From an uncultured Pseudomonadales bacterium (GTDB lineage Bacteria > Pseudomonadota > Gammaproteobacteria > Pseudomonadales > CANNCY01), in assembly GCA_947503335.1 (NCBI GenBank), contig CANNCY010000001.1, positions 946,845-1,010,844 on the forward strand: DNA of 64,000 nt. Reading direction: 5' to 3'. A program made the translations under genes and the position numbers. Within the stretch, counting starts at the first letter, position 1, and each line of letters starts with the position of its first letter. Under the pieces are notes generated by a model, which did no database searches, had not been told where the DNA came from, and saw only the letters and a program-made list of their open reading frames with translations. This document shows positions 1 through 64,000 of the stretch, piece by piece.

Positions 1-108
1 AAGTAATCGTTTTAATGTCTCACCTTCACTGTTCTTCAATCAATAGAGGGGGAGTTCAGGTCAACACCTTGCCTGTAACCTATTGAAATTAAACCGTAAA
101 TACGAAAA

Positions 109-132
109 AAGCCTGCTCTTTCGAGCAGGCTT
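109..132 (-). terminator. Rho-independent terminator hairpin abutting att-like core copy 1
   Basis: 10-bp stem aagcctgctc / gagcaggctt with a 4-nt loop. A run of T follows it on the minus strand. Confidence 0.6.
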
Positions 133-141
133 TCTGTGTAA

Positions 142-157
142 TGGCATCCCGTACGGG
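142..157. repeat. att-like core copy 1, TGGCATCCCGTACGGG (contains the 10-bp palindrome CCCGTACGGG)
   Basis: The same core recurs at 2539-2553 and 62598-62611. Each copy lies 5-9 nt from a terminator hairpin on its low-coordinate side. Confidence 0.55.
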
Positions 158-181
158 AGTCGTGAAAAGCCAAATCTGGGA

Positions 182-308
182 CCCAATATTGGGTATACCC
201 TATAAAATTCAAACACTTAGCGACATTCTAAAGACGAAAAAAACTTTTCAAAAACTTAGTTAAATGCCCAAAGTTGGTACCCAAGCTTGGGATTTACCCA
301 AATTTGGG
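182..308. repeat. Cluster of four CCCAA-NN-TTGGG palindromes (putative protein-binding or arm-type sites)
   Basis: cccaatattggg 182-193, cccaaagttgg 268-278 (imperfect), cccaagcttggg 280-291, cccaaatttggg 297-308. Confidence 0.5.
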
Positions 309-445
309 TAGCAATATTGAGGGCCAAACTTACTGGGGTTTAGGCGATTCGATGCTGCTTAGACAAGAAATAAGCGCAGCTGCCTAAGAATCTGAGTACC
401 TTTGTATCGGCGCTTCATTGTACGTCAGACATGCAAATTATAGCC

Positions 446-474
446 TTGCGCCTATATAGGTCGAGACCTATAAT
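446..474 (+). promoter_or_regulatory. Putative sigma70 promoter and operator of the toxin-antitoxin pair
   Basis: TTGCGC, 17-nt spacer, TATAAT (469-474). Palindrome cctatatagg (451-460) lies in the spacer. The site is 24 nt upstream of the ATG at 498. Confidence 0.4.
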
Positions 475-497
475 ATGGAAAAACATAAGGTTTATAT

Positions 498-842
498 ATG
501 TGGGACGTTAATACAACAGACAGGTTTGATGAGTGGTATGACTCATTAGATGATGTTGACAGAAGTCGGGTCTTATCTAGCTTGATCCTTCTTCAAGAAA
601 AAGGCCCCATGCTATCTAGACCTCATGCAGATACTATTAAAGGTTCAAAGTACCCCAACATGAAAGAACTTAGGGTACAAAGCAAAGGAGATCCGCTGAG
701 AGCATTCTTTGCGTTTGACCCAGAAAGGAAAGGCATTGTGCTATGTGCTGGAAATAAAGCTGGCAATGAAAAGCAGTTTTACGACCGCATGATTCCAATA
801 GCAGACAGCGAATACGCTAACCATTTGACGAAGGTAGGTTGA
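498..842 (+). CDS. Type II toxin, RelE/HigB superfamily (phage Gp49-like)
   Basis: 114 aa. The pattern F..W...L....R..(L)..L...GP.L..P....(I)KGS....ELR...... RAFFAF....IVL..G.K is typical of Gp49/HigB-like toxins. A small HTH gene follows 4 nt downstream. Confidence 0.8.
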   Translation: MWDVNTTDRFDEWYDSLDDVDRSRVLSSLILLQEKGPMLSRPHADTIKGSKYPNMKELRVQSKGDPLRAFFAFDPERKGIVLCAGNKAGNEKQFYDRMIPIADSEYANHLTKVG

Positions 843-846
843 TATT

Positions 847-1149
847 ATGGCCCGTTCACTAAACGAAATGCTTAAAAACGAAAAGCCTGAAGTTGTTGAG
901 CAAGCTCGAACTATGGCTTCAGAGATGCTACTTGAAATTAACTTGGCAGAGCTACGTAAAGAGTTAGAAGTAACTCAAATAAAGATAGCTGAAGCGATGG
1001 GCGTAAAGCAACCTACGGTTGCCGGTATGGAAAAGCCTGGTCAAGACATGAAGCTATCATCACTGAAACGCTACATTGAAGCAGCAGGCGGCAAGCTTCG
1101 TATGGACATTGAGCTACCTGATGGCAGCCATAAGGGTTTCATTGTTTAA
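847..1149 (+). CDS. Type II antitoxin, XRE-type HTH (HigA-like)
   Basis: 100 aa. HTH segment VTQIKIAEAMGVKQPTVAGMEK. Tightly coupled to the upstream toxin in toxin-first order, as in higBA. Confidence 0.8.
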   Translation: MARSLNEMLKNEKPEVVEQARTMASEMLLEINLAELRKELEVTQIKIAEAMGVKQPTVAGMEKPGQDMKLSSLKRYIEAAGGKLRMDIELPDGSHKGFIV

Positions 1150-1214
1150 TATTGATCTGTCGAGTTAGCTATCGCTGGCTCGACATTCACTTACGCACAG
1201 AGTGTTTTTTTCAT

Positions 1215-1798
1215 AAACTAGGGTAATATCTGGCGTTCCCTCACCCGTGCCGGCTGATGTGACGACTCAGATCGGTTATTGTGATATTGCGAAGTATCGT
1301 GTCGCGAGCCATTCAAAAGCTCACGATATGCGACGCCATAGCTGCCCGACTTATCGCTTACGATGGTTCTCGGCATGCCACCCTTATTTGACGCTAAAAG
1401 CCGCTTAAAGAAACGCATGGCCGCCCCTGCCATCTCGACGTTTTTACACCAAGATATCAACGACATCGCCGTCTTGATCCACAGCGCGCCACAGATAATG
1501 GCGCTCACCGCATATATTGATAAATACTTCATCCATAAACCAGGTGTCGCCGAAGCATGATCGCTTTGCTCGTATTCGCTTCTCATATAGCCTGCCGAAC
1601 TTGTTGCACCATTGCCTAATAGACTCTCGTGTAACTGAGATTCCGCGTTCAGCCAGTAAATCTTCTACCTCTCAAAGGCTTAGGCTGAATTTAAAATACG
1701 ACCAAACAGCGAACTGGACAACTGAAGGTGAAAAGCGGTGACGTTTATAAGTAATCATGGGATCATTATCGCTAGTGCTGAGTTAACTTGCCAGTACC
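1215..1798 (-). pseudogene. IS6-family IS copy A: lacks the low-coordinate end and the transposase frame is broken
   Basis: ORF 1218..1586 matches the middle of the intact transposase at 5171..5860 (FFKRLLASNKG..TIVSDK.GSYGVA.RE). The terminal IR gagttaacttgccagtacc is kept at 1780-1798. The N-terminal part continues in a different frame. Confidence 0.8.
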
Positions 1799-2025
1799 AG
1801 GCCTTAAGGTTACTGATGCTAGAGCTGTCTGATAGGTCAACAGTGGCACGCGGGCACATTACGTTCAAAGCTTGAAACAAGTAAAACAATCTTGCTTTCG
1901 TGCTCAATTCTAGTCCACACGTGGACTCGAAGTGAGATATTCGATCTCTATAGGCGACTTAGTTCTGAGTATGGAGGTTTAGGCTTCAGTGAAACTTAAT
2001 AACCGATCTTGGAGGAAAGACTAAA

Positions 2026-2475
2026 ATGAACCTTAATATAACTAAGATTTTCATCTCGATCGCCCTACTATCGATAGCTTCAGTTGTCACCGCACAAGAC
2101 GAGTCGTTTACCTCAAAGCAGCGTGAAGTCATTGCCCTTGAAAAATCATGGGCAGAAGCCATGAAGACAAGGAATCTTGATCGCTTAGAAGAGATTCTGT
2201 CTTTCGACTATCGGTTAGCTTTTATCGACCGAGAGCCCGTGTTACGTGGTACTTGGCTACTCAACACCATGCACAACCTAAAATTCGACTCTATCAACAT
2301 GGAGTTTCATGATGTTGCCGTATTCGGTAACACAGCCGTAGTAAGCATGACTATGCATATGGACTGGAAAACAGAAGACGGAAAGCAAATGCCTAAGGCC
2401 GCTAAGTTAACTGATACGTGGGTGAGAACTAAAGACGGCTGGAAGGTAATCTCAAGAATCAGTGAAAGGCTATAA
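2026..2475 (+). CDS. Secreted NTF2-like (DUF4440/SnoaL-like) protein
   Basis: 149 aa with an N-terminal signal peptide. The W.EA....D...L..(L)...(Y) start and TD(T)W.....GWKV(I) end are typical of DUF4440. A paralog-like gene lies at 26437..26907. Confidence 0.6.
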   Translation: MNLNITKIFISIALLSIASVVTAQDESFTSKQREVIALEKSWAEAMKTRNLDRLEEILSFDYRLAFIDREPVLRGTWLLNTMHNLKFDSINMEFHDVAVFGNTAVVSMTMHMDWKTEDGKQMPKAAKLTDTWVRTKDGWKVISRISERL

Positions 2476-2506
2476 CCTACTGATTTTAATAGCATAAAAA
2501 CGAAAA

Positions 2507-2529
2507 AAGCCTGCTCAATGAGCAGGCTT
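2507..2529 (-). terminator. Terminator hairpin, near-identical copy of 109-132 (only the loop differs)
   Basis: Stem aagcctgctc / gagcaggctt with a 3-nt loop aat. The flanks are identical to copy 1 over about 45 nt. Confidence 0.6.
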
Positions 2530-2538
2530 TCTGTGTAA

Positions 2539-2553
2539 TGGCATCCCGTAGGG
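2539..2553. repeat. att-like core copy 2, TGGCATCCCGTAGGG
   Basis: Direct repeat of 142-157 in the same orientation, with the same spacing to the hairpin. Confidence 0.55.
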
Positions 2554-3038
2554 TAGTGTCCTTGCCCCCAGTTTGATATCAAATTTGACAATATTAACCG
2601 TACAATGTGGCCTGCAGCTTGATTACATGGTTTCAAGAATGCTCTATCAACCTGCTTTGGGAACGTCAAAACAATCATATTTACCACCAAACCATGATAA
2701 TGACTTCAAATTTAGCACCAAATCGAAGCTCGTGGAACAGGCGACTTCACAAAATCGAACATTCATTTCTTTGGATATAGGAACAAGACGAGATTGCTAT
2801 TCAATTAGGGAGATGACACATCGATAATAATCGAGTGCCTCCGAAGGCTTTTGAAGCCGAGTATGTTGAAAAACATAGGGAGTATCTAGAGATACTCACG
2901 CCTTATCAGTTAAGTCGAAATGATTAACATAACGACAGACCTACTTTTCAATGTTATTAATAAATGGAAGTGGGTACCATACGAGAAAATTCTGCTTTTG
3001 ATACCGATTAAATTACGGGTGATTACCCGACCAAATAG

Positions 3039-3127
3039 CGAACTGAGTAACTGAGGGCGAAAAGCGATGGCGTTTATAGGTATTCATGCGATTATTGTCG
3101 CTAGTGCTGAGTTAACTTGCCAGTACC
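3039..3127 (-). mobile_element. 89-bp IS6-family end remnant (copy B)
   Basis: Aligns with 5803-5900 of the intact copy, including the transposase start codon region and the terminal IR at 3109-3127. Confidence 0.8.
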
Positions 3128-3168
3128 TATTTCGTAAAGAATTTATCAGAGCACCAATAATTACTGGT

Positions 3169-4050
3169 CTACATAGGACTATCAACTTCCTGTATCAAAA
3201 ATCCACCTTTATAACGCTTGCCTACGGATTTTTTGAGTTCTCGTAATGACTTGATTGACTCAGTCGGATCTCGTAGAACTTGAATTCCGTAAACGTATCT
3301 GGGACAAGCCAATACAGCATCGACATGAACACCCTTGTATTTTTCGAAGTAGTAAAGGCTCCAAGGGCAAGACTCGCCTACGACCTCAGCGCTTAGTTTG
3401 GCTATTACTACATTCCTCAACAGGCTACGCCCATGGTTAGCGATGTCATTCCAACAGTACCGGGGATCAGCTGCTATCCGCCATCCATCCTCATAATCTG
3501 AGAAAACATATTTTGGCGTTCTTCTGATTCTAGAGTTTGTAAGTAAGTACGGCTGGATTCTACTAACCTTTGAGTTATGTTCAAGATATGACAATACGCG
3601 CGCAACCTGTGTCGACTGTTTTTTCAAATACTTAGCTATCCTTGCCTGGTTGAGCGCTCCATCGTCGGAGAGAATGATGGACTTGGATACAAGCTGTATC
3701 AGCTCGATTCGCTCCTGCTGCATAGAGTATTCCGCATAGGAATCCTGCTCCTCACATCCGCGTGACTTTAAAGTACTTAGGGCACGTTTGTGGCATCCAA
3801 AGGCAGCCACAAATAAAGGTTCCTGATCAGAAATCGTGGTAGTCAACCCTGCAGTAACTGGAGTTAAATCAGATAGCGATATCCCAACATCTCGAAGACT
3901 TTCAGAAGAAGAATAACTGAACTGATTCGCGCCCAAACTCAAAAAGCTGAACCACCTTACTGGAGTACCCTTTCCGGAATCTCTCGGCGAAGCTTCTCGA
4001 GCACTAATAAAAGACCTATATATCAAATCAAAAACATCACTCACGAGCAT
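3169..4050 (-). CDS. Hypothetical protein with a central winged-HTH-like segment
   Basis: 293-aa ORF. The segment ARIAKYLKKQSTQVARVLSYLEHNSKV looks MarR/wHTH-like. No other motif recognised. Confidence 0.5.
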   Translation of the reverse strand: MLVSDVFDLIYRSFISAREASPRDSGKGTPVRWFSFLSLGANQFSYSSSESLRDVGISLSDLTPVTAGLTTTISDQEPLFVAAFGCHKRALSTLKSRGCEEQDSYAEYSMQQERIELIQLVSKSIILSDDGALNQARIAKYLKKQSTQVARVLSYLEHNSKVSRIQPYLLTNSRIRRTPKYVFSDYEDGWRIAADPRYCWNDIANHGRSLLRNVVIAKLSAEVVGESCPWSLYYFEKYKGVHVDAVLACPRYVYGIQVLRDPTESIKSLRELKKSVGKRYKGGFLIQEVDSPM

Positions 4051-4256
4051 AATCCTATTTACTTTTGCATCTCAATATGTCTTAGCTGCAATGACCGAAA
4101 TTATCCCTATAACCTACGCTAAACCACCATTAACAGTGGGCAAAAAGAATAATTCATACGAAATATTACAGCAAAATCTCTGTCTAGCTCGAAAGTCTTT
4201 AGAAAAATTTTGTTGTTTAAGATGCATTCGACTCAAAAACAAAGGAGGAGTCTTAC

Positions 4257-4613
4257 ATGAAAAGGAATAGACTAGACGTAGTAAAAGATGCAATCGAAGC
4301 AACTGATAAAGGATTGAAAACTAACCGCGCTATAAACGCCCTATGCCGCGACTATCTAGATCTCTATTGTCAATCGGGGTGGGACAGCATCACGAAGCAA
4401 GGCCCTATCCTTATCGAACTAGCGACGGATGCTGTTAAGTGGGTAATTAAAGAAGGCACTTGGAACGATGGCGCTCCTGCTAGTTACCCTGACAGCATGA
4501 TCGATGCATACGAAGAAGGTTGCGAATGGAATTCATTAAGAAAGAAAGTTCTTGAGCGTATGTATAGCTGTCAAAAAGATGAATTCCTAGAGCTGCAAGA
4601 TCATCTTTATTAA
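4257..4613 (+). CDS. Hypothetical protein
   Basis: 118-aa ORF with RBS aaaggagg 5-6 nt upstream, divergent from 3169..4050. No motif recognised. Confidence 0.5.
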   Translation: MKRNRLDVVKDAIEATDKGLKTNRAINALCRDYLDLYCQSGWDSITKQGPILIELATDAVKWVIKEGTWNDGAPASYPDSMIDAYEEGCEWNSLRKKVLERMYSCQKDEFLELQDHLY

Positions 4614-4620
4614 CGTACAC

Positions 4621-5118
4621 GGTACTGGCAAGTTAACTATACAGGCTAGCCGGAATCAACCAATCAATGCATTCAACTTGCCGTCACACAACGCCAGACG
4701 CAAAGGCTTTGTTGCGGCGCTTTTTCGTAAGCGCCGCGTTACATAAATGTCGCTGAATATTAAATAAATTGTATACCGCTGAGTGGAGATTCAGAAAACG
4801 CTTTGCCTGTCTCATTGATTTGAATCGCCTCATCTGGCGCTCCCTCACTCGGGTAGGCTGATGTGACGACTCAGACCGGTTATTGTGATATTGCGAGGTA
4901 TTGTGGCGCGAGCCTTTAAAAAGCTCCCGATGTGCGACGCCATAGCTGCCCAGCTTATCGCTTACGATCGCTCTCGGCTTATCGCCCTTGTTCGACGCTA
5001 GCAACCGCTTAAAGAAGCGCTTGGCCGCCCTACTATCTCGGCGTTTTTGCACCAAAATATCAACGACATCGCCGTCTTGATCTACAGCGCACCACAAATA
5101 ATGGCGCTCACCGCGTAT
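4621..5118 (-). pseudogene. IS6-family IS copy C: low-coordinate IR plus the 3' part of the transposase, cut off by copy D
   Basis: IR ggtactggcaagttaac at 4621-4637. ORF 4684..5097 equals the C-terminal 137 aa of the transposase. Homology stops exactly where the IR of copy D begins at 5119. Confidence 0.85.
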
Positions 5119-5900
5119 GGTACTGGCAAGTTAACTCGACAACCCAGCCAAAATCAACCGGCCAATAGCTTTAACCTGCCGTTACGCAACGCCAAGACGC
5201 AAAAGCGTCATCGCGGCGCTTTCTCGTGAGCGCCGCACTGCATAAATGTCGTTGAATATTAAATAGATTATAAACCGCTGAATGGATATTGAGAAAACAC
5301 TGAGCTTGCCGCACTGATTTGAATCGCCTCATCTGGCGTTCCCTCACTCGTGTTGGCTGATGTGACGACTCGGACCGGTTATTGTGATATTGCGAAGTAT
5401 CGTGCCGCGAGCCATTCAAAATCTCACGGTGTGCGACACCATAGCTGCCCAGTTTATCGCTTACAATCGTTCTAGGCCTACTACCCTTATTTGACGTTAG
5501 CAGGCGCTTAAAGAAACGCTTGGCCGCCCTACTATCTCGGCGCTTTTGCACCAGTATATCAACGACATCTCCGTCTTGATCCACAGCCCGCCAGAGATAA
5601 TGGCGCTCACCCCGTATATTGATAAATACTTCATCCATAAACCAGGTGTCACCGAAGCAAGGTTGCTTTGCTCGCAGCCGCTTCTCATATAGCCTACCGA
5701 ACTTGTTACACCAATGCCTTATAGACTCTCGTGTGACTGAGATTCCGCGTTCGGCCAATAAGTCCTCGACATCACGAAGACTTAGACTGAATTTAAAGTA
5801 AGACCAAACAGCGAACTGGATAACTGAAGGTGAAAAGCGATGACGTTTATAGGTATTCATGTGACCATTGTCGCCAGTAACGAGTTAACTTGCCAGTACC
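5119..5900 (-). mobile_element. Intact IS6-family insertion sequence (782 bp)
   Basis: Perfect 20-bp terminal inverted repeats, ggtactggcaagttaactcg at 5119-5138 and its reverse complement at 5881-5900. A single transposase ORF lies inside. Confidence 0.9.
5171..5860 (-). CDS. IS6-family DDE transposase
   Basis: 229 aa. Size and sequence are typical of IS6/IS26-like Tnp (WFMDEVFI, WRAVDQDG.V.D.LV, SDK.GSY, HNNR.E.SHQP.R.RE). Confidence 0.9.
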   Translation of the reverse strand: MNTYKRHRFSPSVIQFAVWSYFKFSLSLRDVEDLLAERGISVTRESIRHWCNKFGRLYEKRLRAKQPCFGDTWFMDEVFINIRGERHYLWRAVDQDGDVVDILVQKRRDSRAAKRFFKRLLTSNKGSRPRTIVSDKLGSYGVAHREILNGSRHDTSQYHNNRSESSHQPTRVRERQMRRFKSVRQAQCFLNIHSAVYNLFNIQRHLCSAALTRKRRDDAFASWRCVTAG

Positions 5901-6092
5901 TTCCAGCAATATGGGAAACGAAATTACAAGCTGGCGGGTGGTTTATAGATGTCCCTGAAGACATCTTTGATAGTGGCGCAGGTATAGGAGACGGTTTGGC
6001 TGGCGAGCCAAATGTTAACTATGTTGCAATCGGCCATATATGTGTTCAGACGCTACTGTACACTCTTTGACAATCAGCGGAAATGGGAGCGA

Positions 6093-6944
6093 CTATAGCC
6101 GCTCCCATTTTCCGGATTCGAAGTTATATTGCTCGTAGGCTTGTAAATGTTCATGTGACACGCCGAATGAGTTAATTTGGTCTTTCAGGTTCTCCGCTTG
6201 CCCAAATCCAAGGTAAGCCTCGTTATATCGTGACTGGCTGAGTGTACTGTTAATAAACGGAGCATGTAGGTATTCTCGCAATTTAAACGTTGAGCCAAAT
6301 GTCTCTTTTGAAATATCTAAGGCGCCAAATCTGCGAGTAACGTTGTCGGGCCCGCGCTCAAATTCGATGATCTCAATGATGCGATCTCTAAAGGCCGCTG
6401 CGGATTGTCGTAGCGCTTCGTTAGCGTTGAGCTTAGAAGCTATGAACTCTGATAGCGGCTGACTTGAGGACATTACAATAATTTGGTTATTTGCATCGAT
6501 CGAGAACTCCCATGGCTGAGCACTCGCGAGCGGGTACTCACGCGCAAGTTTTCGAGCAGCGCTAATGTAGTCCTCCCAAAGGGTACTGGCAACATCGCCC
6601 ATGCCACCAATGAGCATACCAAATAGTGCTTCACCATGACGCCACGATTGCTCCCGCCCCGTTTCCTGAATCGACGGATCTTTGACGACAGGCCTTACCC
6701 ACTTAAGATCTTGTATTTCGAGTCCTTCAGGGCCGTGAGTCAATCGGTCGGCGCGTTCTGCCAGCAGCCCCTTGAGGATCACCCCCTCGGTACGGTCAGT
6801 ACGACGGATATTCGCCTGATCACCTGTTACGTATTCAGACTGTACGGGATCAGCGGCACTGTCTGTAACGCGTACATCGTCCAGCGGGTTAAGTAAGGGC
6901 TGAGCCCACTGGGGCGTGGCAGTTGGCACTGGAGGAATCTTCAT
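6093..6944 (-). CDS. Hypothetical protein (orphan, locally GC-rich)
   Basis: 283-aa ORF. No recognisable motif. An 11-bp-stem hairpin overlaps its stop codon (6081-6110). Confidence 0.5.
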   Translation of the reverse strand: MKIPPVPTATPQWAQPLLNPLDDVRVTDSAADPVQSEYVTGDQANIRRTDRTEGVILKGLLAERADRLTHGPEGLEIQDLKWVRPVVKDPSIQETGREQSWRHGEALFGMLIGGMGDVASTLWEDYISAARKLAREYPLASAQPWEFSIDANNQIIVMSSSQPLSEFIASKLNANEALRQSAAAFRDRIIEIIEFERGPDNVTRRFGALDISKETFGSTFKLREYLHAPFINSTLSQSRYNEAYLGFGQAENLKDQINSFGVSHEHLQAYEQYNFESGKWERL

Positions 6945-7309
6945 TTACTTATTACCTACTGGCTGATCTAATCAGATATCGGCAAACATGACAGCGACTT
7001 TAGAAACAACGGGCTTATTACCTAATGCCAGTTTGTTTAGGTTTCACCTTATTAGTGCGTCATTCGAACTAGCTACAATCACAGGCTCAGCGCCGCAATA
7101 CGATGTTCCCAGAAATGTATCGATAAAGGGTGTAGCTTAGGTATTTTAGATGGGCGCTAATATCAGCTCCTAGTAACGACAAAATGGTTTTACCGGATGC
7201 TTACCAGACTTTAACTAGCTGATATGAATAAGTCTTAACTTGATCTGTCAGGTTTGACTAATAGAACTTAATCAAACCTGACAGTCGCATAAGTGCCCAA
7301 AAGCAGACC

Positions 7310-7528
7310 TTAAGATTTATTGCAGCAACTGCTTCCTTCTTGAATAGGTGGGCATTTAACAGTCCCGTAAGAGCAATAAACGCAACAATCGCCTTTTAAC
7401 GGCTTGAGTAGCGCTTTGCATCCCTCACATTCGTAATACCACTGGCAGGCGTTTGTTGGCATGGTCTCGACCTTACTAAATCCGCATTTGGGACAAGTAA
7501 TCTTAGATTCTAATTCTATACCTTGCAT
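7310..7528 (-). CDS. GDCCVxC-domain metal-binding protein
   Basis: 72 aa, Cys-rich, with a zinc-ribbon-like CPKCG...CEGC and the LKGDCCVYCSYG motif. Overlaps the merC-like stop by 13 nt. Confidence 0.8.
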   Translation of the reverse strand: MQGIELESKITCPKCGFSKVETMPTNACQWYYECEGCKALLKPLKGDCCVYCSYGTVKCPPIQEGSSCCNKS

Positions 7529-7905
7529 ACGGGTTCCTTAACTGGCTTAACGATATCCAACACTGACATAATTACCATCCATGTGATCCCAAAGTAAAAT
7601 AAGTAAGTGCTCCAGTCGTATTGCCACAACGGATAAAGTGCCAGCAATACTGCAATTGGGCCAACTACACTTAATATGCCTCTTACCACATGCTTATGTT
7701 GATACCAGTTGTACGAGTTGACCAATAAAGCGAGTGCAGCAAACAATGGTAATAAAGTATTAACCGCTATTCCTTCAAAATGAGACAGGAAACCAAGCCC
7801 TAGAGCTGATGCTAGTGAACCGAGTGCTGGAAAACATGCTGTGCAGCTAAGTGCGGCTAGCCAAACGCCACCAGAGCCGATTTTATCAAGAATTTTATTA
7901 ATCAT
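7516..7905 (-). CDS. merC: Mercury transporter MerC
   Basis: 129 aa, 4 TM segments. CTACFPALG, GLGFLS..EG and LLPLFAALALL match my recollection of Tn21 MerC. Confidence 0.85.
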   Translation of the reverse strand: MINKILDKIGSGGVWLAALSCTACFPALGSLASALGLGFLSHFEGIAVNTLLPLFAALALLVNSYNWYQHKHVVRGILSVVGPIAVLLALYPLWQYDWSTYLFYFGITWMVIMSVLDIVKPVKEPVCKV

Positions 7906-7927
7906 AATTACCTCTATTTTTGAGGTA

Positions 7928-7958
7928 GTTTAAACTCCGTATATAGGTACAGAGTCAA
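7928..7958 (-). promoter_or_regulatory. MerR-type promoter/operator (19-nt spacer with a dyad)
   Basis: Minus strand reads TTGACT, then ctgtacctatatacggagt (19 nt), then TTAAAC. The dyad is ACTCTGTA..TACGGAGT. Confidence 0.6.
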
Positions 7959-7961
7959 CAG

Positions 7962-8339
7962 CTAACTGAGCGAATTTATTATTGGGCATGAGTTGGGGTC
8001 TTGATTGGCTTTACAAGAATTTGTCATATCTTGAATCACCTGCTCTAGCCGCTGCAAATCAGAAATTTTCTCCCTAATTAATCTGAGTTTCTGTAATCCC
8101 ATAGACTCGACATCAGCACAGCTTCCACTTAGCGACATAAGCGAAGCGACTTCATCAAGTGTAAAACCCAAAGCTTTAGCTTTTAATATGAATTTAAGTT
8201 GATTGACATGTGTGTTGTCATAGATGCGATAACCGCTATCAGGCTTTAGTGGCTGTACAATAAGTCCTTTACGTTCATAGAATCGGACTGTTTCTACGTT
8301 AATGCTTAGTTCTTTAGCCAGCTTTCCAATGGTTTTCAT
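7962..8339 (-). CDS. merR: MerR-family Hg(II)-type regulator
   Basis: 125 aa. N-terminal HTH NVETVRFYERKGL. Cys positions (SGSC, NSC, SCPIINSL) parallel the three metal-binding Cys of MerR. Confidence 0.75.
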   Translation of the reverse strand: MKTIGKLAKELSINVETVRFYERKGLIVQPLKPDSGYRIYDNTHVNQLKFILKAKALGFTLDEVASLMSLSGSCADVESMGLQKLRLIREKISDLQRLEQVIQDMTNSCKANQDPNSCPIINSLS

Positions 8340-8564
8340 AAACAGACTCTCTTAAACAACTAGCATCATTTTATCATTATTAGACAAAAGCTGAACTTCC
8401 GTTAATCGCTTATAGCTGCCTGTCAGATGAAGTCTAAACCTAATCAGCAAAACTGTATGATCAGATATGAGCTACTACAAGTAATTAATGTTATTCAACT
8501 AAATAGTTCTTGATCATCAATTGAGAAATTGAACTCTCAATAAACCTCTGCTGTTAAAGAGAGA

Positions 8565-9104
8565 CTACATTAACAATATTTTAAATGCGATTGCGATTAA
8601 TACTAAACCGCCAAAGATTTCGGCTTTAGATTCTAACCATACGCCACTTTTTTTGCCGATATTCACGCCAATCCAGCTAAACGCAAACGTCGTGATGCCT
8701 ATTATCAAGCAGGCTAAGATAATATCTACCTCAAGCAAAGTGATTGCATAACCTGCGGCCATAGCATCAATACTTGTAGCGATAGCAAGAACAAGTAGCA
8801 CGCGATGAGTAACTTTTGCAATATCTTCTTCAATTCCTTCGGATAGGGACTCATAAATCATCTTACTACCGATAATAACGAGTAAGATAAAAGCTATCCA
8901 AGATGCATAATCTTCAATCCAAGATGATAACCCTTTACCGCTGTAATAACCTAGAGCTGGCATGAACCCTTGAAAAAAACCAAAATAAGTAGCGGCTTTA
9001 ATAAAGAGCTTTTCAGCATTCTCTACTTTTTTAGAACCTAAGCCTATGGATACTGCAAACGCGTCCATACTGAGTGCTATAGCTAATACAAAAACTTCAA
9101 ACAC
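8565..9104 (-). CDS. mntP: Manganese efflux pump MntP
   Basis: 179 aa, 6 TM segments, with duplicated motifs LSMDAFAVS and SIDAMAAG. Confidence 0.85.
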
Positions 9105-9155
9105 ACCGATTAAACCTGAATAAAATAGATCTGAGATTACCTGACATATAGATCT

Positions 9156-9887
9156 TTACCTAACTGAGGTTAAACACTTAAGGTTTACTGACAATTGCTC
9201 TATTACCGAAGCTTTATTTTTGTACCAAATTTCAGCTAGATATTCAGTAACAGTGCCAACACTTGAAGGAAACAGAATATTTCCCGCTACTTTAGCGAAT
9301 GGCCCATCGGTTTCGAGTAGAACCCTATCTTGAGGTATCCACGAAATTACTTTTTTTGCTCTGGCTGAGTTCAGCATAGCTGGCCCAATAGAAAAGAAGC
9401 AACCTAGATCAACGGCTTCCTGTACTTGCTTCTTTGTTCCTAAGAACCAGTGAAGAATAGGGACTCCTGCTTTAGGGTGTAACCTAAGCTGTTCAAGTAC
9501 TTCTCCTGTAGCGTTTAGACTATGAATAGTTAGGATTTTATCATCAAACATCTCACAGTTTTTTAAAATATGGGTGAAAACCTCTAGCTGATCATCAAAA
9601 TGTTCTCTATAACCTTTTGAACTGTCTAGGCCGATTTCTCCGATATATCGAGTTCTATCAACTAGCCTATCGAATAGTGCTAATTCATTTTTTCTTAGAT
9701 GAGCAAGTTGAGGGTGCAGTCCCAAAGCCGTTTTACAGTGTTTTATGCCACTTGTTAACTGGACTGTACCTTCAAAAGCCGAAGGCACAGTTGTTACTGA
9801 TAGCACGTAATAATTACTGCTTTTTATGTCGTTCAATACCTCTTGACGATCTGGATATAAATCAACATGGCAATGAAGATCCATCAT
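9156..9887 (-). CDS. qatD: QatD, TatD-family metal-dependent hydrolase/DNase
   Basis: 243 aa. DLHCHVD (HxH) at the N-terminus and ETDGP near the C-terminus. It is the last gene of a KAP-ATPase / unknown / QueC-like / TatD operon and overlaps qatC by 4 nt. Confidence 0.85.
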   Translation of the reverse strand: MMDLHCHVDLYPDRQEVLNDIKSSNYYVLSVTTVPSAFEGTVQLTSGIKHCKTALGLHPQLAHLRKNELALFDRLVDRTRYIGEIGLDSSKGYREHFDDQLEVFTHILKNCEMFDDKILTIHSLNATGEVLEQLRLHPKAGVPILHWFLGTKKQVQEAVDLGCFFSIGPAMLNSARAKKVISWIPQDRVLLETDGPFAKVAGNILFPSSVGTVTEYLAEIWYKNKASVIEQLSVNLKCLTSVR

Positions 9888-11236
9888 GACGATTTATCCG
9901 CTTGGAGAAATAATTCAACCTCTGCCAATCCTCGCTTAATAGTTGATTCTAATTTTTCTCGTATATGTTTATCTTGCGGTATCGGCCCCGACATTCTTAA
10001 CCAAGAACGATAATTATCTGTCTGCTTCAACCGAATAATGGCAGTTTGAACCGCTTGAAGATCATCACGCGTATCTTTTTCTTTGATAAGCCCTTTCAAC
10101 CGCTTTGTCTTGTATGGCGCATCTTGTGTAAAACCAGCATGAAAAACTGACGCTCTTCGAATAAGACAAGGTACACAATGCCCACACTGTTTATGCTCTC
10201 TGTGCCAATGACTACATGAAACACTTAGAGGAACTGCTTTTCTAATTGCGTCTTGATCAACACATTCCGCTAACATTTCACCTTTAGTTTTGAATTGATA
10301 CGGGTTTACAAATTTGACATGAAACCCAGTGTCTCTAAGCAAAGATTCAAGCCTGCTTAGAAAATTAGGATGAGTAGTTCTAGTGCTATGGCTACCAATC
10401 CGTCTTCTGGTAAGCGGTGGATTTATAGAAATATAGCCATTCTCAGGGACGACAATAGTTTCAATTCTGCTATCGCAATTAGCATTTCTTAAGGCTGATA
10501 TACCAAGTACCGCCATAGCTAGGAAGTTGAAACTTCTTCCCCTCATGCTAATGTCAGTTTTACCTTCTAAATGCTTGATAATATGAGGAGACATTGAATA
10601 GGACAGTTCGCCGAATGGCGGGGATAATAAATGCTTAATATCTTCCTGTTTCGCACCATCACCACGATAAGCGTGGCTAACCAAAAGAGGCTTTAAATCT
10701 GACTCTCCGTTTAAAATGTCAATTGCACCAACTGCGCTATCAAGACCACCAGAAAAAAGGCAAACTGAGTTGAGTCCAATTAGTGATTTTGCCTTGGCTT
10801 TCGCTTGTTCACTATTCTTAGGAGCTGGCATTGCCATAGTTGTTCTTTCAAACGTAAACTGCCATTGATCGCCTGTAAGAAAGTTGAGCAAAGAACTTAG
10901 TTCAGGCTCTACAAAATTCCACATATCCTCATCGGTAACAGGAACATGCAAATGCATTTTCCTCGCCCATGCATTTTCTGCATTATCCCTCAATTCAAAC
11001 GTATCAGCGGCGGTAACGGCAGTTGCAATTGTTATCAGATCTATTGCATCAGCATCTACATTCAATCCTAAATCACGAACTGTTTGTAGTAATTGTTTCG
11101 ACACTAAGCTGTGCTTAGTGATGTCATTTTGATGCGTATGGAACATCTGGACAGGATGACAATCATCAGAAAAATCAGGCAAGTTAGCTGGGTCATGGTT
11201 AAAATAAAAATTAGTCATCAAAGCTCTCCCATTCAT
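9884..11236 (-). CDS. qatC: QatC, QueC-like PP-loop ATPase
   Basis: FSGGLDSAVGA PP-loop and a C-terminal Cys cluster CSHWHREHKQCGHCVPC. The real start is more likely the ATG at 11218, which gives an ATGACTAA overlap with the qatB stop. Confidence 0.85.
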   Translation of the reverse strand: MNGRALMTNFYFNHDPANLPDFSDDCHPVQMFHTHQNDITKHSLVSKQLLQTVRDLGLNVDADAIDLITIATAVTAADTFELRDNAENAWARKMHLHVPVTDEDMWNFVEPELSSLLNFLTGDQWQFTFERTTMAMPAPKNSEQAKAKAKSLIGLNSVCLFSGGLDSAVGAIDILNGESDLKPLLVSHAYRGDGAKQEDIKHLLSPPFGELSYSMSPHIIKHLEGKTDISMRGRSFNFLAMAVLGISALRNANCDSRIETIVVPENGYISINPPLTRRRIGSHSTRTTHPNFLSRLESLLRDTGFHVKFVNPYQFKTKGEMLAECVDQDAIRKAVPLSVSCSHWHREHKQCGHCVPCLIRRASVFHAGFTQDAPYKTKRLKGLIKEKDTRDDLQAVQTAIIRLKQTDNYRSWLRMSGPIPQDKHIREKLESTIKRGLAEVELFLQADKSS

Positions 11237-12098
11237 CCACTGTCATTGCAATTGCACCAGCTTGAATTTTAGTAATATTTTCCTTGCTAATAGTACTAGG
11301 GTTGCCATTAGTTACTTTGTCTAACTGCTCTTGTGTGATCACTTTTATTAATTCCCTTAACTCAACTTCCATTTGATGATGTTTGCTTGCAGGCTCAACG
11401 TGAAACCATGCTCTGCCCATTCCTTCTACAACATCTTGAAATATAAGATCTGTTAAATAACAGCCTATGGCTTCTTGGATAACTTCGTCGGTAAAACTGT
11501 TAGGATCAAATTCTTCAGTATCGGGTAGAGCTTCTTCTAACGCGTAATCTAACGCAACTCTAACAGCATCCGAATCGGCATTATCAGGTGCTAAATGACT
11601 AGCAATTTTGTCGATTGCTTGGTCAGTCGATAACCCAGTTAAATCACCTAATGATAAGCTTTGATTATTAATCGTTACGGTGTCGCCACGCATGACACCA
11701 AGCAGTCCAGAACCAGCAGTTATGCCACTTGCTAGTCTCCGGCTTGTGCTCTTACCTCCGCCAGAGCCTTTTCTAGAGTAACTTTTTAATGAACGCTTTA
11801 GATCCGAGGTTGAGCCACCTGTTTGAGCGTATTTACCAAATGCTCTTCTGGCACTGGCAAACCTATTTGGAGGCGGTGTTGCCGTAGGTGAACCACCGAT
11901 TTCTTGTTGAACCTTGTCATTGTCAATATCATTGCTATTGTCATTCTGATCACCTACTTGACTACTGTCAGAACCAGTTTGATCATCCCCATCAGTACCT
12001 GATGCAGGTTCTATCGTGACGGAATCTCCTTGCTCTGCCCACGATGGAATGAGTGGACTTTTATTATTCGGTCCCGTTGACGACGCTGAAGTACCCAT
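11211..12098 (-). CDS. qatB: QatB (no known domain)
   Basis: 295 aa with a low-complexity Ser/Gly/Asp-rich N-terminal half. Called by its position between qatA and qatC. Confidence 0.7.
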   Translation of the reverse strand: MGTSASSTGPNNKSPLIPSWAEQGDSVTIEPASGTDGDDQTGSDSSQVGDQNDNSNDIDNDKVQQEIGGSPTATPPPNRFASARRAFGKYAQTGGSTSDLKRSLKSYSRKGSGGGKSTSRRLASGITAGSGLLGVMRGDTVTINNQSLSLGDLTGLSTDQAIDKIASHLAPDNADSDAVRVALDYALEEALPDTEEFDPNSFTDEVIQEAIGCYLTDLIFQDVVEGMGRAWFHVEPASKHHQMEVELRELIKVITQEQLDKVTNGNPSTISKENITKIQAGAIAMTVDEWESFDD

Positions 12099-12099
12099 A

Positions 12100-13860
12100 T
12101 TACTTAGTTCCCTCTAGCTCTTTTAAAATTGGATTAAGCCATCTTTGACGAGGCAAGCTTTTTAAGAATGTAAGAAGACTTAAGCAACATTTATCATCCT
12201 GCTTGGCAAGTAGCACGGCTCCATAGATGCCTGTTGGTCTTTCGGTCCAATCCCCAATCAACTTAAAGTTTTCAATCAAACCATCCATGACTGACATGTA
12301 CTCTTCCTTTGGAGCTGCGGCGACAGCAGCAGAATTGACACCGCTTACTCTGACCTTCTGCTTCATCAATTCTTCTACAAGCTTTTGAGCTGCTCCTGAC
12401 ATTACCGCATTAACAGCGCCCATTGGAATGCTTTCTCGACTCAGGTACGCCGCTGGAGTCAAATCCATCTCAGTAAACATTGGAGGTAATTTTGACCATT
12501 TATCAATAAAAGCTAGGTCGAGTTTCCACTCTTCAGGTAACTTAATTTCGTCACATTCAACTTCTGAATTTTCGAGATCTGCTAATGCTTTTGGATATCC
12601 TTTTTCCTTATCAATTAATTCATAGAGCTTGTTGGTAGCCTGAGTACCTAAGCACCTCTCAAAAATCACCAGCTTAGTGATGGTTTTTTCATCTAGCTGC
12701 ATTCCTCGACGGTGAGCAGTTTTCTTTCTCATCTTAACTTGATTAAGTAATCGCTTTACTATGCGAGGGTTGCCGTTAATGTTTGTAGATTCAGCCAATA
12801 ATGGAGCTAACTGCTCAGCAACTACAAATTTACTTCTGAGTTCTGAATGCTTTTCGATTGAGTGATCTTGAAGTAGCTCATCAACGGTTATTTGTGGTTG
12901 TTTCCACGACAGCCTTAATGACTCTTCAAGGGCACACCTTATCGTTTCTAACTGGGCATCGGTAACGCCGTGGTCTTGAGCAGTAAGCATCATTAAATAT
13001 GCCCTTATCTCCAAAACGCCGGGTCTTGGTACATGCACAGGAATTTGAATAAGCTTATCTAAATAATCAGTTTGATGTCGTTGAGATGCACCTTTGTGAT
13101 ATTCAGGTACTGCCAAGCGGATCATGTCCTCATCGGCAGCAATTACAAATGCAGTATTGGGTAAAAATAAAAATAACCTGATCGCCTCAAGTGTTGAAAT
13201 GGCATTAAATGGAGAACAACGATCTAAATTATCGACATAAACAATAAGTGGTTTATCAAACTCCTTTAGCAGATCTGAATATGCCTTTCGGACTTCTTTA
13301 ATTTCTTTAGGGGGTGAAAATGATTTCTTATCTTTGATTAGACCTTTGTTTTTCTTAGCGACATCTTTAGCGCCGTCCACAGCATCCTTTACATCATCAA
13401 CATCCAACTCACCATCGTCACCACCACTGAATAACCCCATAAACTTCTGTATACCACCCATAGTTGGTATACCAGCTAATGCTGCACCACCATCCATTAG
13501 CAGCCCCATCAGTCTGATCTTATCTATTCGTCCAGCAAACTCTTTTGCTTTTGCACTTAGATTTTGATCGTCTGCTGCTTTTTTAACTAAAGTAGATGCG
13601 ATTGTTTCTAATAGCGCAGCTTTAGCATCATCGTACCCTTGGAAAGTCCATGCATCAAAATGTACTTGGATATATTCTTGTTCATCAGTATCCAAAGAGG
13701 CTTTGGTAAGTTCAAGAATCGTTGATTTTCCAGCCCCCCAATCACCAAAGACACCTATACTAATAGGCATTAATTCCTTTTCAGTTATAAGATCTTTAAT
13801 CGACTCAGCCGTTTCATTAAAATTTAAGAAATCAATTTTTGATTCTTTATCAGACCACAT
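12100..13860 (-). CDS. qatA: QatA, KAP-family P-loop NTPase
   Basis: 586 aa. Walker A GDWGAGKST and Walker B-like LIVYVDNLDR. First gene of the Qat operon. Confidence 0.85.
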   Translation of the reverse strand: MWSDKESKIDFLNFNETAESIKDLITEKELMPISIGVFGDWGAGKSTILELTKASLDTDEQEYIQVHFDAWTFQGYDDAKAALLETIASTLVKKAADDQNLSAKAKEFAGRIDKIRLMGLLMDGGAALAGIPTMGGIQKFMGLFSGGDDGELDVDDVKDAVDGAKDVAKKNKGLIKDKKSFSPPKEIKEVRKAYSDLLKEFDKPLIVYVDNLDRCSPFNAISTLEAIRLFLFLPNTAFVIAADEDMIRLAVPEYHKGASQRHQTDYLDKLIQIPVHVPRPGVLEIRAYLMMLTAQDHGVTDAQLETIRCALEESLRLSWKQPQITVDELLQDHSIEKHSELRSKFVVAEQLAPLLAESTNINGNPRIVKRLLNQVKMRKKTAHRRGMQLDEKTITKLVIFERCLGTQATNKLYELIDKEKGYPKALADLENSEVECDEIKLPEEWKLDLAFIDKWSKLPPMFTEMDLTPAAYLSRESIPMGAVNAVMSGAAQKLVEELMKQKVRVSGVNSAAVAAAPKEEYMSVMDGLIENFKLIGDWTERPTGIYGAVLLAKQDDKCCLSLLTFLKSLPRQRWLNPILKELEGTK

Positions 13861-13878
13861 AACACCTCCTTTAATTTA

Positions 13879-14448
13879 TTATTTCTTTTGTTCCATTCTT
13901 TCAAGAGTTCGGTGAACCGTAGGGCGGCTAACAGAATATTTCTTCGCTAATGCAGAGATCGATTCACCATTTAATTTATCTTTATATAATTCTTTCGCTT
14001 GTTTGTCTGTTAAAGCTGGCAATCTGCCCATGTGTTTGCCTTTAGCTTTAGCTTCTTCGCGGCCTTCTGCTGTTCTGGCTTTTATAAGATCCCGCTCAAG
14101 TTGAGCGAATACTCCACATAGGTTTATCATGGCTGTGGCAAACGGGTTATCATTTTTAGTATTAAGAGAGCCGTCAATAATATTTAAACAAGCACCCTTT
14201 TTGTGGATACTTTCAATGGCCTCAAGAATAGATTTTAATGATCGGCCTAGCCGATCAAGGCGAGTAACAATTACTTCATCACCTTCTCTGATAAAATCGA
14301 TGAGTTCCTTTAGCTTCTCTTCATTTCTAACGGAAGCACCAGATTGTTTACCTTGGAATATTTTTTCACAGCCATGAGCGTCCAACTTGGACAGTTGAAC
14401 ATTCAAATCTTGTTCTTTAGTTGAGACTCTTGCAAAACCAACTTTCAT
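13879..14448 (-). CDS. Serine recombinase (resolvase/invertase family)
   Basis: GFARVSTKEQ catalytic Ser region, VTRLDRLGRS, and a C-terminal HTH ALAKKYSVSRPTVHRTL. The start was chosen at MKVGFARVS (14448) rather than the longer ORF start at 14484. Confidence 0.9.
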   Translation of the reverse strand: MKVGFARVSTKEQDLNVQLSKLDAHGCEKIFQGKQSGASVRNEEKLKELIDFIREGDEVIVTRLDRLGRSLKSILEAIESIHKKGACLNIIDGSLNTKNDNPFATAMINLCGVFAQLERDLIKARTAEGREEAKAKGKHMGRLPALTDKQAKELYKDKLNGESISALAKKYSVSRPTVHRTLERMEQKK

Positions 14449-14450
14449 AT

Positions 14451-14554
14451 GTACGAAACCTGTAACTTTCGTACACCTTACCAAGCAGGTGAACGAAAGT
14501 CCATTAAATTACATTCGTACATGAACGAAATTTTATGCCAAAATTCGTTCACAT
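14451..14554. promoter_or_regulatory. res-like site: three dyads built on (G)TACGAA / TGAACGAA
   Basis: gtacgaaa-N8-tttcgtac at 14451-14474, gtgaacgaaagt...acattcgtac at 14489-14520, tgaacgaaatt-N-aaattcgttca at 14521-14554. All lie immediately upstream of the resolvase. Confidence 0.55.
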
Positions 14555-14577
14555 AAAAAGTGAAATAAATGACAATT

Positions 14578-14967
14578 CTAACTATCAAGTGACTTAATTA
14601 TTCCGCACGCTTCAACGGTGTTTTCAGTTGTACATGAACTTACCATTTGTTGAAGCTCTGCCTTTAACGCCTTGAGTTCTCTCATGCGCTTATTAACTAA
14701 GCTCAATTGTTGCTCGATAAGAGCATTAACACTTGCACAGCTTTCTTCTGGCTTATTTTTAAGTTCAATAAGACGCTTAACATCTATTAGAGGGATATCC
14801 AAACTTCGGCAATGCTTTATAAACTCTAATTCTTTTAAAGCCCGTTCACCGTATAACCTGTAATTCCCTTCAGTACGTTCAGGAGTTGAAAGCAACCCTT
14901 CTTTCTCGTAATACCGAATTGTTTGTATCGAACACCCTGTCGTTTTTGAAAGTTCACCTATTTTCAT
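14578..14967 (-). CDS. cadR: MerR-family Cd/Pb/Zn-responsive regulator (CadR/ZntR-like)
   Basis: 129 aa. MKIGEL...IRYYEKEGLL..P.RTEGNYRLY, and SCASVNALIE resembles CadR SCGSVNALID. C-terminal Cys residues present. Confidence 0.7.
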   Translation of the reverse strand: MKIGELSKTTGCSIQTIRYYEKEGLLSTPERTEGNYRLYGERALKELEFIKHCRSLDIPLIDVKRLIELKNKPEESCASVNALIEQQLSLVNKRMRELKALKAELQQMVSSCTTENTVEACGIIKSLDS

Positions 14968-14986
14968 AAAACTTTAGTCCTAAAAC

Positions 14987-15017
14987 TTGACTCTATAGTC
15001 ACTATAGACTTTATAGT
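14987..15017 (+). promoter_or_regulatory. MerR-type promoter for the CDF gene (19-nt spacer)
   Basis: TTGACT (14987-14992), 19-nt spacer carrying CTATAG-TCA-CTATAG, then TATAGT (15012-15017). Divergent from the cadR-like gene. Confidence 0.7.
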
Positions 15018-15049
15018 TGAATTATTAAACAAATAACTAAGGCCGTGTA

Positions 15050-15706
15050 ATGAGTGGTTGTGGTTGCGAAGTCGAACTAAAAGATGCGAAACAAAAATAT
15101 GTGCTGTATTGGTTGCTCGGTATTAATGCGGTTATGTTCTGCGTTGAGATTACTGTGGGCCTATATGCAAATTCGACGGCTTTGATAGCAGATTCAATGG
15201 ATATGCTGGCTGATGCAATTGTCTATGGAATTGCCTTGTATGCGGTAAGTCGATCTTTAAAGCATAAAGCCAATGCAGCCCTTATCAGCGGTTACTTTCA
15301 GCTTACACTCGGATTACTGATAATCTTTGACATAGTAAGAAGAATAATCGGAGCAGGTGAGCCTCACTCTTGGTTCATGATCGGCTTTGGTTTTATTGCA
15401 TTAATAGCAAACGTTATTTGTTTAGTTTTAATCAGAAAGCATAACAATGGTGAAGTGCATATGCGTGCAAGCTGGATATTTTCAGCCAACGATGTGATCG
15501 CAAATATGGGCGTAATTGCTGCTGGTGTGTTGGTGATGCTACTTGATTCACGCTGGTCTGACATTGTGATTGGTAGTGTGATTGCAATCCTAATTTTAAG
15601 AGGGGCTTACCTGATTATTACTGATGCGAAGAAAGAGCTGAGCAACGCAGAGTTAACAAGCGAAAACAATGGCTGTAGTGGAAGTAAATCAAAATCATGT
15701 TCTTAA
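15050..15706 (+). CDS. Cation diffusion facilitator (short, membrane domain only)
   Basis: 218 aa, 6 TM segments. ADSMDMLADA motif and a Cys-rich N-terminus (SGCGCE) and C-terminus. Confidence 0.75.
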   Translation: MSGCGCEVELKDAKQKYVLYWLLGINAVMFCVEITVGLYANSTALIADSMDMLADAIVYGIALYAVSRSLKHKANAALISGYFQLTLGLLIIFDIVRRIIGAGEPHSWFMIGFGFIALIANVICLVLIRKHNNGEVHMRASWIFSANDVIANMGVIAAGVLVMLLDSRWSDIVIGSVIAILILRGAYLIITDAKKELSNAELTSENNGCSGSKSKSCS

Positions 15707-15712
15707 AGGAAA

Positions 15713-16447
15713 TTGATAATGAGTGCTAATTATTCAGAGAAAACAAAAATATTAGACTTTGATGATCAAAGCATCCAATCGTTAATAGCGGAGCGAAATT
15801 GGCAAGCTTTGGATGATTACAACAAGATTGGAGCTGCTTACACCTTTGTTAAAGACGATATTCAGTTCGGTTACAACCGCAGCGATGATATCGCAGCAAG
15901 TGAAGTTTTAGCCGATGGCTATGGACAGTGCAATACAAAAGGAAACTTGTTAATGGCTCTATTACGAGCGCTCGGTATTCAGTGCAGATTTCATGGCTTC
16001 ACGATTGACCAACAGCTTCAGAAAGGCGCTATTCCCTCTTATGTATTTTGGCTTGCCCCTAAATACATTATCCATAGCTGGGTTGAAGTTTTTTTTAATG
16101 GTGAGTGGATCAATTTAGAAGGCTTTATTCTCGATGAAGCTTATCTAAGTTCAATTCAATCCAAATTCAGTCAAGCTAAAGATAGTTTTTGTGGTTATGG
16201 CATCGCTACTACCTGCATAAGTAACCCAGAGACTAACTGGGCAGGGAAAGATACTTATATCCAAAAAGAAGGCATATACGACGACTTTGGCCTATATAAT
16301 TCACCCGATGCATTCTATGCTGAGCAGGGAACCAATCTAACGGGTATAAAACGTTGGGCGTACCAAAACTTTATCCGCCATATCATTAATTGGAATGTAC
16401 AAAGGCTTAGAGGAAAAAATGTAAACGCCGAGGCTCAACATGCATAG
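15713..16447 (+). CDS. Transglutaminase-like cysteine peptidase superfamily protein
   Basis: 244 aa. GYGQCNTKGNLLMALLRALGI (the G.C...A core) and a later H..WVEV motif. Confidence 0.65.
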   Translation: MIMSANYSEKTKILDFDDQSIQSLIAERNWQALDDYNKIGAAYTFVKDDIQFGYNRSDDIAASEVLADGYGQCNTKGNLLMALLRALGIQCRFHGFTIDQQLQKGAIPSYVFWLAPKYIIHSWVEVFFNGEWINLEGFILDEAYLSSIQSKFSQAKDSFCGYGIATTCISNPETNWAGKDTYIQKEGIYDDFGLYNSPDAFYAEQGTNLTGIKRWAYQNFIRHIINWNVQRLRGKNVNAEAQHA

Positions 16448-17339
16448 CCACTCTCACGGTCATGATCACTCTCACAATGATGAGGACGCTTCGAGGCGTA
16501 TTGGCTGGGCTTTTTTTATCAACCTCACGTTTACCATCATCGAATTTATCGGAGGTTGGTTAACCAATAGTACGGCAATCATGGCAGATGCAATTCATGA
16601 TTTAGGAGATAGCATTTCCATAGGCACCGCATGGGGATTAAATAAGCTTAGTAACAAACCTGCCTCTAGCCAGTTTTCATATGGTTACAAACGCTTTTCT
16701 TTACTTGGCGCATTGATTAACGGCTTGGTATTAACTGTTGGTTCTATTTTTATACTAATTGAAGCTATACCAAGATTGGCTAACCCCGAAATGCCTCAAG
16801 TCGAAGGAATGCTCTTATTAGCGATTTTTGGCATGGTTGTTAACGGTTACGCCGCCTATAAGCTAAGTCATGGAAAGACCCTAAATGAACGAGTTTTAAA
16901 CTGGCACTTGCTTGAAGATGTTTTAGGCTGGATAGCTATTTTTATCGTATCAATTGTATTGATGTTTGTTGAGTGGCCTATACTCGACCCTATTTTATCG
17001 ATTTGTTTTACTCTTTTTATTTTATTTAACGTTGTAAGAACATTGAAATCGACACTTATGCTGTTCTTGCAAGCGACACCAGATATTGAGCTTATTGAAA
17101 GTATTAAATCGAAAATACTTTCTAAAGCCATTGTGGGTGAAGTACATCACTTACACATCTGGTCACTCGATGGTGAAAACAACGTTTTGACCGCTCATAT
17201 TGTTTTAAACACTGAAATATCTAACGAAAAACTGAAATCGTACAAACTAGAGTTACAGCATGAGCTTAAAGAGTTTGATTTTGCTCATACAACAATTGAG
17301 ATTGAGTTTATGAACGAGCCATGTCGTGACGCAAGCTAA
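16440..17339 (+). CDS. czcD: CDF-family Zn/Co/Cd efflux protein CzcD/ZitB-like
   Basis: 299 aa. His-rich N-terminus HSHSHGHDHSH, ADAIHDLGD, and HHLHIWSL in the C-terminal domain. Confidence 0.85.
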   Translation: MHSHSHGHDHSHNDEDASRRIGWAFFINLTFTIIEFIGGWLTNSTAIMADAIHDLGDSISIGTAWGLNKLSNKPASSQFSYGYKRFSLLGALINGLVLTVGSIFILIEAIPRLANPEMPQVEGMLLLAIFGMVVNGYAAYKLSHGKTLNERVLNWHLLEDVLGWIAIFIVSIVLMFVEWPILDPILSICFTLFILFNVVRTLKSTLMLFLQATPDIELIESIKSKILSKAIVGEVHHLHIWSLDGENNVLTAHIVLNTEISNEKLKSYKLELQHELKEFDFAHTTIEIEFMNEPCRDAS

Positions 17340-17374
17340 TCGATAGTGTTAACATTGGCATAACTAAGAGAACA

Positions 17375-17746
17375 TTGAACGAAATGAATATTAAACAAAT
17401 TCCCGCATACATCATGATAATGCTGATACTACTTCAGTCATTTTCTGCTGTGGCAAAAATTGCTGATATTCATATTGTTGATTCCGAGCATGTAAAAACC
17501 GAGCATGTTCATGCTTTAGATGACCATATTTCTTCGGAACAATTAGCACTAGCATCAGCAGATGATGACCAACACAACCCCGCTGATTGTCATCATTGCG
17601 GTCATTGTAATGGCTCACACGTACAGTTTGCTACACACATCTACATTAGTGAGAATTTTGATTTCAAATCAAATCATGCCTTTGATTACTTAAAAGTAGT
17701 CATTGAAGCTCCCCTTTCAAGATTGCTTCGCCCTCCACAAAGTTAG
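17375..17746 (+). CDS. Small secreted His/Cys-rich protein (CzcI-like leader gene of the czc operon)
   Basis: 123 aa with a signal peptide. CHHCGHCNGSH motif, ends in LLRPPQS. Sits directly upstream of czcC. Confidence 0.45.
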   Translation: MNEMNIKQIPAYIMIMLILLQSFSAVAKIADIHIVDSEHVKTEHVHALDDHISSEQLALASADDDQHNPADCHHCGHCNGSHVQFATHIYISENFDFKSNHAFDYLKVVIEAPLSRLLRPPQS

Positions 17747-17814
17747 TCCTTTTATTTAATTAGCGCGTTAGGCGGCAAGCCTTCGCTCCTTTCATAAAAT
17801 AAACAGGACAAAAT

Positions 17815-19143
17815 ATGAACATGTCTTATCTTAAGGCTCCCGTGTATGCTTGGAAGCAAGTAAAACGGTTGCTTCTGGTGTCACTTTTGGTGACGACCAA
17901 TAACGTATTTGCAAATGACTTATCCATTGATTCAGTTTCATTATCAGATGCGATACAACGAACACTTGCAAACAACCCACAGTTAACGGCTTTTGAATAC
18001 AAACAAAAGCGCTTAGACGGCGAGTTAGCTACCGCAGGATTAAAACCTGAATATAGCATCAGTGTTGAGTTAGATAACTTTGCAGGTACAGGCGATGTAT
18101 CTGGATTCAACGACGCTGAATTAACCTTGTCGATATCTTCCGTATTGGAGTTGGGTGATAAAGTAAATAGCAGAAAGTTTTATGTTAATGCCCAACAGCA
18201 AGCTATAGCGGTTGAAAAAAGAATACAAACGCTCGATATTTTGGGTGAAGTAGCAACACGTTATATCGATGTTTTGACTTTACAACAAGTCATGCTTGTC
18301 AATGAAAATGCAGAAAAGCTAGCACGAGAAACCTACCAAACGGTCTCCAAAAAAGTTCGTGTTGGTTCAGCACCGTCATCAGAGCAAAAACGAGCTGATG
18401 CGGCTTTAGCAACTGCTAGACTAAAGACGCTAACCATTGCCAAGCAGTTAGAGGCCAGTGTTCGTAAGTTAGCTATGATGTGGGGAGAACAATCACCGCA
18501 ATTCTCTCGTGTATCAGGCGATTTATTTGCACTTCCCAAAACAATATCACTCGAATACATCATGGCTCAACTTTCTCAAAGCCCTCATATATTAGCTTAT
18601 GCAGAGCAATCGAGAATTCAGCAAGCTCAATTACAATCAATCAACACACAAAGCCACGCAAATATAACGTGGAGCGCAGGAGTAAAAAGACTTGAAGGTA
18701 GCAATGACACTGCGTTGGTTGCAGGGTTTAGCGTCCCTCTATTTACGAGCGATAGAAACAGAGGCAATTATCAATCCCAAAAAGCAATACTCGATGAAGT
18801 TGAGCAGCAAAAGAAAGCCAGTGAGCGAGCAATTTACAGCCAATTAGCGACATTTTATGCGGCTCAGGAAGAGGCACGCCTTACGGTTGAAACCTTACAA
18901 ACTAGTATTATTCCACCACAAGAAAGTGCTTTGTCATTAGTGCAAAAAGCCTACTCGGACGGGCGCTTTAGTTATTTGGAACTAGTTTCAGTTCAAAAAG
19001 AGCTTATTGAGATGCAATACGCGCTTATTTTTGCCGCAAGTGAGGTTCACAAACAAAGCGCCGCCATCGAGTCCTTATCAGGCATTCCATTAATTTCTTT
19101 CGGCAATACAGCAAGCCAACTTTCAAGCTTTATCGAGAATTAA
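17815..19143 (+). CDS. czcC: TolC-family outer membrane factor CzcC
   Basis: 442 aa with a signal peptide and an OEP repeat pattern. First gene of the CBA trio. Confidence 0.85.
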   Translation: MNMSYLKAPVYAWKQVKRLLLVSLLVTTNNVFANDLSIDSVSLSDAIQRTLANNPQLTAFEYKQKRLDGELATAGLKPEYSISVELDNFAGTGDVSGFNDAELTLSISSVLELGDKVNSRKFYVNAQQQAIAVEKRIQTLDILGEVATRYIDVLTLQQVMLVNENAEKLARETYQTVSKKVRVGSAPSSEQKRADAALATARLKTLTIAKQLEASVRKLAMMWGEQSPQFSRVSGDLFALPKTISLEYIMAQLSQSPHILAYAEQSRIQQAQLQSINTQSHANITWSAGVKRLEGSNDTALVAGFSVPLFTSDRNRGNYQSQKAILDEVEQQKKASERAIYSQLATFYAAQEEARLTVETLQTSIIPPQESALSLVQKAYSDGRFSYLELVSVQKELIEMQYALIFAASEVHKQSAAIESLSGIPLISFGNTASQLSSFIEN

Positions 19144-19145
19144 TC

Positions 19146-20060
19146 ATGAAAAATATAAAAATATTAAATGTACCAATCAGTCTTTTCAAATTAATGCTTG
19201 TTGCTGTAATTGGTTTCACCTCCGTCACGACTTCTGCCAGTGAAGAACACGCTGATGAGTTCGTGTCCATGTCTGCTGAAATGGCTAAACAAAACGGTAT
19301 TGAAACAACTGTTGTTACCAGCGGAGTTATTCGCAATGAAGAGATTCTTTATGGAAAAATTGTCGCTGATCCTGCCTCTCTTGCTCATGTTAACGCGAGG
19401 TTTACAGGGGTTATTAAGAAGGTAAAAGTTAATATCGGCGAAGAGGTTAAAAAAGGTGAAACGTTGGTAGTCATCGAATCCAATGAAAGCTTAAACCAAT
19501 ATTCGATAAATGCACCAATGTCTGGACGCATAGTCGCTAGGCAAGCCAATATAGGCGAACTTACAAACGCTGAAAGCTTGCTGACAATAGCCAACTTTGA
19601 CGTGGTTTGGGCACAACTATCAGTGTTTCCTACTCAGCTAAGTAAAGTTAACGCTAACCAGCAGGTGCTAATTCATAGCACTGAAATTAATCAACGTGCG
19701 CAAATTAGCTATTTAACACCATCACTAAACGACAAGCCTTATTCGTTGGCATATGTAAAATTAAATAACAAAACGAACAAATGGCCGCTTGGCTCTGCAA
19801 TTAAAGGGGCGGTTACAACTAGTCAACACTCTGTTCCAATTGTTGTGCCAAAAGAAGCCATTCAAGAGTTTGAAGGAAATAGTGTTGTTTTTATTAAGGA
19901 AGGCAATGAATACCACCCTAGCGCCGTAAAAACTGGCGCTTCAGACGCTATCAATATTGCTATCATCGAGGGTTTGAACGTCGGCGAAAGTGTGGTTGTT
20001 AAGAACAGCTACCTGCTAGTTGCTGATCTAAAAAAATCGGAGGCTGGGCATGAACACTAA
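19146..20060 (+). CDS. czcB: RND periplasmic adaptor CzcB
   Basis: 304 aa with a membrane anchor and a biotinyl/lipoyl-like hairpin region. Lies between czcC and czcA. Confidence 0.8.
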   Translation: MKNIKILNVPISLFKLMLVAVIGFTSVTTSASEEHADEFVSMSAEMAKQNGIETTVVTSGVIRNEEILYGKIVADPASLAHVNARFTGVIKKVKVNIGEEVKKGETLVVIESNESLNQYSINAPMSGRIVARQANIGELTNAESLLTIANFDVVWAQLSVFPTQLSKVNANQQVLIHSTEINQRAQISYLTPSLNDKPYSLAYVKLNNKTNKWPLGSAIKGAVTTSQHSVPIVVPKEAIQEFEGNSVVFIKEGNEYHPSAVKTGASDAINIAIIEGLNVGESVVVKNSYLLVADLKKSEAGHEH

Positions 20061-20114
20061 ACTCCGAAGTCTTTATTTACTTCATATTAGCTTCAGTATT
20101 ATCGAGGTGAAAAT

Positions 20115-23100
20115 ATGATCGCTTGGATACTAGAATTATCTATCCGTAGACGTGGCACTATGTTGCTTATGGCGTTGTTTATCATCGCTTTAGGAATGTG
20201 GAATTATCAAAAGCTACCTATTGATGCCGTGCCTGATATTACCAATGTGCAGGTACAAATAAACACGCAGGCTCAAGGTTATTCACCTTTGGAAACAGAG
20301 CAACGTATCACGTTTATCGTCGAAACGGGCTTGGCGGGTTTACCTAAGCTCGACTATACCCGTTCACTTTCTCGATATGGCCTGTCGCAAGTGACCGTTG
20401 TGTTCGAAGAAGGCACAGATCTGTATTTTGCCAGAAACTTAATCAATGAGAGGCTGAGCGCAATTAAAGAGCAACTACCGTTAGGTATTGAACCAGAAAT
20501 GGGACCTATAGCTACGGGCCTCGGTGAAATATACATGTACAGTATAACTGCCGACGAGAGTGCAAAGCAGAATAATGGCTTACCCTATGACGCGATGGCG
20601 TTAAGGGAGATCCATGACTGGGTAGTGAAACCACAACTTGCATTGGTTAAAGGGATTACGGAAATCAATGCAATTGGTGGCTATAAAAAGCAATACCATA
20701 TCAACCCAGATCCGTTAAAGATGCTGCACTTCGGCATTACCAGTGATGCGTTATCAAAAGCGGTAATGCGAAATAATGCAAATCAAGGGGCAGGATTTAT
20801 AGAAACAAGCGGACAGCAAATTCTTGTTCGTTCACAAGCTCAATTGCAAACTCTTCAAGACATTCAAAACGTCATTATTAAAAGCGATGACGGCACACTT
20901 GTAAAAGTAAAAGATGTTGCCGAAGTTGCGATAGGAAAAGAGTTAAGAACTGGTGCTGCATCACAGGAAGGCAAGGAAAGTGTGATTGGCACAGCAATGA
21001 TGCTGGTAGGAGAAAATTCACGCTCGGTAGCTTTGGCTGTTGGCGACAAGCTTAGTGAAATTCAAAATAGCTTACCTCAAGGAGTGTCAATAGTTCCATT
21101 ATATGACAGGACAACTCTGGTTGATAAAGCAATTAGCACCGTACAGAAAAATCTCATTGAAGGCGCGTTGTTAGTTATCTTCGTATTGTTCTTATTACTG
21201 GGTAATATTCGAGCCGCTCTAATTACTGCCGCAGTCATTCCCTTGGCAATGTTGGCAACAATCACGGGCATGGTTCAAAGCAAGGTCTCTGCGAATTTAA
21301 TGAGTTTGGGAGCTTTGGATTTTGGATTAATTGTCGATGGAGCGGTAATCATCGTTGAGAACTGCATTCGGCGCTTAGCAGAAAGCCAAAAGCGAAACGT
21401 TTCAGTCATTTCCCTCAAAGAGCGGTTAGATATTGTTTACTCTGCAACCAATGAGGTGATACGACCTAGTGTTTTTGGCGTATTGATTATAACCATTGTC
21501 TATATGCCTTTGTTTACCTTATCTGGTGTTGAGGGCAAAATGTTTCATCCGATGGCCGCTACTGTGATCATCGCTCTATTGTCTGCAATGGTATTTTCCT
21601 TCACGCTCGTCCCCGCAGCAGTTGCGTTATTCTTGAAAGGCAAAATCAGCGAAAAAGAAAGTCCCATAATTGTCGGCGCTAAGTCAGTATATCGTCCGGT
21701 TTTAAATTGGGCATTAAAACTACGTTGGCTAGTCGTTTGTGGCGCTGCTTTACTTGTGACATTTAGCATATTCCTTGGTAGTAAATTAGGATCTGAATTT
21801 GTTCCTCAACTTAATGAAGGTGACATTGCTCTGCACGCGATGCGTATTCCGGGCACGGGTATTGACCAAGCTGTAGAAATGCAGAAAATACTTGAACAAC
21901 ACATTATGAAATATGATGAAATCCTCACGGTGTTTTCAAAAACGGGCACAGCAGAAGTGGCGACAGATGCGATGCCGCCAAATGTAACTGATACTTTTCT
22001 GATATTAAAGCCTAGAGAGCAATGGCCCAACCCCAATTTAACGAAAGCAGATTTTGTTGAAAAACTGGAAAAAGATCTCAGCTCCATTCCCGGCAATAAT
22101 TATGAGTTTACTCAACCAATTCAGATGCGATTTAACGAATTAATTAGTGGAGTAAGAGCTGATTTAGGAATTAAGCTCTACGGTGATGACCTATCCCAAC
22201 TTGTAAATTCAGCACAAGAAATTTTAACTGCACTCAATACGATTTCAGGTGTCGCAGATGCAAGACTTGAACAAGTTGATGATGTGCCTATTTTTACTGT
22301 TAACCCCAAGCCTGAAGCACTGGCATTATACGGATTAGATATAAGCGATTTACAATCTTGGTTAAAAACAGTCGTGTCAGGTGAAAGTGCAGGGTTAATA
22401 TTCGAAGGTGATCGTCGATTTGAAATTGTAGTTAGATACCCAGAGCTATTGCGAACCGACCTTGATCAGTTAGGAAATTTGCCAATCGCAACAGAAAGTG
22501 GTGAGTTTGTACCTGTAAGTGAGGTTGCAGAGTTAAATTATACAACGGTTCCAAGTCAAATCAGCCGAGAAAATGGTAAGCGACGAATTGTCGTCACCGC
22601 CAATGTTCGAAACCGAGATCTAGGTTCATTCGTACTAGAGGCCCAGCAAAAAATTCAACAAAATGTTGATTTACCCGCTGGTTATTGGCTTGAATACGGC
22701 GGAACATTTGAACAACTTGAGAGTGCAACTCAAAGGTTGTCCATTGTAGTTCCTGCCACATTGTTTGTAATTTTGACACTGCTTGTCATAGCATTTAGTT
22801 CAATAAAAGATGCCCTGATCATATTTAGTGGTGTGCCTTTAGCACTTACAGGCGGCGTACTGGCTTTGTGGTTAAGAGACATGTCTCTTTCAATTTCTGC
22901 TGCTGTTGGATTTATAGCTCTTTCAGGGATAGCTGTATTAAATGGACTAGTAATGCTGTCATTCATTAAACAGCGATTACTTGAAACAGGAGAATTAATT
23001 AACTCAATTATCGAAGGCGCAACGATAAGGCTCCGTCCTGTGTTAATGACGGCACTCGTTGCTAGTTTAGGATTCATTCCTATGGCGTTAAACGTGGGTA

Positions 23101-23225
23101 CTGGTGCTGAAGTTCAGCGTCCACTGGCAACGGTAGTAATTGGAGGGATCATTTCCTCAACTTTACTAACTTTAGTTGTATTGCCTGTTCTTTATCGAAT
23201 TGTTTATCACAAATTCAAATCTTAA
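20115..23225 (+). CDS. czcA: Heavy-metal efflux RND pump CzcA (HME family)
   Basis: 1036 aa, 12 TM segments. N-terminus LPIDAVPDITNVQVQINT is typical of CzcA. Confidence 0.9.
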   Translation: MIAWILELSIRRRGTMLLMALFIIALGMWNYQKLPIDAVPDITNVQVQINTQAQGYSPLETEQRITFIVETGLAGLPKLDYTRSLSRYGLSQVTVVFEEGTDLYFARNLINERLSAIKEQLPLGIEPEMGPIATGLGEIYMYSITADESAKQNNGLPYDAMALREIHDWVVKPQLALVKGITEINAIGGYKKQYHINPDPLKMLHFGITSDALSKAVMRNNANQGAGFIETSGQQILVRSQAQLQTLQDIQNVIIKSDDGTLVKVKDVAEVAIGKELRTGAASQEGKESVIGTAMMLVGENSRSVALAVGDKLSEIQNSLPQGVSIVPLYDRTTLVDKAISTVQKNLIEGALLVIFVLFLLLGNIRAALITAAVIPLAMLATITGMVQSKVSANLMSLGALDFGLIVDGAVIIVENCIRRLAESQKRNVSVISLKERLDIVYSATNEVIRPSVFGVLIITIVYMPLFTLSGVEGKMFHPMAATVIIALLSAMVFSFTLVPAAVALFLKGKISEKESPIIVGAKSVYRPVLNWALKLRWLVVCGAALLVTFSIFLGSKLGSEFVPQLNEGDIALHAMRIPGTGIDQAVEMQKILEQHIMKYDEILTVFSKTGTAEVATDAMPPNVTDTFLILKPREQWPNPNLTKADFVEKLEKDLSSIPGNNYEFTQPIQMRFNELISGVRADLGIKLYGDDLSQLVNSAQEILTALNTISGVADARLEQVDDVPIFTVNPKPEALALYGLDISDLQSWLKTVVSGESAGLIFEGDRRFEIVVRYPELLRTDLDQLGNLPIATESGEFVPVSEVAELNYTTVPSQISRENGKRRIVVTANVRNRDLGSFVLEAQQKIQQNVDLPAGYWLEYGGTFEQLESATQRLSIVVPATLFVILTLLVIAFSSIKDALIIFSGVPLALTGGVLALWLRDMSLSISAAVGFIALSGIAVLNGLVMLSFIKQRLLETGELINSIIEGATIRLRPVLMTALVASLGFIPMALNVGTGAEVQRPLATVVIGGIISSTLLTLVVLPVLYRIVYHKFKS

Positions 23226-23236
23226 CTTTAGTTTGG

Positions 23237-23270
23237 AGGCTTCTCGTAATTATTTAGAGAAGCCTTTTAT
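23237..23270 (+). terminator. Rho-independent terminator after czcA
   Basis: Stem aggcttctc / gagaagcct, followed by TTTTAT. Confidence 0.6.
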
Positions 23271-23316
23271 TACGTTACTTTTGCTCACTCAGGTGCGTAA
23301 AAAGATCTATTTAAAA

Positions 23317-23670
23317 CTAAATTACTTTTAAGACGCCGCGATACATTTGCATCTGACAATGAAACTCATGCTCTCCCGGTGACAAGTTCAATAAGGTAAT
23401 TTGAGTAATTTCATTCAATTTAAGCTGTTCGCTTATATCCAATGAAGGAATAAGGATTGTTTCAGCGCAGGGGGATTGATCTTTACGCATAAACTTCAAG
23501 GTGACAGGTTGGCTTGCAGACACCTGAATTGAAGATGGGGAATACACGCCATCTTTCACTTCAATTAACACTTCTCTGTTTTGCACAATTGTTTTGTTAG
23601 GTTTGTACAGCCAAAACCACCAAACAATCAGCGCGATCAACACTAAGCCTAATAAGTTAATTAACATCAT
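23317..23670 (-). CDS. Membrane-anchored cupredoxin-like domain protein
   Basis: 117 aa with an N-terminal TM segment. C-terminal GEHEFHCQMQMYRG (H-C-M ligand pattern). Directly downstream of copA. Confidence 0.65.
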   Translation of the reverse strand: MMLINLLGLVLIALIVWWFWLYKPNKTIVQNREVLIEVKDGVYSPSSIQVSASQPVTLKFMRKDQSPCAETILIPSLDISEQLKLNEITQITLLNLSPGEHEFHCQMQMYRGVLKVI

Positions 23671-23681
23671 CGTGCGTCTCC

Positions 23682-25955
23682 TTAATGCTCTTTTGCTTTA
23701 AACAGGCGAAGTCGATTTGCATTTGACACTACGGTCAATGACGAAAATGCCATTGCAGCTCCAGCTATTACAGGACTAAGCAAAATGCCAAAGAAGGGGT
23801 ATAGAATCCCCGCAGCAAAAGGAATCCCAGCTACGTTATAGACAAACGCGCCAAATAAGTTTTGTTTGATATTTCGTAAAGTGGCCTTGCTTACCGCTAT
23901 GGCATCAGCAAGGCCATGAAGTGAGCCACGCATCAGGGTTATGTCAGCACTTTCGATTGCTACATCAGTCCCTGTGCCTATGGCGAAACCAACATCGGCT
24001 AACGCAAGTGCAGGAGCATCGTTAATACCATCACCTGTCATACCAACAGTTTCGCCGCTGTCTTGTAGCTCTTTAACCTTGTTGGCTTTGTCTTCTGGCA
24101 GCACTTCAGCAAAAAACTCACTAATTCCCGCTTTTTTGGCAACAGCGGCGGCTGTATCCTTGTTATCGCCCGTTAACATAATGACGCGAATCCCATTGGT
24201 CTGAAGCCGTTTAATCGAGGAAATTGAGTCTGACTTAATAGGATCAGCAACAGCAATAATTGCTGCCAGCTCGCCATTAACAGCAAAATACATTGGTGTT
24301 TTAGCTTCTTTTGCTAAAGACTGGGCTTTTCCAACGAAACCTGTAAGGTCAATGCCTTTAATTTTCATTAGTTTATCGTTACCAAAAAGTAAGGTTTTGT
24401 TGTTACAGGTTGCTTCTACACCAAAACCCGTAATGGCGTTAAACGATTCTATTTTTAGTAACTCAATATCCTGATCTAACGCACTTTCAACAATCGCTTG
24501 TGCCAAAGGGTGCTCGGAGCCACTTTCTAAACTTGCCGCAAGCTGTAACACTTCTTTCTCGTCAGTCGCTTTTGCTAAAACAATATTAGTTACCTTTGGT
24601 GTCCCTTCGGTAATAGTTCCCGTTTTATCTAAAATCATGGAAGTGATTTTAGAGGCGGTTTGTAAAGCTTCGCCATTGCGAATAAGCACTCCAGCTTCTG
24701 CCGCTTTTCCAACTCCCACCATGACAGACATAGGCGTTGCTAAGCCCAAAGCACATGGGCACGCAATAATGAGTACGGTAGTTGCTGAAACGATGGCAAA
24801 AGCAATTGCTGGCTCTGGTCCAAAGTTAAGCCATGCTAGAGCACTTAATATAGATATGATCATGACAACAGGAACAAAATAAGCGGAAATCACATCGGCC
24901 AAGCGGCCAATAGGTGGCTTAGAGTTTTGCGCTCGTTTCACCATATTGATGATTTGCGCAAGCGCCGTGTCTTTGCCTACGCGTGTCGCTCTAAACAAAA
25001 TCATGCCTGACTTGTTTAACGTTCCTGCAACAACTTCATCTTCTTTGGCTTTTTCAACAGGCATGGGTTCGCCCGTAAGCATTGATTCGTCAATAGATGT
25101 GTGGCCTTCTAATACAATACCATCTACAGGAATTTTCCCCCCCGGTTTTACCTTCACCACATCATTAAGTAAAACCTGCTCGATACCTATCTGAACCTCT
25201 TTGCTATCACGAACTACTGTAGCTGTTTTGGTTTGTAACCCGATAAGACGTTTGATGGCTTCAGAGGTTTTACCTCTGGCTTTTAGTTCTAGTGCCAAAC
25301 CTAAATTAATCAATCCAATGATCATGGCTGTAGCTTCAAAATAAACATGTCTCGCCATCAATGGCACTGCGTCTGGAGCCAATACAAAAGCTATTGAGTA
25401 AATCCATGCCGTACCTGTTCCTAAAGCAATTAGGGTGTCCATATTGGCTGAATGATTTTTGAAGCTCTTCCATGCTCCGACATAGAAATGCTTGCCTGAA
25501 AAATACATAACACCAAAAGTTAAAATGCCTACAACCAACCAAGACATGCGTTCAAGGTTTGTTTCAACTGTCATTTCTCCAACAACAATGCCGTAGATCA
25601 TTAGAGGAACGCCGAGTGAAAGAGCAATAAAAGTATCTCGTATTAGCTTTTTGTAATACTTCCAGTCTGCTGCCTCTTTCTCGTCAAGCGTATCAATTTC
25701 TGAACTATCATCGATTGGCTTAGCGTTATAACCGATAGACTCAACAGCTTTAATCAGCTCTTCCGTTTTCACGGTTCCTGTGACTTGAACAGTCCTATCA
25801 GCAAAGTTCATTTCAGCACTAACTACACCATTGGTTCCTTTCAGCGCCCCCTCAATTTTACCGACGCAACTTGCACAGCCAGCACCTTCTATAATGAGCT
25901 GATGATCAGGTTTAATATTATTCATGGGAGCCGCCATTGTTTTCTGTAGGTTCAA
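23682..25955 (-). CDS. copA: Cu(I)-translocating P1B-type ATPase CopA
   Basis: N-terminal GCASC metal-binding domain, CPC in a TM helix (ACPCALGLATP), DKTGT, SEHPLA and GDGINDAP. An alternative start at 25925 (MNNIKPD) would give an ATGAATAA overlap with the regulator stop. Confidence 0.9.
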   Translation of the reverse strand: MNLQKTMAAPMNNIKPDHQLIIEGAGCASCVGKIEGALKGTNGVVSAEMNFADRTVQVTGTVKTEELIKAVESIGYNAKPIDDSSEIDTLDEKEAADWKYYKKLIRDTFIALSLGVPLMIYGIVVGEMTVETNLERMSWLVVGILTFGVMYFSGKHFYVGAWKSFKNHSANMDTLIALGTGTAWIYSIAFVLAPDAVPLMARHVYFEATAMIIGLINLGLALELKARGKTSEAIKRLIGLQTKTATVVRDSKEVQIGIEQVLLNDVVKVKPGGKIPVDGIVLEGHTSIDESMLTGEPMPVEKAKEDEVVAGTLNKSGMILFRATRVGKDTALAQIINMVKRAQNSKPPIGRLADVISAYFVPVVMIISILSALAWLNFGPEPAIAFAIVSATTVLIIACPCALGLATPMSVMVGVGKAAEAGVLIRNGEALQTASKITSMILDKTGTITEGTPKVTNIVLAKATDEKEVLQLAASLESGSEHPLAQAIVESALDQDIELLKIESFNAITGFGVEATCNNKTLLFGNDKLMKIKGIDLTGFVGKAQSLAKEAKTPMYFAVNGELAAIIAVADPIKSDSISSIKRLQTNGIRVIMLTGDNKDTAAAVAKKAGISEFFAEVLPEDKANKVKELQDSGETVGMTGDGINDAPALALADVGFAIGTGTDVAIESADITLMRGSLHGLADAIAVSKATLRNIKQNLFGAFVYNVAGIPFAAGILYPFFGILLSPVIAGAAMAFSSLTVVSNANRLRLFKAKEH

Positions 25956-26346
25956 AACTGTCTATGAGGTGACATACCATAGTGGAGGTTGGAGCTTTAT
26001 CTTCCTTGACTTCCCATTGTGCTAGCGCATCTTTCATGTTTTTACGCAAAGCTAACATTGCCTGAAATTGTTTTTCAGTCTCAGCTAGCCTTTCCTTAAT
26101 TAAAGACCTAACTAGAGGGCATGCAGCTTTTCCGAGACTCGCCTCATCAACAATGTGTTGTATATCTGATACTGAAAACCCCAGTTGTCTTGCACTTAAA
26201 ATAAACTTCAGTCTAGAGATTTCTGTTGGGGGGTAGTACTTATATCCGTTTTCAGACTTAGTTGGATTGAGTAATTTTAATCGAGTGTAGTATCTGACAG
26301 TATCGGGTGTTGTACCAAACTCTTTGGCTAATTCAGTAACTTTCAT
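25918..26346 (-). CDS. MerR-family metal-responsive regulator
   Basis: 142 aa. HTH TPDTVRYYTRLKLL. First gene of an operon with copA. Confidence 0.75.
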   Translation of the reverse strand: MKVTELAKEFGTTPDTVRYYTRLKLLNPTKSENGYKYYPPTEISRLKFILSARQLGFSVSDIQHIVDEASLGKAACPLVRSLIKERLAETEKQFQAMLALRKNMKDALAQWEVKEDKAPTSTMVCHLIDSFEPTENNGGSHE

Positions 26347-26383
26347 AAGCTATCCTGACTTAATAAATGGGTTAACTGAGTTA

Positions 26384-26414
26384 AGTTTAGACCTGTGTGT
26401 AAGACACAGGTCAA
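26384..26414 (-). promoter_or_regulatory. MerR-type promoter (19-nt spacer, 9-bp perfect dyad)
   Basis: Minus strand reads TTGACC, 19-nt spacer, TAAACT. The dyad is GACCTGTGT-N5-ACACAGGTC at 26390-26412. Confidence 0.65.
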
Positions 26415-26436
26415 GCCCAATATAATTATTTTAGAT

Positions 26437-26907
26437 CTAGTGTGACCAATGAATATGCTTGATTTTCCATTCTTCGTTTTGCTTTTCGAGTATTATCGTT
26501 TCCATGCCCTGATAATCACGGTCTTTACCTTTGTATATTCCTTTAGTATGGCTGCGTGACGCTGAGATAGCGGCATTTCCAAGAATAGTCACTTGATGCT
26601 CTAGCGTTTTAGTTTTCACTGCTGCTAAATATTTCATATCGGCCAACATATGGTGATGTGCATATTCATCAGCACTTCTTTCAACACGGCCACCCTCGTA
26701 GATGGTCACATCATCAGCCAACTGTGCTCTTGCTAGCTCCTTATTACCCGTTTCTAGTGCTTGATGAAATGCCAAAACAACTTTTGCGGCAGGGGTATCT
26801 ATACCTTTAAACAAACCTTTGTCTTTGTTCTTATCACCATGAGCGTTTGCTACGAAACTAAACGTCATTAATAAAACGAGTAATATATTTATTGTTTTCA
26901 TTTTCAT
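26437..26907 (-). CDS. Secreted NTF2-like (DUF4440-like) protein
   Basis: 156 aa with a signal peptide. Same fold-type pattern as 2026..2475. Ends in EEWKIKHIHWS. Confidence 0.55.
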   Translation of the reverse strand: MKMKTINILLVLLMTFSFVANAHGDKNKDKGLFKGIDTPAAKVVLAFHQALETGNKELARAQLADDVTIYEGGRVERSADEYAHHHMLADMKYLAAVKTKTLEHQVTILGNAAISASRSHTKGIYKGKDRDYQGMETIILEKQNEEWKIKHIHWSH

Positions 26908-26922
26908 TCTCTCTTTTAGGTT

Positions 26923-27828
26923 TTAATTTGCAGGGCCAACAACACTAGTAAGCCCAGCCGTTACAGATAAAATGGCAAAAGCGACTACCATTTCTATCGA
27001 GATAGATTTAGATAGCGCTTCTCTGCCATCGTTATTTTTAAGTTGTGGGACGAGTTTTAATTTATGCTTAGCTGCGATGCCCAATATCGAAGTCACGAGA
27101 GCTAATTTAAGTAGCAGTGTTTGCCCATAGCTTGAACTAAACAGCTCTTCAACATTTCCGACTAATTGAAAAGCTAACCAAAGGCCAGCAACTAACAATA
27201 GACTCACAGCGATACTTGCTTGTTTTCCAAACGTGTCCATCAATGAGTAGAGCTGCTCATAGTTCCGTTCATTGCAAGCTTGTCGAAGCGGAAACAATGC
27301 TCCGAACCACCAAGCCATAACAAGCACATGGAGCATCAGCAATACTTTTCCGAACACTCCTAGCTCAGATACATGGCCGATTAAGGTAAAGGTGTATGCA
27401 AGTAAAAATAAACTAGATACCAAAATGCCTTGTTTTAGGTAATTGCTCAGTACTACTGATTTGAATTTAATGTGTGACGTTATCGCGAATATCGCTAGAA
27501 CTAACCCAAGACCTCTAAGTAAAGTTCCATCACCGATAGGAGAATCCCACATTATGTCTAAAATATCAGGGTCAAAAGCACCTTGAATGCCTTCTTCTGC
27601 CATCGCACCAGTACTAGCGAAGAACCAAAGACCATTTGCAAGCAAAGCGATGACTATTGAACCTCTTATCCATTTTAGGTTCGCTATTGCCAAGTTATTA
27701 TGAGACTCACTTTGTTCAAAAACTTGCTTGAAAAATGTATAACCAGCAATACAGGCAAAACCGACGTAAAATACAATTTTTGACAGTACAATGACTGTAT
27801 TCCAGATATACATTTCCATAGCAATCAC
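26923..27828 (-). CDS. copD: Copper resistance membrane protein CopD
   Basis: 301 aa, about 8 TM segments. Directly downstream of copC. Confidence 0.8.
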   Translation of the reverse strand: MIAMEMYIWNTVIVLSKIVFYVGFACIAGYTFFKQVFEQSESHNNLAIANLKWIRGSIVIALLANGLWFFASTGAMAEEGIQGAFDPDILDIMWDSPIGDGTLLRGLGLVLAIFAITSHIKFKSVVLSNYLKQGILVSSLFLLAYTFTLIGHVSELGVFGKVLLMLHVLVMAWWFGALFPLRQACNERNYEQLYSLMDTFGKQASIAVSLLLVAGLWLAFQLVGNVEELFSSSYGQTLLLKLALVTSILGIAAKHKLKLVPQLKNNDGREALSKSISIEMVVAFAILSVTAGLTSVVGPAN

Positions 27829-27837
27829 TCCATTAGA

Positions 27838-28185
27838 TTAGTGAACCATAAAGCCAAAGCTATCTTTCATTTTGTGCCCATCTTTACCTAAGAAAGTAAC
27901 ATCAACAACATAGTTAGCAGGTGTAAGTTTCGGTAGCTTCCACGTAAATTCGGTATTGGTTTCTTTAGTAGGTTTGAAGCCAAATTTAACCTTTTTACCT
28001 TGCTTATTTTTCAATGTAATTTTGACTACACGAACCTCTTTGCTAAATGCCAACGTTAACGCTTCTGGAGTCTTCATTAACATTGCATTATCAGCAGGCA
28101 CACTTTTTTCAAGATGAACGTGCGCGAACACCGCACTACTAAAAACAATGCTGATTACGGTCAAAAATTTAATTAATATTTTCAT
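27838..28185 (-). CDS. copC: Periplasmic copper-binding protein CopC
   Basis: 115 aa. Signal peptide, then mature HVHLEKSVPA (typical CopC H-x-x-L..S.P), with a beta-sandwich pattern. Confidence 0.85.
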   Translation of the reverse strand: MKILIKFLTVISIVFSSAVFAHVHLEKSVPADNAMLMKTPEALTLAFSKEVRVVKITLKNKQGKKVKFGFKPTKETNTEFTWKLPKLTPANYVVDVTFLGKDGHKMKDSFGFMVH

Positions 28186-28209
28186 ATTTACCTCTATTTA
28201 ATTTATGTA

Positions 28210-30045
28210 TTAACGACTAAATTTGTCTTTGAAAATTTGATTACTGGGTATACCAACATCAGTAATTATTTGTTCCACTTCACTCATCATTGCTTCTGGG
28301 CCGCACAAGTAAAATTCTGTAGACAGGAATTTTACTTTCTGGCTCAAATACGGCAGAAGTACTTGCTGTACATAGCCAGAATGCCCTTGCCATTGTTCTG
28401 AAGGGTTAGAAAGTGTAGGAATATAAGAAAAGTTTTTATGCTGCTCACTCAATAAGTTCAACTCATCGCGGTACAGCAAGTCATCTTCAGTTCGCGCACC
28501 ATAGATGAGAGTCAAGTCACCTTCATCTTGGCGTTTTTTCAACTGTTCAAAAATGATCGCTCTGAGTGGAGCAAGCCCTGAACCAGCACCGATAAAGATG
28601 CGACGAACCTTTTTATCTGAAGTCGCGTAAAAGTCAGAAAAAGGACCTTTTGCCTCTATAGTTTCACCCACCCGCAGTGAACCTAAGTAACTTGAACCTA
28701 TACCTGCTCTAAAGCCATCCTTAGAAGTTTGCCAGCGAATATTGAAGGTTAACTCATCTGTTTCTTGATCAAAGTTAACCAAGGAGTAATGGCGAGTTAC
28801 GCTGTCATGTGAAAACTTTCCATGAGTATAACTTTCCCAGTATTTTTCAAAGTTCTCAGGCATATCATCTGGGCGTAGGCTATTCATCCCTGCTGGCACG
28901 TCAAATTGCATATATGCACCAGCTTTAAATTCCAATTGTTTGCCTGATTTCAGCTTAAATTTCACTTCCTTGATAAAAGGAGTAATGAAATTAGTCGCAA
29001 CCACAACTAGCTCATGATTTTCAATATTGAGATCAGTATTAACTTCAATCGAACTAATTTCAGAGAACCTATGCTGACATCCAAGCCGATAGCCTTCTTT
29101 AAGCTGCTCCTGAGATAAATGTTCCTTCTCAGATAATGTGATCGGTAATTGAGTTGAACTTAAGAACACGCATTTACCGCACGTACCCCCACCACCACAA
29201 CTTGACGACAGGTATACATGTGAACTTGCTAGTCCTTCTAATACCGTTGAGCTACCAATGGCTGAGATGTCAGTAACTGTATTTTCATTGGAAAAAATCA
29301 CTGCCACTTTTTGTCTATTGCGGCTCCAACTTAGCTTCAGTAAACCACTTCGAAACTGTTGTATCAGCCAAGTAACGCCAGTCACCGAAAGTAATAGCGT
29401 TGAAAAAGCAAAGGCAATGATCAACCAATGGTTAAATCCTCCAGAATTGCCATAGTCCATAAAGTGAAGCTTCATCATCAGATCTTTCAATCTGAAATCA
29501 TCATTGGCATGGCGAAGCACTTGCCCTGTAATACTATCTAAATAAATAGTTGTATTATTCTCATCCTCAACGACAACTTGCCACATAGGATTTTGCTGCC
29601 TCACGTGGTCAGAAAATGGAGGCTGAGATAACACTGGAGTAGTTAACTTACCCTCACCTGAGTAGGAGTTTTTTGCCAAAGTTAGTAATTGTTGTTTAGA
29701 CAGATTAAATGGCTTTCCTGTTACAGCATCAAATAGCTTTGAGTGGCGTTCTTGGTAGCTATGCTGTCCCTTATCGAACACAAAGTGATAGTAAGGCTGA
29801 TGTAAAATCCATATAAGTTTTACTTCTTGAGGTGCTTCACTAGTAATGTCTTTAATAGGGATAAATCTAAAGTCTGTAATGTTACCTTCATGATGTGAAT
29901 GAACTCTAAGCTCATTACCACTGGCTTTACTATGATCCATCAAATTGAAGTAAAGGCCCGTTCCCAACCAAATAAGCAGTTGTAAACCAACAAATAAAGA
30001 AAGCCATTTGTGTAACGTTGTATTCAACTTAAATAGTCGCATCAA
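28210..30045 (-). CDS. PepSY-TM membrane domain fused to a 2Fe-2S ferredoxin and an FNR-type flavin reductase
   Basis: 611 aa. CGGGGTCGKC...C ferredoxin cluster, RHYS FAD motif, GAGSGLAPL NAD(P)H motif. The N-terminal half has TM helices and PepSY-like segments. Confidence 0.75.
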   Translation of the reverse strand: MMRLFKLNTTLHKWLSLFVGLQLLIWLGTGLYFNLMDHSKASGNELRVHSHHEGNITDFRFIPIKDITSEAPQEVKLIWILHQPYYHFVFDKGQHSYQERHSKLFDAVTGKPFNLSKQQLLTLAKNSYSGEGKLTTPVLSQPPFSDHVRQQNPMWQVVVEDENNTTIYLDSITGQVLRHANDDFRLKDLMMKLHFMDYGNSGGFNHWLIIAFAFSTLLLSVTGVTWLIQQFRSGLLKLSWSRNRQKVAVIFSNENTVTDISAIGSSTVLEGLASSHVYLSSSCGGGGTCGKCVFLSSTQLPITLSEKEHLSQEQLKEGYRLGCQHRFSEISSIEVNTDLNIENHELVVVATNFITPFIKEVKFKLKSGKQLEFKAGAYMQFDVPAGMNSLRPDDMPENFEKYWESYTHGKFSHDSVTRHYSLVNFDQETDELTFNIRWQTSKDGFRAGIGSSYLGSLRVGETIEAKGPFSDFYATSDKKVRRIFIGAGSGLAPLRAIIFEQLKKRQDEGDLTLIYGARTEDDLLYRDELNLLSEQHKNFSYIPTLSNPSEQWQGHSGYVQQVLLPYLSQKVKFLSTEFYLCGPEAMMSEVEQIITDVGIPSNQIFKDKFSR

Positions 30046-30749
30046 ATGACTCCCTTTTTATTTGGGGAAAGCACTCGATAATAAGTCAATACTGCGCCAG
30101 TAATTGCTCCCATTAAACCTAGAGTTGCGACCAAGAACAAAAACCAGTTAGATACGTTTTCTCCATCATCGTAATCCATAATATGAAAACGCCACATCCA
30201 ATCAAACAAGCGCCAGTAATCATGCCGCTTGGCAACGAGTGCGCCTGTTTGTTGACTTATATAAAATGTTGGTGTGGCGAATTGCTCAAACGTCACTCTC
30301 CAAACGGGTAAGTGTCTTGGAGACAATTCAGCAGGCATATCAGTCACTGACTTAATCAGCCTTGTGCTGTTGATTTCATGATTCATCGCATAGTGATATT
30401 GCGCGATTTCTTTAGCTTTGATTTCATCAACAAGGGCTTGAACAGCCCCTGTTTTAGCATCAATTGCCATTTTCCCCTGTTCTCCATTAATAAAAGAATA
30501 CAAAGGGTTGCCCATGCTTTGGGTAAGCCTGACTTGACTAGCTTCAGGATAGTCAGCAGCAAGTTCTACAATGGAGTAATCCACATCTGCTAAATCTATT
30601 TTGGCTTGCTCACTCTTAGCCAATGTTTCGCCGTGTATATAGTGAATATCCATAGTCACCATATACACACCAGTAATAGAGCAAAACAGAAATTGTATTC
30701 CGACAAATGCCATAAGCCATTTGTGATATTTTCTAACTCTGCTAAGCAT
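30042..30749 (-). CDS. PepSY-associated TM protein
   Basis: 235 aa. N- and C-terminal TM helices flank a PepSY-like periplasmic part. Has 8-nt and 4-nt overlaps with its neighbours. Confidence 0.65.
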   Translation of the reverse strand: MLSRVRKYHKWLMAFVGIQFLFCSITGVYMVTMDIHYIHGETLAKSEQAKIDLADVDYSIVELAADYPEASQVRLTQSMGNPLYSFINGEQGKMAIDAKTGAVQALVDEIKAKEIAQYHYAMNHEINSTRLIKSVTDMPAELSPRHLPVWRVTFEQFATPTFYISQQTGALVAKRHDYWRLFDWMWRFHIMDYDDGENVSNWFLFLVATLGLMGAITGAVLTYYRVLSPNKKGVI

Positions 30750-33700
30750 TATTCTCTAGCTCCAAGTTAGAAAGCCCTTTGTTAAAGGCATTTACTTCAG
30801 GCTTTTTAACGATTGAGTAAATCGCAGGAAGCACAATAAGAGTGAGCAGCACAGCACTTGTCATTCCGCCTACCATAGGTGCAGCAATACGACTCATAAC
30901 CTCTGAGCCAGTTCCCGTACCATATAAAATAGGCATTAAGCCGATAATGATTGTGGCTACCGTCATCATTACTGGGCGCACACGTAAGCCAGCACCGTGT
31001 AATAATGCATCTTGGTACGCGTCATCTGATATAAGTTCCGCTCGCTCCTCGGCTTTTTCTTTAAGCTCAGCAAGTGCTTGATTGAGGTAGACCAGCATGA
31101 TCACGCCAATCTCAACCGCAACACCAGCCAACGCAATAAAGCCCACTCCGACGGCAACTGAGAAATTAAAGCCTTCCAGATACATTAACCATAAGCCACC
31201 AATCATTGCCATCGGCAGCGTAACGATAATGATAGCCACTTCACTAAACGCTCTGAAATTTAGGTAAAGTAAAATCACAATAATGGCGAGTGTTAAAGGC
31301 AGTACATAGGTGAGCTTTTCTTTTGCTCTTTCCATATATTCGTATTGCCCAGCCCAATTAATTGAATATCCTGCTGGTAAAGTCAGGTTACTTGCTAAGT
31401 ATTCCTTGGCGTTTTCAACATAAGTACCAACATCAACGCCATCGATATCAATGAAAGTCCAACCATTGATTCTGGCGTTCTCACTCTTAATACCCGGAGG
31501 ACCATTTTCCACTCGAATATCAGCAACATCACCTAGTGCAATGCGTTGACCATTTGGTGTTACAACGGGTAATCGTGATAGCTGCTCAGGAGAATCTCGG
31601 TAATCTTGCGGATAACGTAAGTTAACAGGGTAACGCTCTTGACCTTCTATCGTTTGAGCTACATTCATTCCGCCAATAGCAGTAGAAACCACTTGTTGGA
31701 CATCTTCGATATTTAACCCAAAGCGACTTGCCTTATCTCGTGAAATATCAACCTTGATATATCGTCCACCTGCAACTCGCTCAGAGTAAACTGACGCTGT
31801 GCCTGTCACTTCTGGCAATAGTTGTTCTATTTGTTGGCCGATTTCCTGAATTACATCAAGCTCTGGTCCGGCGACTTTTATACCCACAGGCGTTTTTATA
31901 CCTGTAGCTAACATATCGATGCGGGTCTTGATTGGCATAACCCAAGCATTCGTTAAGCCCGGAAACTTAACCAACTTATCAAACTCTGCTTTTAACGACT
32001 CAGTTGTCACGCCTTCTCGCCACTGTTCTTGTGGCTTCAATTGAATAAAGGTTTCAATCATAGTTAGAGGCGCTGGGTCCGTTGCAGTTTCGGCTCGTCC
32101 TACTTTACCGAAAACATTTTCAACCTCTGGTACAGTGCGGATAAGCTTGTCCGTTTGCTGTAATAACTCTCTTGCTTTACCAATGGAAATACCGGGATAG
32201 GTAGTAGGCATATACATGAGATCGCCTTCATCCAATGGAGGAATGAATTCACTACCAATTTTATCGACAGGCCAAAAACCAACGATCGTCACTAATACTG
32301 CTGCTACTATTGTCGATTTTGGAAACTTCATGACCTGCTTTAAAACAGGCATGTAGATAGCAATCAATAATCGGTTTAACGGGTTTTTCTTTTCAGAGAC
32401 GACTTTGCCTCGAATAAAGTAACCCATCAAAACAGGCACCAATGTTATTGCCAAGCCTGCTGATGCTGCCATTGCATAGGTTTTAGTATATGCAAGAGGT
32501 GAGAACATTCTGCCTTCTTGCGCTTCCAGAATAAAAACAGGCAAGAACGAAACAGTAATTATCAGTAAGCTAAAAAATAATGCAGGTCCTACTTCACTCG
32601 CAGCCTTAGCGACAATTTGCCAGCGGTTTTCATCTGTTAGCGGTGTTTTCTCCATATGTTTATGCATATTTTCAATCATCACTATTGCACCATCAGTCAT
32701 CGCACCAATCGCAATAGCGATACCGCCCAACGACATAATATTGGCATTGATGCCTTGCATATACATGATGATAAACGACACCAAGATGCCTAATGGTAGA
32801 GTAACAACTGCAACAATTGATGAACGAAGATGAAATAGGAAAGCAACACAGACAATCGCAACGACTGCAAGTTCCTCAAGCAACTTACTCCAAAGGTTAT
32901 CAACAGCACGATCTATTAACTTCGATCTGTCATAAACAGGGACAATCTCTACCCCCTCTGGTAGAGAAGATTTCAGTGACTCTAGCTTTTCTTTTACACC
33001 ATTTATGGTTTGTTGTGCGTTTTCACCAAAGCGCATAACGACAACACCACCAACAACTTCGCCTTCACCATTTAGCTCTGCGATACCACGGCGCATTTGT
33101 GGTCCTAAATTCACGGTAGCAACATCACCAATACGCAACGGTGTACCTTGCTCGTTAATGCCAAGCGGAATTTTCTCTATGTCACCAACTGATTGAATAT
33201 ATCCCGTTGCAGTAACCATATACTCAGCTTCCGCCATTTCCACAACGGATGCGCCAGTTTCTTTATTGCCTCGTTTAAGTGCCATTTGAATATGACTTAA
33301 CGGCACGTTATAAGCTCTGAGCTTGTCGGGATCGACTTGCACTTGATATTGCTTAACCATACCGCCAACGGCTGCAACTTCTGACACGCCCGGAACAGTT
33401 TGCAATTCATACTTTAAAAACCAATCTTGAATACTTCTTAATTGGCTTAAGTCATGGTTACCTGACTTATCTGTTAAAGCATAAATGTATACCCAGCCAA
33501 CGCCTGTTGCATCAGGTCCTAATTGAGGCTTTGCTGAATCAGGTAAGCTTGATGCTACTTGGCTTAAGTATTCAAGCACTCTGCTTCTCGCCCAATACAA
33601 ATCAGTATCATCATCAAAAATGATATAGACGTAGGAGTCACCAAAAAATGAGTAACCACGAACAGTTTGCGCTCCCGGTACAGACAACATGGCTGTAGTA

Positions 33701-33909
33701 AGAGGGAAAGTCACTTGATCTTGCACAACCTGTGGCGCTTGTCCCGGATAGCTTGTCTTAATAATGACCTGTACGTCTGAAAGGTCTGGAATTGCATCTA
33801 CGGGCGTTTTTTGTAAAGAATACAAACCGCCAAAAGCAATAATTAAGGTAACCAGCAACACAAAGAAACGATTGCCGATTGACCATCTAATAATTGATTC
33901 AATCATCAC
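30742..33909 (-). CDS. cusA: Cu(I)/Ag(I) efflux RND pump CusA
   Basis: 1055 aa. TPVDAIPDLSDVQVIIKTSYPGQAPQ and WARSRVLEYL are nearly identical to my recollection of E. coli CusA. Confidence 0.92.
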   Translation of the reverse strand: MMIESIIRWSIGNRFFVLLVTLIIAFGGLYSLQKTPVDAIPDLSDVQVIIKTSYPGQAPQVVQDQVTFPLTTAMLSVPGAQTVRGYSFFGDSYVYIIFDDDTDLYWARSRVLEYLSQVASSLPDSAKPQLGPDATGVGWVYIYALTDKSGNHDLSQLRSIQDWFLKYELQTVPGVSEVAAVGGMVKQYQVQVDPDKLRAYNVPLSHIQMALKRGNKETGASVVEMAEAEYMVTATGYIQSVGDIEKIPLGINEQGTPLRIGDVATVNLGPQMRRGIAELNGEGEVVGGVVVMRFGENAQQTINGVKEKLESLKSSLPEGVEIVPVYDRSKLIDRAVDNLWSKLLEELAVVAIVCVAFLFHLRSSIVAVVTLPLGILVSFIIMYMQGINANIMSLGGIAIAIGAMTDGAIVMIENMHKHMEKTPLTDENRWQIVAKAASEVGPALFFSLLIITVSFLPVFILEAQEGRMFSPLAYTKTYAMAASAGLAITLVPVLMGYFIRGKVVSEKKNPLNRLLIAIYMPVLKQVMKFPKSTIVAAVLVTIVGFWPVDKIGSEFIPPLDEGDLMYMPTTYPGISIGKARELLQQTDKLIRTVPEVENVFGKVGRAETATDPAPLTMIETFIQLKPQEQWREGVTTESLKAEFDKLVKFPGLTNAWVMPIKTRIDMLATGIKTPVGIKVAGPELDVIQEIGQQIEQLLPEVTGTASVYSERVAGGRYIKVDISRDKASRFGLNIEDVQQVVSTAIGGMNVAQTIEGQERYPVNLRYPQDYRDSPEQLSRLPVVTPNGQRIALGDVADIRVENGPPGIKSENARINGWTFIDIDGVDVGTYVENAKEYLASNLTLPAGYSINWAGQYEYMERAKEKLTYVLPLTLAIIVILLYLNFRAFSEVAIIIVTLPMAMIGGLWLMYLEGFNFSVAVGVGFIALAGVAVEIGVIMLVYLNQALAELKEKAEERAELISDDAYQDALLHGAGLRVRPVMMTVATIIIGLMPILYGTGTGSEVMSRIAAPMVGGMTSAVLLTLIVLPAIYSIVKKPEVNAFNKGLSNLELENNA

Positions 33910-33921
33910 TTATCTCCCAAC

Positions 33922-35679
33922 TTAATGATTCGAATGGTCAACAGCACTTTTTTGTTCATGCTCGTGTTGATCATCAGATTCAAGGGAAATTTCAGTTATC
34001 ACTAAGTCATCTCTTACCTCAAAGGTGAAAGTGACATTATCACCAACATTGAAATCAGCCATTTCTATATTGTCCGCGACGATAAAATCCATCGTCGCAG
34101 AAGGTCTATCCCATTTCTCTATTGGGCCTCTGCTAATATTTAGAATCCGTGTATCAATATCAATCGCATTGATCAAACCTGATACGGTTGCTGATGATAC
34201 TTCAGGCTCACTCATGATATGAATTCCAGTAACTTCATATCCACCGTCTTCGGTTTTGCTCACTTCAAAGTGCAAAGATTGACCAGACTTCAGTGAATCA
34301 ATATCTACCTTTTCACCCACATCGAAGTCCATTGTCATTTCAGGCCAACCCCAAGCCTCAGCAGGGCCATGAGTAATATTAACCATACGATGCCCCGCCA
34401 TGACGCTGTTGATTTCGCCTTCCATCCAAACAGAGTTAGGCACTTGGTCATGAGTCATTCGTTTAAAATCAGAGTTTTTACTTGATTCAGAATCAATCAA
34501 GAATTGAGCAGATGTCACCACAACATCATCTTCATTAAGACCCTCTAAGATTTCGATACTATCGATATCAACCCGGCCAATTGTCACTTCGATAGACTTA
34601 AATTGCCCATCCCCCAAGGCAAGTACAACTCTGTCTTGTTTACCAGTGCGAATGACGGCTTCTTTAGGTACGAGTATGGTGCTATCAGCTTGATTAGCGT
34701 GAATAGATACTTGTGCAAACATGTTTGGTTTTAATTGATAGTCTGGGTTATCAAACTTCAGCCTCACTCTGAGAGTACGCGTTTTACTGTTTAATGTTGG
34801 ATAGACATAATCAACAACACCAGCCCAGTCTTCACCCGGTAAGTAATCCAGTGTCATTGAAACTGGCAGACCTTCTTTAATCAGGGCGGCATCCCGTTCA
34901 AAAACCTCAGCTTCAACCCAAACTTGATCTAACTGACCAATGCTTAGAAGAGTATTCCCCGGTTTGACGTAGAAGCCTTCTCTAACTTTCAGGCCATCAA
35001 CAACACCCGCCTGAGGGGAGTAAAAGGTGATGGTTTGCTGTACCTTTCTTGTTTTTTCTAGCTTTTGAATAAAGTCTGCTGAAAGCTGCAACGCTTTCAG
35101 ACGATCTTTAGCTGCTGAAATTAAAGAACTGTTATTGCGTTTTAACGCTATTAACAGTTCTTCTTGCGCGTTAACTAACTGAGGAGAATATAGCGTGTAA
35201 AGAGGTTGCCCTTTTTCTACAGGGTTACCTGCTGCTTTGATGTAAAGCTTTTCAATCCAACCATCAACACGTGGGTGGATATGAATTAGCTTATCTTCAT
35301 CATATTGAACGTAACCTACCGTTGAGATTTCAGTATGCATATTTTTTAGTTCAACAGGTGAGGTGCGAACCCCAAGGTTATTCACGACATGAGGCGCAAT
35401 TTTTACTGCTCCGGGGCCAAAGTCATCACCAGATGATTCTTCCTCATACACAGGAATTAAATCCATCCCCATAGGCGACTTACCGGGCTTGTCCCGGCGG
35501 TAATTAGAGTCCATCGGTGCTACCCAATACAGCGGCTTTTTCTCTGCTGATACAGCTTCATCAGTATTACTGTTTGAACCTGTACCTTGATATAAGCTCA
35601 ATGCTCCTGCACCTAGTGCTGCCCCAATAATGACGGCAACTATTAGTTTCAAATTTGGTGTTTTAGAATTCGTTGACAT
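33922..35679 (-). CDS. cusB: CusB adaptor with two C-terminal CusF-like domains
   Basis: 585 aa. The N-terminus has PMDSNYRRDKPGKSPMGMDL (CusB Met motif). The C-terminus carries WGWPEMTMDF and WDRPSATMDF repeats (CusF signature). Confidence 0.85.
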   Translation of the reverse strand: MSTNSKTPNLKLIVAVIIGAALGAGALSLYQGTGSNSNTDEAVSAEKKPLYWVAPMDSNYRRDKPGKSPMGMDLIPVYEEESSGDDFGPGAVKIAPHVVNNLGVRTSPVELKNMHTEISTVGYVQYDEDKLIHIHPRVDGWIEKLYIKAAGNPVEKGQPLYTLYSPQLVNAQEELLIALKRNNSSLISAAKDRLKALQLSADFIQKLEKTRKVQQTITFYSPQAGVVDGLKVREGFYVKPGNTLLSIGQLDQVWVEAEVFERDAALIKEGLPVSMTLDYLPGEDWAGVVDYVYPTLNSKTRTLRVRLKFDNPDYQLKPNMFAQVSIHANQADSTILVPKEAVIRTGKQDRVVLALGDGQFKSIEVTIGRVDIDSIEILEGLNEDDVVVTSAQFLIDSESSKNSDFKRMTHDQVPNSVWMEGEINSVMAGHRMVNITHGPAEAWGWPEMTMDFDVGEKVDIDSLKSGQSLHFEVSKTEDGGYEVTGIHIMSEPEVSSATVSGLINAIDIDTRILNISRGPIEKWDRPSATMDFIVADNIEMADFNVGDNVTFTFEVRDDLVITEISLESDDQHEHEQKSAVDHSNH

Positions 35680-37106
35680 TATTTTTCTCCAAATTGCTGA
35701 TTGGATAAGTGCTGATTAGTTTTGTGCGAAGTGTGCATAGGCTTATGTTCAGCATTTGATTTAGATTGAGAATGCGCAAAGAAATAGTTGATGCGAGCTA
35801 CTGTTTTAAGTGCGTCAACGTCAATTCTTAAGGCTGATATTCTGGCGTTTAATTCTGCGATTCTTGCACGAACAACTTCGGCAAAATCACCATCATCGTT
35901 TGTGTAGGCCGTCAATGACGCTTCCGCTTGGTCATGAGTTTGTTTAAGGAGTTGTTCTTGATAGATAGATTGTCTATCAGATAAACGTTTAAGCTGCCTA
36001 AGCTCCTTTTCCACCGCACTGATCATTTGCTTTGTCAGCAATAGTTTCTCGGTTTTAACAGCCTCTGAATCTGCAATAGAAGCGGCAACTTGCTTATCTT
36101 GTCTGTTCTCGGTAAACAACGGTAAATCAAACGTTACCCCAACAGAAAATAAATCAGCTCGGCTATCACCAGAAGGCATATTGTCACGATAGGCATAGCT
36201 CGCATTAACACCCCATTGCGGCTCATATTGCTGTTTAGCTAACTCAACTCCTTTTTCTGAAGCTTTGCGTTTTACATCAATTGCAAGTATGGCTGGATGA
36301 TTAGCAAGTGCCTGAGCCAATAGATTTCTTGAGTAATTAGATGCTTTTAGGACTGTTGGATTAATCAATCGAATCAAAGGCAATTCTTTTGAGACGCTAA
36401 ACTCTAGTGGTTGCGCATCAAAGTTGAATGATTCATTCAATCGGTCAGCATCGTAAATATGAAGCCACTCATTAAGGCGAGCGATTGTCGTTTCTAGTTT
36501 CTGCTTTTGCGAAGTTAATCTGTCATCTAACTGTACGATTTCCAATTGAGCACGAATAACATCTTGCTGTCTGGTTTTACCAACAACGTTTGAGTAGCTA
36601 GCTTTAGCCACTTCCGCCATCTGCTCAAAAAGCGCCCAATCTGCTTCAATCAATTTAATGGTTTGTTGGGCTAAGTACGCATCTAACCAAAGCTGTGACA
36701 CTTGGCTTTTCAACTTCGCTTTACGATCCTCACGTAGCAATGGAAATTTCGTGGACTCAATTTTTAACTGGTCTTGTTTGATCTCTAGGCTATCTCCTCT
36801 CGGAAACATTTGAGAGACACCAACCTTTAGCTGAGTCATTCCTTCCTGATCTAAATCCCAAGTATCTGTTGGTAAATTCATTATCCCTAGTGATACTTTC
36901 GGATCAGGCAAAGTACCTGAAGCGATACTTCTATTCTCAACCGCACTTTGTTTCAATCGACTACCATGAAGCCAAGGATCATTTTGCTGGGCTAAGGTGA
37001 TGGCTTGTTCAAGCGACACTACTTTTTCAGCTTGAGCAGAGAATACTGACAAGCTGAGCATTAGCGCAGTTGAAAGTGAAGTAAGGTTTGCAGTGTTCAA
37101 TTTCAT
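35679..37106 (-). CDS. cusC: TolC-family outer membrane factor CusC
   Basis: 475 aa with a signal peptide and OEP repeats. Start/stop abut the neighbouring genes. Confidence 0.85.
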   Translation of the reverse strand: MKLNTANLTSLSTALMLSLSVFSAQAEKVVSLEQAITLAQQNDPWLHGSRLKQSAVENRSIASGTLPDPKVSLGIMNLPTDTWDLDQEGMTQLKVGVSQMFPRGDSLEIKQDQLKIESTKFPLLREDRKAKLKSQVSQLWLDAYLAQQTIKLIEADWALFEQMAEVAKASYSNVVGKTRQQDVIRAQLEIVQLDDRLTSQKQKLETTIARLNEWLHIYDADRLNESFNFDAQPLEFSVSKELPLIRLINPTVLKASNYSRNLLAQALANHPAILAIDVKRKASEKGVELAKQQYEPQWGVNASYAYRDNMPSGDSRADLFSVGVTFDLPLFTENRQDKQVAASIADSEAVKTEKLLLTKQMISAVEKELRQLKRLSDRQSIYQEQLLKQTHDQAEASLTAYTNDDGDFAEVVRARIAELNARISALRIDVDALKTVARINYFFAHSQSKSNAEHKPMHTSHKTNQHLSNQQFGEK

Positions 37107-37603
37107 TAGAATTGCTCCTCGTAGCTCTTAACTTTTGCATAGACTTTGCTCGTTCCATCTTTAAATAGAATTAACACGTTGTATGGCATAAAGCGGTCAC
37201 CGACTTCCATACCGGGAGAGCCAACTGGCATTGCTGGAACTGAAAGCCCAATCGCATTGGGATGTTCTTCTGATAAGAACTGCTGAATAAATTTAGCGGG
37301 TACATGACCTTCAAAGGCAAATCCATTTCTACTCACTGCCGTGTGACAGGAGCGGTAATTAGGCTTAATACCATACTTAGTTTTGATATTGCCGATGTTT
37401 CGGAAATCTTTGGAATGCGCAACGATCCCTTCGTCTTCAATATGAGTTATCCATTTTTTACAACACCCACAAGTAGGGGTTTTATAAACGATTAACTCTA
37501 AAGGTGTTACGTCGTGATTGTCTGTATGGTTATGTTCATTAGCGTTTGCAAACGCAGGTGAAAGCAGCATTAAAACTGCTATTTTTAAATACTTATTGAT
37601 CAT
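37106..37603 (-). CDS. DUF411 (CopG-like) periplasmic metal-binding protein
   Basis: 165 aa. Signal peptide, TPTCGCCKKW, H..VP and PVGSPGME motifs. Confidence 0.8.
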   Translation of the reverse strand: MINKYLKIAVLMLLSPAFANANEHNHTDNHDVTPLELIVYKTPTCGCCKKWITHIEDEGIVAHSKDFRNIGNIKTKYGIKPNYRSCHTAVSRNGFAFEGHVPAKFIQQFLSEEHPNAIGLSVPAMPVGSPGMEVGDRFMPYNVLILFKDGTSKVYAKVKSYEEQF

Positions 37604-37710
37604 TTTTGCCCCCAGACATCGCTGGAAAATATCTATAGCGCTACTACGCTATGTTGACTAACAGAAAAATTTATTACATGTGCGCGAAATTTGGGCGCAC
37701 TAATCCTGTA

Positions 37711-38091
37711 TTAGGCAAAAATCGGTGGACGATAAAGGGAAGTGGAAATTGAATGAGGTTGTTTAGATTGCAGAGCAGCTACAGATTCACTCAATATTTG
37801 AATATCTGTCGAATCAATACTGGAACTTAGTACTGTAGTAGATGAACAAGCATTTGCCGGACAAACACATTCAACATCACAACAATCTTCTGACTGACCA
37901 TTACTGCTTTTATTCATATCACCATGATTCATTCCTTCATGATGACTCATCTTGGAATGATCCATGTTCATATGTGACTCGTGAGAGCCTGAAGACATTT
38001 CGCAAGACATAGCAGAATACGCAAATGCTTGCCCTACAAAGGCAATCAGCATAAGCGCTATTACTAAGACTTTTGAAAATGCTTTAGACAT
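37711..38091 (-). CDS. Small secreted His/Met/Cys-rich protein (leader gene of the cus operon)
   Basis: 126 aa with a signal peptide. HESHMNMDHSKMSHHEGMNHGDM and CCDVECVCPANAC. Ends in LYRPPIFA, like the RPP end of 17375..17746. Confidence 0.5.
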   Translation of the reverse strand: MSKAFSKVLVIALMLIAFVGQAFAYSAMSCEMSSGSHESHMNMDHSKMSHHEGMNHGDMNKSSNGQSEDCCDVECVCPANACSSTTVLSSSIDSTDIQILSESVAALQSKQPHSISTSLYRPPIFA

Positions 38092-38209
38092 AAAATTCTC
38101 TTACAAGTACACAAATCCAATACTAATGTAAATTTTCGACTAAGTAAATTGATGCTGTGTAAACATATTATGAGTATTTGACTATCATCAATTTTTTCAA
38201 AGGGGTGAG

Positions 38210-38790
<581 letters not shown>

Positions 38791-39416
38791 AGGCGACTTT
38801 CATGTGCTTTCAAAATAATTCTCCAAATACCTATTAGTTTTCAAGTGCTGTAACCGCAAAAAAGATACCGAATCTATTGCAGATCAATCAACTATATGCG
38901 TATTAAGCGCTCATATAATGTGACAACCTTCGCGGAGTGAAAATATATTTAATTGGTAGTGAGAGATTTCTAATTCAGCCTAATTACATTCTTAATCAAG
39001 CTATCGACGTGAGTTATCTTGGTAAATTACTTTTGATAGACATGACTATACTGTTGGCTTGACAGACCGAACCCATTTGCTTTTTTAAGTGGACACCCGC
39101 ATAGTTAGGATCGCGATATTGCATTCTGCATTTCTCATTATGGCTCCGGGTTATCATCGTGGTAATGAGGGCTATAGATGCAGTAGGAAGGGTAACTTTG
39201 GTAAACCTCAAGACCAAGCATCACCCTAATCTACGGAATATGCGCAGACTCCCGGCAAATGACACCCAATCAAGACCACAGCCCGAAGAAAGATAGCTCG
39301 TATTTTACACTGCTTCCAATCAGGCATATAATTAGTGCTCAACTCATTGAGAGGAGGATCACTATGAAACGCGAAGAAGACCTCTGGCCACCGTTTGATT
39401 AAACGCCACCACTGCC

Positions 39417-39791
39417 CTACCAATTAGACGGGAGCTTATCTCGAGCCTCACGACTTTTCTTGATACGCCGAACCTCTGCTTGCACCTCAACTTCACGGCG
39501 GCGTTTGGCAGTATGACTCTCCCAAGACTTATCACCTACCCGCCCCATTAAGCTCGTCCAAAACGTATACAGCCCAGTTACTATAAGCGTTTGACGAAGT
39601 CCTATGCCGCAATAAACCACAAACAGAATGTAGTGCATGGCGTAGTCGCCAAATACGACGTCAGCAAAAACGGCTGTCGCGATCATACCGAGATATAAGC
39701 CTCTGGCAATAGGCCCCCATTCAAACTCGGATTCGTATCGCTTTGATAATAAAGTATCCCTTTGCTTAGACTGGCCGCCACGTTTTGACAC
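39417..39791 (-). CDS. Hypothetical small membrane protein
   Basis: 124 aa, about 3 TM segments, basic N- and C-termini. It is the first gene inside the higher-GC block. Confidence 0.45.
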   Translation of the reverse strand: MSKRGGQSKQRDTLLSKRYESEFEWGPIARGLYLGMIATAVFADVVFGDYAMHYILFVVYCGIGLRQTLIVTGLYTFWTSLMGRVGDKSWESHTAKRRREVEVQAEVRRIKKSREARDKLPSNW

Positions 39792-40083
39792 AGCTATATC
39801 CTTTAGCTCGCTGATGGTTCTATTCGATCAATAATCTGCTATCTAAAGCCATCGATCAACTACTCCATATGATTTATCTGAATAGAAATGAATTCAACAG
39901 TTAAGCTATGTCGCTAGCTGACTGACGCGTACCGAGAGAGACGAGCGTGTCGAAAGCCATTCCAAAGTATATGGCGTAGACACAAAAGCTCCCTTCAATT
40001 AGCATAACTAGTCCAAAAATCGCCTTTATGGTGACAGCACTCTCTCGACTGCGCGTTAAGCAGTGTTAAAGAGTTGATATCAA

Positions 40084-40518
40084 TTGAAGGGAACTCGTAT
40101 GATTACAGGCTCAACGGTCTATGAACGTAAAGCATCTGCTGCACAACTTGTTATAAACCATCTCCAGGCCTTGGGCCACAAAGCAAGCCTTATCAAAAAC
40201 GAAACCAACAGCCAGGGTCACACTGACCGCTTGTTGGTTGATAGCTCTCTAGGCATCATTCATATCACTACGACTGCTTCAAATGATCCGAACGCTGAGA
40301 TGGTCACGGGTGATTTCGGCACGGGCAACCAACCTCATCTTGCTGGCAAGGCCTATATCGCATATTGCTGGAACGCCAAAGATGGTAGAACCTTTCTAAT
40401 GTTTGTGTCACCCGATGCAATCGAAGGTAAAACAGGCATTTCGAAGCAAGACATCACTCGATTACGTGACAAAACCCTTAGTACTGTCATAGCTGCGAGT
40501 TCGCTACAGCGCGCATGA
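40084..40518 (+). CDS. Hypothetical protein
   Basis: ORF with a likely true start at ATG 40099 (RBS gaaggga). No motif recognised. Confidence 0.45.
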   Translation: MKGTRMITGSTVYERKASAAQLVINHLQALGHKASLIKNETNSQGHTDRLLVDSSLGIIHITTTASNDPNAEMVTGDFGTGNQPHLAGKAYIAYCWNAKDGRTFLMFVSPDAIEGKTGISKQDITRLRDKTLSTVIAASSLQRA

Positions 40519-40609
40519 ATAAAGGAATGTCATATGACACCGCAAAACTGTCGTAACACTTTAGCAACTCGCTGCGTATCTTAGCGCCAACAGACAAAGG
40601 AGGTCATTA

Positions 40610-41050
40610 ATGTTGCTTAACACACAGCTTATTCGTAGCGAACGCGAGTCAAAGAATTGGACTCAACAGCATTTGGCAGATGTATGTGATGTCAGCTTAA
40701 GGACTATCCAGCGTATCGAAAAAACTGGCGAGGCCTCGAGCGAATCGTTGGCGGCATTAGCCTCTGTATTTGAGCTACCGGCTGAGAAGCTCGTCGCCTC
40801 AAAGTCAGATCAACCACCCCTTTACATGAAGCTATTTGAAATCATTAAGCGATATGCAGGTAGTGTTTATATTCATACGCTCACGGGGTTTTCTACGCTA
40901 CTGCTATTCTTCGGCTACTTAGGCTTGTACATGGGCTATTACAGCGGCAAACTTTCATTAGACCCACTCATTTGGATGCACTTTGCCATGATCCTTACAG
41001 GGTCAGTTCTTCTCACCGTCAATCTCATGCGGCCAAGGCGTAAGCCCTAG
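40610..41050 (+). CDS. XRE-type HTH protein with C-terminal TM helices
   Basis: 146 aa. WTQQHLADVCDVSLRTIQRIEKG HTH, followed by two hydrophobic helices. RBS aaaggagg. Confidence 0.65.
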   Translation: MLLNTQLIRSERESKNWTQQHLADVCDVSLRTIQRIEKTGEASSESLAALASVFELPAEKLVASKSDQPPLYMKLFEIIKRYAGSVYIHTLTGFSTLLLFFGYLGLYMGYYSGKLSLDPLIWMHFAMILTGSVLLTVNLMRPRRKP

Positions 41051-41130
41051 GCGTATCTCGCGCGTTTAATACGCGCCCTTCTCACACCCTACCCCCTTAT
41101 TGAGTCATTCAAGCATCTCAAGGAGCGAGT

Positions 41131-41589
41131 ATGCCTAGAATCTTTGCGCCTATTGCTTTTGCAATAACAGGTTTATACGCCAACATGTCTTCAGCTGCAC
41201 TGTGTTTTGAAACTATGACAGGTAACTCTGTAGACGCTCTCGCACACCGCGCTGGCAAGACCGTCATCGCTAAGTCGTCGCGGCTTGATATTGAGATCGG
41301 AGGAGCTATCTACCGCAATCTTGATACTGGCGAATACCGAGCCGACTGCCAAATTCAGACCGGCTTGCAAAAACAGCTCTCTGTATCGCTAAAGCACGAT
41401 ATGAACAAAGAGGTATGGGTTGCCATCTGGCACACCCATGGTGCACGAAGCTCGCACACTAAGTTCAGTAAGACTGATATTGCACTGGCTGAATCGCGGG
41501 GTGTCGCGATCTTTCTGACTGTCGATCGCAGAACAACGCGCCGACATCAACCTAGCCCCACATCAACTGAAAACATCGCTATTAGGTAG
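41131..41589 (+). CDS. Hypothetical secreted protein (possible DUF4329-like H-x-H motif)
   Basis: 152 aa with a signal peptide. EIGGAIY ... WHTHG ... FSKTD pattern. The family assignment is from memory only. Confidence 0.4.
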   Translation: MPRIFAPIAFAITGLYANMSSAALCFETMTGNSVDALAHRAGKTVIAKSSRLDIEIGGAIYRNLDTGEYRADCQIQTGLQKQLSVSLKHDMNKEVWVAIWHTHGARSSHTKFSKTDIALAESRGVAIFLTVDRRTTRRHQPSPTSTENIAIR

Positions 41590-41605
41590 CTCAACCACGT
41601 ACTAG

Positions 41606-41866
41606 CTACTTGAGTGAATTCATATTGTGGCAGATCTCGTAAAGGCCTTGAGCGTGATCGGGGTATGCCCTAGCGAAAGCATCTAAGAACAGCCATGATG
41701 GTTGATCGTACTCTAACTCGAAACGCCTGAAATCGTTCGCAGGCACGCCCAAATTACGGGCGATTTCGGTTATGGCAAGGTCGTTTGCAATTCGCCAGTC
41801 TATTAGGTACTGGCCATACCCCTTAAGTCTTGTACGCCGTTTAAAGTCGAGCAGTATAACGTTCAT
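41606..41866 (-). CDS. Small HTH-like protein
   Basis: 86 aa. ITEIARNLGVPANDFRRFE. Has a 4-nt ATGA overlap with the upstream gene. Confidence 0.45.
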   Translation of the reverse strand: MNVILLDFKRRTRLKGYGQYLIDWRIANDLAITEIARNLGVPANDFRRFELEYDQPSWLFLDAFARAYPDHAQGLYEICHNMNSLK

Positions 41867-42231
41867 TTCGCCACCTCACTGCTGAACCAATCTGAGATTA
41901 GAGCTATACCTCGCGAGCGCAGTTGTTCGTTAGATAGATTCGTGAGTCTTTGCTGCTCTGATGAATAGACAATTCCTAGCCCACCCAAATCTACATGTAC
42001 TTCTGGGCGGCCATTCATAGCTAGCTCACTCAAGATGATGACATCACGCTTAACAAGTCGTTGCATGTTTGCTCGTACCCTACCGTGATACATTGCTTCT
42101 CTAGGATCTAGCATAAGCATGTAATGAACATACAACGAGAGTTGCCACTCGCTATTTACGATCACTAAATTAGTCGCCATAAACGACGTGATTATCGACT
42201 TCATTTTGGGGAACACAGTGATGTTGCTCAT
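41863..42231 (-). CDS. Hypothetical protein
   Basis: 122-aa ORF, translationally coupled to 41606..41866. Confidence 0.4.
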   Translation of the reverse strand: MSNITVFPKMKSIITSFMATNLVIVNSEWQLSLYVHYMLMLDPREAMYHGRVRANMQRLVKRDVIILSELAMNGRPEVHVDLGGLGIVYSSEQQRLTNLSNEQLRSRGIALISDWFSSEVAK

Positions 42232-42420
42232 AATGACCTCTTTGTGGTATGCACTCTGAATTTTGGCAGCGTATCACGCGAAAAATTCGCTAAGAGGTTA
42301 GAGCTTGTCGTGCGTTTAGAGCTTTAACTGCAGGTAGACCAGACCATAGCATCTCGAACCTCTTTACTGTTCGTGGCTGTGTTAGCGTCACACGATGACT
42401 CCACTAGTTGAGAAAAGCGA

Positions 42421-43152
42421 ATGCTTACATACAACCCTTATGAAAAGATTGCACACGAATACATAGAAAAGAGAAAGATCGCAGCGAAGTCACTTTACAA
42501 TGACGTCATTAATGACCCAGCCATCTTGCGAGCTCTTAGCGAGTTAGATGTCATAGGCCCATCGCTTGATGTAGGTTGCGGGCAAGGCAGCGTGACTGCG
42601 CATATGCCACCCAAGCGATATGGCATTGATCCGTCGCCCACGATGATTGAAAGCGCAAAGAGTAATGCCTTAGCGGACTACGAAGCAGACTTTAAAGTGG
42701 CTTTTGCCGAGAACATTCCTTTTACCGACGGCTCATTCAGCACTATCGTAAGCTCTCTAGCGCTGCATTACTCGCCGAATATCGACGAATGCTTCACTGA
42801 GTTTGCGCGCGCTTTGCGTAAAAATGGCCAACTGGTCTTTACCATACACCACCCGCATCAAACCCAGGCTATTGATATTGACAACAAAAGCGTAACCACT
42901 AAAAAGCTATATGGTAATGGCGAGCGCTATAGGTTTCAGATCGATGAATTTGAGCCACTGTGGGCCCACCATTATTCAAAGAGCTATCTAGAAAACCGTC
43001 TGCTAGCTAATGGCTTCGCAAACATTGAAGTGCGAGACGTGGCGCCTGATAAGAGTCTCTATACAAACTTAAGCTGTAATTTAAAAGAACAGATTATGCA
43101 ATGCATCGCTACTCCGCCTTTCGTGTTGATCACCGCGCTTAAGGCACATTAA
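42421..43152 (+). CDS. Class I SAM-dependent methyltransferase
   Basis: 243 aa. Motif I LDVGCGQG and a later FSTIVSSLALHY. Confidence 0.8.
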   Translation: MLTYNPYEKIAHEYIEKRKIAAKSLYNDVINDPAILRALSELDVIGPSLDVGCGQGSVTAHMPPKRYGIDPSPTMIESAKSNALADYEADFKVAFAENIPFTDGSFSTIVSSLALHYSPNIDECFTEFARALRKNGQLVFTIHHPHQTQAIDIDNKSVTTKKLYGNGERYRFQIDEFEPLWAHHYSKSYLENRLLANGFANIEVRDVAPDKSLYTNLSCNLKEQIMQCIATPPFVLITALKAH

Positions 43153-45185
43153 CAACTTTCTGACACACGCGTCACTACGTATTTGTCGTAAGCCGCCCGC
43201 ATAATGGTCGGCATAGCATGCAAATAATGCCGTACACTAACCTGTGGGCTAACGTGCCCGATCTGTTGGCTGATTAGATCGAAGTCTGTTGGCAACACGG
43301 TTTTGCCACAACCTCGGTCTAAAATGGCTTTGAACTCTTTTTCAGCAGGGTCGTTTCTAAAGCACTTTATATAAGAATGAGTCATTTTATCTCGCATTCC
43401 AAGTCGATATTCCGCCCATCTTAGATAGCACGTTGTAACGTACAAGTGGCGTAAGCTATGCGTACAGAAACGCTCGCCATAAGCATTCTTTAACGCACGA
43501 TTAACTGTATGCGCCAAAACAGATCGAGATACTCCTAGCTCTTGGTAGTCGAGAAACCGCTTTGAACGTATGGCTAGATTCCATTCATCACCCTCTACTC
43601 TATATCGATAATGCTGGACAATAATATCCAAGGCTGCTGATGGGCAGCTTGCTGAAAGTGCAATTCGTCTTTTACCGGCGTCAGTCTTAGAATCCGTGAT
43701 TGAAACGTACACAGCACTGTCGTCGAAAATAAAATCACCAACTCTTAGGTCATATATTTCTTGGTGGCGTAGTCCGCCAAACGCGGCAAGCACAATGACT
43801 AATGCCACTAGTACTGACTGATCGGTACCTTCTTGAAGATTGGTCTCTATTAACTCAAGTACACTACCATTAGAAACCAGGTTCGTGCGCGGGTTGAAAA
43901 TTTCGTCACAGGTAAAAACTCTATCTACGCTAGGTAAATAATCTCTCTCAACACAAAAACGAAGAAAAATATTTAGGTGCACCTTGTTTGCATGGGCCAA
44001 TGGTTCTTCCGAGAAAACTTCATACTCGGCGACCATTTCCTCAAAATAATCAAAATCAATATCATCGACCGGTAGCTCGTCAAGATCACACTCGAGTAGC
44101 TTCATTAATGACGATAGATACTTTATCGACGTTTCCAAATTTATAGTTTTTTCTTCAATTAAAAATGATCTAATCCATCGTAGTAAAATGCTCTGTAAGG
44201 TGACACCAATACCGTTACTCTCAATCTTGACAATCGCATCGCCTAAACAGGTTTCGATATTGGCGTAGTCTTCTCTAGACAGTACGCCAGATGTTTGCTT
44301 AAGACATTGTTTTAGATACGACCTAACTAAAGCCACGCAAGCCTTTGCGTTAATCATTGTTCGCTCAGCGGACCTCTCAACCGTCATAGAAGACTGCCGA
44401 ATACAGTCTTCACCAATTGCGTGCTGGCTTACCGGGTTTCCCTCACTCTCATCTATATCATTAAAGCCATAGAACTCACTGCTCTCTATACCTCGCAGTC
44501 GATCGCTGCCCGAAAATGCTACTAAAGGCGGCACACCCAAAGAAACCAAATAACTTGGAAGAGCTGCTAGATGACTGGATAGTAGTTTCGTGCGGCGGCA
44601 CGAGCTTTTCGCAACGCGATTAAGAGATGTTTCGATTTCACCCCACTTAGGCTCATCATCCTGACTACCAATGTACGCAAACAAATCGCCATCTTGATGA
44701 TCAAACGAATAAATTCTGCCACACGCAAGGCGCAGATAGCCTTCGCAGCTATATGCAGCCTCCCCCTGGATTACCTTCTCAGCTACAGCCTCAAGAGAGT
44801 TCCTCCTCAGACCGTTTATTAGCGACAAGCGATAGAAGGCGCAGGAGTAGCGTTCAATACGATCACTTGAGTCCGCCAGCTTTAATACAGCGTGGTGGAA
44901 TGCCACACAGTCATCTAGAACGTATGGTTTTATACCTTTAAAAGCTGACTCTCTGGATCGCTTGTTAATTGGAACCGTCATCATGCATACGATATCGCCA
45001 CTCTCTGACAGCTTTGATACCAATCGATGCATTTGAGTGCGTAATGATGAGGAGTTTAAAAAATAGCGTCTAGATATCTCCTCTACTAAACCATCAAAGA
45101 ATGAGCCTGTTACGATTCGAGCAGACTCGATCCTTACCCTTGCTTCTTTAATAGCGCTATTGTTTCTGAGCTTTAAATCACCCAT
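43149..45185 (-). CDS. Large tyrosine recombinase (C-terminal catalytic domain)
   Basis: 678 aa. GGLRHQE (R), SKTDAGKRR (K), HSLRHLY (H-x-x-R), IGHVS (H), VRHYLH (Y). The roughly 430-aa N-terminal region is unassigned. Confidence 0.8.
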   Translation of the reverse strand: MGDLKLRNNSAIKEARVRIESARIVTGSFFDGLVEEISRRYFLNSSSLRTQMHRLVSKLSESGDIVCMMTVPINKRSRESAFKGIKPYVLDDCVAFHHAVLKLADSSDRIERYSCAFYRLSLINGLRRNSLEAVAEKVIQGEAAYSCEGYLRLACGRIYSFDHQDGDLFAYIGSQDDEPKWGEIETSLNRVAKSSCRRTKLLSSHLAALPSYLVSLGVPPLVAFSGSDRLRGIESSEFYGFNDIDESEGNPVSQHAIGEDCIRQSSMTVERSAERTMINAKACVALVRSYLKQCLKQTSGVLSREDYANIETCLGDAIVKIESNGIGVTLQSILLRWIRSFLIEEKTINLETSIKYLSSLMKLLECDLDELPVDDIDFDYFEEMVAEYEVFSEEPLAHANKVHLNIFLRFCVERDYLPSVDRVFTCDEIFNPRTNLVSNGSVLELIETNLQEGTDQSVLVALVIVLAAFGGLRHQEIYDLRVGDFIFDDSAVYVSITDSKTDAGKRRIALSASCPSAALDIIVQHYRYRVEGDEWNLAIRSKRFLDYQELGVSRSVLAHTVNRALKNAYGERFCTHSLRHLYVTTCYLRWAEYRLGMRDKMTHSYIKCFRNDPAEKEFKAILDRGCGKTVLPTDFDLISQQIGHVSPQVSVRHYLHAMPTIMRAAYDKYVVTRVSESC

Positions 45186-47092
45186 TAAGTCCCCCTCTTC
45201 GAATTAGGGCCACTATTGATTGCAACAACTCGTACTGAGGCAGAACTATTAATATCGCTGAAGGATCGATACCCTGTGCTATGCTGCAGTGCGGCGCGAC
45301 ATAACTCTCCCGGCTTATTCGAAAGAGTCTTAGCCGCTTCTTTTCTGAGAAAATTTCTGGGTGTCAGCGGCTTAATATCGTGCTTCTCAAGCTCTTTCTC
45401 GAAGCTAGCATGATCCATTAGTCGAAAGCGAAATTGCTTGCAATCACCAATGGCTATTCTGGGCGCTAGATTTTCTTGATCTGGAATTCTCAAGCGTTTC
45501 ATAAGCGCTGTTTGTTCTAGGAGTAAGCCTACAGCAAATGGAGATATGCTCATTTCGAACTCGCCGGTATAGGTAGCGCTAGCTTTTTGGCGCACCCTCA
45601 CTATATCGTTACCCAGATATTCAATGTAGCTTTGGGCACCGAAGGGCCTTAACCCTAGCTCGAAGCTGATATTAAAGTAGAAGTAAAGCTGGGTGCTGTT
45701 GAATTCTTCTAGCGGCGTACACCAAGTACCTTGAAGATTGGCAATCTTGTCGCGAAGATAATTGATTTCAACTCGGGAATTCGGCAAAAAGTGTAGTCGA
45801 GTTCTTTCTACTCTTGTCAGTCTTGCTCCTGTACGTCTAGAGACGAAGCTACCCGAGATATCATGTTGTTCCAGCCATTTACACCATGTATCTATAGAGC
45901 GCTGAAGCGACTCAGTTTTCACCTCGATATAGTGAGCAGCCGCCCTTAGGTCAGCCCTGATCTCGCCGTTTAGATAATCGACCGAAATAGAATCCCCATT
46001 GGCTACTCGCATATGGTACCTAATCGAATTTAGGAGTCTTCCTAGCGTTACCTTGAGACCGAGATTCTTACTAATACGCGCAAGTAGCTGCTCTACCAAT
46101 TTGAGATCTTTAGCGTTTAATATGACAAGGGGCTTGATTAAAGTCGCATCGGAAGCCAACTCAACCCATACGATTTCTGACCCAGTCACCTCATCATCAT
46201 GAATGAGAACCGCATATTTAATGGCCCCTTCATCAGTCATATATGGGCCATATAGCTTTTTATTTCGTCGTAAGGAAATTCCTAGAAAAAACATCCACGA
46301 TAGTGCTGGTATTAAGTTTGAGCTCGAAGCCTCTAGGTAACTCGCAACCCGTGATAGCTCCGTTCCAGTTAGCATTCGGGGGTTGAATATACTAGGAGCA
46401 GTTCTTCGCCATTTTTTCGCCTTTCTTTTTCTTGCTACAACTCGTCGCCCTAGCGGGCTACTTACATAATGTTTTTTACTGTGATCGTCTGCATCTTCAT
46501 GTTTCGAAATTATATCGATGCGACGCAAGTCGCCAATAAACAATTCGCGTGCAGTTGATAGTTGAGTCTTAGAAGATTTTTTACTGGCAGCCCCTGTTGA
46601 CGCTTTACTCACGACGGTGCGCGATCGCTGCCTGCAGCCAACGTAGACCTCTTGAGATCTAACTCGATACCCCGACATGTGCTCGAAAAGCTGACAGCAA
46701 GGCATGCCTTTGCCGTTGGTGATTCGATAATTCCTCTGGTAGTTACACATAACTCGCCGACAAGCATCGGCAGCGGTCTCATCTTTACGCATTCGATTGT
46801 CAAGATTAAGGAAAGCCTTAAAAAACTCTTTACTATGCGTCGTGGCAAATGCAAGTTCGTAAGTAGCATGCCCTACGCCGCACAGCCAAGCCTTGTAGAA
46901 AAAGGTTACCCACCGCTGCTGGGCGGAAATTACGGGATCTTCATCGCTGCGATAGTCATCTAGAGGCAAAAAACGCTCAATCCACGTAGGACGATGAGTA
47001 TTTCCATCATAACCTTGTACGTCCTCATTTAAACGCTTGAAATTTGAATAAACCATCATCGCCCCACTACTTGAATATCTCGATAAATGCAT
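45185..47092 (-). CDS. Divergent tyrosine-recombinase-fold protein
   Basis: 635 aa. ELGLRP, TPRNFLRKE and LQHSTGYRSF sit at the spacing expected for R / (H)xxR / H..Y boxes, but are degenerate. The stop/start abuts the downstream recombinase. Confidence 0.5.
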   Translation of the reverse strand: MHLSRYSSSGAMMVYSNFKRLNEDVQGYDGNTHRPTWIERFLPLDDYRSDEDPVISAQQRWVTFFYKAWLCGVGHATYELAFATTHSKEFFKAFLNLDNRMRKDETAADACRRVMCNYQRNYRITNGKGMPCCQLFEHMSGYRVRSQEVYVGCRQRSRTVVSKASTGAASKKSSKTQLSTARELFIGDLRRIDIISKHEDADDHSKKHYVSSPLGRRVVARKRKAKKWRRTAPSIFNPRMLTGTELSRVASYLEASSSNLIPALSWMFFLGISLRRNKKLYGPYMTDEGAIKYAVLIHDDEVTGSEIVWVELASDATLIKPLVILNAKDLKLVEQLLARISKNLGLKVTLGRLLNSIRYHMRVANGDSISVDYLNGEIRADLRAAAHYIEVKTESLQRSIDTWCKWLEQHDISGSFVSRRTGARLTRVERTRLHFLPNSRVEINYLRDKIANLQGTWCTPLEEFNSTQLYFYFNISFELGLRPFGAQSYIEYLGNDIVRVRQKASATYTGEFEMSISPFAVGLLLEQTALMKRLRIPDQENLAPRIAIGDCKQFRFRLMDHASFEKELEKHDIKPLTPRNFLRKEAAKTLSNKPGELCRAALQHSTGYRSFSDINSSASVRVVAINSGPNSKRGT

Positions 47093-47624
47093 CTAGGTAG
47101 CGAATAAACGTATTATTAGAAACGTTGGTTTCACCATAGAGCCTCATAAAAAATGATTTATAACGCGACCGTCGCCGAGTTGTTGTATCTTCTTCGATTA
47201 GGTATTCCGGAGCTTCTTTAAATAGATGCCAGGAACTTCTCACTTGTTCAATAAAGTCGCTCAAGCCAAAAACCGAGAAGTGAGCTTCGATCGTAAGAAG
47301 TGATTGAAGTGCCAATGGATCGATTTCGTCTCGTACAATGTAGGCCTCGATTTGCTTGGGATAACCTCTCGAATATAGCCTCGAAACTCTTCGTTCAGAC
47401 GATACGAGCTTATAGCATGTTTCGTCTTGACGAATAACGACGGGGATAGAAGTCGATACTACTTCATATTGATTCTGGGTTATCCGCTCCCTAGGCTTGG
47501 CCTTTAGATCGAAAATCTGCTCGACTAGAATTAGCTCTCGACTAACATTAACGAAACTTCCATTTATTAGTTTTAGCTTAAGAACTGTTTGTGGTTTTTT
47601 GCGTGAAGCCATCTTAGCTCCCAT
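47067..47624 (-). CDS. ParB/Srx-like N-terminal domain protein
   Basis: 185 aa. IPVVIRQDETCYKLVSSERRVSRLYSRGYPKQIEAYIVRDE parallels the ParB box I.V......Y.LV.GERR..A.....I.A.IV. Confidence 0.5.
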   Translation of the reverse strand: MGAKMASRKKPQTVLKLKLINGSFVNVSRELILVEQIFDLKAKPRERITQNQYEVVSTSIPVVIRQDETCYKLVSSERRVSRLYSRGYPKQIEAYIVRDEIDPLALQSLLTIEAHFSVFGLSDFIEQVRSSWHLFKEAPEYLIEEDTTTRRRSRYKSFFMRLYGETNVSNNTFIRYLDAFIEIFK

Positions 47625-47966
47625 ACTATTTCGATGAAATTAGCTTCGGAGAAAAGAGCCGGTCGAGCAACAGTTAGGACTGGCATCTTAAATGCCATTT
47701 TGCGAAATCAGGAGGTTATGAAACCCACTTTCCCTTAGGAGATGCTGAAAACAGACACATAATCATCTGAAATATATAAAGAAACTTAGATCTCGTAAGA
47801 TTTATTTCAGTAAAAAATCTAGGAGAGAGACAAGAGATAGCCCATCTAACCTTTATGTGACCCAGACCGCAAAAAATCAATTAAACACTTAGGTCAACTT
47901 TATTCTACGGAAAGTGATGAGCTAGACAGGCTGACATAAGACTAATGAATTATTACTAGATAAGAC

Positions 47967-48167
47967 TTATCGCGAAAGCTCAAAAAGATCCCCAACCTCA
48001 CACTCCAAGAAGACGCACAGCTTCTCGATCACATCAAAATCGATACGCGTAGACTTCTCTTTATAAAGATTGGTAATGGTGACTCGACTAAGCCCTGTGG
48101 CCCTAGAGACCTCAGTGATGTTTACTTTTCTCGCACCCATTAGCGTTGATAGATGACACTTGATCAT
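47967..48167 (-). CDS. Cro/CI-type HTH regulator
   Basis: 66 aa. ITEVSRATGLSRVTITNLYK. Confidence 0.75.
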   Translation of the reverse strand: MIKCHLSTLMGARKVNITEVSRATGLSRVTITNLYKEKSTRIDFDVIEKLCVFLECEVGDLFELSR

Positions 48168-48337
48168 GTTGTGCTTGCTTTTATCAGACCGTCGATCATC
48201 AAACTATACCTTCTCAACCTGGCAAAATTCAAACATTCTATCCATATCGTTTATCTTTCAAATCATATCGTACAACTTCCTTTACATTTAGAATAGCATC
48301 ATATACAGTTAGGTCATGTCTTAAACGGAGGTTAGAT

Positions 48338-48484
48338 ATGAAACAAGCAACGAGCACTGTAAACGCCAAGCAACTAAAGGGTCCTCGTAACCGTATTAAG
48401 TTATCTGTTATGGGCGAGTTTCAGGCCGACGACACCGTTATCGACTTTCTTGCTGCTGAGTACCTAGCATGGTTGAACGAGTAG
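48338..48484 (+). CDS. Small ORF (48 aa) overlapping the recombinase start; possible accessory or directionality factor
   Basis: I translated this ORF myself; it is not in the supplied track. RBS acggagg lies 6 nt upstream. It overlaps the 48469 ATG by 16 nt. Confidence 0.35.
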   Translation: MKQATSTVNAKQLKGPRNRIKLSVMGEFQADDTVIDFLAAEYLAWLNE

Positions 48485-50004
48485 CACTCTACCTTCGATC
48501 TTCTAAAGATCGGCACGATGTATCAATTGATGCGCAACAACGCGAGCTCTCAGAGTTCGTTACGCGTCAAGGTGACATCATCGTGCGAACCTACGAAGAC
48601 AAGGTAGAAAGCGCCAAGACTGACGATCGCCCTGGGTTTCAGTCGATGATCTCAGACGTGCAACGCCCTGATTGCGACTTTAAGCGCATCTACTGCTATG
48701 ACACTAGTCGCTTTAGTCGTCGCCAACATCATGCCCAGATGTACAAGCACTTGCTTAAAAAGAAAGGCGTAGAACTCTTATTCTTAAAGCTGCCGAAGAC
48801 TGATTCGATTCTTGACCCAGTGGTTGAGTCGCTCATGGAAATCTTCGATGAGTTTCACTCGCAAAAGTCTAAGATGGATGGCCTTCGTGGCATGCGCGAA
48901 AACGTAAAACAAGGCTGGCGAGCTGGCGGCCGCGCCGTATACGGCTATAAACTAGACAAACAAGTCGTAGGTACTCGCGAAGGCTTACCTGTGACCAAAA
49001 GCAAGCTTGTTCCCTGCCCCAAGTCGTTCGACAAGATGAAGGCATATCTAAAGGCACGCGCTACAGGCCGCAGTCGGGGCGAGTTGATACAAGACCTTAA
49101 TCTAGAAGTGAGCAACTCGGTACTAGGTTACGCAGAGCGTAATGTCGAAACCTATGCAGGCCATACCGTTTGGAACAAAACCAACGAAAAGCTCGATGGC
49201 GAGTACCTTGGCGGCAAAAAATATCGCGATCGTAGCGAATGGGTAATCCACCGAAATACCCATGAGGCTATGATTACAGACGATGAAGCTGCTCGCATAT
49301 CTGAAATCCAGAAGCGCCATCAGCGGTCTAGAGCACGCACCACAAAATCAGGCTATCTGTTGGCTAACGTGCTCAAGTGCACTTGCGGCGCCAATTACCA
49401 AGGCGATTCTGGCTACTACCGATGCGGCAAACGCTGTGGCGCAAAGGGCATCAAGAAAGAAACCATTGAGCAGGTGGTAATAGACTACGTGATCAAAGAC
49501 TTTTTGAAGCCCCAAGACTTTGTGCAACTTAAGAAATCGATTAAGAAGCTAATTGCTGAACGCAGTAACAATCAGCAAAGTAAGTCTGCACGCCTTCAAG
49601 AGGCCATCAAAGAAATCGACGGCGAGATCAACGATCTCGTTAAGCTAGTCGCGCAAATGAAACAGCCTCGCCCTATTCTAGAGCGAATAGATAGTCTTGA
49701 AACTGATCGATCTGCGGTGCAAAAAGAGCTCGACGCTCTACCTACAGAGGTGAACCCCGAGTTTATTGAACTAAGCGACAGAAAGGTTCGCGAGTTTATT
49801 ACTAGATATATCGATGATTTCACCCAAGGTGACTACCTCAAAAAGAAATCGCTCGTGCGCTCTTTGATCGAGGTAGCCTTGTTCGATGGCCATGAAGTAA
49901 CCATAACGCCCACGCATCGAGCTGTTACTGGCTATACGGGTACAGAGAATGAGACTAGCCCAGATACCGCGATTATAGGTGTCCGTAAAACACCTAAGAA
50001 CTAA
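48469..50004 (+). CDS. Large serine recombinase
   Basis: 511 aa. ALYLRSS catalytic Ser region, DTSRFSRR, a recombinase domain, zinc ribbon CTCGANYQGDSGYYRCGKRC, and a coiled-coil. Confidence 0.9.
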   Translation: MVERVALYLRSSKDRHDVSIDAQQRELSEFVTRQGDIIVRTYEDKVESAKTDDRPGFQSMISDVQRPDCDFKRIYCYDTSRFSRRQHHAQMYKHLLKKKGVELLFLKLPKTDSILDPVVESLMEIFDEFHSQKSKMDGLRGMRENVKQGWRAGGRAVYGYKLDKQVVGTREGLPVTKSKLVPCPKSFDKMKAYLKARATGRSRGELIQDLNLEVSNSVLGYAERNVETYAGHTVWNKTNEKLDGEYLGGKKYRDRSEWVIHRNTHEAMITDDEAARISEIQKRHQRSRARTTKSGYLLANVLKCTCGANYQGDSGYYRCGKRCGAKGIKKETIEQVVIDYVIKDFLKPQDFVQLKKSIKKLIAERSNNQQSKSARLQEAIKEIDGEINDLVKLVAQMKQPRPILERIDSLETDRSAVQKELDALPTEVNPEFIELSDRKVREFITRYIDDFTQGDYLKKKSLVRSLIEVALFDGHEVTITPTHRAVTGYTGTENETSPDTAIIGVRKTPKN

Positions 50005-50022
50005 TAATACTAATTATTAGTT
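49999..50022. repeat. Dyad ACTAATAAT-ACTA-ATTATTAGT overlapping the recombinase stop
   Basis: Perfect 9-10-bp arms. Related sites lie at 47941-47959 and 50144-50167. Confidence 0.5.
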
Positions 50023-50199
50023 CAACAACAATACTATCCCCATCTACTTAAAAACGCTGAACTATTGGTTATAAAGAGCTAAATCTAACAATTCTATAAC
50101 CACATAGTTGCGCTTCAGTCACTACTAGACTATATTGCAAATGAATTATTAGTCACTAATAATACTAAAACCTTTAACAACTACGAACAAGAGGCAAAG

Positions 50200-50706
50200 A
50201 TGGACAACGTCACAGACATAATCAACAAGCTGCGCGAATCAATCGAATCGGCTGCTTTTCTAGTAGCAACACCTGACAGCCAATCACAGGCACACACAAA
50301 ACTAGTACAGAGCCTAGTACTACTAGATCATCTAGAACAACACATACCTAACGCTAGCGAGCGGGTCCCGTCGTTTCAGGCTGAGCGAAATTCAGAGACA
50401 GTTGCCCTTGAACTACAGAAACTAGAGCGAAAACTACCACGCTGGCGCAAAAACACCCATCAGAAGAATAGTCAGATCCTTATTGAGTTTCTTAAACTGT
50501 CCAAGGATTGGCGCAAAGTAGCGTATGAAACGCTCAAAGCACACTGTCGTAACATTGATGGCTTCGAACGTAACTACAACCAAATGAAGAACTTTGGCGA
50601 CAAAAACCATGGCAAAGTCTTTGATGAACGAGATGGGTACGTCGAACTGTGGGAACCTGCTGTAGCCTTAGTGCTCGAACTGTTTGGCGACTATGAAGAA
50701 GCCTAA
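50200..50706 (+). CDS. Hypothetical protein
   Basis: 168-aa ORF with RBS aagagg. No motif recognised. Confidence 0.45.
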   Translation: MDNVTDIINKLRESIESAAFLVATPDSQSQAHTKLVQSLVLLDHLEQHIPNASERVPSFQAERNSETVALELQKLERKLPRWRKNTHQKNSQILIEFLKLSKDWRKVAYETLKAHCRNIDGFERNYNQMKNFGDKNHGKVFDERDGYVELWEPAVALVLELFGDYEEA

Positions 50707-50884
50707 TACCTACAAACATAAATTACGATTTACTTGATGGCCGAGTGTTGCTGTATAACTCAAGCGAATAGGACTATCACTCTCTTACATTGACTGGGTC
50801 TATTTTAAGGAATGAAGTGATTTCTGAGCATAATTATAACGGATAGTACGAAACTGCCCCACCGGGAATGATTTTATGCGCTGA

Positions 50885-52153
50885 TCAACAGACAAAGCCA
50901 TCGATAACATTTGTAGTCTCGATAGATTCTAACACTGAAGTGATGTTTACATCTTCTTGCTCGTGAGTATAGATTTTCAGGTTTTGATCGACTTCAAGCC
51001 ATTTACGTCTCAGTTGTGACAGTGGAGCCCCCTTAGGAAATCCGTCCAACTGATCAACGATCCACTCACATGTAAGTGCACCCTCTTTTGTTACTACTGA
51101 CCCGGAGAAACAGTACTTTTCTTCAAGGTCAAAACCGACAGGTACAATATTCGCACTAACCTCCCGAGCCAAATACGTCAGGATTCTAAACCCACCTTCA
51201 TCAAAATCACCCCAATGATAAATAGTACAGCTATCCTGATAGCGCGTAGCGCCCTGCTTGAGTAAACGAAGTACTTCACGAGAAGGAAATCCACCGGTGT
51301 ATACGATCTGTAACCTACGCTCGTTATCAAGCTCGCAAAGTTGATGAAAGGGCGTGAAATTCTCGACAAGCACGATGGGCCGCGCATCATCAAACATTAG
51401 GTTGCAGCCACGTGTGGGTAACCCAAGATAGATCGCTGGCCCATGCGCTCCAATTTCTCCATGTATGTTGTAGTCCACGCCCGCGCTGATCATAATTGGC
51501 TGCGGCTTTGCAAGTACACCCAGATGTAGCAGTAGCTCCTCGGGATTGAAGTCGCCCTCGACATGTACAAGCGAAGCAGCCGCCCAGGCGGTAAGCTCCA
51601 GATGTCGCTCAACCCACTTAGAATCCGATGTGCAGCGCGCACTCAATACACGCATTTCAATAGCTTCATTCAATGATGCGATTGCGATAGCCACCCTCAA
51701 TGCGTTGATAAGATCGTTGCACTGGCGTAGCGGCACTCCGCAGACGGATCTGCGTTTCTCGTAGGTCGATAGAATCTCCGACACTAACGAGCGCGGTAAC
51801 GCCAACTCGTCCAAGTGTTTCGTCACCGTCTCATAATATCGGCTTAGGGGGACGTTATCACCATGGTCATGATTGGTGGCTGCCAGACAGTAACTCACGA
51901 GCGCATGCCAGTTACTTGGCTCATAAGCGACGGCACTTAGCTCTAAATCGTGACTCATGCCAACACGCTTTCGTTCCACCGTCACCAAATCTTCTGCTTC
52001 GAGCCGTTCAATGAACGCATCAAAAGCTTGCGATTGCTCGCGTGATGACCAGTACTGCGCAAAAGACCGTTTATTGACTTTGATCAGCGTCTCCGCCGGG
52101 CAGCTTGGGGTATCAACCTTCTGCAAAAACTTAGTAATCAGCACGTTACGCAT
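50885..52153 (-). CDS. jetD: Wadjet JetD (Toprim-domain nuclease subunit)
   Basis: 422 aa. LVENFTPF and YHWGDFDEGGFRI Toprim motifs. Last gene of the jetABCD order. Confidence 0.85.
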   Translation of the reverse strand: MRNVLITKFLQKVDTPSCPAETLIKVNKRSFAQYWSSREQSQAFDAFIERLEAEDLVTVERKRVGMSHDLELSAVAYEPSNWHALVSYCLAATNHDHGDNVPLSRYYETVTKHLDELALPRSLVSEILSTYEKRRSVCGVPLRQCNDLINALRVAIAIASLNEAIEMRVLSARCTSDSKWVERHLELTAWAAASLVHVEGDFNPEELLLHLGVLAKPQPIMISAGVDYNIHGEIGAHGPAIYLGLPTRGCNLMFDDARPIVLVENFTPFHQLCELDNERRLQIVYTGGFPSREVLRLLKQGATRYQDSCTIYHWGDFDEGGFRILTYLAREVSANIVPVGFDLEEKYCFSGSVVTKEGALTCEWIVDQLDGFPKGAPLSQLRRKWLEVDQNLKIYTHEQEDVNITSVLESIETTNVIDGFVC

Positions 52154-55100
52154 TTACAGCTTCCCCCTCCTCAAGAAACGCATCAATCAGTTCGCTGTGA
52201 ATCAGCGGATTATCTGACTCTAACAAATCTCGCGTGCGATGGGTGGGCTCTTTGGATAAAACCTCGATGGTGTCACCGGAGCGAATAATTGAAACAATCT
52301 GGTCGCAATAGCCGCCAATCTTAGTTTCAGAATCAGAGGGCGCAGCGATGAGGCACTGCAAGCCGATGCTTGCAAAAAACGCTAAGCTTGCTGAACTGTT
52401 CGCGGCGTCGACACCTTCAAACGCCTCGTCAAAAAGTGAAATACCGATACCACCCCTAGGTTCGCCCGTAGCACTTGTGCGTATTTTATAGGTATTCATC
52501 AGTGCAGCACCAAGCACCACATACAACGGTGTTTGACGCTCACCCACACTCGCTACGCCCCGTGTACGTGACACGCTCATTTTGGTTTCGCGCTCCAAGT
52601 TACGATAGCGCAGGTCATAGGTGTAGTACTGTCTGTAGTCACCTAGATGCGCTAACGATTCATCCTCAATCACCGCCTGAATAATGGCGAGCGCTTCGTC
52701 ATCTTCTTTGGTTGTGTCATCGAACATGCCGCCATAATCATGCTCGCCCACGTTTGACGCACGCTCTACATAGTCAAGTAATTGCTTGGTTTGAACGTCC
52801 TCTTTGCGCGCATGGTGAAAGCTGTAGGTATTACCGTTGAAGACCAACTTGTTCAACTGCGCGTTGAGTGCGCTTAAATGGGTACGCAAGTCGGCAAAGT
52901 TTTCAGACAACTGCTGCACGACTTTGGTCTTAAAATGCGTCAACATTGAGTTCGCTGCTTCTCGGGCCTGAGTCGAAAACCGCGCCAAATCCGTTTCCAC
53001 AAGCTTCGTATGAATGCTCACCATCTCAGTGTTCAGCTCTGTTAATGGGCCTGATTGCAGGTTGCTGTTCAGCGTGTAGTCATAGGTCTTTGAGAAGTAC
53101 GACACCGACTCAATAATCCCACTCCTTATCTTTTCGAACTTTTCTTGACGCTCATGCATGCGTCGCTCGATCGTAGTCAGGTCAGTTTCACCGGGATCAA
53201 CCTTTTCATGGGTAAGTAGCGCTTCATATTCCGCAGCATCGTACGCATCATTCGCTTCGAGCGCGCTGCGCTCCGTAATTGCGCTTTCTAGCTGAACCTG
53301 ACTGCGCTCAAGATTTTCACTGGCATTCTTTAGCTCGTTGCGCATGCGTGCCAGATCACCGACACCGTTTTCTTTTTCAGCTTCAAGTGAGTCGAGCGCC
53401 TGGGTGATTTTCTGGTATCTATCCTCTTGCGCCTCACTTGAGCCTTCCAACACAGAGCGCTTTTCACTCGTTGCATCAATCGCAGTATCCAGTTCAGCAA
53501 GCGTTGCTTCAATCGCGCTGATGTCGATCAGTCCGAGCTGTGTAATGGCCACCTGAAGATGATGTATCTGCTCGGTAACTTTCTCAGTGTCGCGTTCCAA
53601 TTCTCGAAGCTCAGCTTTAACTAGTTTGAGCTGATCGGCCAATGCTTCAGCGCGCTTTTTACGGGCTTCAAGACCGACAATCTCAACCGAAGGCTTGCTT
53701 GCGATCACGCGTTCATAGATGCAATGCAGGCTCGGAGTTTCCGCGTCTTCGCGTGTCGCTGCGACCACGCCGGCGATTACGCCATTATATTCATCAAAAC
53801 CCGACTTCATGTAGGGTGTTTCTGTTGCGCCGTCACCCGATGAAGGCAACAGTAGCCGCACGCCAAGGAGGTTTTTCTCGGCAAGCAAAGATTGTGCAGC
53901 CACCACTTGCCCACTCGGAACAACCACGACATCGCGCAAGTCGTAAAGCGCTGTTTCAAGCTGTGTTGTTGAGTGAAGGTCATCATTTAGGGCATCGGGC
54001 AGCGGCATGGCTCGAATACCCTGTTGTTCGCAGATCGCGATAAAGTTCTGCACCTCTTTAGAGCGCTCGATACGCCCAGCCGATAACGCCTGATGGGATT
54101 GGGTGAGCTGACCAGCCTCTGTCCGAAGTTTTGTCTGTTTTTCTAGAAGCCCATGTTGTGTCGCATGAGATTCACTCAGGCAAGTGGTGAGCGCATCAAT
54201 AAGTTGCTCAAGACCCGCAGACGATGGCGATTGCGCCAATGATGCTCGATAAGGATTCACAACCGAAAATAGTCGCTCTGTGTCACCTGTCTCTAACAAG
54301 GCATCTAATACCGTCACTGGCCTAATCAGCTGTTGTTTCGCTTGATCCTTATCGCTGTGAAGGCGTCTTAATTCGTTATCAAGTCGCTGCAGTTCGTTTG
54401 CAGCATTTCCGGCGCCGGCGCGAATAAGACTCGCTTGCTCTTCGCGAGCCTCTGATATACGCACCTTGTAATCGGCGTCCGCCTGTTCTGCTTCATCGAT
54501 GCTTTCATCTAGGCGCTCTATCTTGGCTTCAATGCCTTCAATCTTTAGCTCGCCTTGGGTAACAATGCCCTCATACTTAGCCCACTTAAGCGCCTCGATG
54601 ATGCGCGTCTGCTTGAGGGCTTTTTTGAGTTTAGTGAGAATGGCTGCCACATCATCCGATTTTTCTTTTGTGTGCGCGATGCGCTGCTCAATGTCTTTGA
54701 AAAGTTGATGATCGTTTCGCAAGGTCTTGAGATCAATGTTACGCTCAGGGAGTACGTAGCTATGAATGAAGTCGTAAAGATTTTGCTCATGCTTAAACGA
54801 CAGCGTACGCTTTAGAAGCCTCAGAATAGCCAAGGGATCAAATTTATCGCGCCTGCCTTTACCTGAGAGCTGCTCAGCAAATACATCACGATACTCGCTC
54901 GCCATAGCAAAGACATCAACTGGAATGGTCGCTTCATCTTTAAACAGCTTCCATGTTTTGGCTTGGTTTTCTTTGACTAGAAAGTCCGAGGCCTGCAACC
55001 CTGCGTGCGCAATAAAAGGAGCGCGTTTGGTGTCGCTAGAGCCAGCCTTTGCGTGCACGTAAACACCCGTAGTGATCATAGCGCCGCTTGGCTTTTCCCA

Positions 55101-55403
55101 CACAAGTGCAATCCATGTGTTGCTCTCCGTGCGATCAAAGAGCATGCGGTCATCATTACCTGCCTTTACCCCGAGCGCATACGCCTCCAATGTACGCGAC
55201 TCGCTCTTGCTGGCATCGCTCTGCGCGTTGTAAGACAGCTTGGTTTTGTCTGCGCCTGCAAGTACGGTCTGGATTGCATCAAGCAACGAACTTTTGCCCG
55301 AGCCGTTTGCTCCCTTCAAGAGCACAACGTCACCCTTGATCGCGAGGTCGATGTTGTCAAATAGGTACCAGTTGACCAGTACAATACGCCGAAGTTTAAT
55401 CAT
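52146..55403 (-). CDS. jetC: Wadjet JetC (SMC-like ATPase)
   Basis: 1085 aa. Walker A GANGSGKSS, a long coiled-coil middle, signature-like SVGERQ, and Walker B LFDEAFEGVD. Confidence 0.9.
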   Translation of the reverse strand: MIKLRRIVLVNWYLFDNIDLAIKGDVVLLKGANGSGKSSLLDAIQTVLAGADKTKLSYNAQSDASKSESRTLEAYALGVKAGNDDRMLFDRTESNTWIALVWEKPSGAMITTGVYVHAKAGSSDTKRAPFIAHAGLQASDFLVKENQAKTWKLFKDEATIPVDVFAMASEYRDVFAEQLSGKGRRDKFDPLAILRLLKRTLSFKHEQNLYDFIHSYVLPERNIDLKTLRNDHQLFKDIEQRIAHTKEKSDDVAAILTKLKKALKQTRIIEALKWAKYEGIVTQGELKIEGIEAKIERLDESIDEAEQADADYKVRISEAREEQASLIRAGAGNAANELQRLDNELRRLHSDKDQAKQQLIRPVTVLDALLETGDTERLFSVVNPYRASLAQSPSSAGLEQLIDALTTCLSESHATQHGLLEKQTKLRTEAGQLTQSHQALSAGRIERSKEVQNFIAICEQQGIRAMPLPDALNDDLHSTTQLETALYDLRDVVVVPSGQVVAAQSLLAEKNLLGVRLLLPSSGDGATETPYMKSGFDEYNGVIAGVVAATREDAETPSLHCIYERVIASKPSVEIVGLEARKKRAEALADQLKLVKAELRELERDTEKVTEQIHHLQVAITQLGLIDISAIEATLAELDTAIDATSEKRSVLEGSSEAQEDRYQKITQALDSLEAEKENGVGDLARMRNELKNASENLERSQVQLESAITERSALEANDAYDAAEYEALLTHEKVDPGETDLTTIERRMHERQEKFEKIRSGIIESVSYFSKTYDYTLNSNLQSGPLTELNTEMVSIHTKLVETDLARFSTQAREAANSMLTHFKTKVVQQLSENFADLRTHLSALNAQLNKLVFNGNTYSFHHARKEDVQTKQLLDYVERASNVGEHDYGGMFDDTTKEDDEALAIIQAVIEDESLAHLGDYRQYYTYDLRYRNLERETKMSVSRTRGVASVGERQTPLYVVLGAALMNTYKIRTSATGEPRGGIGISLFDEAFEGVDAANSSASLAFFASIGLQCLIAAPSDSETKIGGYCDQIVSIIRSGDTIEVLSKEPTHRTRDLLESDNPLIHSELIDAFLEEGEAVNA

Positions 55404-56055
55404 GGGCCGCCTCCTTGCTGTCTATCACCGTAGTGGCTTCTACTGGATCATGTGTATGGGTTTCGCTTGCCGCAAACTTTGCAAGGTGCAACATGTAGGC
55501 ATCATCAATCACATACTCAATCGAGGGCAGTACGCTAATGAAGTGCATCTTAGATTGCTCGCACACTTCTTTGGATAAGCGAATAAGCCCAATGTCCGCC
55601 AATTGCTCAAGCGCGTCATTCATTTCGCGCTTCGATGGCAACTCGGTTTTCGTCAATTGAGAATAGGTGTCGCATACAAGACCTGGGGGCGGCTCAGATA
55701 TGCCGGCATCAGTGCAACCCTTGAGTGACTCTGAATGATGCAGCTGACGAAGAATAAGTGCGAGAATGCTTGTAAGCTTTGGCAGCGTTCGCGCCTTAAA
55801 GCGTTTAGGCATGATACCGACCAAACCAAAATGCTCATCCACAACAAGCTGGTACCCCATCAAGTGATAGAGCACGGTAAGTTCTTGCTGAAATTGCACC
55901 GCAAGGTTAAACAGCTGTCGTTTACCTGCATCGGCCCGGAGAAACCATTGACGACGAATCAGCTCAATATTTAGATTCTGCAAGTCATCAATGTCTTGGT
56001 TGTTTGCTTCTAGCGCGCTAGAAAATGCTTGCTCAATGGCTCTAAGCGGTGTCAT
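55396..56055 (-). CDS. jetB: Wadjet JetB (MksE-like)
   Basis: 219 aa. Called from size and position between jetA and jetC, with overlapping stops and starts. Confidence 0.75.
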   Translation of the reverse strand: MTPLRAIEQAFSSALEANNQDIDDLQNLNIELIRRQWFLRADAGKRQLFNLAVQFQQELTVLYHLMGYQLVVDEHFGLVGIMPKRFKARTLPKLTSILALILRQLHHSESLKGCTDAGISEPPPGLVCDTYSQLTKTELPSKREMNDALEQLADIGLIRLSKEVCEQSKMHFISVLPSIEYVIDDAYMLHLAKFAASETHTHDPVEATTVIDSKEAAHD

Positions 56056-57391
56056 ACAGTGCCTCGTTCAGTTCAAAGCGTAATGTAGGGCAGGTCAAAT
56101 AGTCGTTACGTGTCTCACCACCCGTCAGTTCGACGCGGAAATATTTCAATACGGGTGCAAGTGGGTGCGTGCTGCTCGCATGGTAGAGGTCGAGTAACTG
56201 AGAGAACGCGACATAGTCCTCAATGGTATCGATCGCTATGCCATTGGTATCACGTATGCCTTGCTTGTACCATTGCAGCAGCGTCTCCAATAATCGCGCT
56301 GGGTCATTCGCCCGCGTCTCTAAATACTTTGACATAAGCTTGTCCATCGCGATGGCGCGTGGATCGGCGGGTGCTCGCTCAACACGGGTGACGCTCGCCG
56401 GCGGCTTAGCGGTGCGCGGCTCGTAAAGCGCATTGACGGCGATATGGCGCGCAGGCGCCCAAGTCGTCGTGTCGGTTTGCGGCATATCAGCGATCAGCTC
56501 CAACGCGTCAACGACAGCATCTTCCGTTGCGCTGGTATTACGTGAGGCATAGTGGATAATTTCATTGATGCGACTGGTGATGGTTTGCGTCCAATCTTCA
56601 AATGCCTGTATGAGTGGCTTAATAAGTCGAATGTCGTGTTCGATACGTTTAATAAGCGCCTTAACCTCACACGCCTCTTTAAATGCAGCATCTGCCTGAA
56701 TGTCGATAGTCCAGGTGAGATCCAATATTTGGCGAATCCGCCCATACGGGTAACCCTTCCCCGATGAGGCTTGTTTGAAGTTTGGGAAAAGATCTTGAAT
56801 ATAACGCTCAAAAAACAATTCAACCTGTTCGGGAGCCGACGCAATATCGTTCACTTGTTGCGCAAGCTCCTGTGACGCTGCCACAAGGTTACCTAATCGA
56901 CGCACGTAGCTCTTTGCACGCACCGACGCCTCGTTTAAGGCATTGGCTCGGGTTTCGACAGGCCGTTCCGCGTCGTTAGCTCGGTCTAGCCAGACGATGA
57001 CCGCTTCGCACTCGGCCTCAGAATCAACCTCACCTACTTCCATGGTCGCAAGTGTCGTGTACAGTGATCCAGCTGCTAGCGGCATAAACACAGTCTTGCG
57101 ATAGCCCTTAGCATTCGCCTCTTTGAGCCAGCCGACCTCTTTTAATCTGTCATAGACCTTGGCTGCCTCTTCGGATAGGTCGTCGTCACTCATTCCTTCC
57201 TCGACCATCAAAAACTGCTTGATGGTCAGTTTGATGTCGGACGGCTCAGGCTGCGTGAATCCATCACTCATGTCCCCCTGCACGAGTTCAGCATGCAGAT
57301 GATCGAGCACAGAGATATACAGATCCCGCTTCATCGAGCACAGTGGGCGCAAAAGGTCTGTAGGACAGTTGCGCAAAGAAAGCTTATCCAT
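56042..57391 (-). CDS. jetA: Wadjet JetA (kleisin-like, MksF-like)
   Basis: 449 aa. First gene of the four-gene operon. Called from size and order. Confidence 0.75.
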   Translation of the reverse strand: MDKLSLRNCPTDLLRPLCSMKRDLYISVLDHLHAELVQGDMSDGFTQPEPSDIKLTIKQFLMVEEGMSDDDLSEEAAKVYDRLKEVGWLKEANAKGYRKTVFMPLAAGSLYTTLATMEVGEVDSEAECEAVIVWLDRANDAERPVETRANALNEASVRAKSYVRRLGNLVAASQELAQQVNDIASAPEQVELFFERYIQDLFPNFKQASSGKGYPYGRIRQILDLTWTIDIQADAAFKEACEVKALIKRIEHDIRLIKPLIQAFEDWTQTITSRINEIIHYASRNTSATEDAVVDALELIADMPQTDTTTWAPARHIAVNALYEPRTAKPPASVTRVERAPADPRAIAMDKLMSKYLETRANDPARLLETLLQWYKQGIRDTNGIAIDTIEDYVAFSQLLDLYHASSTHPLAPVLKYFRVELTGGETRNDYLTCPTLRFELNEALYDTA

Positions 57392-57434
57392 AAGTTAAAT
57401 ACAGCAAGTCGTCAAAGGTGACTATTATTAAGTT

Positions 57435-57449
57435 ATCTTTGCAAAAGAT
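57435..57449. promoter_or_regulatory. Candidate operator ATCTTT-GCA-AAAGAT in the jetA / WYL divergent intergenic region
   Basis: Perfect 15-bp palindrome, 44 nt from the jetA start. Confidence 0.35.
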
Positions 57450-57552
57450 CAAGCACTGCTGTTATTATGCAGCTGATAGTTGGCTTGCCCTGTTAGCGCA
57501 CTTCGCTTGGGCACCCATTGACCAAAGACTGAGCACAAAATACATAGATACC

Positions 57553-58356
57553 ATGGCTAAGCACGCATTTAACTTACAAGGTTGGATTGCCAAGACAGTG
57601 TTTTGGCAGCGCAGAATCAATGCAAAAGGCATCTCTGCAGACCTCGGTATCTCGCTTGCTCCGGCAACGCGTGAGCTTAAACGCTTTGTTACAGAATTTA
57701 ACGACGGGCTTGAGGAACACGCCAAAGGCCATTGGTATGTATACCCTCGGCCAGACTTTGACCCGTCACCACTGTACGACCCATTAAACGACCTCTGCTC
57801 GCCAGCAATGGTTACCTTCGAGCGCTCATTTCAGTCGCCTGTAGGTGAGCCAACTATTATCGCGCGCCCATCAATCCCCGTCTTAAGTCGTATGATTCAT
57901 GCGATTGTCAATGCACAGGACCTGTTGATCACGTACCAAAGCCTAGGCAAGGCGGCATCGCATCGAAGAGTAACCCCTAAAAGCGTCACAGGGTCACTGG
58001 GTCGCGTGTACTTGAGCGCATACTGCCATACAAGAAAGGATTGGCGCGCATTCAACCTTGATCGTATTTCGGCGATTGAAATAAAGCAGGCGACCAGCCA
58101 AAGCCTGCCACCCGAGCCAAAGGTAACGCTGTCGATTCAGGCGAACCCTCATCTTGGCGGTGAAGAGCAAAGTCTGCTTGAACACACACTCACTCAATCG
58201 CGCTATGTCATGGATACAACAAAGGCATTCATGTTTAATACGGGCAACGGCATCAACCCGACTATAGCTACACGCTCAATCGAATCCCAGTTTCCTAGTT
58301 TATACCCATACGTAGTTCACGACATGTGCGAGTCCGCTGACAATAGAAAGACTTAA
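57553..58356 (+). CDS. WYL-domain transcriptional regulator (BrxR/CapW-like architecture)
   Basis: N-terminal HTH ISADLGISLAPATRELKRFV and WYL-like core RVYLSAYCHTRKDWRAFNLDRISAIE. Start chosen at MAKHAF (57553); the ORF track starts at 57418. Confidence 0.7.
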   Translation: MAKHAFNLQGWIAKTVFWQRRINAKGISADLGISLAPATRELKRFVTEFNDGLEEHAKGHWYVYPRPDFDPSPLYDPLNDLCSPAMVTFERSFQSPVGEPTIIARPSIPVLSRMIHAIVNAQDLLITYQSLGKAASHRRVTPKSVTGSLGRVYLSAYCHTRKDWRAFNLDRISAIEIKQATSQSLPPEPKVTLSIQANPHLGGEEQSLLEHTLTQSRYVMDTTKAFMFNTGNGINPTIATRSIESQFPSLYPYVVHDMCESADNRKT

Positions 58357-58615
58357 ATGCTCGAGATCAAACCCACGTTATGCGCAACACAGAAACCACC
58401 AGCCTCACTAGGCGGTAAAACAACATAAGAAAACAACGATTCCCGTATTTATGTAACAGTAGCATTGCAAGAACTGGAGCAAAGGAAACCGCTTTAAATG
58501 TAACATCATGTAGTGGATGTACTAAGCCAGCCTTCGACCGTAGCGGACCTTTATGATTAATATGCAGAGTCAGGCGCCCAAGTAGCCTTGATTTCCCATT
58601 TCAAGCCCACATTGA

Positions 58616-58972
58616 TTGTATAGGAAGAATAATTCAAACGAAGGGGATACTCCGATGGAACCAATAACAACAGCTGCTTTATCAGGCATTGTTTATGATA
58701 TGCTCAAGCATTCAGTTTTACTCACTGCGCGCAATATAAAATCACGACTAACGGACTGGTTGGTTGAGGATGGTATTGCAGAAAAACTGGAAATCGAACT
58801 AGCTAAACTCACCCTAAACGACGATATGAGTGAAAAGGCTATTAGAGCAACTATGGACTCATCGGATGCATTACTAGCATTAGTTAGCCAAATAAAGCCA
58901 TCAGCTACCTCTACAATCAATCAGTCTCATAGCGGTATCGGCGACAATGTAGCAACTATAAAAAATGCTTAA
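58616..58972 (+). CDS. Small helical protein of unknown function
   Basis: The likely true start is ATG 58655 (RBS aagggga 7 nt upstream), giving 105 aa. It ends in NQSHSGIGDNVATIKNA. It shares a reading frame with the next ORF. Confidence 0.5.
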   Translation: MYRKNNSNEGDTPMEPITTAALSGIVYDMLKHSVLLTARNIKSRLTDWLVEDGIAEKLEIELAKLTLNDDMSEKAIRATMDSSDALLALVSQIKPSATSTINQSHSGIGDNVATIKNA

Positions 58973-58975
58973 ATT

Positions 58976-61900
58976 ATGACTGACACTAAGCATTATAAAT
59001 CAGCTGCATCTCAGGTCCATAAGGGAACAGGCCATAACATTGTCGTTTATGAAAATCATAATGCAATAACACCTTCAACACTAAGTAGTAGTCTCAGCGA
59101 TATACTCCTGGATGTACTACACCGCAAGCACAGAGCAGTAAAAGAAAAAGTTGAGATCCTTGAAAAGTCAGGAAAACTTGATCCACAATCAACATACTTT
59201 CTTACAGCAATTAAACTGCTTGTAGATTTTGTTGAAGGGAAAATAGCTGATGATGCCCTAAGACAGCTAGATGCTATTGTGCAATCCGACCCTACTTCTG
59301 ACCTGCTGGACATTACTCAAGCAGCTAAAATAACCCTTTTTTGTAAACAGGGTGATCTGCTTAGTGCAAAAGCATTATTTGAATCAATTAAGTCCCCAGG
59401 GCTATATTCGCGTAGTGCCTTTTATGAATATTTACAAAACCCTAATGAGTTAAGTGCTATTTATGAAAGCTCTACTCATAACCTTGGTGAAGCAGAACTT
59501 TGTGCAATTATTAGAAGGAGCTTAACAACGAACAAATTCGCTTTGGCAGCAGGCATATCAGATCTTTTGGTGAAACGATACCCATCGGTTAACAGTCGTT
59601 TCCTGGAGGCTATTTCAAATATTAATGACTTGCTTCAAGGGCGAAATATCCACTTTTGGAATATTTCAGCGACTCAGAAAAAAGAACTATTTGAGTGGGC
59701 TGATAAGCTTTCTCTATTGCTCGATGAAAGTGAAGGCCTCGATGCTCGCGTAGTAGAGCTTTCCGGTCATGTATGTCATTTTTGTCATGGTGAACATCAG
59801 GGCTTGCTGGAGTCTTGCTGGAGGTATATATCTGCACTTGATAGACATGCGCCGCTCGCTGCTATGTCTATTCGTAGTGTTTTTGAAGCTAACCCAAACC
59901 ATGGTGATGGCTTAATCGGCGAGATGACTAAAGCGCAAAATGATAAGGCTTACCGAAAGGAAATAATAAATAATTTAAGGAACTCTAAAGATCTATCAGC
60001 AGAAGACGTTGTTATTCTGAGTCGATACGGCGATTCCGAGTCTATACAGGATTGGATAGAGAAAGGCGGACATATCGTCTCAGATGATGATTTTGAGAAT
60101 GACTACTCAATGCTTGAATTGGTTTGTTTTTCTTATAATAAATCACCGGAAGTTGACAAACAGATAGAAGCCCTAGGGAAAGCCTTTCTCGAAAAACACG
60201 AGGAAAAGTTTAGTGAAATTAATCCGCTTCGGCTCGTCGACCTTGCGAGCAAGCTGATTGATGCAAACCAAGCGTTTTTGGCTGCTCAGCTTTTAAGACC
60301 ACACATCCCCGAAGCAGATATCTGGCCTTCTGAACTTGTTCGGTGCTATTTGAACTCACTATTGGCTAGCGGTCAATATAAGACCCTCGACGAAGTGATT
60401 AAGCGAATCCCTCTTCACGAAAGAGATAGCTTTGTGTGGCACGTTGTAGCCACAAAGCTTGCATACCAAGGCGAAATACCAAATGCTATCAATACCTTAA
60501 AGAAGTCGCTTAAAATTTTTCCCTACTCTATCACTATACATAATTACCTTTTATATCTTTATGTTCGTCATGAATATCCCGAAAGGGAATTAAGCGACTT
60601 TCTTTCAGGCATCCCAGAAAAAATTCTCGAAAAAGAGTCTCCTCAGGCATTAAATATACTTTTTGCTATAGCCAAGTATCATGACTTTTCTGCGGCCGAA
60701 CGAATAATATTGAACTGGTATGTTGCAAATCCAATTACATCAGCAGTTTCGATTACCGACTTTTATGGAAGACTATTAGTTGATAAAACTATGCACCCTA
60801 CGCTTTCTCTTTCTTCGGGTAGCTGTCTTGGTGCATATCAATATACCAGAAATAACCACCATGTAACTCAGCTAGTTATTGCCGCTCATCTAGACACTGA
60901 GCATAATTCATTACTCAAAGAGGATACTCCATTAGCTAAAATTTTGATTGCTGGTGAAGATCAAATGCTTGGTACGAATAGTATAGAGAATATCAAACAG
61001 TTATCACCATTAGCGGCTGCCTTCTCACTTGCAGCTGAAATAAGGCAGGCAAATAATCATGGGTTCGACCCTTTTATGCAGCTTGGTGGGCACAATACGA
61101 CGGTAGAAGAGAGTGTTAATCAGCTAATCAAAGTACTTCAATCTCAGGACAATCGAGAAGATCAAATTTCCGACCCTAATATACCGCTATATATGAAGGG
61201 GCACAAAATCGGCAATGGGTGTCCAGTTCAGAAAGCTTATGACCACTTGACATCAAAAATTTCTCACAAAGAACCATTACCTAATTTTGGCACGGATAAG
61301 CCGGAGAGCGTAATTCTCGATATTTATGGAGTGCTACTCATTAGCTGTAATGGACTTTCATCGCCAATATCAGAGAGCGGTATCACCCTACATATAACTT
61401 ATGAAACCAAAAAGCTAATTTATAAATGGCTAGAGCAAGTTGATGATGAGCATGGCCGCTTCAATGTAGGCTCCGATGGCAAGATTTGGATGGAGTCATC
61501 AGAGGACATCCAACGAAAAACCAAAGCGATAAGAGATGGCATCAATGTCATCATGGACAATGCCAAAGTTCTTTCTCCAAACTTGGCTGATATGCCGCCT
61601 CAGCTGTCGTCAATTCATGACTCTGTTGATATATCAGTATTTTCAAGTATGACGCTGTCTCACGCAAACGACATACCCTGGTTATGTATTGATCCGATAT
61701 TTGCGAGCTTATGGCATACAACTAATAATAAGGTTATCAAGGCCAACAACTTTCTTCTGGCAATAGCGAAAAATGCGGATTTTGAAGATAAAAGAGAAGG
61801 TATATATCTTCATGTTGCTGCCGGAATGCCAAGATGGGTCGGTTTTGATGAACTTGTGGAGCTAAGTAAATCTGATAATGAGTACGCGCCATACTTTTTG

Positions 61901-62302
61901 GCAAAACTACTTGAGATGTATCCATCTTCATATGGAAATAGTCTTGATACAACGAGATTTTTGAGTGTTCTATTATCCAATTCTCTTTTAAAAATATTAC
62001 ATCCCAGTCACCCTATTTGGCATGGGTTGCATGAAATCAACCCTTTAAATAATGGCTACCTAGAAAAACTCTTTTACACCGTTTGCCGTGTAGTGCTCGC
62101 GTCAAAGAGCGAGCGGAATGCTGAGTATAAGTTTGCTTTTCTTATAAATCAGATAATCGATATTTTCGGTATACATGAAGAGGGTAGACGGTTGGTTTCA
62201 ATACTCGCTACCAGATTCGCTCGCGGTCACTTTCTGGATTTTAATGCCATTAACACTTACATAAAGTCTTTTTCCGTTATCGCTGAAGACAGCTCAGATT
62301 AG
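58976..62302 (+). CDS. Large (1108 aa) helical-repeat protein of unknown function
   Basis: Long uninterrupted ORF, AT-rich. No P-loop or catalytic motif recognised. The N-terminus SQVHKGTGHNIVVYENHN echoes the C-terminus of the upstream ORF. Confidence 0.6.
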   Translation: MTDTKHYKSAASQVHKGTGHNIVVYENHNAITPSTLSSSLSDILLDVLHRKHRAVKEKVEILEKSGKLDPQSTYFLTAIKLLVDFVEGKIADDALRQLDAIVQSDPTSDLLDITQAAKITLFCKQGDLLSAKALFESIKSPGLYSRSAFYEYLQNPNELSAIYESSTHNLGEAELCAIIRRSLTTNKFALAAGISDLLVKRYPSVNSRFLEAISNINDLLQGRNIHFWNISATQKKELFEWADKLSLLLDESEGLDARVVELSGHVCHFCHGEHQGLLESCWRYISALDRHAPLAAMSIRSVFEANPNHGDGLIGEMTKAQNDKAYRKEIINNLRNSKDLSAEDVVILSRYGDSESIQDWIEKGGHIVSDDDFENDYSMLELVCFSYNKSPEVDKQIEALGKAFLEKHEEKFSEINPLRLVDLASKLIDANQAFLAAQLLRPHIPEADIWPSELVRCYLNSLLASGQYKTLDEVIKRIPLHERDSFVWHVVATKLAYQGEIPNAINTLKKSLKIFPYSITIHNYLLYLYVRHEYPERELSDFLSGIPEKILEKESPQALNILFAIAKYHDFSAAERIILNWYVANPITSAVSITDFYGRLLVDKTMHPTLSLSSGSCLGAYQYTRNNHHVTQLVIAAHLDTEHNSLLKEDTPLAKILIAGEDQMLGTNSIENIKQLSPLAAAFSLAAEIRQANNHGFDPFMQLGGHNTTVEESVNQLIKVLQSQDNREDQISDPNIPLYMKGHKIGNGCPVQKAYDHLTSKISHKEPLPNFGTDKPESVILDIYGVLLISCNGLSSPISESGITLHITYETKKLIYKWLEQVDDEHGRFNVGSDGKIWMESSEDIQRKTKAIRDGINVIMDNAKVLSPNLADMPPQLSSIHDSVDISVFSSMTLSHANDIPWLCIDPIFASLWHTTNNKVIKANNFLLAIAKNADFEDKREGIYLHVAAGMPRWVGFDELVELSKSDNEYAPYFLAKLLEMYPSSYGNSLDTTRFLSVLLSNSLLKILHPSHPIWHGLHEINPLNNGYLEKLFYTVCRVVLASKSERNAEYKFAFLINQIIDIFGIHEEGRRLVSILATRFARGHFLDFNAINTYIKSFSVIAEDSSD

Positions 62303-62564
62303 CGTATCTACTAAGGCTACCCCGGGTGACAAGCATTGGATTACTCGTGAGAGGTCTCCATTTATATGACCTAAATCAAGCCAACTTAGCCAATTACATT
62401 GAGGAAACTTCATACAAGCGCCAAACAGTAGAACAGACGTAAAAGGGCCAAGCTTGGACTCATAAATTAGCTACAGGTAAAAATATGTCCCGTATAAGGC
62501 GGCTAAGTATATATGAGCCGGAAAGGTACCTGGTCGAAGAATTTATAATAATCAAAAACGAAAG

Positions 62565-62592
62565 ACCCCAGCTGCTTTTCAGCAACTGGGGT
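62565..62592 (-). terminator. Terminator hairpin abutting att-like core copy 3
   Basis: Stem accccagctgc / gcaactggggt with one mismatch. TCTTTCGTTTT follows on the minus strand. Confidence 0.5.
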
Positions 62593-62597
62593 TAAGA

Positions 62598-62611
62598 TGG
62601 CATCCCGTAGG
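62598..62611. repeat. att-like core copy 3, TGGCATCCCGTAGG
   Basis: Same orientation as copies 1 and 2. The high-coordinate flank resembles that of copy 1. Confidence 0.55.
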
Positions 62612-62863
62612 TGAGTCGCATAAGGCCAAATTTAGTAAGATTTATGTTCAATTAGTGACCAGACACTCTACAAATCAATCACTTACAGTAAAAGTGACTA
62701 AAAATAAAACTTCTCAAAAACTGCGATATCGAGTCGAAATGACCTATAAAACAAGTCTCTAACGGGTGATTTTGCCGCCAAAATGTTCGCCATTTCAACT
62801 GGCGTTAAGTCGAAATGGCTAACGAAACGCAGGCCTTATTACAAAGCTATAAATATAAATTGA

Positions 62864-63985
62864 CTACAAATCTATATTAGTCGCGACTAACTTATAGCGC
62901 ATGCTTCTGCCACCACCCTTGAGGGGCACAAGCACCTTATGTTGCACAAGATCGGCAAGATGTCTCGTGGCCGTAGCCTTACTGACCTTACACGCACTAG
63001 CATAGTGTCGAGCTGACAACCCTTCAGAAAAATCTCCATCGAGTAGTCGATTAATCATTTTCAACTGCTTTTCATTGAGTCTTGAAGATTCGATCTCATC
63101 TAAAAATCTACGTTTCTGCAGCGTGATTTCAACTTGATCAAATGATTGTTCAACCGCTTGATTTAAAGTATCTACAAACCACTGTAACCAACCTGTTATC
63201 TCAACCCCTGAACGCTGAGTCGACTCAAGCATACGGTAGTACTCGCTTCGATTTTCAAGAATTGATGATGACATCGACGCTAAGAACAGCAGCTCTTCGT
63301 TGACATTCCGTAAAGCTAAATCTGAAATCGCCCTACAAACTCGCCCATTACCATCATCGAATGGGTGTATCGTTACGAACCACAGATGTGCAATACCTGC
63401 CCTTAGAACAGGCTCTACAGCACCATCTTTTTTACTTCCATTAAACCAATCTACGAACGCCAATAGCTCAGACGGTAATTCATCAGAATCAGGCGCCTCA
63501 AAATGCACCTTGCGGCTTCTCCCGCTGCCAGAAACAACCTGCATTATTTCGCCTGATCGTAGTTCGCCAATTGTGAGATCCGGGTACAGTAGAGGATGGT
63601 CACTGAATAACAACGACTGCCATTTACATAGAAGTTCAACCGATATGAAGCCATCGCTCTCGATTACCTGAGCAACTAATTCAGCTAATCCTTGCTCTCT
63701 AGCTTGGCTCTTATTGGGCTGCTGATCTGCGAGATTAAGCCTGTGAGCTAGAGATGAACGTAGTGAGTTTGCAGAGACGACTTCACCTTCGATAGCCGAA
63801 CTTGCAAGCATGCTAGATAGCAGCATATCTATTTTAACGGCGCGATTAGTGTGTGTTGATTGGTTTGCCTGAAGCAATCGCCCTAGGTTTGTATATAAAG
63901 CGCGAAGCGCTGGAGACAACGCGGCCAGATCATATTCAAAGTTTGGCCAACGCTCATGCTGCCATATCCATCTCGGATCTTTCAT
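62864..63985 (-). CDS. Fic-family protein (class II, auto-inhibited) with an N-terminal DUF4172-like region and a C-terminal wHTH
   Basis: 373 aa. Fic motif HPFDDGNGRVCRA. The inhibitory-helix motif SSAIEGE fits [ST]xxxE[GN]. C-terminal HTH SKATATRHLADLV. Confidence 0.88.
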   Translation of the reverse strand: MKDPRWIWQHERWPNFEYDLAALSPALRALYTNLGRLLQANQSTHTNRAVKIDMLLSSMLASSAIEGEVVSANSLRSSLAHRLNLADQQPNKSQAREQGLAELVAQVIESDGFISVELLCKWQSLLFSDHPLLYPDLTIGELRSGEIMQVVSGSGRSRKVHFEAPDSDELPSELLAFVDWFNGSKKDGAVEPVLRAGIAHLWFVTIHPFDDGNGRVCRAISDLALRNVNEELLFLASMSSSILENRSEYYRMLESTQRSGVEITGWLQWFVDTLNQAVEQSFDQVEITLQKRRFLDEIESSRLNEKQLKMINRLLDGDFSEGLSARHYASACKVSKATATRHLADLVQHKVLVPLKGGGRSMRYKLVATNIDL

Positions 63986-64000
63986 AATCGGCTCACTAAT

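Follow-up and report, generated by a model that had tools for sequence, protein, structure and literature searches.

The 64-kb window analyzed here, the whole stretch of 64,000 nt, very probably records how integrative elements accumulated in tandem at the 3′ end of a tRNA-Glu(UUC) gene, where at least three units are stacked. Direct repeats of a tRNA 3′ end are the usual scars of islands that insert successively at one tRNA gene. The same signature has been described for successive integrations at one tRNA site (bioRxiv 10.1101/2020.12.28.424599) and for CIME accretion (PMC5704250). A sequence-only reading of the window had interpreted the repeats as att scars: site-specific integration would have occurred repeatedly where a minus-strand transcription unit has its 3′ end. 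The tRNA-Glu origin of the cores and an unoccupied-site allele support that proposal, and the transcription unit proved to be the tRNA-Glu(UUC) gene, whose last 15–21 nt form the cores.

The repeat cores are tRNA-Glu ends

Three cores in one orientation, as had been claimed, lie on the plus strand at 142–156 (TGGCATCCCGTACGG), 2539–2553 (TGGCATCCCGTAGGG) and 62598–62612 (TGGCATCCCGTAGGT). The window holds three matches to the core motif against 0.14 expected, and three or more were reached in 0/100 shuffles. Reverse-complemented, the cores read as the 3′ end of the tRNA-Glu(UUC) gene (…CGACTCCCCTACGGGATGCCA). Relative to references from other Gammaproteobacteria, which may differ from the host's own tRNA-Glu, copies 1 and 3 match over 21 nt with one mismatch and copy 2 matches over 15 nt exactly; the Kangiella gene, ending in ...GGGGTTCGACTCCCCTACGGGATGCCA, is matched over 21, 15 and 21 nt. 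Host tRNA-Glu genes would be expected to end in TACGGGATGCCA. The cores are the only tRNA-derived fragments in the window, and a tRNA search of the 64 kb returned no intact tRNA and no 5′ or middle part of one. An intact tRNA-Glu copy, on the minus strand, should lie past coordinate 64000; that none lies within the window counts against accretion at the tRNA gene. The palindrome noted earlier in copy 1 (CCCGTACGGG) is present at 148–157 and is incidental; it arises from a single C-to-G substitution relative to the tRNA sequence CCCCTACGGG.

A dispersed repeat family of the REP/MITE type, standing at these positions by chance, would also be a repeated module containing a hairpin. This explanation is extremely improbable. 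Only three copies occur in 64 kb, in one orientation and each where composition or cargo changes (island junctions), their sequence is tRNA-derived, and the viral, plasmid and JGI metagenome collections gave no matches. Public matches to the 15-mer with tRNA-like context were all tRNA-Glu genes. The dispersed repeat that the sequence-only reading had named as its possible undoing was not seen in the window or among these matches.

The site without the 60-kb island

Two independent metagenome contigs (L128 and L129, both short), from two samples and two assemblers, carry a higBA region 96.6–97% identical to window positions 421–1233. In both, higBA is followed contiguously by a terminator and core (92% identity to 2478–2552) and then by arm C (81% to 62597–62735). 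Over the junction predicted for excision, L129 matches at 170/196 positions, and its alignment to the occupied left junction ends at the core. Judging by sequence, the contigs represent an unoccupied-site allele that lacks the 60-kb segment; this holds for island B only, and their arm is only ~81% identical to arm C. The unoccupied site that had been called for, with terminator, core and C-type arm continuous, was thus found, and nothing was seen to suggest that the intervening DNA is ancestral.

Table 1. Features of the tRNA-Glu locus (positions in the window)
Feature	Position	Strand	Description
Terminator module T1	73–141	−	~35-nt conserved stretch, 13-bp hairpin 106–135 with U-run, 6-nt spacer
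Core 1, tRNA-Glu 3′-end fragment	142–162	−	CGACTCCCgTACGGGATGCCA, 21 nt, 1 mismatch
Arm A, distal att arm of unit A	163–497		homologous to arm C and L129 arm
higB-like toxin gene	498–842	+	Gp49 family, unit A cargo
HTH antitoxin gene	847–1149	+	unit A cargo
Truncated IS6-family copy	1228–1798		
DUF4440/SnoaL-like gene	2026–2475	+	convergent with T2; not in L128, L129
Terminator module T2	2470–2538	−	hairpin 2504–2532; homologous to T1 and L129 terminator; 92% identical to L129
Core 2, tRNA-Glu 3′-end fragment	2539–2559	−	last 15 nt exact (CCCTACGGGATGCCA); 1 mismatch over 19 nt
Arm B, distal att arm of 60-kb island	2560–3027		ends at IS6 end fragment 3028–3128
Island B body	3028–62564		mosaic
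DUF4143 ATPase remnant and IS6 copies	4621–5900		
MerC/MerR, MntP	island B		
QatDCBA	9156–13860		
Resolvase	13879–14484		
CzcD/CzcCBA, CopA, CopCD, CusCBA	island B		
IstB fragment	island B		
HTH, 185-aa, 635-aa and 678-aa tyrosine-integrase set	43149–48167	−	
Large serine recombinase	48469–50004		
JetDCBA	50885–57391		
WYL	57418–58356		
GAPS6-like HetE-N and PIN-TPR pair	58616–62302		'GapS6b family' by UniRef
Terminator T3	62565–62597	−	12-bp hairpin 62565–62592, 5-nt spacer
Core 3, tRNA-Glu 3′-end fragment	62598–62618	−	CGACTCaCCTACGGGATGCCA, 21 nt, 1 mismatch
Arm C, distal att arm of next unit	62619–62760		81–82% identical to L128/L129 arm; homologous to arm A
Fic/DUF4172 (SoFic-like) gene	62864–64000	−	first cargo of unit C; 407-aa product begins past window end

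Terminators, arms and junctions

Each core lies 5–8 nt from a minus-strand hairpin with a U-run, in line with the 5–9 nt claimed before. RNAfold gave −27.9, −21.6 and −26.5 kcal/mol for T1, T2 and T3 (z-scores −5.4, −4.4 and −4.1), and a separate consensus scan also called three terminators (135–106, 2532–2504 and 62592–62565). Copies 1 and 2 have a common terminator that differs in its loop (tttc versus aat), as described earlier; their repeat is longer than was stated, at 89 nt (73–160 versus 2470–2557, 85% identity). T3 has no sequence relationship to T1 and T2 and is missing from the apparent unoccupied-site allele; it is the right arm of island B itself. T1 represents either the 3′ flank of tRNA-Glu in the chromosome or a further element's right arm. 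Since the terminators are part of the inserted elements, the better segment limits are 163–2538 and 2560–62597; the tandem array of the sequence-only reading stands, and its limits (158–2506 and 2554–62564) are to be replaced. The homology of the T1, T2 and L129 terminators reaches ~35 nt past the hairpin, so that the right arm of the elements resembles the would-be chromosomal flank. Simple integration need not give such a resemblance, which counts against accretion at the tRNA gene.

Arm A is homologous to arm C and to the L129 arm (score 33 versus a shuffle mean of 17.5, reached by 0/300 shuffles) and holds three ACCCAA-NN-TTGGGT palindromes at 181–309; arm B aligned with arms A and C no better than shuffled sequences did. 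At least two element families have therefore used the site, and unit C is related to unit A. All four junctions have only ATGGCATCCCGTA in common. Their low-coordinate side tracks the terminator type (T1/T2 versus T3), and their high-coordinate side tracks the arm type (A/C versus B). This partition is what recombination within the core predicts. Related units have an unusually long common junction module of ~230 nt, which includes the terminator and ~35 nt past it.

The junctions also bear on a duplication, inversion or deletion between paralogous tRNA-Glu loci, brought about by homologous recombination or through IS6, which we consider a very unlikely source of the repeats. IS6 copies and fragments (1228–1798, 3028–3128 and 4621–5900) clearly caused deletions, and the repeat of copies 1 and 2 runs 70 nt past the tRNA end, both consistent with rearrangement. 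However, no repeat end coincides with an IS end, all four junctions break in one 13-nt tRNA block with island B unrelated on one side, and the tRNA body accompanies none of the copies. T3, moreover, is unrelated to T1 and T2, yet keeps the same position relative to the core.

Under accretion at tRNA-Glu, each integrative element would carry an attP holding the tRNA-Glu end, and a tyrosine integrase would recombine it with the tRNA gene in the 13-nt block ATGGCATCCCGTA (tRNA positions 65–76 plus one base), the crossover presumably falling inside the core. Each insertion would rebuild the tRNA with element DNA and push the previous 3′ end and older elements downstream, so that one partial tRNA copy would be left per event. 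Each element would also bring a rho-independent terminator right after the tRNA end that it carries, so that the rebuilt gene would still terminate properly, hence a terminator beside every scar. The stacked units would be A (higBA and a DUF4440 piece), a decayed, IS6-cut and putatively cis-mobilizable remnant; B, the 60-kb defense and metal-resistance mosaic with its own distinct arm and terminator; and C, starting with Fic. We infer the order of these events, and likewise the identity and location of the tyrosine integrase.

Cargo and recombinases

Unit A (163–2538), between cores 1 and 2, holds no genes other than higBA, DUF4440 and a fragment of IS6; as in CIMEs, attL and attR flank a unit without integration or transfer genes. 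The homology with L129 ends exactly at the truncated edge of the IS6 copy at 1228–1798. This edge is the trace of a deletion, which probably took out a terminator, a core and the larger part of another unit. The DUF4440 gene is what survives of a decayed unit at its tRNA-proximal end. As a whole, the 2.4-kb segment A has decayed and been truncated by IS6, and the remnant probably stems from two units. Rebuilt from the window and L129, pristine unit A measures ~1.17 kb (arm, TA pair and terminator) and has no mobility gene. For a decayed element this is small and tidy, which counts against the accretion reading. Island B carries Qat, Wadjet and GAPS6, copper, zinc and mercury resistance, and IS6/IS21 debris; the Fic protein of unit C is 100% identical to P0001 (407 aa). 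Such cargo (TA pair, Fic, defense, metal resistance and IS elements) and a mosaic GC content are typical of islands.

No integrase in the window adjoins any of the three cores, so none sits next to an att site, a point against accretion at the tRNA gene; the neighbors of the cores are higB, DUF4440, the DUF4143 remnant, PIN-TPR and Fic. The sole tyrosine integrase in the window (678 aa, 43149–45185) is 17 kb away from core 3 and 40 kb away from core 2, and others may have been lost through IS6 deletions. The window showed no conjugation or mobilization genes, and scans of all ORFs ≥90 aa with Pfam, NCBIfam and PHROG returned no primase or helicase module. The 185-, 635- and 678-aa proteins matched no GMT family among the NCBIfam GMT models. 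IntI was not found, the only match to an 'integron integrase' model being far below cut-off (E = 4e-4, 19.9 bits versus 220).

These results bear on a further explanation, in which the ~230-nt module of terminator, tRNA-Glu end and arm is a dedicated, integron attC-like recombination site. The higBA, DUF4440 and Fic units would be shuffled by one array-head integrase beside an intact tRNA-Glu, and the 60-kb island would be an unrelated guest at the tRNA-Glu site. Units A, C and L129 do have homologous arms, the T1, T2 and L129 terminators are homologous while the cargo differs, the rebuilt unit A is short and free of mobility genes, and unit A with an identical-type downstream module occurs in two other samples. 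A TA pair, Fic and a small unknown protein also resemble the cargo of chromosomal integron cassettes. If true, a tRNA gene would here serve as the base of an integron-like platform for gene capture, each cassette supplying a terminator so that the tRNA gene stays functional. However, only three or four units are seen, one of them IS-damaged, the array-head integrase is not visible in the window, and an integron integrase is lacking; the decay of related elements to CIMEs, which is documented (PMC5704250), fits the same facts. We therefore regard a dedicated attC-like site as improbable, and it is just as doubtful that the terminator-core-arm module serves a previously undescribed tRNA-Glu-anchored cassette system.

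Significance and comparison with known systems

By this analysis, tRNA-Glu is a hotspot of insertion in this marine gammaproteobacterium, and the junctions are now exact for a 60-kb island in which three anti-phage systems (Qat, Wadjet and GAPS6) occur together with resistance to copper, zinc and mercury. The exact cores permit PCR excision assays and searches of related genomes for alternative cargo at the site. The value lies mainly in annotation, with one nuance, the long junction module with terminator that is common to related small units.

Like chromosomal integron arrays, the locus has small units of varied cargo separated by a conserved, hairpin-bearing module resembling a recombination site. 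Unlike integrons, it lacks IntI, attI and any attC-type site, its module derives from a tRNA, the cargo lies in both orientations, and a 60-kb island occupies the same site. GMT islands carry a GmtY/GmtZ/GmtX trio at their 5′ border and use short inverted-repeat insertion sites, not tRNA genes (bioRxiv 10.1101/2023.03.28.534373). Island B resembles them in its GAPS6-like pair, its wealth of defense genes and a three-gene run ending in a tyrosine recombinase, whereas its trio matches no NCBIfam GMT models and its gene order differs. GMT mobility does not account for the tRNA-Glu repeats.

As in tycheposons (bioRxiv 10.1101/2020.12.28.424599), nothing but a partial tRNA copy stands between neighboring elements, older material and degenerate elements are displaced to the distal side, and the cargo is adaptive or defensive. 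By contrast, no tycheposon hallmark genes (their integrase with a primase/helicase replication module) were recognized in the window by the Pfam, NCBIfam and PHROG scans; the host is not a cyanobacterium, and the text of the tycheposon paper does not mention tRNA-Glu.

The closest parallel is provided by tandem accretion at tRNA 3′ ends, including CIMEs (Pavlovic et al. 2004; Bellanger et al. 2011), which a review covers (PMC5704250). In both, the repeats are the 3′ end of the target gene, att copies separate tandem units, a unit (here A) has kept its att sites without recombination or transfer genes, and a newer element has inserted at a resident element's att site. The present case differs from those presented there in its target (tRNA-Glu) and host (a marine gammaproteobacterium, probably of the Alteromonadales as far as shared cargo alone can tell), in showing no conjugation or mobilization genes, and in the ~230-nt junction module common to related units, with its terminator and ~35 nt beyond. 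The mechanism itself is textbook, and the locus is a further case of a known process.

Cores and their terminators

The three direct repeats (cores) that the sequence-only reading had placed in the window, and had interpreted as att scars of repeated site-specific integration, were borne out in position and in shared orientation (Table). The core matched the window exactly three times at up to two mismatches, against 0.14 matches expected, and 0/100 shuffles reached three. A 12–13-bp G+C-rich hairpin and a U-run (terminators T1–T3) come 5–8 nt after each core on the minus strand. Hairpin folding energies for copies 1, 2, and 3 were -27.9, -21.6, and -26.5 kcal/mol (z = -5.4, -4.4, and -4.1 relative to shuffles), and an independent consensus scan called terminators at the same three places. 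The similarity between copies 1 and 2 also held, although its extent had been understated: the repeat spans 89 nt (73–160 and 2470–2557, 85% identity).

In the minus-strand reading, the cores finish with ...TACGGGATGCCA ahead of the terminator, an arrangement resembling the 3' end of a tRNA-type gene. ARAGORN, tRNA/tmRNA, and Rfam searches of the window returned no RNA gene, the core fragments being too short for such tools. We scanned public genomes with the 15-mer core, a short pattern for which ~100 of the 124 matches are chance; all matches with structured context were tRNA-Glu genes, including four copies in Marinobacterium and two in Kangiella. A viral-contig scan with the 21-mer core gave seven matches, all of them intact tRNA-Glu(UUC) genes. 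The Kangiella gene ends in GGGGTTCGACTCCCCTACGGGATGCCA, and a search for other tRNA-Glu parts in the window found none besides the three 3'-end copies. On sequence grounds, the cores are 3'-terminal pieces of tRNA-Glu (T-loop end, T-stem, acceptor strand, and CCA), given this match to the Kangiella gene end and the lack of any other tRNA fragment in the window. The body of the tRNA would be located to the high-coordinate side of a core, so that an intact tRNA-Glu is predicted past 64000.

The GCCA end had suggested tmRNA or tRNA-Sec as the target, and both were ruled out, as the typed matches were all tRNA-Glu. The palindrome in copy 1 is the product of one C-to-G difference relative to the tRNA and carries no meaning of its own. 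Each tRNA-Glu fragment (142–162, 2539–2559, 62598–62618, and 895–915 of the metagenome contig L129) carries one mismatch, at a position that differs each time, and all four mismatches fall among the four C's on the 3' strand of the T-stem (CCCg, aCCC, CaCC, and CgCC). Decay, variation among donor tRNA-Glu genes, or an attP feature avoiding a second foldable tRNA end are possible explanations.

Features of the window and matches of metagenome contig L129
Feature	Position in window	Strand	Details
Core copy 1	142–156	+	minus-strand reading: CGACTCCCgTACGGGATGCCA
Core copy 2	2539–2553	+	minus-strand reading: acaCTaCCCTACGGGATGCCA
Core copy 3	62598–62612	+	minus-strand reading: CGACTCaCCTACGGGATGCCA
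Match to L129 1–812	421–1233		96.6%; higBA region; ends exactly at edge of truncated IS6 fragment
Match to L129 835–909	2478–2552		92%; terminator and core 2
Match to L129 895–1033	62597–62735		80.7%; core 3 and high-coordinate arm
IS6-family copies and fragments	1228–1798, 3028–3128, 4621–5900		about 84–87% mutual identity
Qat anti-phage system, complete	9156–13860	-	QatA, KAP NTPase (PADLOC E = 6e-208)
Small serine resolvase	13879–14484		adjoins Qat
Heavy-metal resistance block	14578–38091		MerR regulators, CzcD, CzcCBA, cupredoxin, CopA P-type ATPase, CopCD
Four-gene set	43149–48167	-	66-aa XRE-type HTH, 185-aa, 635-aa, and 678-aa proteins
Large serine recombinase, type I Wadjet operon, WYL regulator	48469–58356		recombinase 511 aa; JetDCBA
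GAPS6-like pair	58616–62302		HetE-N (118 aa) and PIN-TPR-GreABC (1108 aa)

An unoccupied site and the structure of the junctions

The higB-like toxin of segment A (the 2.4 kb between cores 1 and 2) has two near-identical relatives, on the short metagenome contigs L128 and L129, which come from different samples and different assemblers and both carry the core. We built the expected empty junction in silico by removing the 60-kb segment B (between cores 2 and 3) through a crossover inside the core. Against this junction, 170/196 positions of L129 aligned across the join, whereas against the occupied left junction the alignment ended at the core. The unoccupied site that the sequence-only reading had proposed to look for was thus found, L129 aligning across the predicted junction without the 60-kb segment. 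An assembly misjoin is unlikely, because the repeat is shorter than the assembler k-mer size (k = 141 for L128) and the two independent assemblies are concordant.

The only block common to the three window junctions and L129 is ATGGCATCCCGTA. On its low-coordinate side, sequence tracks terminator type, with T1, T2, and the L129 terminator forming one homologous group to which T3 is not related. The high-coordinate side tracks the type of arm, i.e. the sequence beyond each core (arms A, B, and C beside cores 1, 2, and 3). Homology among arm A, arm C, and the L129 arm continues past the part derived from the tRNA (0/300 shuffles reach the observed scores), and arm B resembles either of arms A and C no better than random. 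As judged from these alignments, the partition is that expected of reciprocal recombination within the shared block, and it shows at least two element families at this site, an A/C type and a B type. In the proposed model, attB would be T–core–arm C and the attP of island B would be T3–core–arm B; integration of B would then yield T2–core 2–arm B...B...T3–core 3–arm C, matching the observed order. T3 is missing from the unoccupied allele and therefore arrived with B. The terminator lies 5–8 nt past the tRNA-end copy in both unrelated families, which fits a requirement that the element supply a terminator for the rebuilt tRNA gene. Repeated site-specific integration is hence supported, with tRNA-Glu named as the target and an empty-site allele found.

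Segment contents

The genes of segment A are higB, an HTH-antitoxin gene, and a DUF4440 gene, alongside a truncated copy of IS6. In L129, terminator and core directly follow higA, and in the window homology breaks at the IS6 edge, which suggests that segment A probably represents what is left of two units that became fused through a deletion associated with IS6. In its pristine form, unit A measures only ~1.17 kb. Paralogy of the two DUF4440 genes was rejected on comparison. A 130-nt stretch of arm A (181–309) contains a cluster of three ACCCAA-NN-TTGGGT palindromes, two perfect and one with 1 mismatch. The rest of the window has none, and a dimeric regulator, excisionase, or integrase may bind them. 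Relatives of HigB (82–83%) occur in unrelated contexts without tRNA-Glu fragments. An 82%-identical higBA also lies at the edge of a different island on a 213-kb metagenome contig (1–10700), with two integrase genes, TacAT, an Rhs fragment, and IS66, adjoining polB, lysS, and prfB; this island has no tRNA-Glu fragment, which means that the toxin–antitoxin pair moves among islands that differ in target.

Mosaic in makeup, segment B combines a DUF4143 remnant, IS6 copies, MerC/MerR, MntP, the complete Qat system, the small resolvase, CzcD/CzcCBA, CopA, CopCD, CusCBA, an IS21 IstB fragment, and the large serine recombinase with the four-gene set, type I Wadjet operon (JetABCD), WYL regulator, and GAPS6-like pair of the Table. 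The other Qat members are QatB, QatC (above the NCBIfam cut-off), and QatD (TatD). The metal block additionally encodes a PepSY/FAD reductase pair, CusCBA with a CusF domain, and DUF411. Its CzcA has counterparts of ≥90% identity in Pseudoalteromonas, Thalassotalea, Aestuariibacter, and Saccharobesus, and this similarity points to a metal-resistance module common to Alteromonadales and relatives. The Wadjet and WYL genes have a GC content of ~50%, compared with ~40–45% in adjacent DNA; the stretch from serine recombinase to WYL regulator may be a separate serine-recombinase-borne element nested in island B, and a search for its ends found none. For the GAPS6-like pair, relatives of the PIN-TPR protein are named 'GapS6b' in UniRef. 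The same two genes (~77%) occur in Microbulbifer, in an element that has a DUF927 primase and part of an integrase, and between housekeeping genes in marine metagenomes. The pair therefore moves as a unit; these 77% relatives lie in other contexts with no tRNA nearby. Two partial tandem IS6 copies lie at 4621–5900. At the distal ends of both segment A and segment B, the IS6 copies are marks of deletions, through which integrase genes may have been lost. Additional proteins of the window are singletons of the source genome.

Genes adjoining the three cores include no integrase. In the four-gene set, the 678-aa protein, which has a long N-terminal extension, is a tyrosine integrase (phrog_1, E = 9e-20); its gene lies 17 kb away from core 3. 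It is a singleton in the protein collection and has no relatives in the plasmid or viral-contig collections; a family search with the 635-aa protein detected none, and neither protein has a relative with a solved structure. Paralogy of the two was rejected on comparison. The 678-aa candidate could be the integrase of B if the serine-recombinase/Wadjet/GAPS6 block was later inserted between its gene and T3, and the four genes may constitute an undescribed multi-gene recombination module. Their assignment to the Gamma-Mobile-Trio (GMT) was rejected, as no NCBIfam GMT model matched; a GMT origin of the repeats was likewise rejected, since GMT islands use inverted-repeat sites and not tRNA genes (bioRxiv 10.1101/2023.03.28.534373).

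The first gene of segment C, which extends from core 3 past 64000, is a SoFic-like Fic gene that continues beyond the window; relatives of this gene (≤56% identical) lie in unrelated contexts without tRNA-Glu fragments. Metagenome scans with terminator + core and core + arm patterns, viral-collection scans with arm A/C, arm C, T3, and core 2 + arm B patterns, and plasmid BLAST searches with both junction regions were all negative.

Comparison with known systems

Partial tRNA copies between adjacent elements have been interpreted as traces of repeated insertion at a single site, each newcomer displacing the older elements distally (bioRxiv 10.1101/2020.12.28.424599). Cis-mobilizable elements (CIMEs) are units that have decayed but still possess both att sites, and they form tandem accretions with incoming elements (PMC5704250). 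The locus in the window fits this known kind of tandem tRNA-site accretion. It is slightly unusual in that related units have a ~230-nt junction module in common, the terminator part of which is homologous for ~35 nt past the hairpin, and in the small size of pristine unit A. The long module and the small unit therefore leave a slim chance that the small units are cassettes of a tRNA-anchored capture system rather than decayed islands. The evidence supports reading the three-core locus as tandem integration at tRNA-Glu, a process already known.

Follow-up and report, generated by a model that had tools for sequence, protein, structure and literature searches.

The window analyzed here is a 64-kb stretch of DNA in which three open reading frames follow each other on the minus strand, at 47067–47624 (185 aa, gene 1), 45185–47092 (635 aa, gene 2) and 43149–45185 (678 aa, gene 3). 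The stop codon of gene 2 is joined to the start codon of gene 3 by a TAATG overlap, with AGAGGGGGA located just before it, which is a classic arrangement for translational coupling. For the two other genes, internal start codons are likely to be used. In gene 1, the second ATG (47612) is preceded by the Shine-Dalgarno motif GGGAG, leading to a protein of 181 aa (P0003), while in gene 2, Met13 (47056) is preceded by GGGG, leading to a protein of 623 aa (P0001); the probable true lengths are hence 181, 623 and 678 aa. With these likely later starts, genes 1 and 2 would lie ~10 nt apart instead of overlapping. The first-pass annotation, which described three minus-strand genes of 185, 635 and 678 aa with overlapping or abutting ends, was thus right about the reading frames and the gene 2/gene 3 junction but probably not about an overlap between genes 1 and 2. 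All three reading frames are intact over 4.5 kb and the coupling signals are kept. These data support the reading of the trio as an operon of several coupled genes, the last of which encodes a large, atypical and catalytically complete tyrosine recombinase.

Gene 3 was assigned as a Xer-like tyrosine recombinase on the basis of PF00589, PHROG_1 and its catalytic residues. The Pfam model matches residues 455–583 above its cut-off (30.6 bits vs 27.1, E = 3.6e-7) and the PHROG_1 integrase profile matches residues 328–606 (9e-20, 72.5 bits). The catalytic set, R473, K500, H576-x-x-R579, H644 and Y654, is found in order and, in a four-sequence alignment of gene 3 with three relatives (A1), R473, K500, H576, R579, H580, H644 and Y654 are invariant. 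The full R-K-HxxR-H-Y signature that had been noticed in the C-terminal part of this protein is therefore confirmed. The three relatives, encoded at the loci L006, L008 and L009, score 35–42 bits against PF00589. When compared to the PDB, the A1 profile retrieved XerA (5hxy, E = 3e-5), along with a XerC-like protein, XerH and XerD. Assignment to the Xer subfamily is made for proteins of ~300 aa scoring over an NCBIfam equivalog cut-off; the best model for the 678-aa gene 3 product, XerA_Arch, gives 19.9 bits vs a cut-off of 220, and its relatives reach 33–44 bits vs cut-offs of 330–335. The additional length is accounted for in part by an N-terminal extension of ~330 aa. In addition, a conserved insertion of ~35 aa separates box II (HxxR) from the His/Tyr motif, the distance from R579 to H644 being 64 residues. 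In canonical tyrosine recombinases, the spacing between HxxR and the histidine is not known to exceed a few dozen residues. Judged by these signatures, gene 3 is a Xer-like member of the tyrosine recombinase superfamily. A protelomerase reading was also considered and was rejected, as the catalytic domain is C-terminal and Xer-like.

Gene 2 encodes an orphan protein. Both a word-index search of 5.8e9 proteins and an exhaustive phmmer (HMMER) search of 1.84e9 representatives returned only the protein itself, and it has no match in Pfam, NCBIfam, PHROG, PADLOC or the PDB. Its residues 263–431 match the middle protein of L008 (pairwise BLASTP, 24% identity, E = 4e-6), and that of L009 is matched too. 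A four-sequence alignment of the middle proteins (A2) revealed F256, G259, T337, R340, S344, H348 and Y376 as invariant, and the family keeps a T-x-x-R motif followed, after 36 aa, by a tyrosine. It had been proposed that this gene contains degenerate recombinase boxes, a claim for which no statistical support was obtained: comparison of gene 2 with gene 3 by BLASTP gave E = 0.11, Pfam and PHROG revealed no integrase domain even at E≤10, and the score of a custom recombinase HMM fell within those of shuffled controls. Alignment of A2 to A1 by hhalign gave a probability of 0.06%. These profile tests are of low power, hhalign returning <1% for two true recombinases. A box-I-like stretch of the L008 and L009 middle proteins aligns to box I with a marginal score. 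The middle-family profile retrieved nothing meaningful from the PDB, and the AlphaFold single-sequence model is unusable (pLDDT 34).

Gene 1 is likewise matched only by itself (P0003, 181 aa) among the 5.8e9 proteins of the word-index search, and no match was found in Pfam, PHROG, PADLOC or the PDB. The sole NCBIfam signal is the Noc N-terminus, at E = 0.006 and 16 bits vs a cut-off of 315. The first-pass annotation had pointed to a ParB/Srx-like box in this protein. The SERR sequence is indeed present, at residues 76–79 of the 185-aa reading frame, but the relatives have QPQST or NDPNA at this position and the motif is not conserved. Since membership in the ParB/Srx family entails a match to the ParB N-terminal model and a conserved GxRR arginine patch, and since neither a Pfam ParBc match nor, with the small-protein family profile, a ParB match in the PDB or by hhalign was obtained, the resemblance of gene 1 to ParB amounts to a sub-threshold sequence hint. 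Its AlphaFold single-sequence model is also unusable (pLDDT 43). The positional counterparts in L006, L008 and L009 encode 226–303 aa; as BLASTP detected no pairwise similarity between them and gene 1, their equivalence is based on position and a weak alignment.

Upstream of gene 1, a non-coding region of 342 bp (47625–47966), presumed to contain the promoter or regulatory elements, has no reading frame of note and no tandem repeats, unlike the same position in L008 and L009. It is followed by a Cro/C1-type HTH regulator of 66 aa on the minus strand (47967–48167; PF13443 HTH_26, 8e-20) and, on the plus strand, by a large serine recombinase (LSR) of 511 aa (48469–50004) with Resolvase, Recombinase and Zn_ribbon_recom domains and sub-threshold matches to the XisF, CcrA and CcrB models. 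Past the LSR stop codon lies an AT-rich spacer (50005–50199) with the palindromic motifs ACTAATTATTAGT (~50009) and TTATTAGTCACTAATAA (50146). The palindromic motif has a single occurrence within the window, and the spacer may represent an element end or attachment site. Only chance-level matches were obtained when direct or inverted repeats flanking the trio, repeats derived from tRNA and att-like repeats were looked for, and sequence searches identified neither recombination sites nor ends of an element nor junctions of a circle. The window contains no tRNA. On the other side of the trio, gene 3 faces a convergent methyltransferase gene. The region around the trio contains debris, including a fragment of IS21 IstB, and the window as a whole is dense in defense systems, with Wadjet and a PIN-TPR-GreABC protein recognized by Pfam and a Qat-like cluster recognized by eye. 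The block of ~50% GC to which the trio had been linked does exist and corresponds to the Wadjet operon (50.9–57.4 kb), but the trio itself has a GC content of 41–45%. The available data support that the trio is located within horizontally acquired DNA.

Related loci were found by searching for the LSR, which returned nine relatives of ~50% identity. The trio recurs in other genomes: three distant loci, L006, L008 and L009, carry a small gene, a gene encoding ~740 aa and a recombinase gene encoding ~700–800 aa in the same order, with stops and starts that overlap or nearly abut, beside homologs of the same HTH regulator and LSR. The recombinases share 21–23% identity with gene 3 (BLASTP, E = 1e-14 to 1e-17) and match models of tyrosine-type DNA invertases weakly, below threshold. 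HTH homologs of 50–62% identity are located between the LSR and the trio position in L004, L006, L008 and L009. In seven of the nine related loci, the 3′ end of the LSR gene overlaps or abuts tRNA-Glu, and in both loci scanned further (L008 and L005), the genes past the LSR and tRNA-Glu are housekeeping genes. Given this position, between tRNA-Glu with the housekeeping genes on one side and the island on the other, the LSR can be regarded as an element-edge integrase, and the LSR of the window is probably the integrase of the element carrying the trio.

The arrangement of the trio relative to these neighbors is variable. Its orientation with respect to the LSR is reversed in the window compared to the other loci, and in L004 the trio is absent, its slot next to the HTH regulator being occupied by an SNF2 helicase. 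In L008 and L009, only 2 nt separate the recombinase stop from the HTH stop. Given this distance and the lack of flanking inverted repeats, an inversion switch was considered and rejected. Directly 5′ of the trio, L008 and L009 contain tandem repeat arrays of 73 bp and 38 bp, respectively, and none is present in the window or in L006; the L006 and L009 contigs break just upstream of the small gene. Between L008 and L009, dN/dS values are 0.31, 0.19 and 0.16 for the three trio genes, which are under purifying selection in these loci. The dS values are 0.35–0.72 for the trio and 2.2–2.4 for the HTH regulator and the LSR, and nucleotide identity along the loci is mosaic. The inversion, the discordant dS and the SNF2 helicase of L004 support that the trio behaves independently of the LSR. 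Beyond these loci, the word-index search of 5.8e9 proteins returned only gene 3 itself, no contig encoding P0002 or P0003 is on record, and no match to the trio was obtained in plasmids or phages (tblastn or megablast). Viral and metagenome contigs scanned with the recombinase or middle-protein alignments gave generic integrases only, or nothing. Four loci are known across several very large collections.

The trio is best read as an undescribed accessory recombination module of LSR-type integrative elements. We tentatively favor, with a confidence somewhat short of even, a tyrosine-recombinase module of three proteins that is conserved but rare, evolves fast and is located at the integrase-proximal end of LSR-integrated islands. 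An accessory module is preferred to an island-moving engine because the trio recurs beside a serine integrase in a few unrelated bacteria; with four instances known, this linkage could also reflect the shared ancestry of a few islands. The three proteins would form a complex in which gene 3 is the catalytic subunit, cutting and rejoining DNA through Tyr654 in a Xer-like manner, and genes 1 and 2 would be made in fixed proportion to it by coupled translation. As neither of these two proteins has an assignable fold, it is by analogy with TnpC, Srap and Tfp that they are proposed to be family-specific DNA-binding or architectural partners, which may choose the site and control the reaction. The LSR, at the element edge, probably carries out integration and excision, and a second DNA reaction, distinct from these, is most likely the task of the trio. 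It could consist in moving or exchanging the module itself from one element to another, or in resolving and maintaining the circle after excision. The initial suggestion that the trio mobilizes the ~50% GC Wadjet block is unlikely: the LSR next door is the conserved edge gene, and L004 is devoid of the trio. This higher-GC block is more plausibly tied to the serine recombinase, or gained separately, than moved by the trio.

Other explanations have to be weighed against an accessory module. The trio could be the engine of its own nested transposon, similar to Tn554, GInts or integrative elements of the strand-biased circularizing type (SEs), which would excise as a circle and insert beside the HTH/LSR module. 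Its coupled operon, with a partner of ~620 aa followed by a recombinase of ~680 aa, is close in size to Tfp and IntB of an SE on pHNAH8I-1 (576 and 679 aa, respectively), and the flipped orientation, the dS discordance with the LSR, the absence from L004 and the contig breaks upstream of the small gene in L006 and L009 are consistent with such mobility. However, the trio has one catalytic recombinase when Tn554, SEs and GInts have two, no small gene resembling Srap, TnpC or GinD follows gene 3, the SE proteins of pHNAH8I-1 show no sequence similarity to it, and terminal repeats were not found. Moreover, the 2 nt between the recombinase and HTH stops in L008 and L009 are too few to accommodate cargo or the end of an element there, and the trio is extremely rare and single-copy. 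On balance, a nested transposon is unlikely. A maintenance module for the excised island, in which gene 3 would be a Xer-like multimer resolvase, gene 1 a ParB-fold centromere binder and gene 2 an adaptor, is suggested by the Xer proteins (XerA, XerC, XerD and XerH) retrieved as best solved or curated matches of the gene 3 family, by the weak Noc/ParB N-terminus match of gene 1 and by the 73-bp (L008) and 38-bp (L009) arrays, which are reminiscent of centromere or iteron arrays. We consider it rather improbable, since no ParA/ParM partner or replication initiator is found near the trio, the ParB hint is reproduced neither by the family profile nor by the PDB and its arginine motif is not conserved, the arrays are missing from the window and L006, and ordinary resolvases need neither a 330-aa extension nor a 620-aa partner.

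The SNF2 helicase filling the slot beside the HTH regulator in L004, together with the density of defense systems (Wadjet, PIN-TPR-GreABC and the Qat-like cluster) in the window, raises the question of whether the trio is cargo, that is, an uncharacterized defense or regulatory system, or a DNA-inversion switch as the sub-threshold invertase matches of its relatives might indicate, placed in a variable slot by the integrase. Yet no PADLOC defense model matches any trio protein at E≤1, no inverted repeats flank the trio, and site-specific recombination is the sole activity that can be predicted from its sequences, making cargo distinctly improbable. Finally, the trio could be a remnant in decay that no longer functions in this genome. 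In very large databases, each of its proteins is matched only by itself, and IS21 IstB debris surrounds the genes; against this, the intact reading frames and preserved coupling signals, the complete catalytic residues of gene 3 and the purifying selection acting on the related trios make decay very improbable.

Resistance and virulence islands are moved by Tn554, GInts, SEs and other tyrosine-recombinase modules made of several proteins, through mechanisms still poorly understood. The trio is distinct from them by its subunit make-up, by two proteins without known relatives and by its fixed association with a serine integrase. If true, an accessory module of this type would widen the catalog of multi-protein recombinase machines and provide a case of two recombinase types in one island. 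It is doubtful, albeit conceivable, that a new class of multi-subunit tyrosine-recombinase machine has its prototype in the trio, moving or exchanging itself between serine-integrase islands and composed of one Xer-like catalytic subunit, a large pseudo-recombinase retaining an Arg...Tyr pair and a small DNA-binding protein with a ParB fold; were this the case, these islands would hold two recombination systems that differ in mechanism and in role. The immediate impact is limited by rarity, with four loci in several very large collections.

A full-text search of the literature retrieved no description of this gene set. Among known proteins, the closest solved or curated relatives of gene 3 are the Xer recombinases (XerA 5hxy, XerC/XerD and XerH), whose core-binding and catalytic domains align with it and with which it has every catalytic residue in common. 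In contrast to these enzymes, of which it has over twice the length, gene 3 carries the ~330-aa N-terminal extension and the ~35-aa insertion between HxxR and His/Tyr, scores far under every equivalog cut-off and comes with two partner genes of its own. The SCCmec recombinases CcrA/CcrB, and XisF with XisH/XisI of the fdxN element, provide another point of comparison, as they also combine a serine recombinase at the element end with dedicated recombination genes. Here, the companions are a tyrosine recombinase and two orphans, and not a second serine recombinase or small directionality factors. The trio also differs from recombinase-in-trio (RIT) elements, in which three tyrosine recombinase genes in tandem each have a recognizable integrase domain, genes 1 and 2 having none at E≤10.

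The likeness to SEs is mainly one of layout. Both are translationally coupled operons, and the order and sizes of genes 2 and 3 mirror those of tfp and intB, the large non-catalytic Tfp (at least 550 aa; 576 aa in pHNAH8I-1) being encoded directly 5′ of IntB (~680 aa; 679 aa in pHNAH8I-1). SEs also occur in islands of marine Gammaproteobacteria. These elements are defined by intA-tfp-intB-srap in one operon, by homology to Tfp and Srap in PSI-BLAST searches (PMC10214605) and by defined termini where inverted repeats are imperfect, together with a spacer or footprint of 6 bp and an intermediate in circular form. The trio has three genes and a single catalytic recombinase, a second one of the intA type and srap both being absent. 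Its first gene is small and encodes a non-recombinase, and the trio is linked to an LSR, a gene that SEs do not have. The profile and sequence comparison to IntA, Tfp, IntB and Srap called for by the first-pass annotation revealed no relationship: against the proteins of one SE representative, pHNAH8I-1, no homology to Tfp or Srap was obtained by BLASTP or hhalign, and the best match (E = 0.019) was between the catalytic domain and IntA.

GInts (ginABCD; PMC5385486) are likewise operons located at an island end, in which several genes are related to recombinases and one product (GinC) is degenerate. They are composed of three consecutive genes whose products have recombinase folds recognizable by InterPro, together with ginD, at the 5′ end of the island, whereas the trio has one recognizable recombinase and no fourth gene, no GInt-type terminal repeats were found, and it is set apart by description. 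Tn554 (tnpA, tnpB, tnpC) is also a three-gene site-specific transposition module, with a tyrosine recombinase of ~630 aa and a small accessory protein. It is set apart by composition, since TnpA and TnpB are both catalytic and precede the small TnpC, while the small gene of the trio comes first, and its hosts are Firmicutes. Tn554, SEs and GInts all contain two catalytic recombinases (PMC10214605, PMC5385486). As the first-pass annotation had pointed out, the trio has a composition unlike that of any of these three systems; its small non-recombinase gene is in first position and it has one catalytic recombinase.

The trio consists of three minus-strand open reading frames of 185 aa (gene 1, 47067-47624), 635 aa (gene 2, 45185-47092) and 678 aa (gene 3, 43149-45185), exactly where the first-pass annotation had placed them. 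That annotation also described the genes as overlapping or abutting. At the junction between genes 2 and 3, AGAGGGGGACTTAATGG, the overlap is genuine, one base being common to stop and start, with a strong ribosome-binding site ahead. Genes 1 and 2 merely abut, as internal starts are likelier for both: ATG 47612, preceded by GGGAG, for gene 1, and ATG 47056 or 47059, located after GGGG and ~10 nt past the gene 1 stop, for gene 2. The lengths in the public protein collection, 181 and 623 aa, respectively, are the same as those given by these internal starts. With one true overlap and one abutment, the trio therefore forms a tightly packed operon. At its distal end, the gene 3 stop shares 4 nt (43149-43152) with that of a convergent class-I SAM methyltransferase gene (42421-43152, plus strand), so that neither a terminator nor a recombination site would fit between them.

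Relatives of the trio were found using the adjacent large serine recombinase (LSR; 511 aa, 48469-50004, plus strand) as a query, with one genome scanned per species. Nine loci (L003-L011) were retrieved at ~50% identity, mostly from Zetaproteobacteria, with one Pseudomonadales MAG and one host labelled Flavobacteriaceae. In a third of them (L006, L008 and L009), a trio in the window's order and packing lies beside the LSR and a homologue of the Cro/C1-type HTH gene (66 aa, 47967-48167, minus strand; HTH_26, 8e-20) which, in the window, is directly upstream of the trio on the same strand and divergent from the LSR gene. The small, middle and recombinase proteins contain 276, 736 and 789 aa in L008, 303, 732 and 795 aa in L009, and 226, 774 and 695 aa in L006. 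Gene 3 aligns with the three third proteins over 420-470 residues (21-23% identity, E=1e-14 to 1e-17) and gene 2 with the L008 and L009 middle proteins over 125-172 residues (24-26% identity, E=4e-6 and 1e-4), while the C-terminus of the L006 middle protein matches its L008 and L009 counterparts. When searched against Pfam, NCBIfam and PHROGs, only the third protein of the relatives' trios is recognised. Between L008 and L009, dN/dS values of 0.31, 0.19 and 0.16 for the small, middle and recombinase genes support that the trio genes encode functional proteins.

By its sequence, gene 3 is a genuine tyrosine recombinase. Its match to Pfam Phage_integrase (residues 455-583) lies above the gathering score, residues 328-606 match the PHROG_1 integrase family (9e-20), and archaeal XerA and XerS give sub-threshold matches. 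The full catalytic signature reported by the first-pass annotation is borne out by a four-sequence alignment of gene 3 and its relatives, in which R473, K500, H576, R579, H580, H644 and Y654 are invariant. Searched against solved structures, the profile of this alignment retrieved XerA (5hxy, E=3e-5), a XerC-like protein, XerH and XerD. Unlike ordinary Xer proteins, this family has an N-terminal extension of ~330-400 residues without match to anything, and a conserved insertion between the HxxR and His/Tyr motifs, R579 and H644 being 64 residues apart. In canonical tyrosine recombinases, a few dozen residues at most separate the HxxR arginine from the His/Tyr motif.

Genes 1 and 2 found no match in Pfam, PHROGs, PADLOC or the PDB. 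In a word-index search of 5.8 billion proteins, each of the three trio proteins retrieved only itself, as did gene 2 when 1.84 billion cluster representatives were scanned exhaustively with HMMER, and single-sequence AlphaFold models were unusable (pLDDT of 43 for gene 1 and 34 for gene 2). The ParB/Srx-like box previously proposed for gene 1 is not confirmed: its sole hint is the N-terminal ParB-like region of the NCBIfam Noc family, far below threshold (E=0.006, 16 bits versus a cut-off of 315), and the SERR motif is replaced by QPQST or NDPNA in the relatives. Pairwise comparison of gene 1 with the small proteins of L006, L008 and L009 revealed no similarity; these proteins align weakly with it in a region resembling the ParB N-terminal strand-helix pattern.

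In gene 2, an alignment of the four middle proteins revealed a central conserved block with invariant F256, G259, T337, R340, S344, H348 and Y376 (623-aa numbering), which coincides with the stretch where this gene is best conserved between L008 and L009. By eye, this block contains a box I-like motif (…F..G(L)…), T-x-x-R replacing H-x-x-R, and a tyrosine 36 residues further on. This spacing is near that of Cre and XerD, in which roughly 32 residues separate the arginine from the tyrosine. A custom recombinase HMM aligns the stretch LILFCTGLNPERLKNLKVE of the L008 and L009 middle proteins to box I without significance, and its score for gene 2 falls within shuffled controls; nor is the BLASTP match between genes 2 and 3 significant (E=0.11). 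Comparison of the two family alignments by hhalign gave a probability of 0.06%; as the gene 3 family also scores <1% against the true recombinases IntA and IntB of SEs (strand-biased circularizing integrative elements), this negative result is uninformative.

The surroundings of the trio point to an integrated element. Seven of the nine LSR genes overlap, at their 3' end, an opposite-strand tRNA-Glu(UUC/CUC) gene, which implies that this LSR family corresponds to serine-integrase islands targeting a tRNA gene. Beyond the tRNA, where scanned, housekeeping genes are found: PdxJ and TrmD in L008 and, in L005, glutamate synthase, with homologues again in L003 and L011. The LSR therefore lies at the very edge of the integrated element, which continues upstream across the HTH gene and the trio. 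In L006, the LSR and tRNA-Glu genes are 3.8 kb apart with other genes between them, and the window contains no tRNA gene. In the stretch past the LSR stop, 50005-50199, two AT-rich palindromes, ACTAATTATTAGT at ~50009 and TTATTAGTCACTAATAA at 50146, have the words TAATACTAA and ATTATTAGT in common and could be attachment-site or operator sequences.

Within this element, the trio does not follow its neighbours. Its place is taken by a SNF2 helicase in L004 and by a TraI_2-like gene in L010, and its orientation relative to the HTH and LSR genes is inverted in the window compared with L006, L008 and L009. Between L008 and L009, dS is 0.35-0.72 for the trio versus 2.2-2.4 for the HTH and LSR genes, and nucleotide identity is mosaic (L008 positions 3600-11600): the recombinase gene and the central part of the second gene are 90-97% identical, and the remainder, the LSR included, 66-80%. 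The mosaic identity and the dS contrast indicate recombination between element variants. Collectively, the inversion, the dS contrast, the mosaic identity and the absence from L004 support that the trio has, as a module, a history of its own, yet the integrase module next to it is the same in every instance.

The first gene of the trio has tandem repeats directly upstream of it in L008 (~7.6 copies of a 73-bp unit in two blocks, 3013-3660) and in L009 (at least three copies of a 38-bp unit up to the contig end, 1-118). These units are unrelated in sequence, though both loci are otherwise ~81% identical, and no such array was found in the window or L006. Upstream of the L008 arrays (370-2577) are genes for a DnaB_C-like ATPase and a UmuD-like S24 peptidase and a fragmented UmuC (IMS) gene, a content typical of mobile elements.

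The first-pass annotation had suggested the trio as the mobility engine of a ~50% GC block. Gene by gene, this higher-GC stretch (44-52%) extends from an IS21 IstB C-terminal fragment at its left edge (99 aa, 38278-38577, minus strand; PF01695, 5e-36) to a WYL-domain regulator gene (57418-58356, plus strand), between flanking genes of 38-40%. Its 48-52% part is a complete Wadjet operon with overlapping stops and starts (JetD, 422 aa; JetC, 1085 aa; JetB, 219 aa; JetA, 449 aa; 50885-57391, minus strand), divergent from the regulator; the trio itself is at 41-45%. The trio is probably not the engine of this block, for which the LSR is the candidate integrase by analogy with the related loci. Wadjet may lie inside the LSR element, a location like that of the L006 cargo, or else in a neighbouring island; no repeats or element ends bounding either were found in the window. 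Beside the IstB fragment is a 31-nt inverted repeat (38612-38779; 87% complementary, 106-nt spacer).

Other defence and mobile genes are present in the window. Four consecutive minus-strand genes (9156-13860), read by eye from translations, look Qat-like: three of the predicted products resemble a KAP-type P-loop NTPase (586 aa), QueC (450 aa) and TatD (243 aa), and the fourth has 295 aa. They are followed by a gene for a small serine resolvase (13879-14484). A large heavy-metal resistance region (15050-37603), part of which weakly resembles, at the nucleotide level, plasmids of Alteromonas and Pseudoalteromonas (a hint that the host may be marine and Alteromonadales-like), encodes an outer-membrane efflux protein and a DUF411 protein, both confirmed by Pfam, and, by eye, CzcD-like transporters, two RND efflux systems and a P-type ATPase. 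On the other side, a protein of 1108 aa carrying the TPR-GreAB-C-PIN system's PIN domain (58976-62302, plus strand) and a Fic/DOC protein with DUF4172 (62864-63985, minus strand) are encoded at ~40-45% GC, as in the flanks.

A mechanism can be proposed in which gene 3 would be the catalytic subunit and genes 1 and 2 co-translated partners giving site recognition or architecture, the module performing a second recombination reaction separate from LSR integration. This reaction would most likely be the trio's own movement or exchange between islands, because of its inverted orientation, discordant dS and absence from L004. Alternatively, it could serve to resolve or maintain the excised circle, because of the Xer-like catalytic domain and the tandem arrays that L008 (73 bp) and L009 (38 bp) have upstream of the trio. 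We consider the general mechanism a tentative proposal, a little short of an even chance, and either specific version, the favoured movement or exchange included, less probable than that.

The trio was compared with SE, GInt (ginABCD), Tn554 and recombinase-in-trio (RIT) systems, and its composition fails each, the last three being set apart by their descriptions. In Tn554, two catalytic recombinases precede the small TnpC, and in RIT elements three recombinases can be recognised. The first-pass annotation had likewise noted a composition different from that of Tn554, GInt and SE modules. In the trio, gene 3 is the one protein recognisable as a recombinase, and no ginD-like gene is present. 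The SE of plasmid pHNAH8I-1 encodes proteins of 429, 576, 679 and 140 aa, Tfp and IntB being similar in size and order to genes 2 and 3; the trio has no sequence similarity to the proteins of this one representative and is without the intA-type second recombinase and srap. Coupling is common to both, SE genes being translationally coupled (PMC10214605). GInts require three recombinase-fold genes and ginD (PMC5385486). The trio is thus a genuine, conserved and very rare module of one recognisable part and two orphan proteins, which belongs to no named family. The best description is that of a new form of multi-protein tyrosine-recombinase module, set apart from the others by being linked to a serine integrase.
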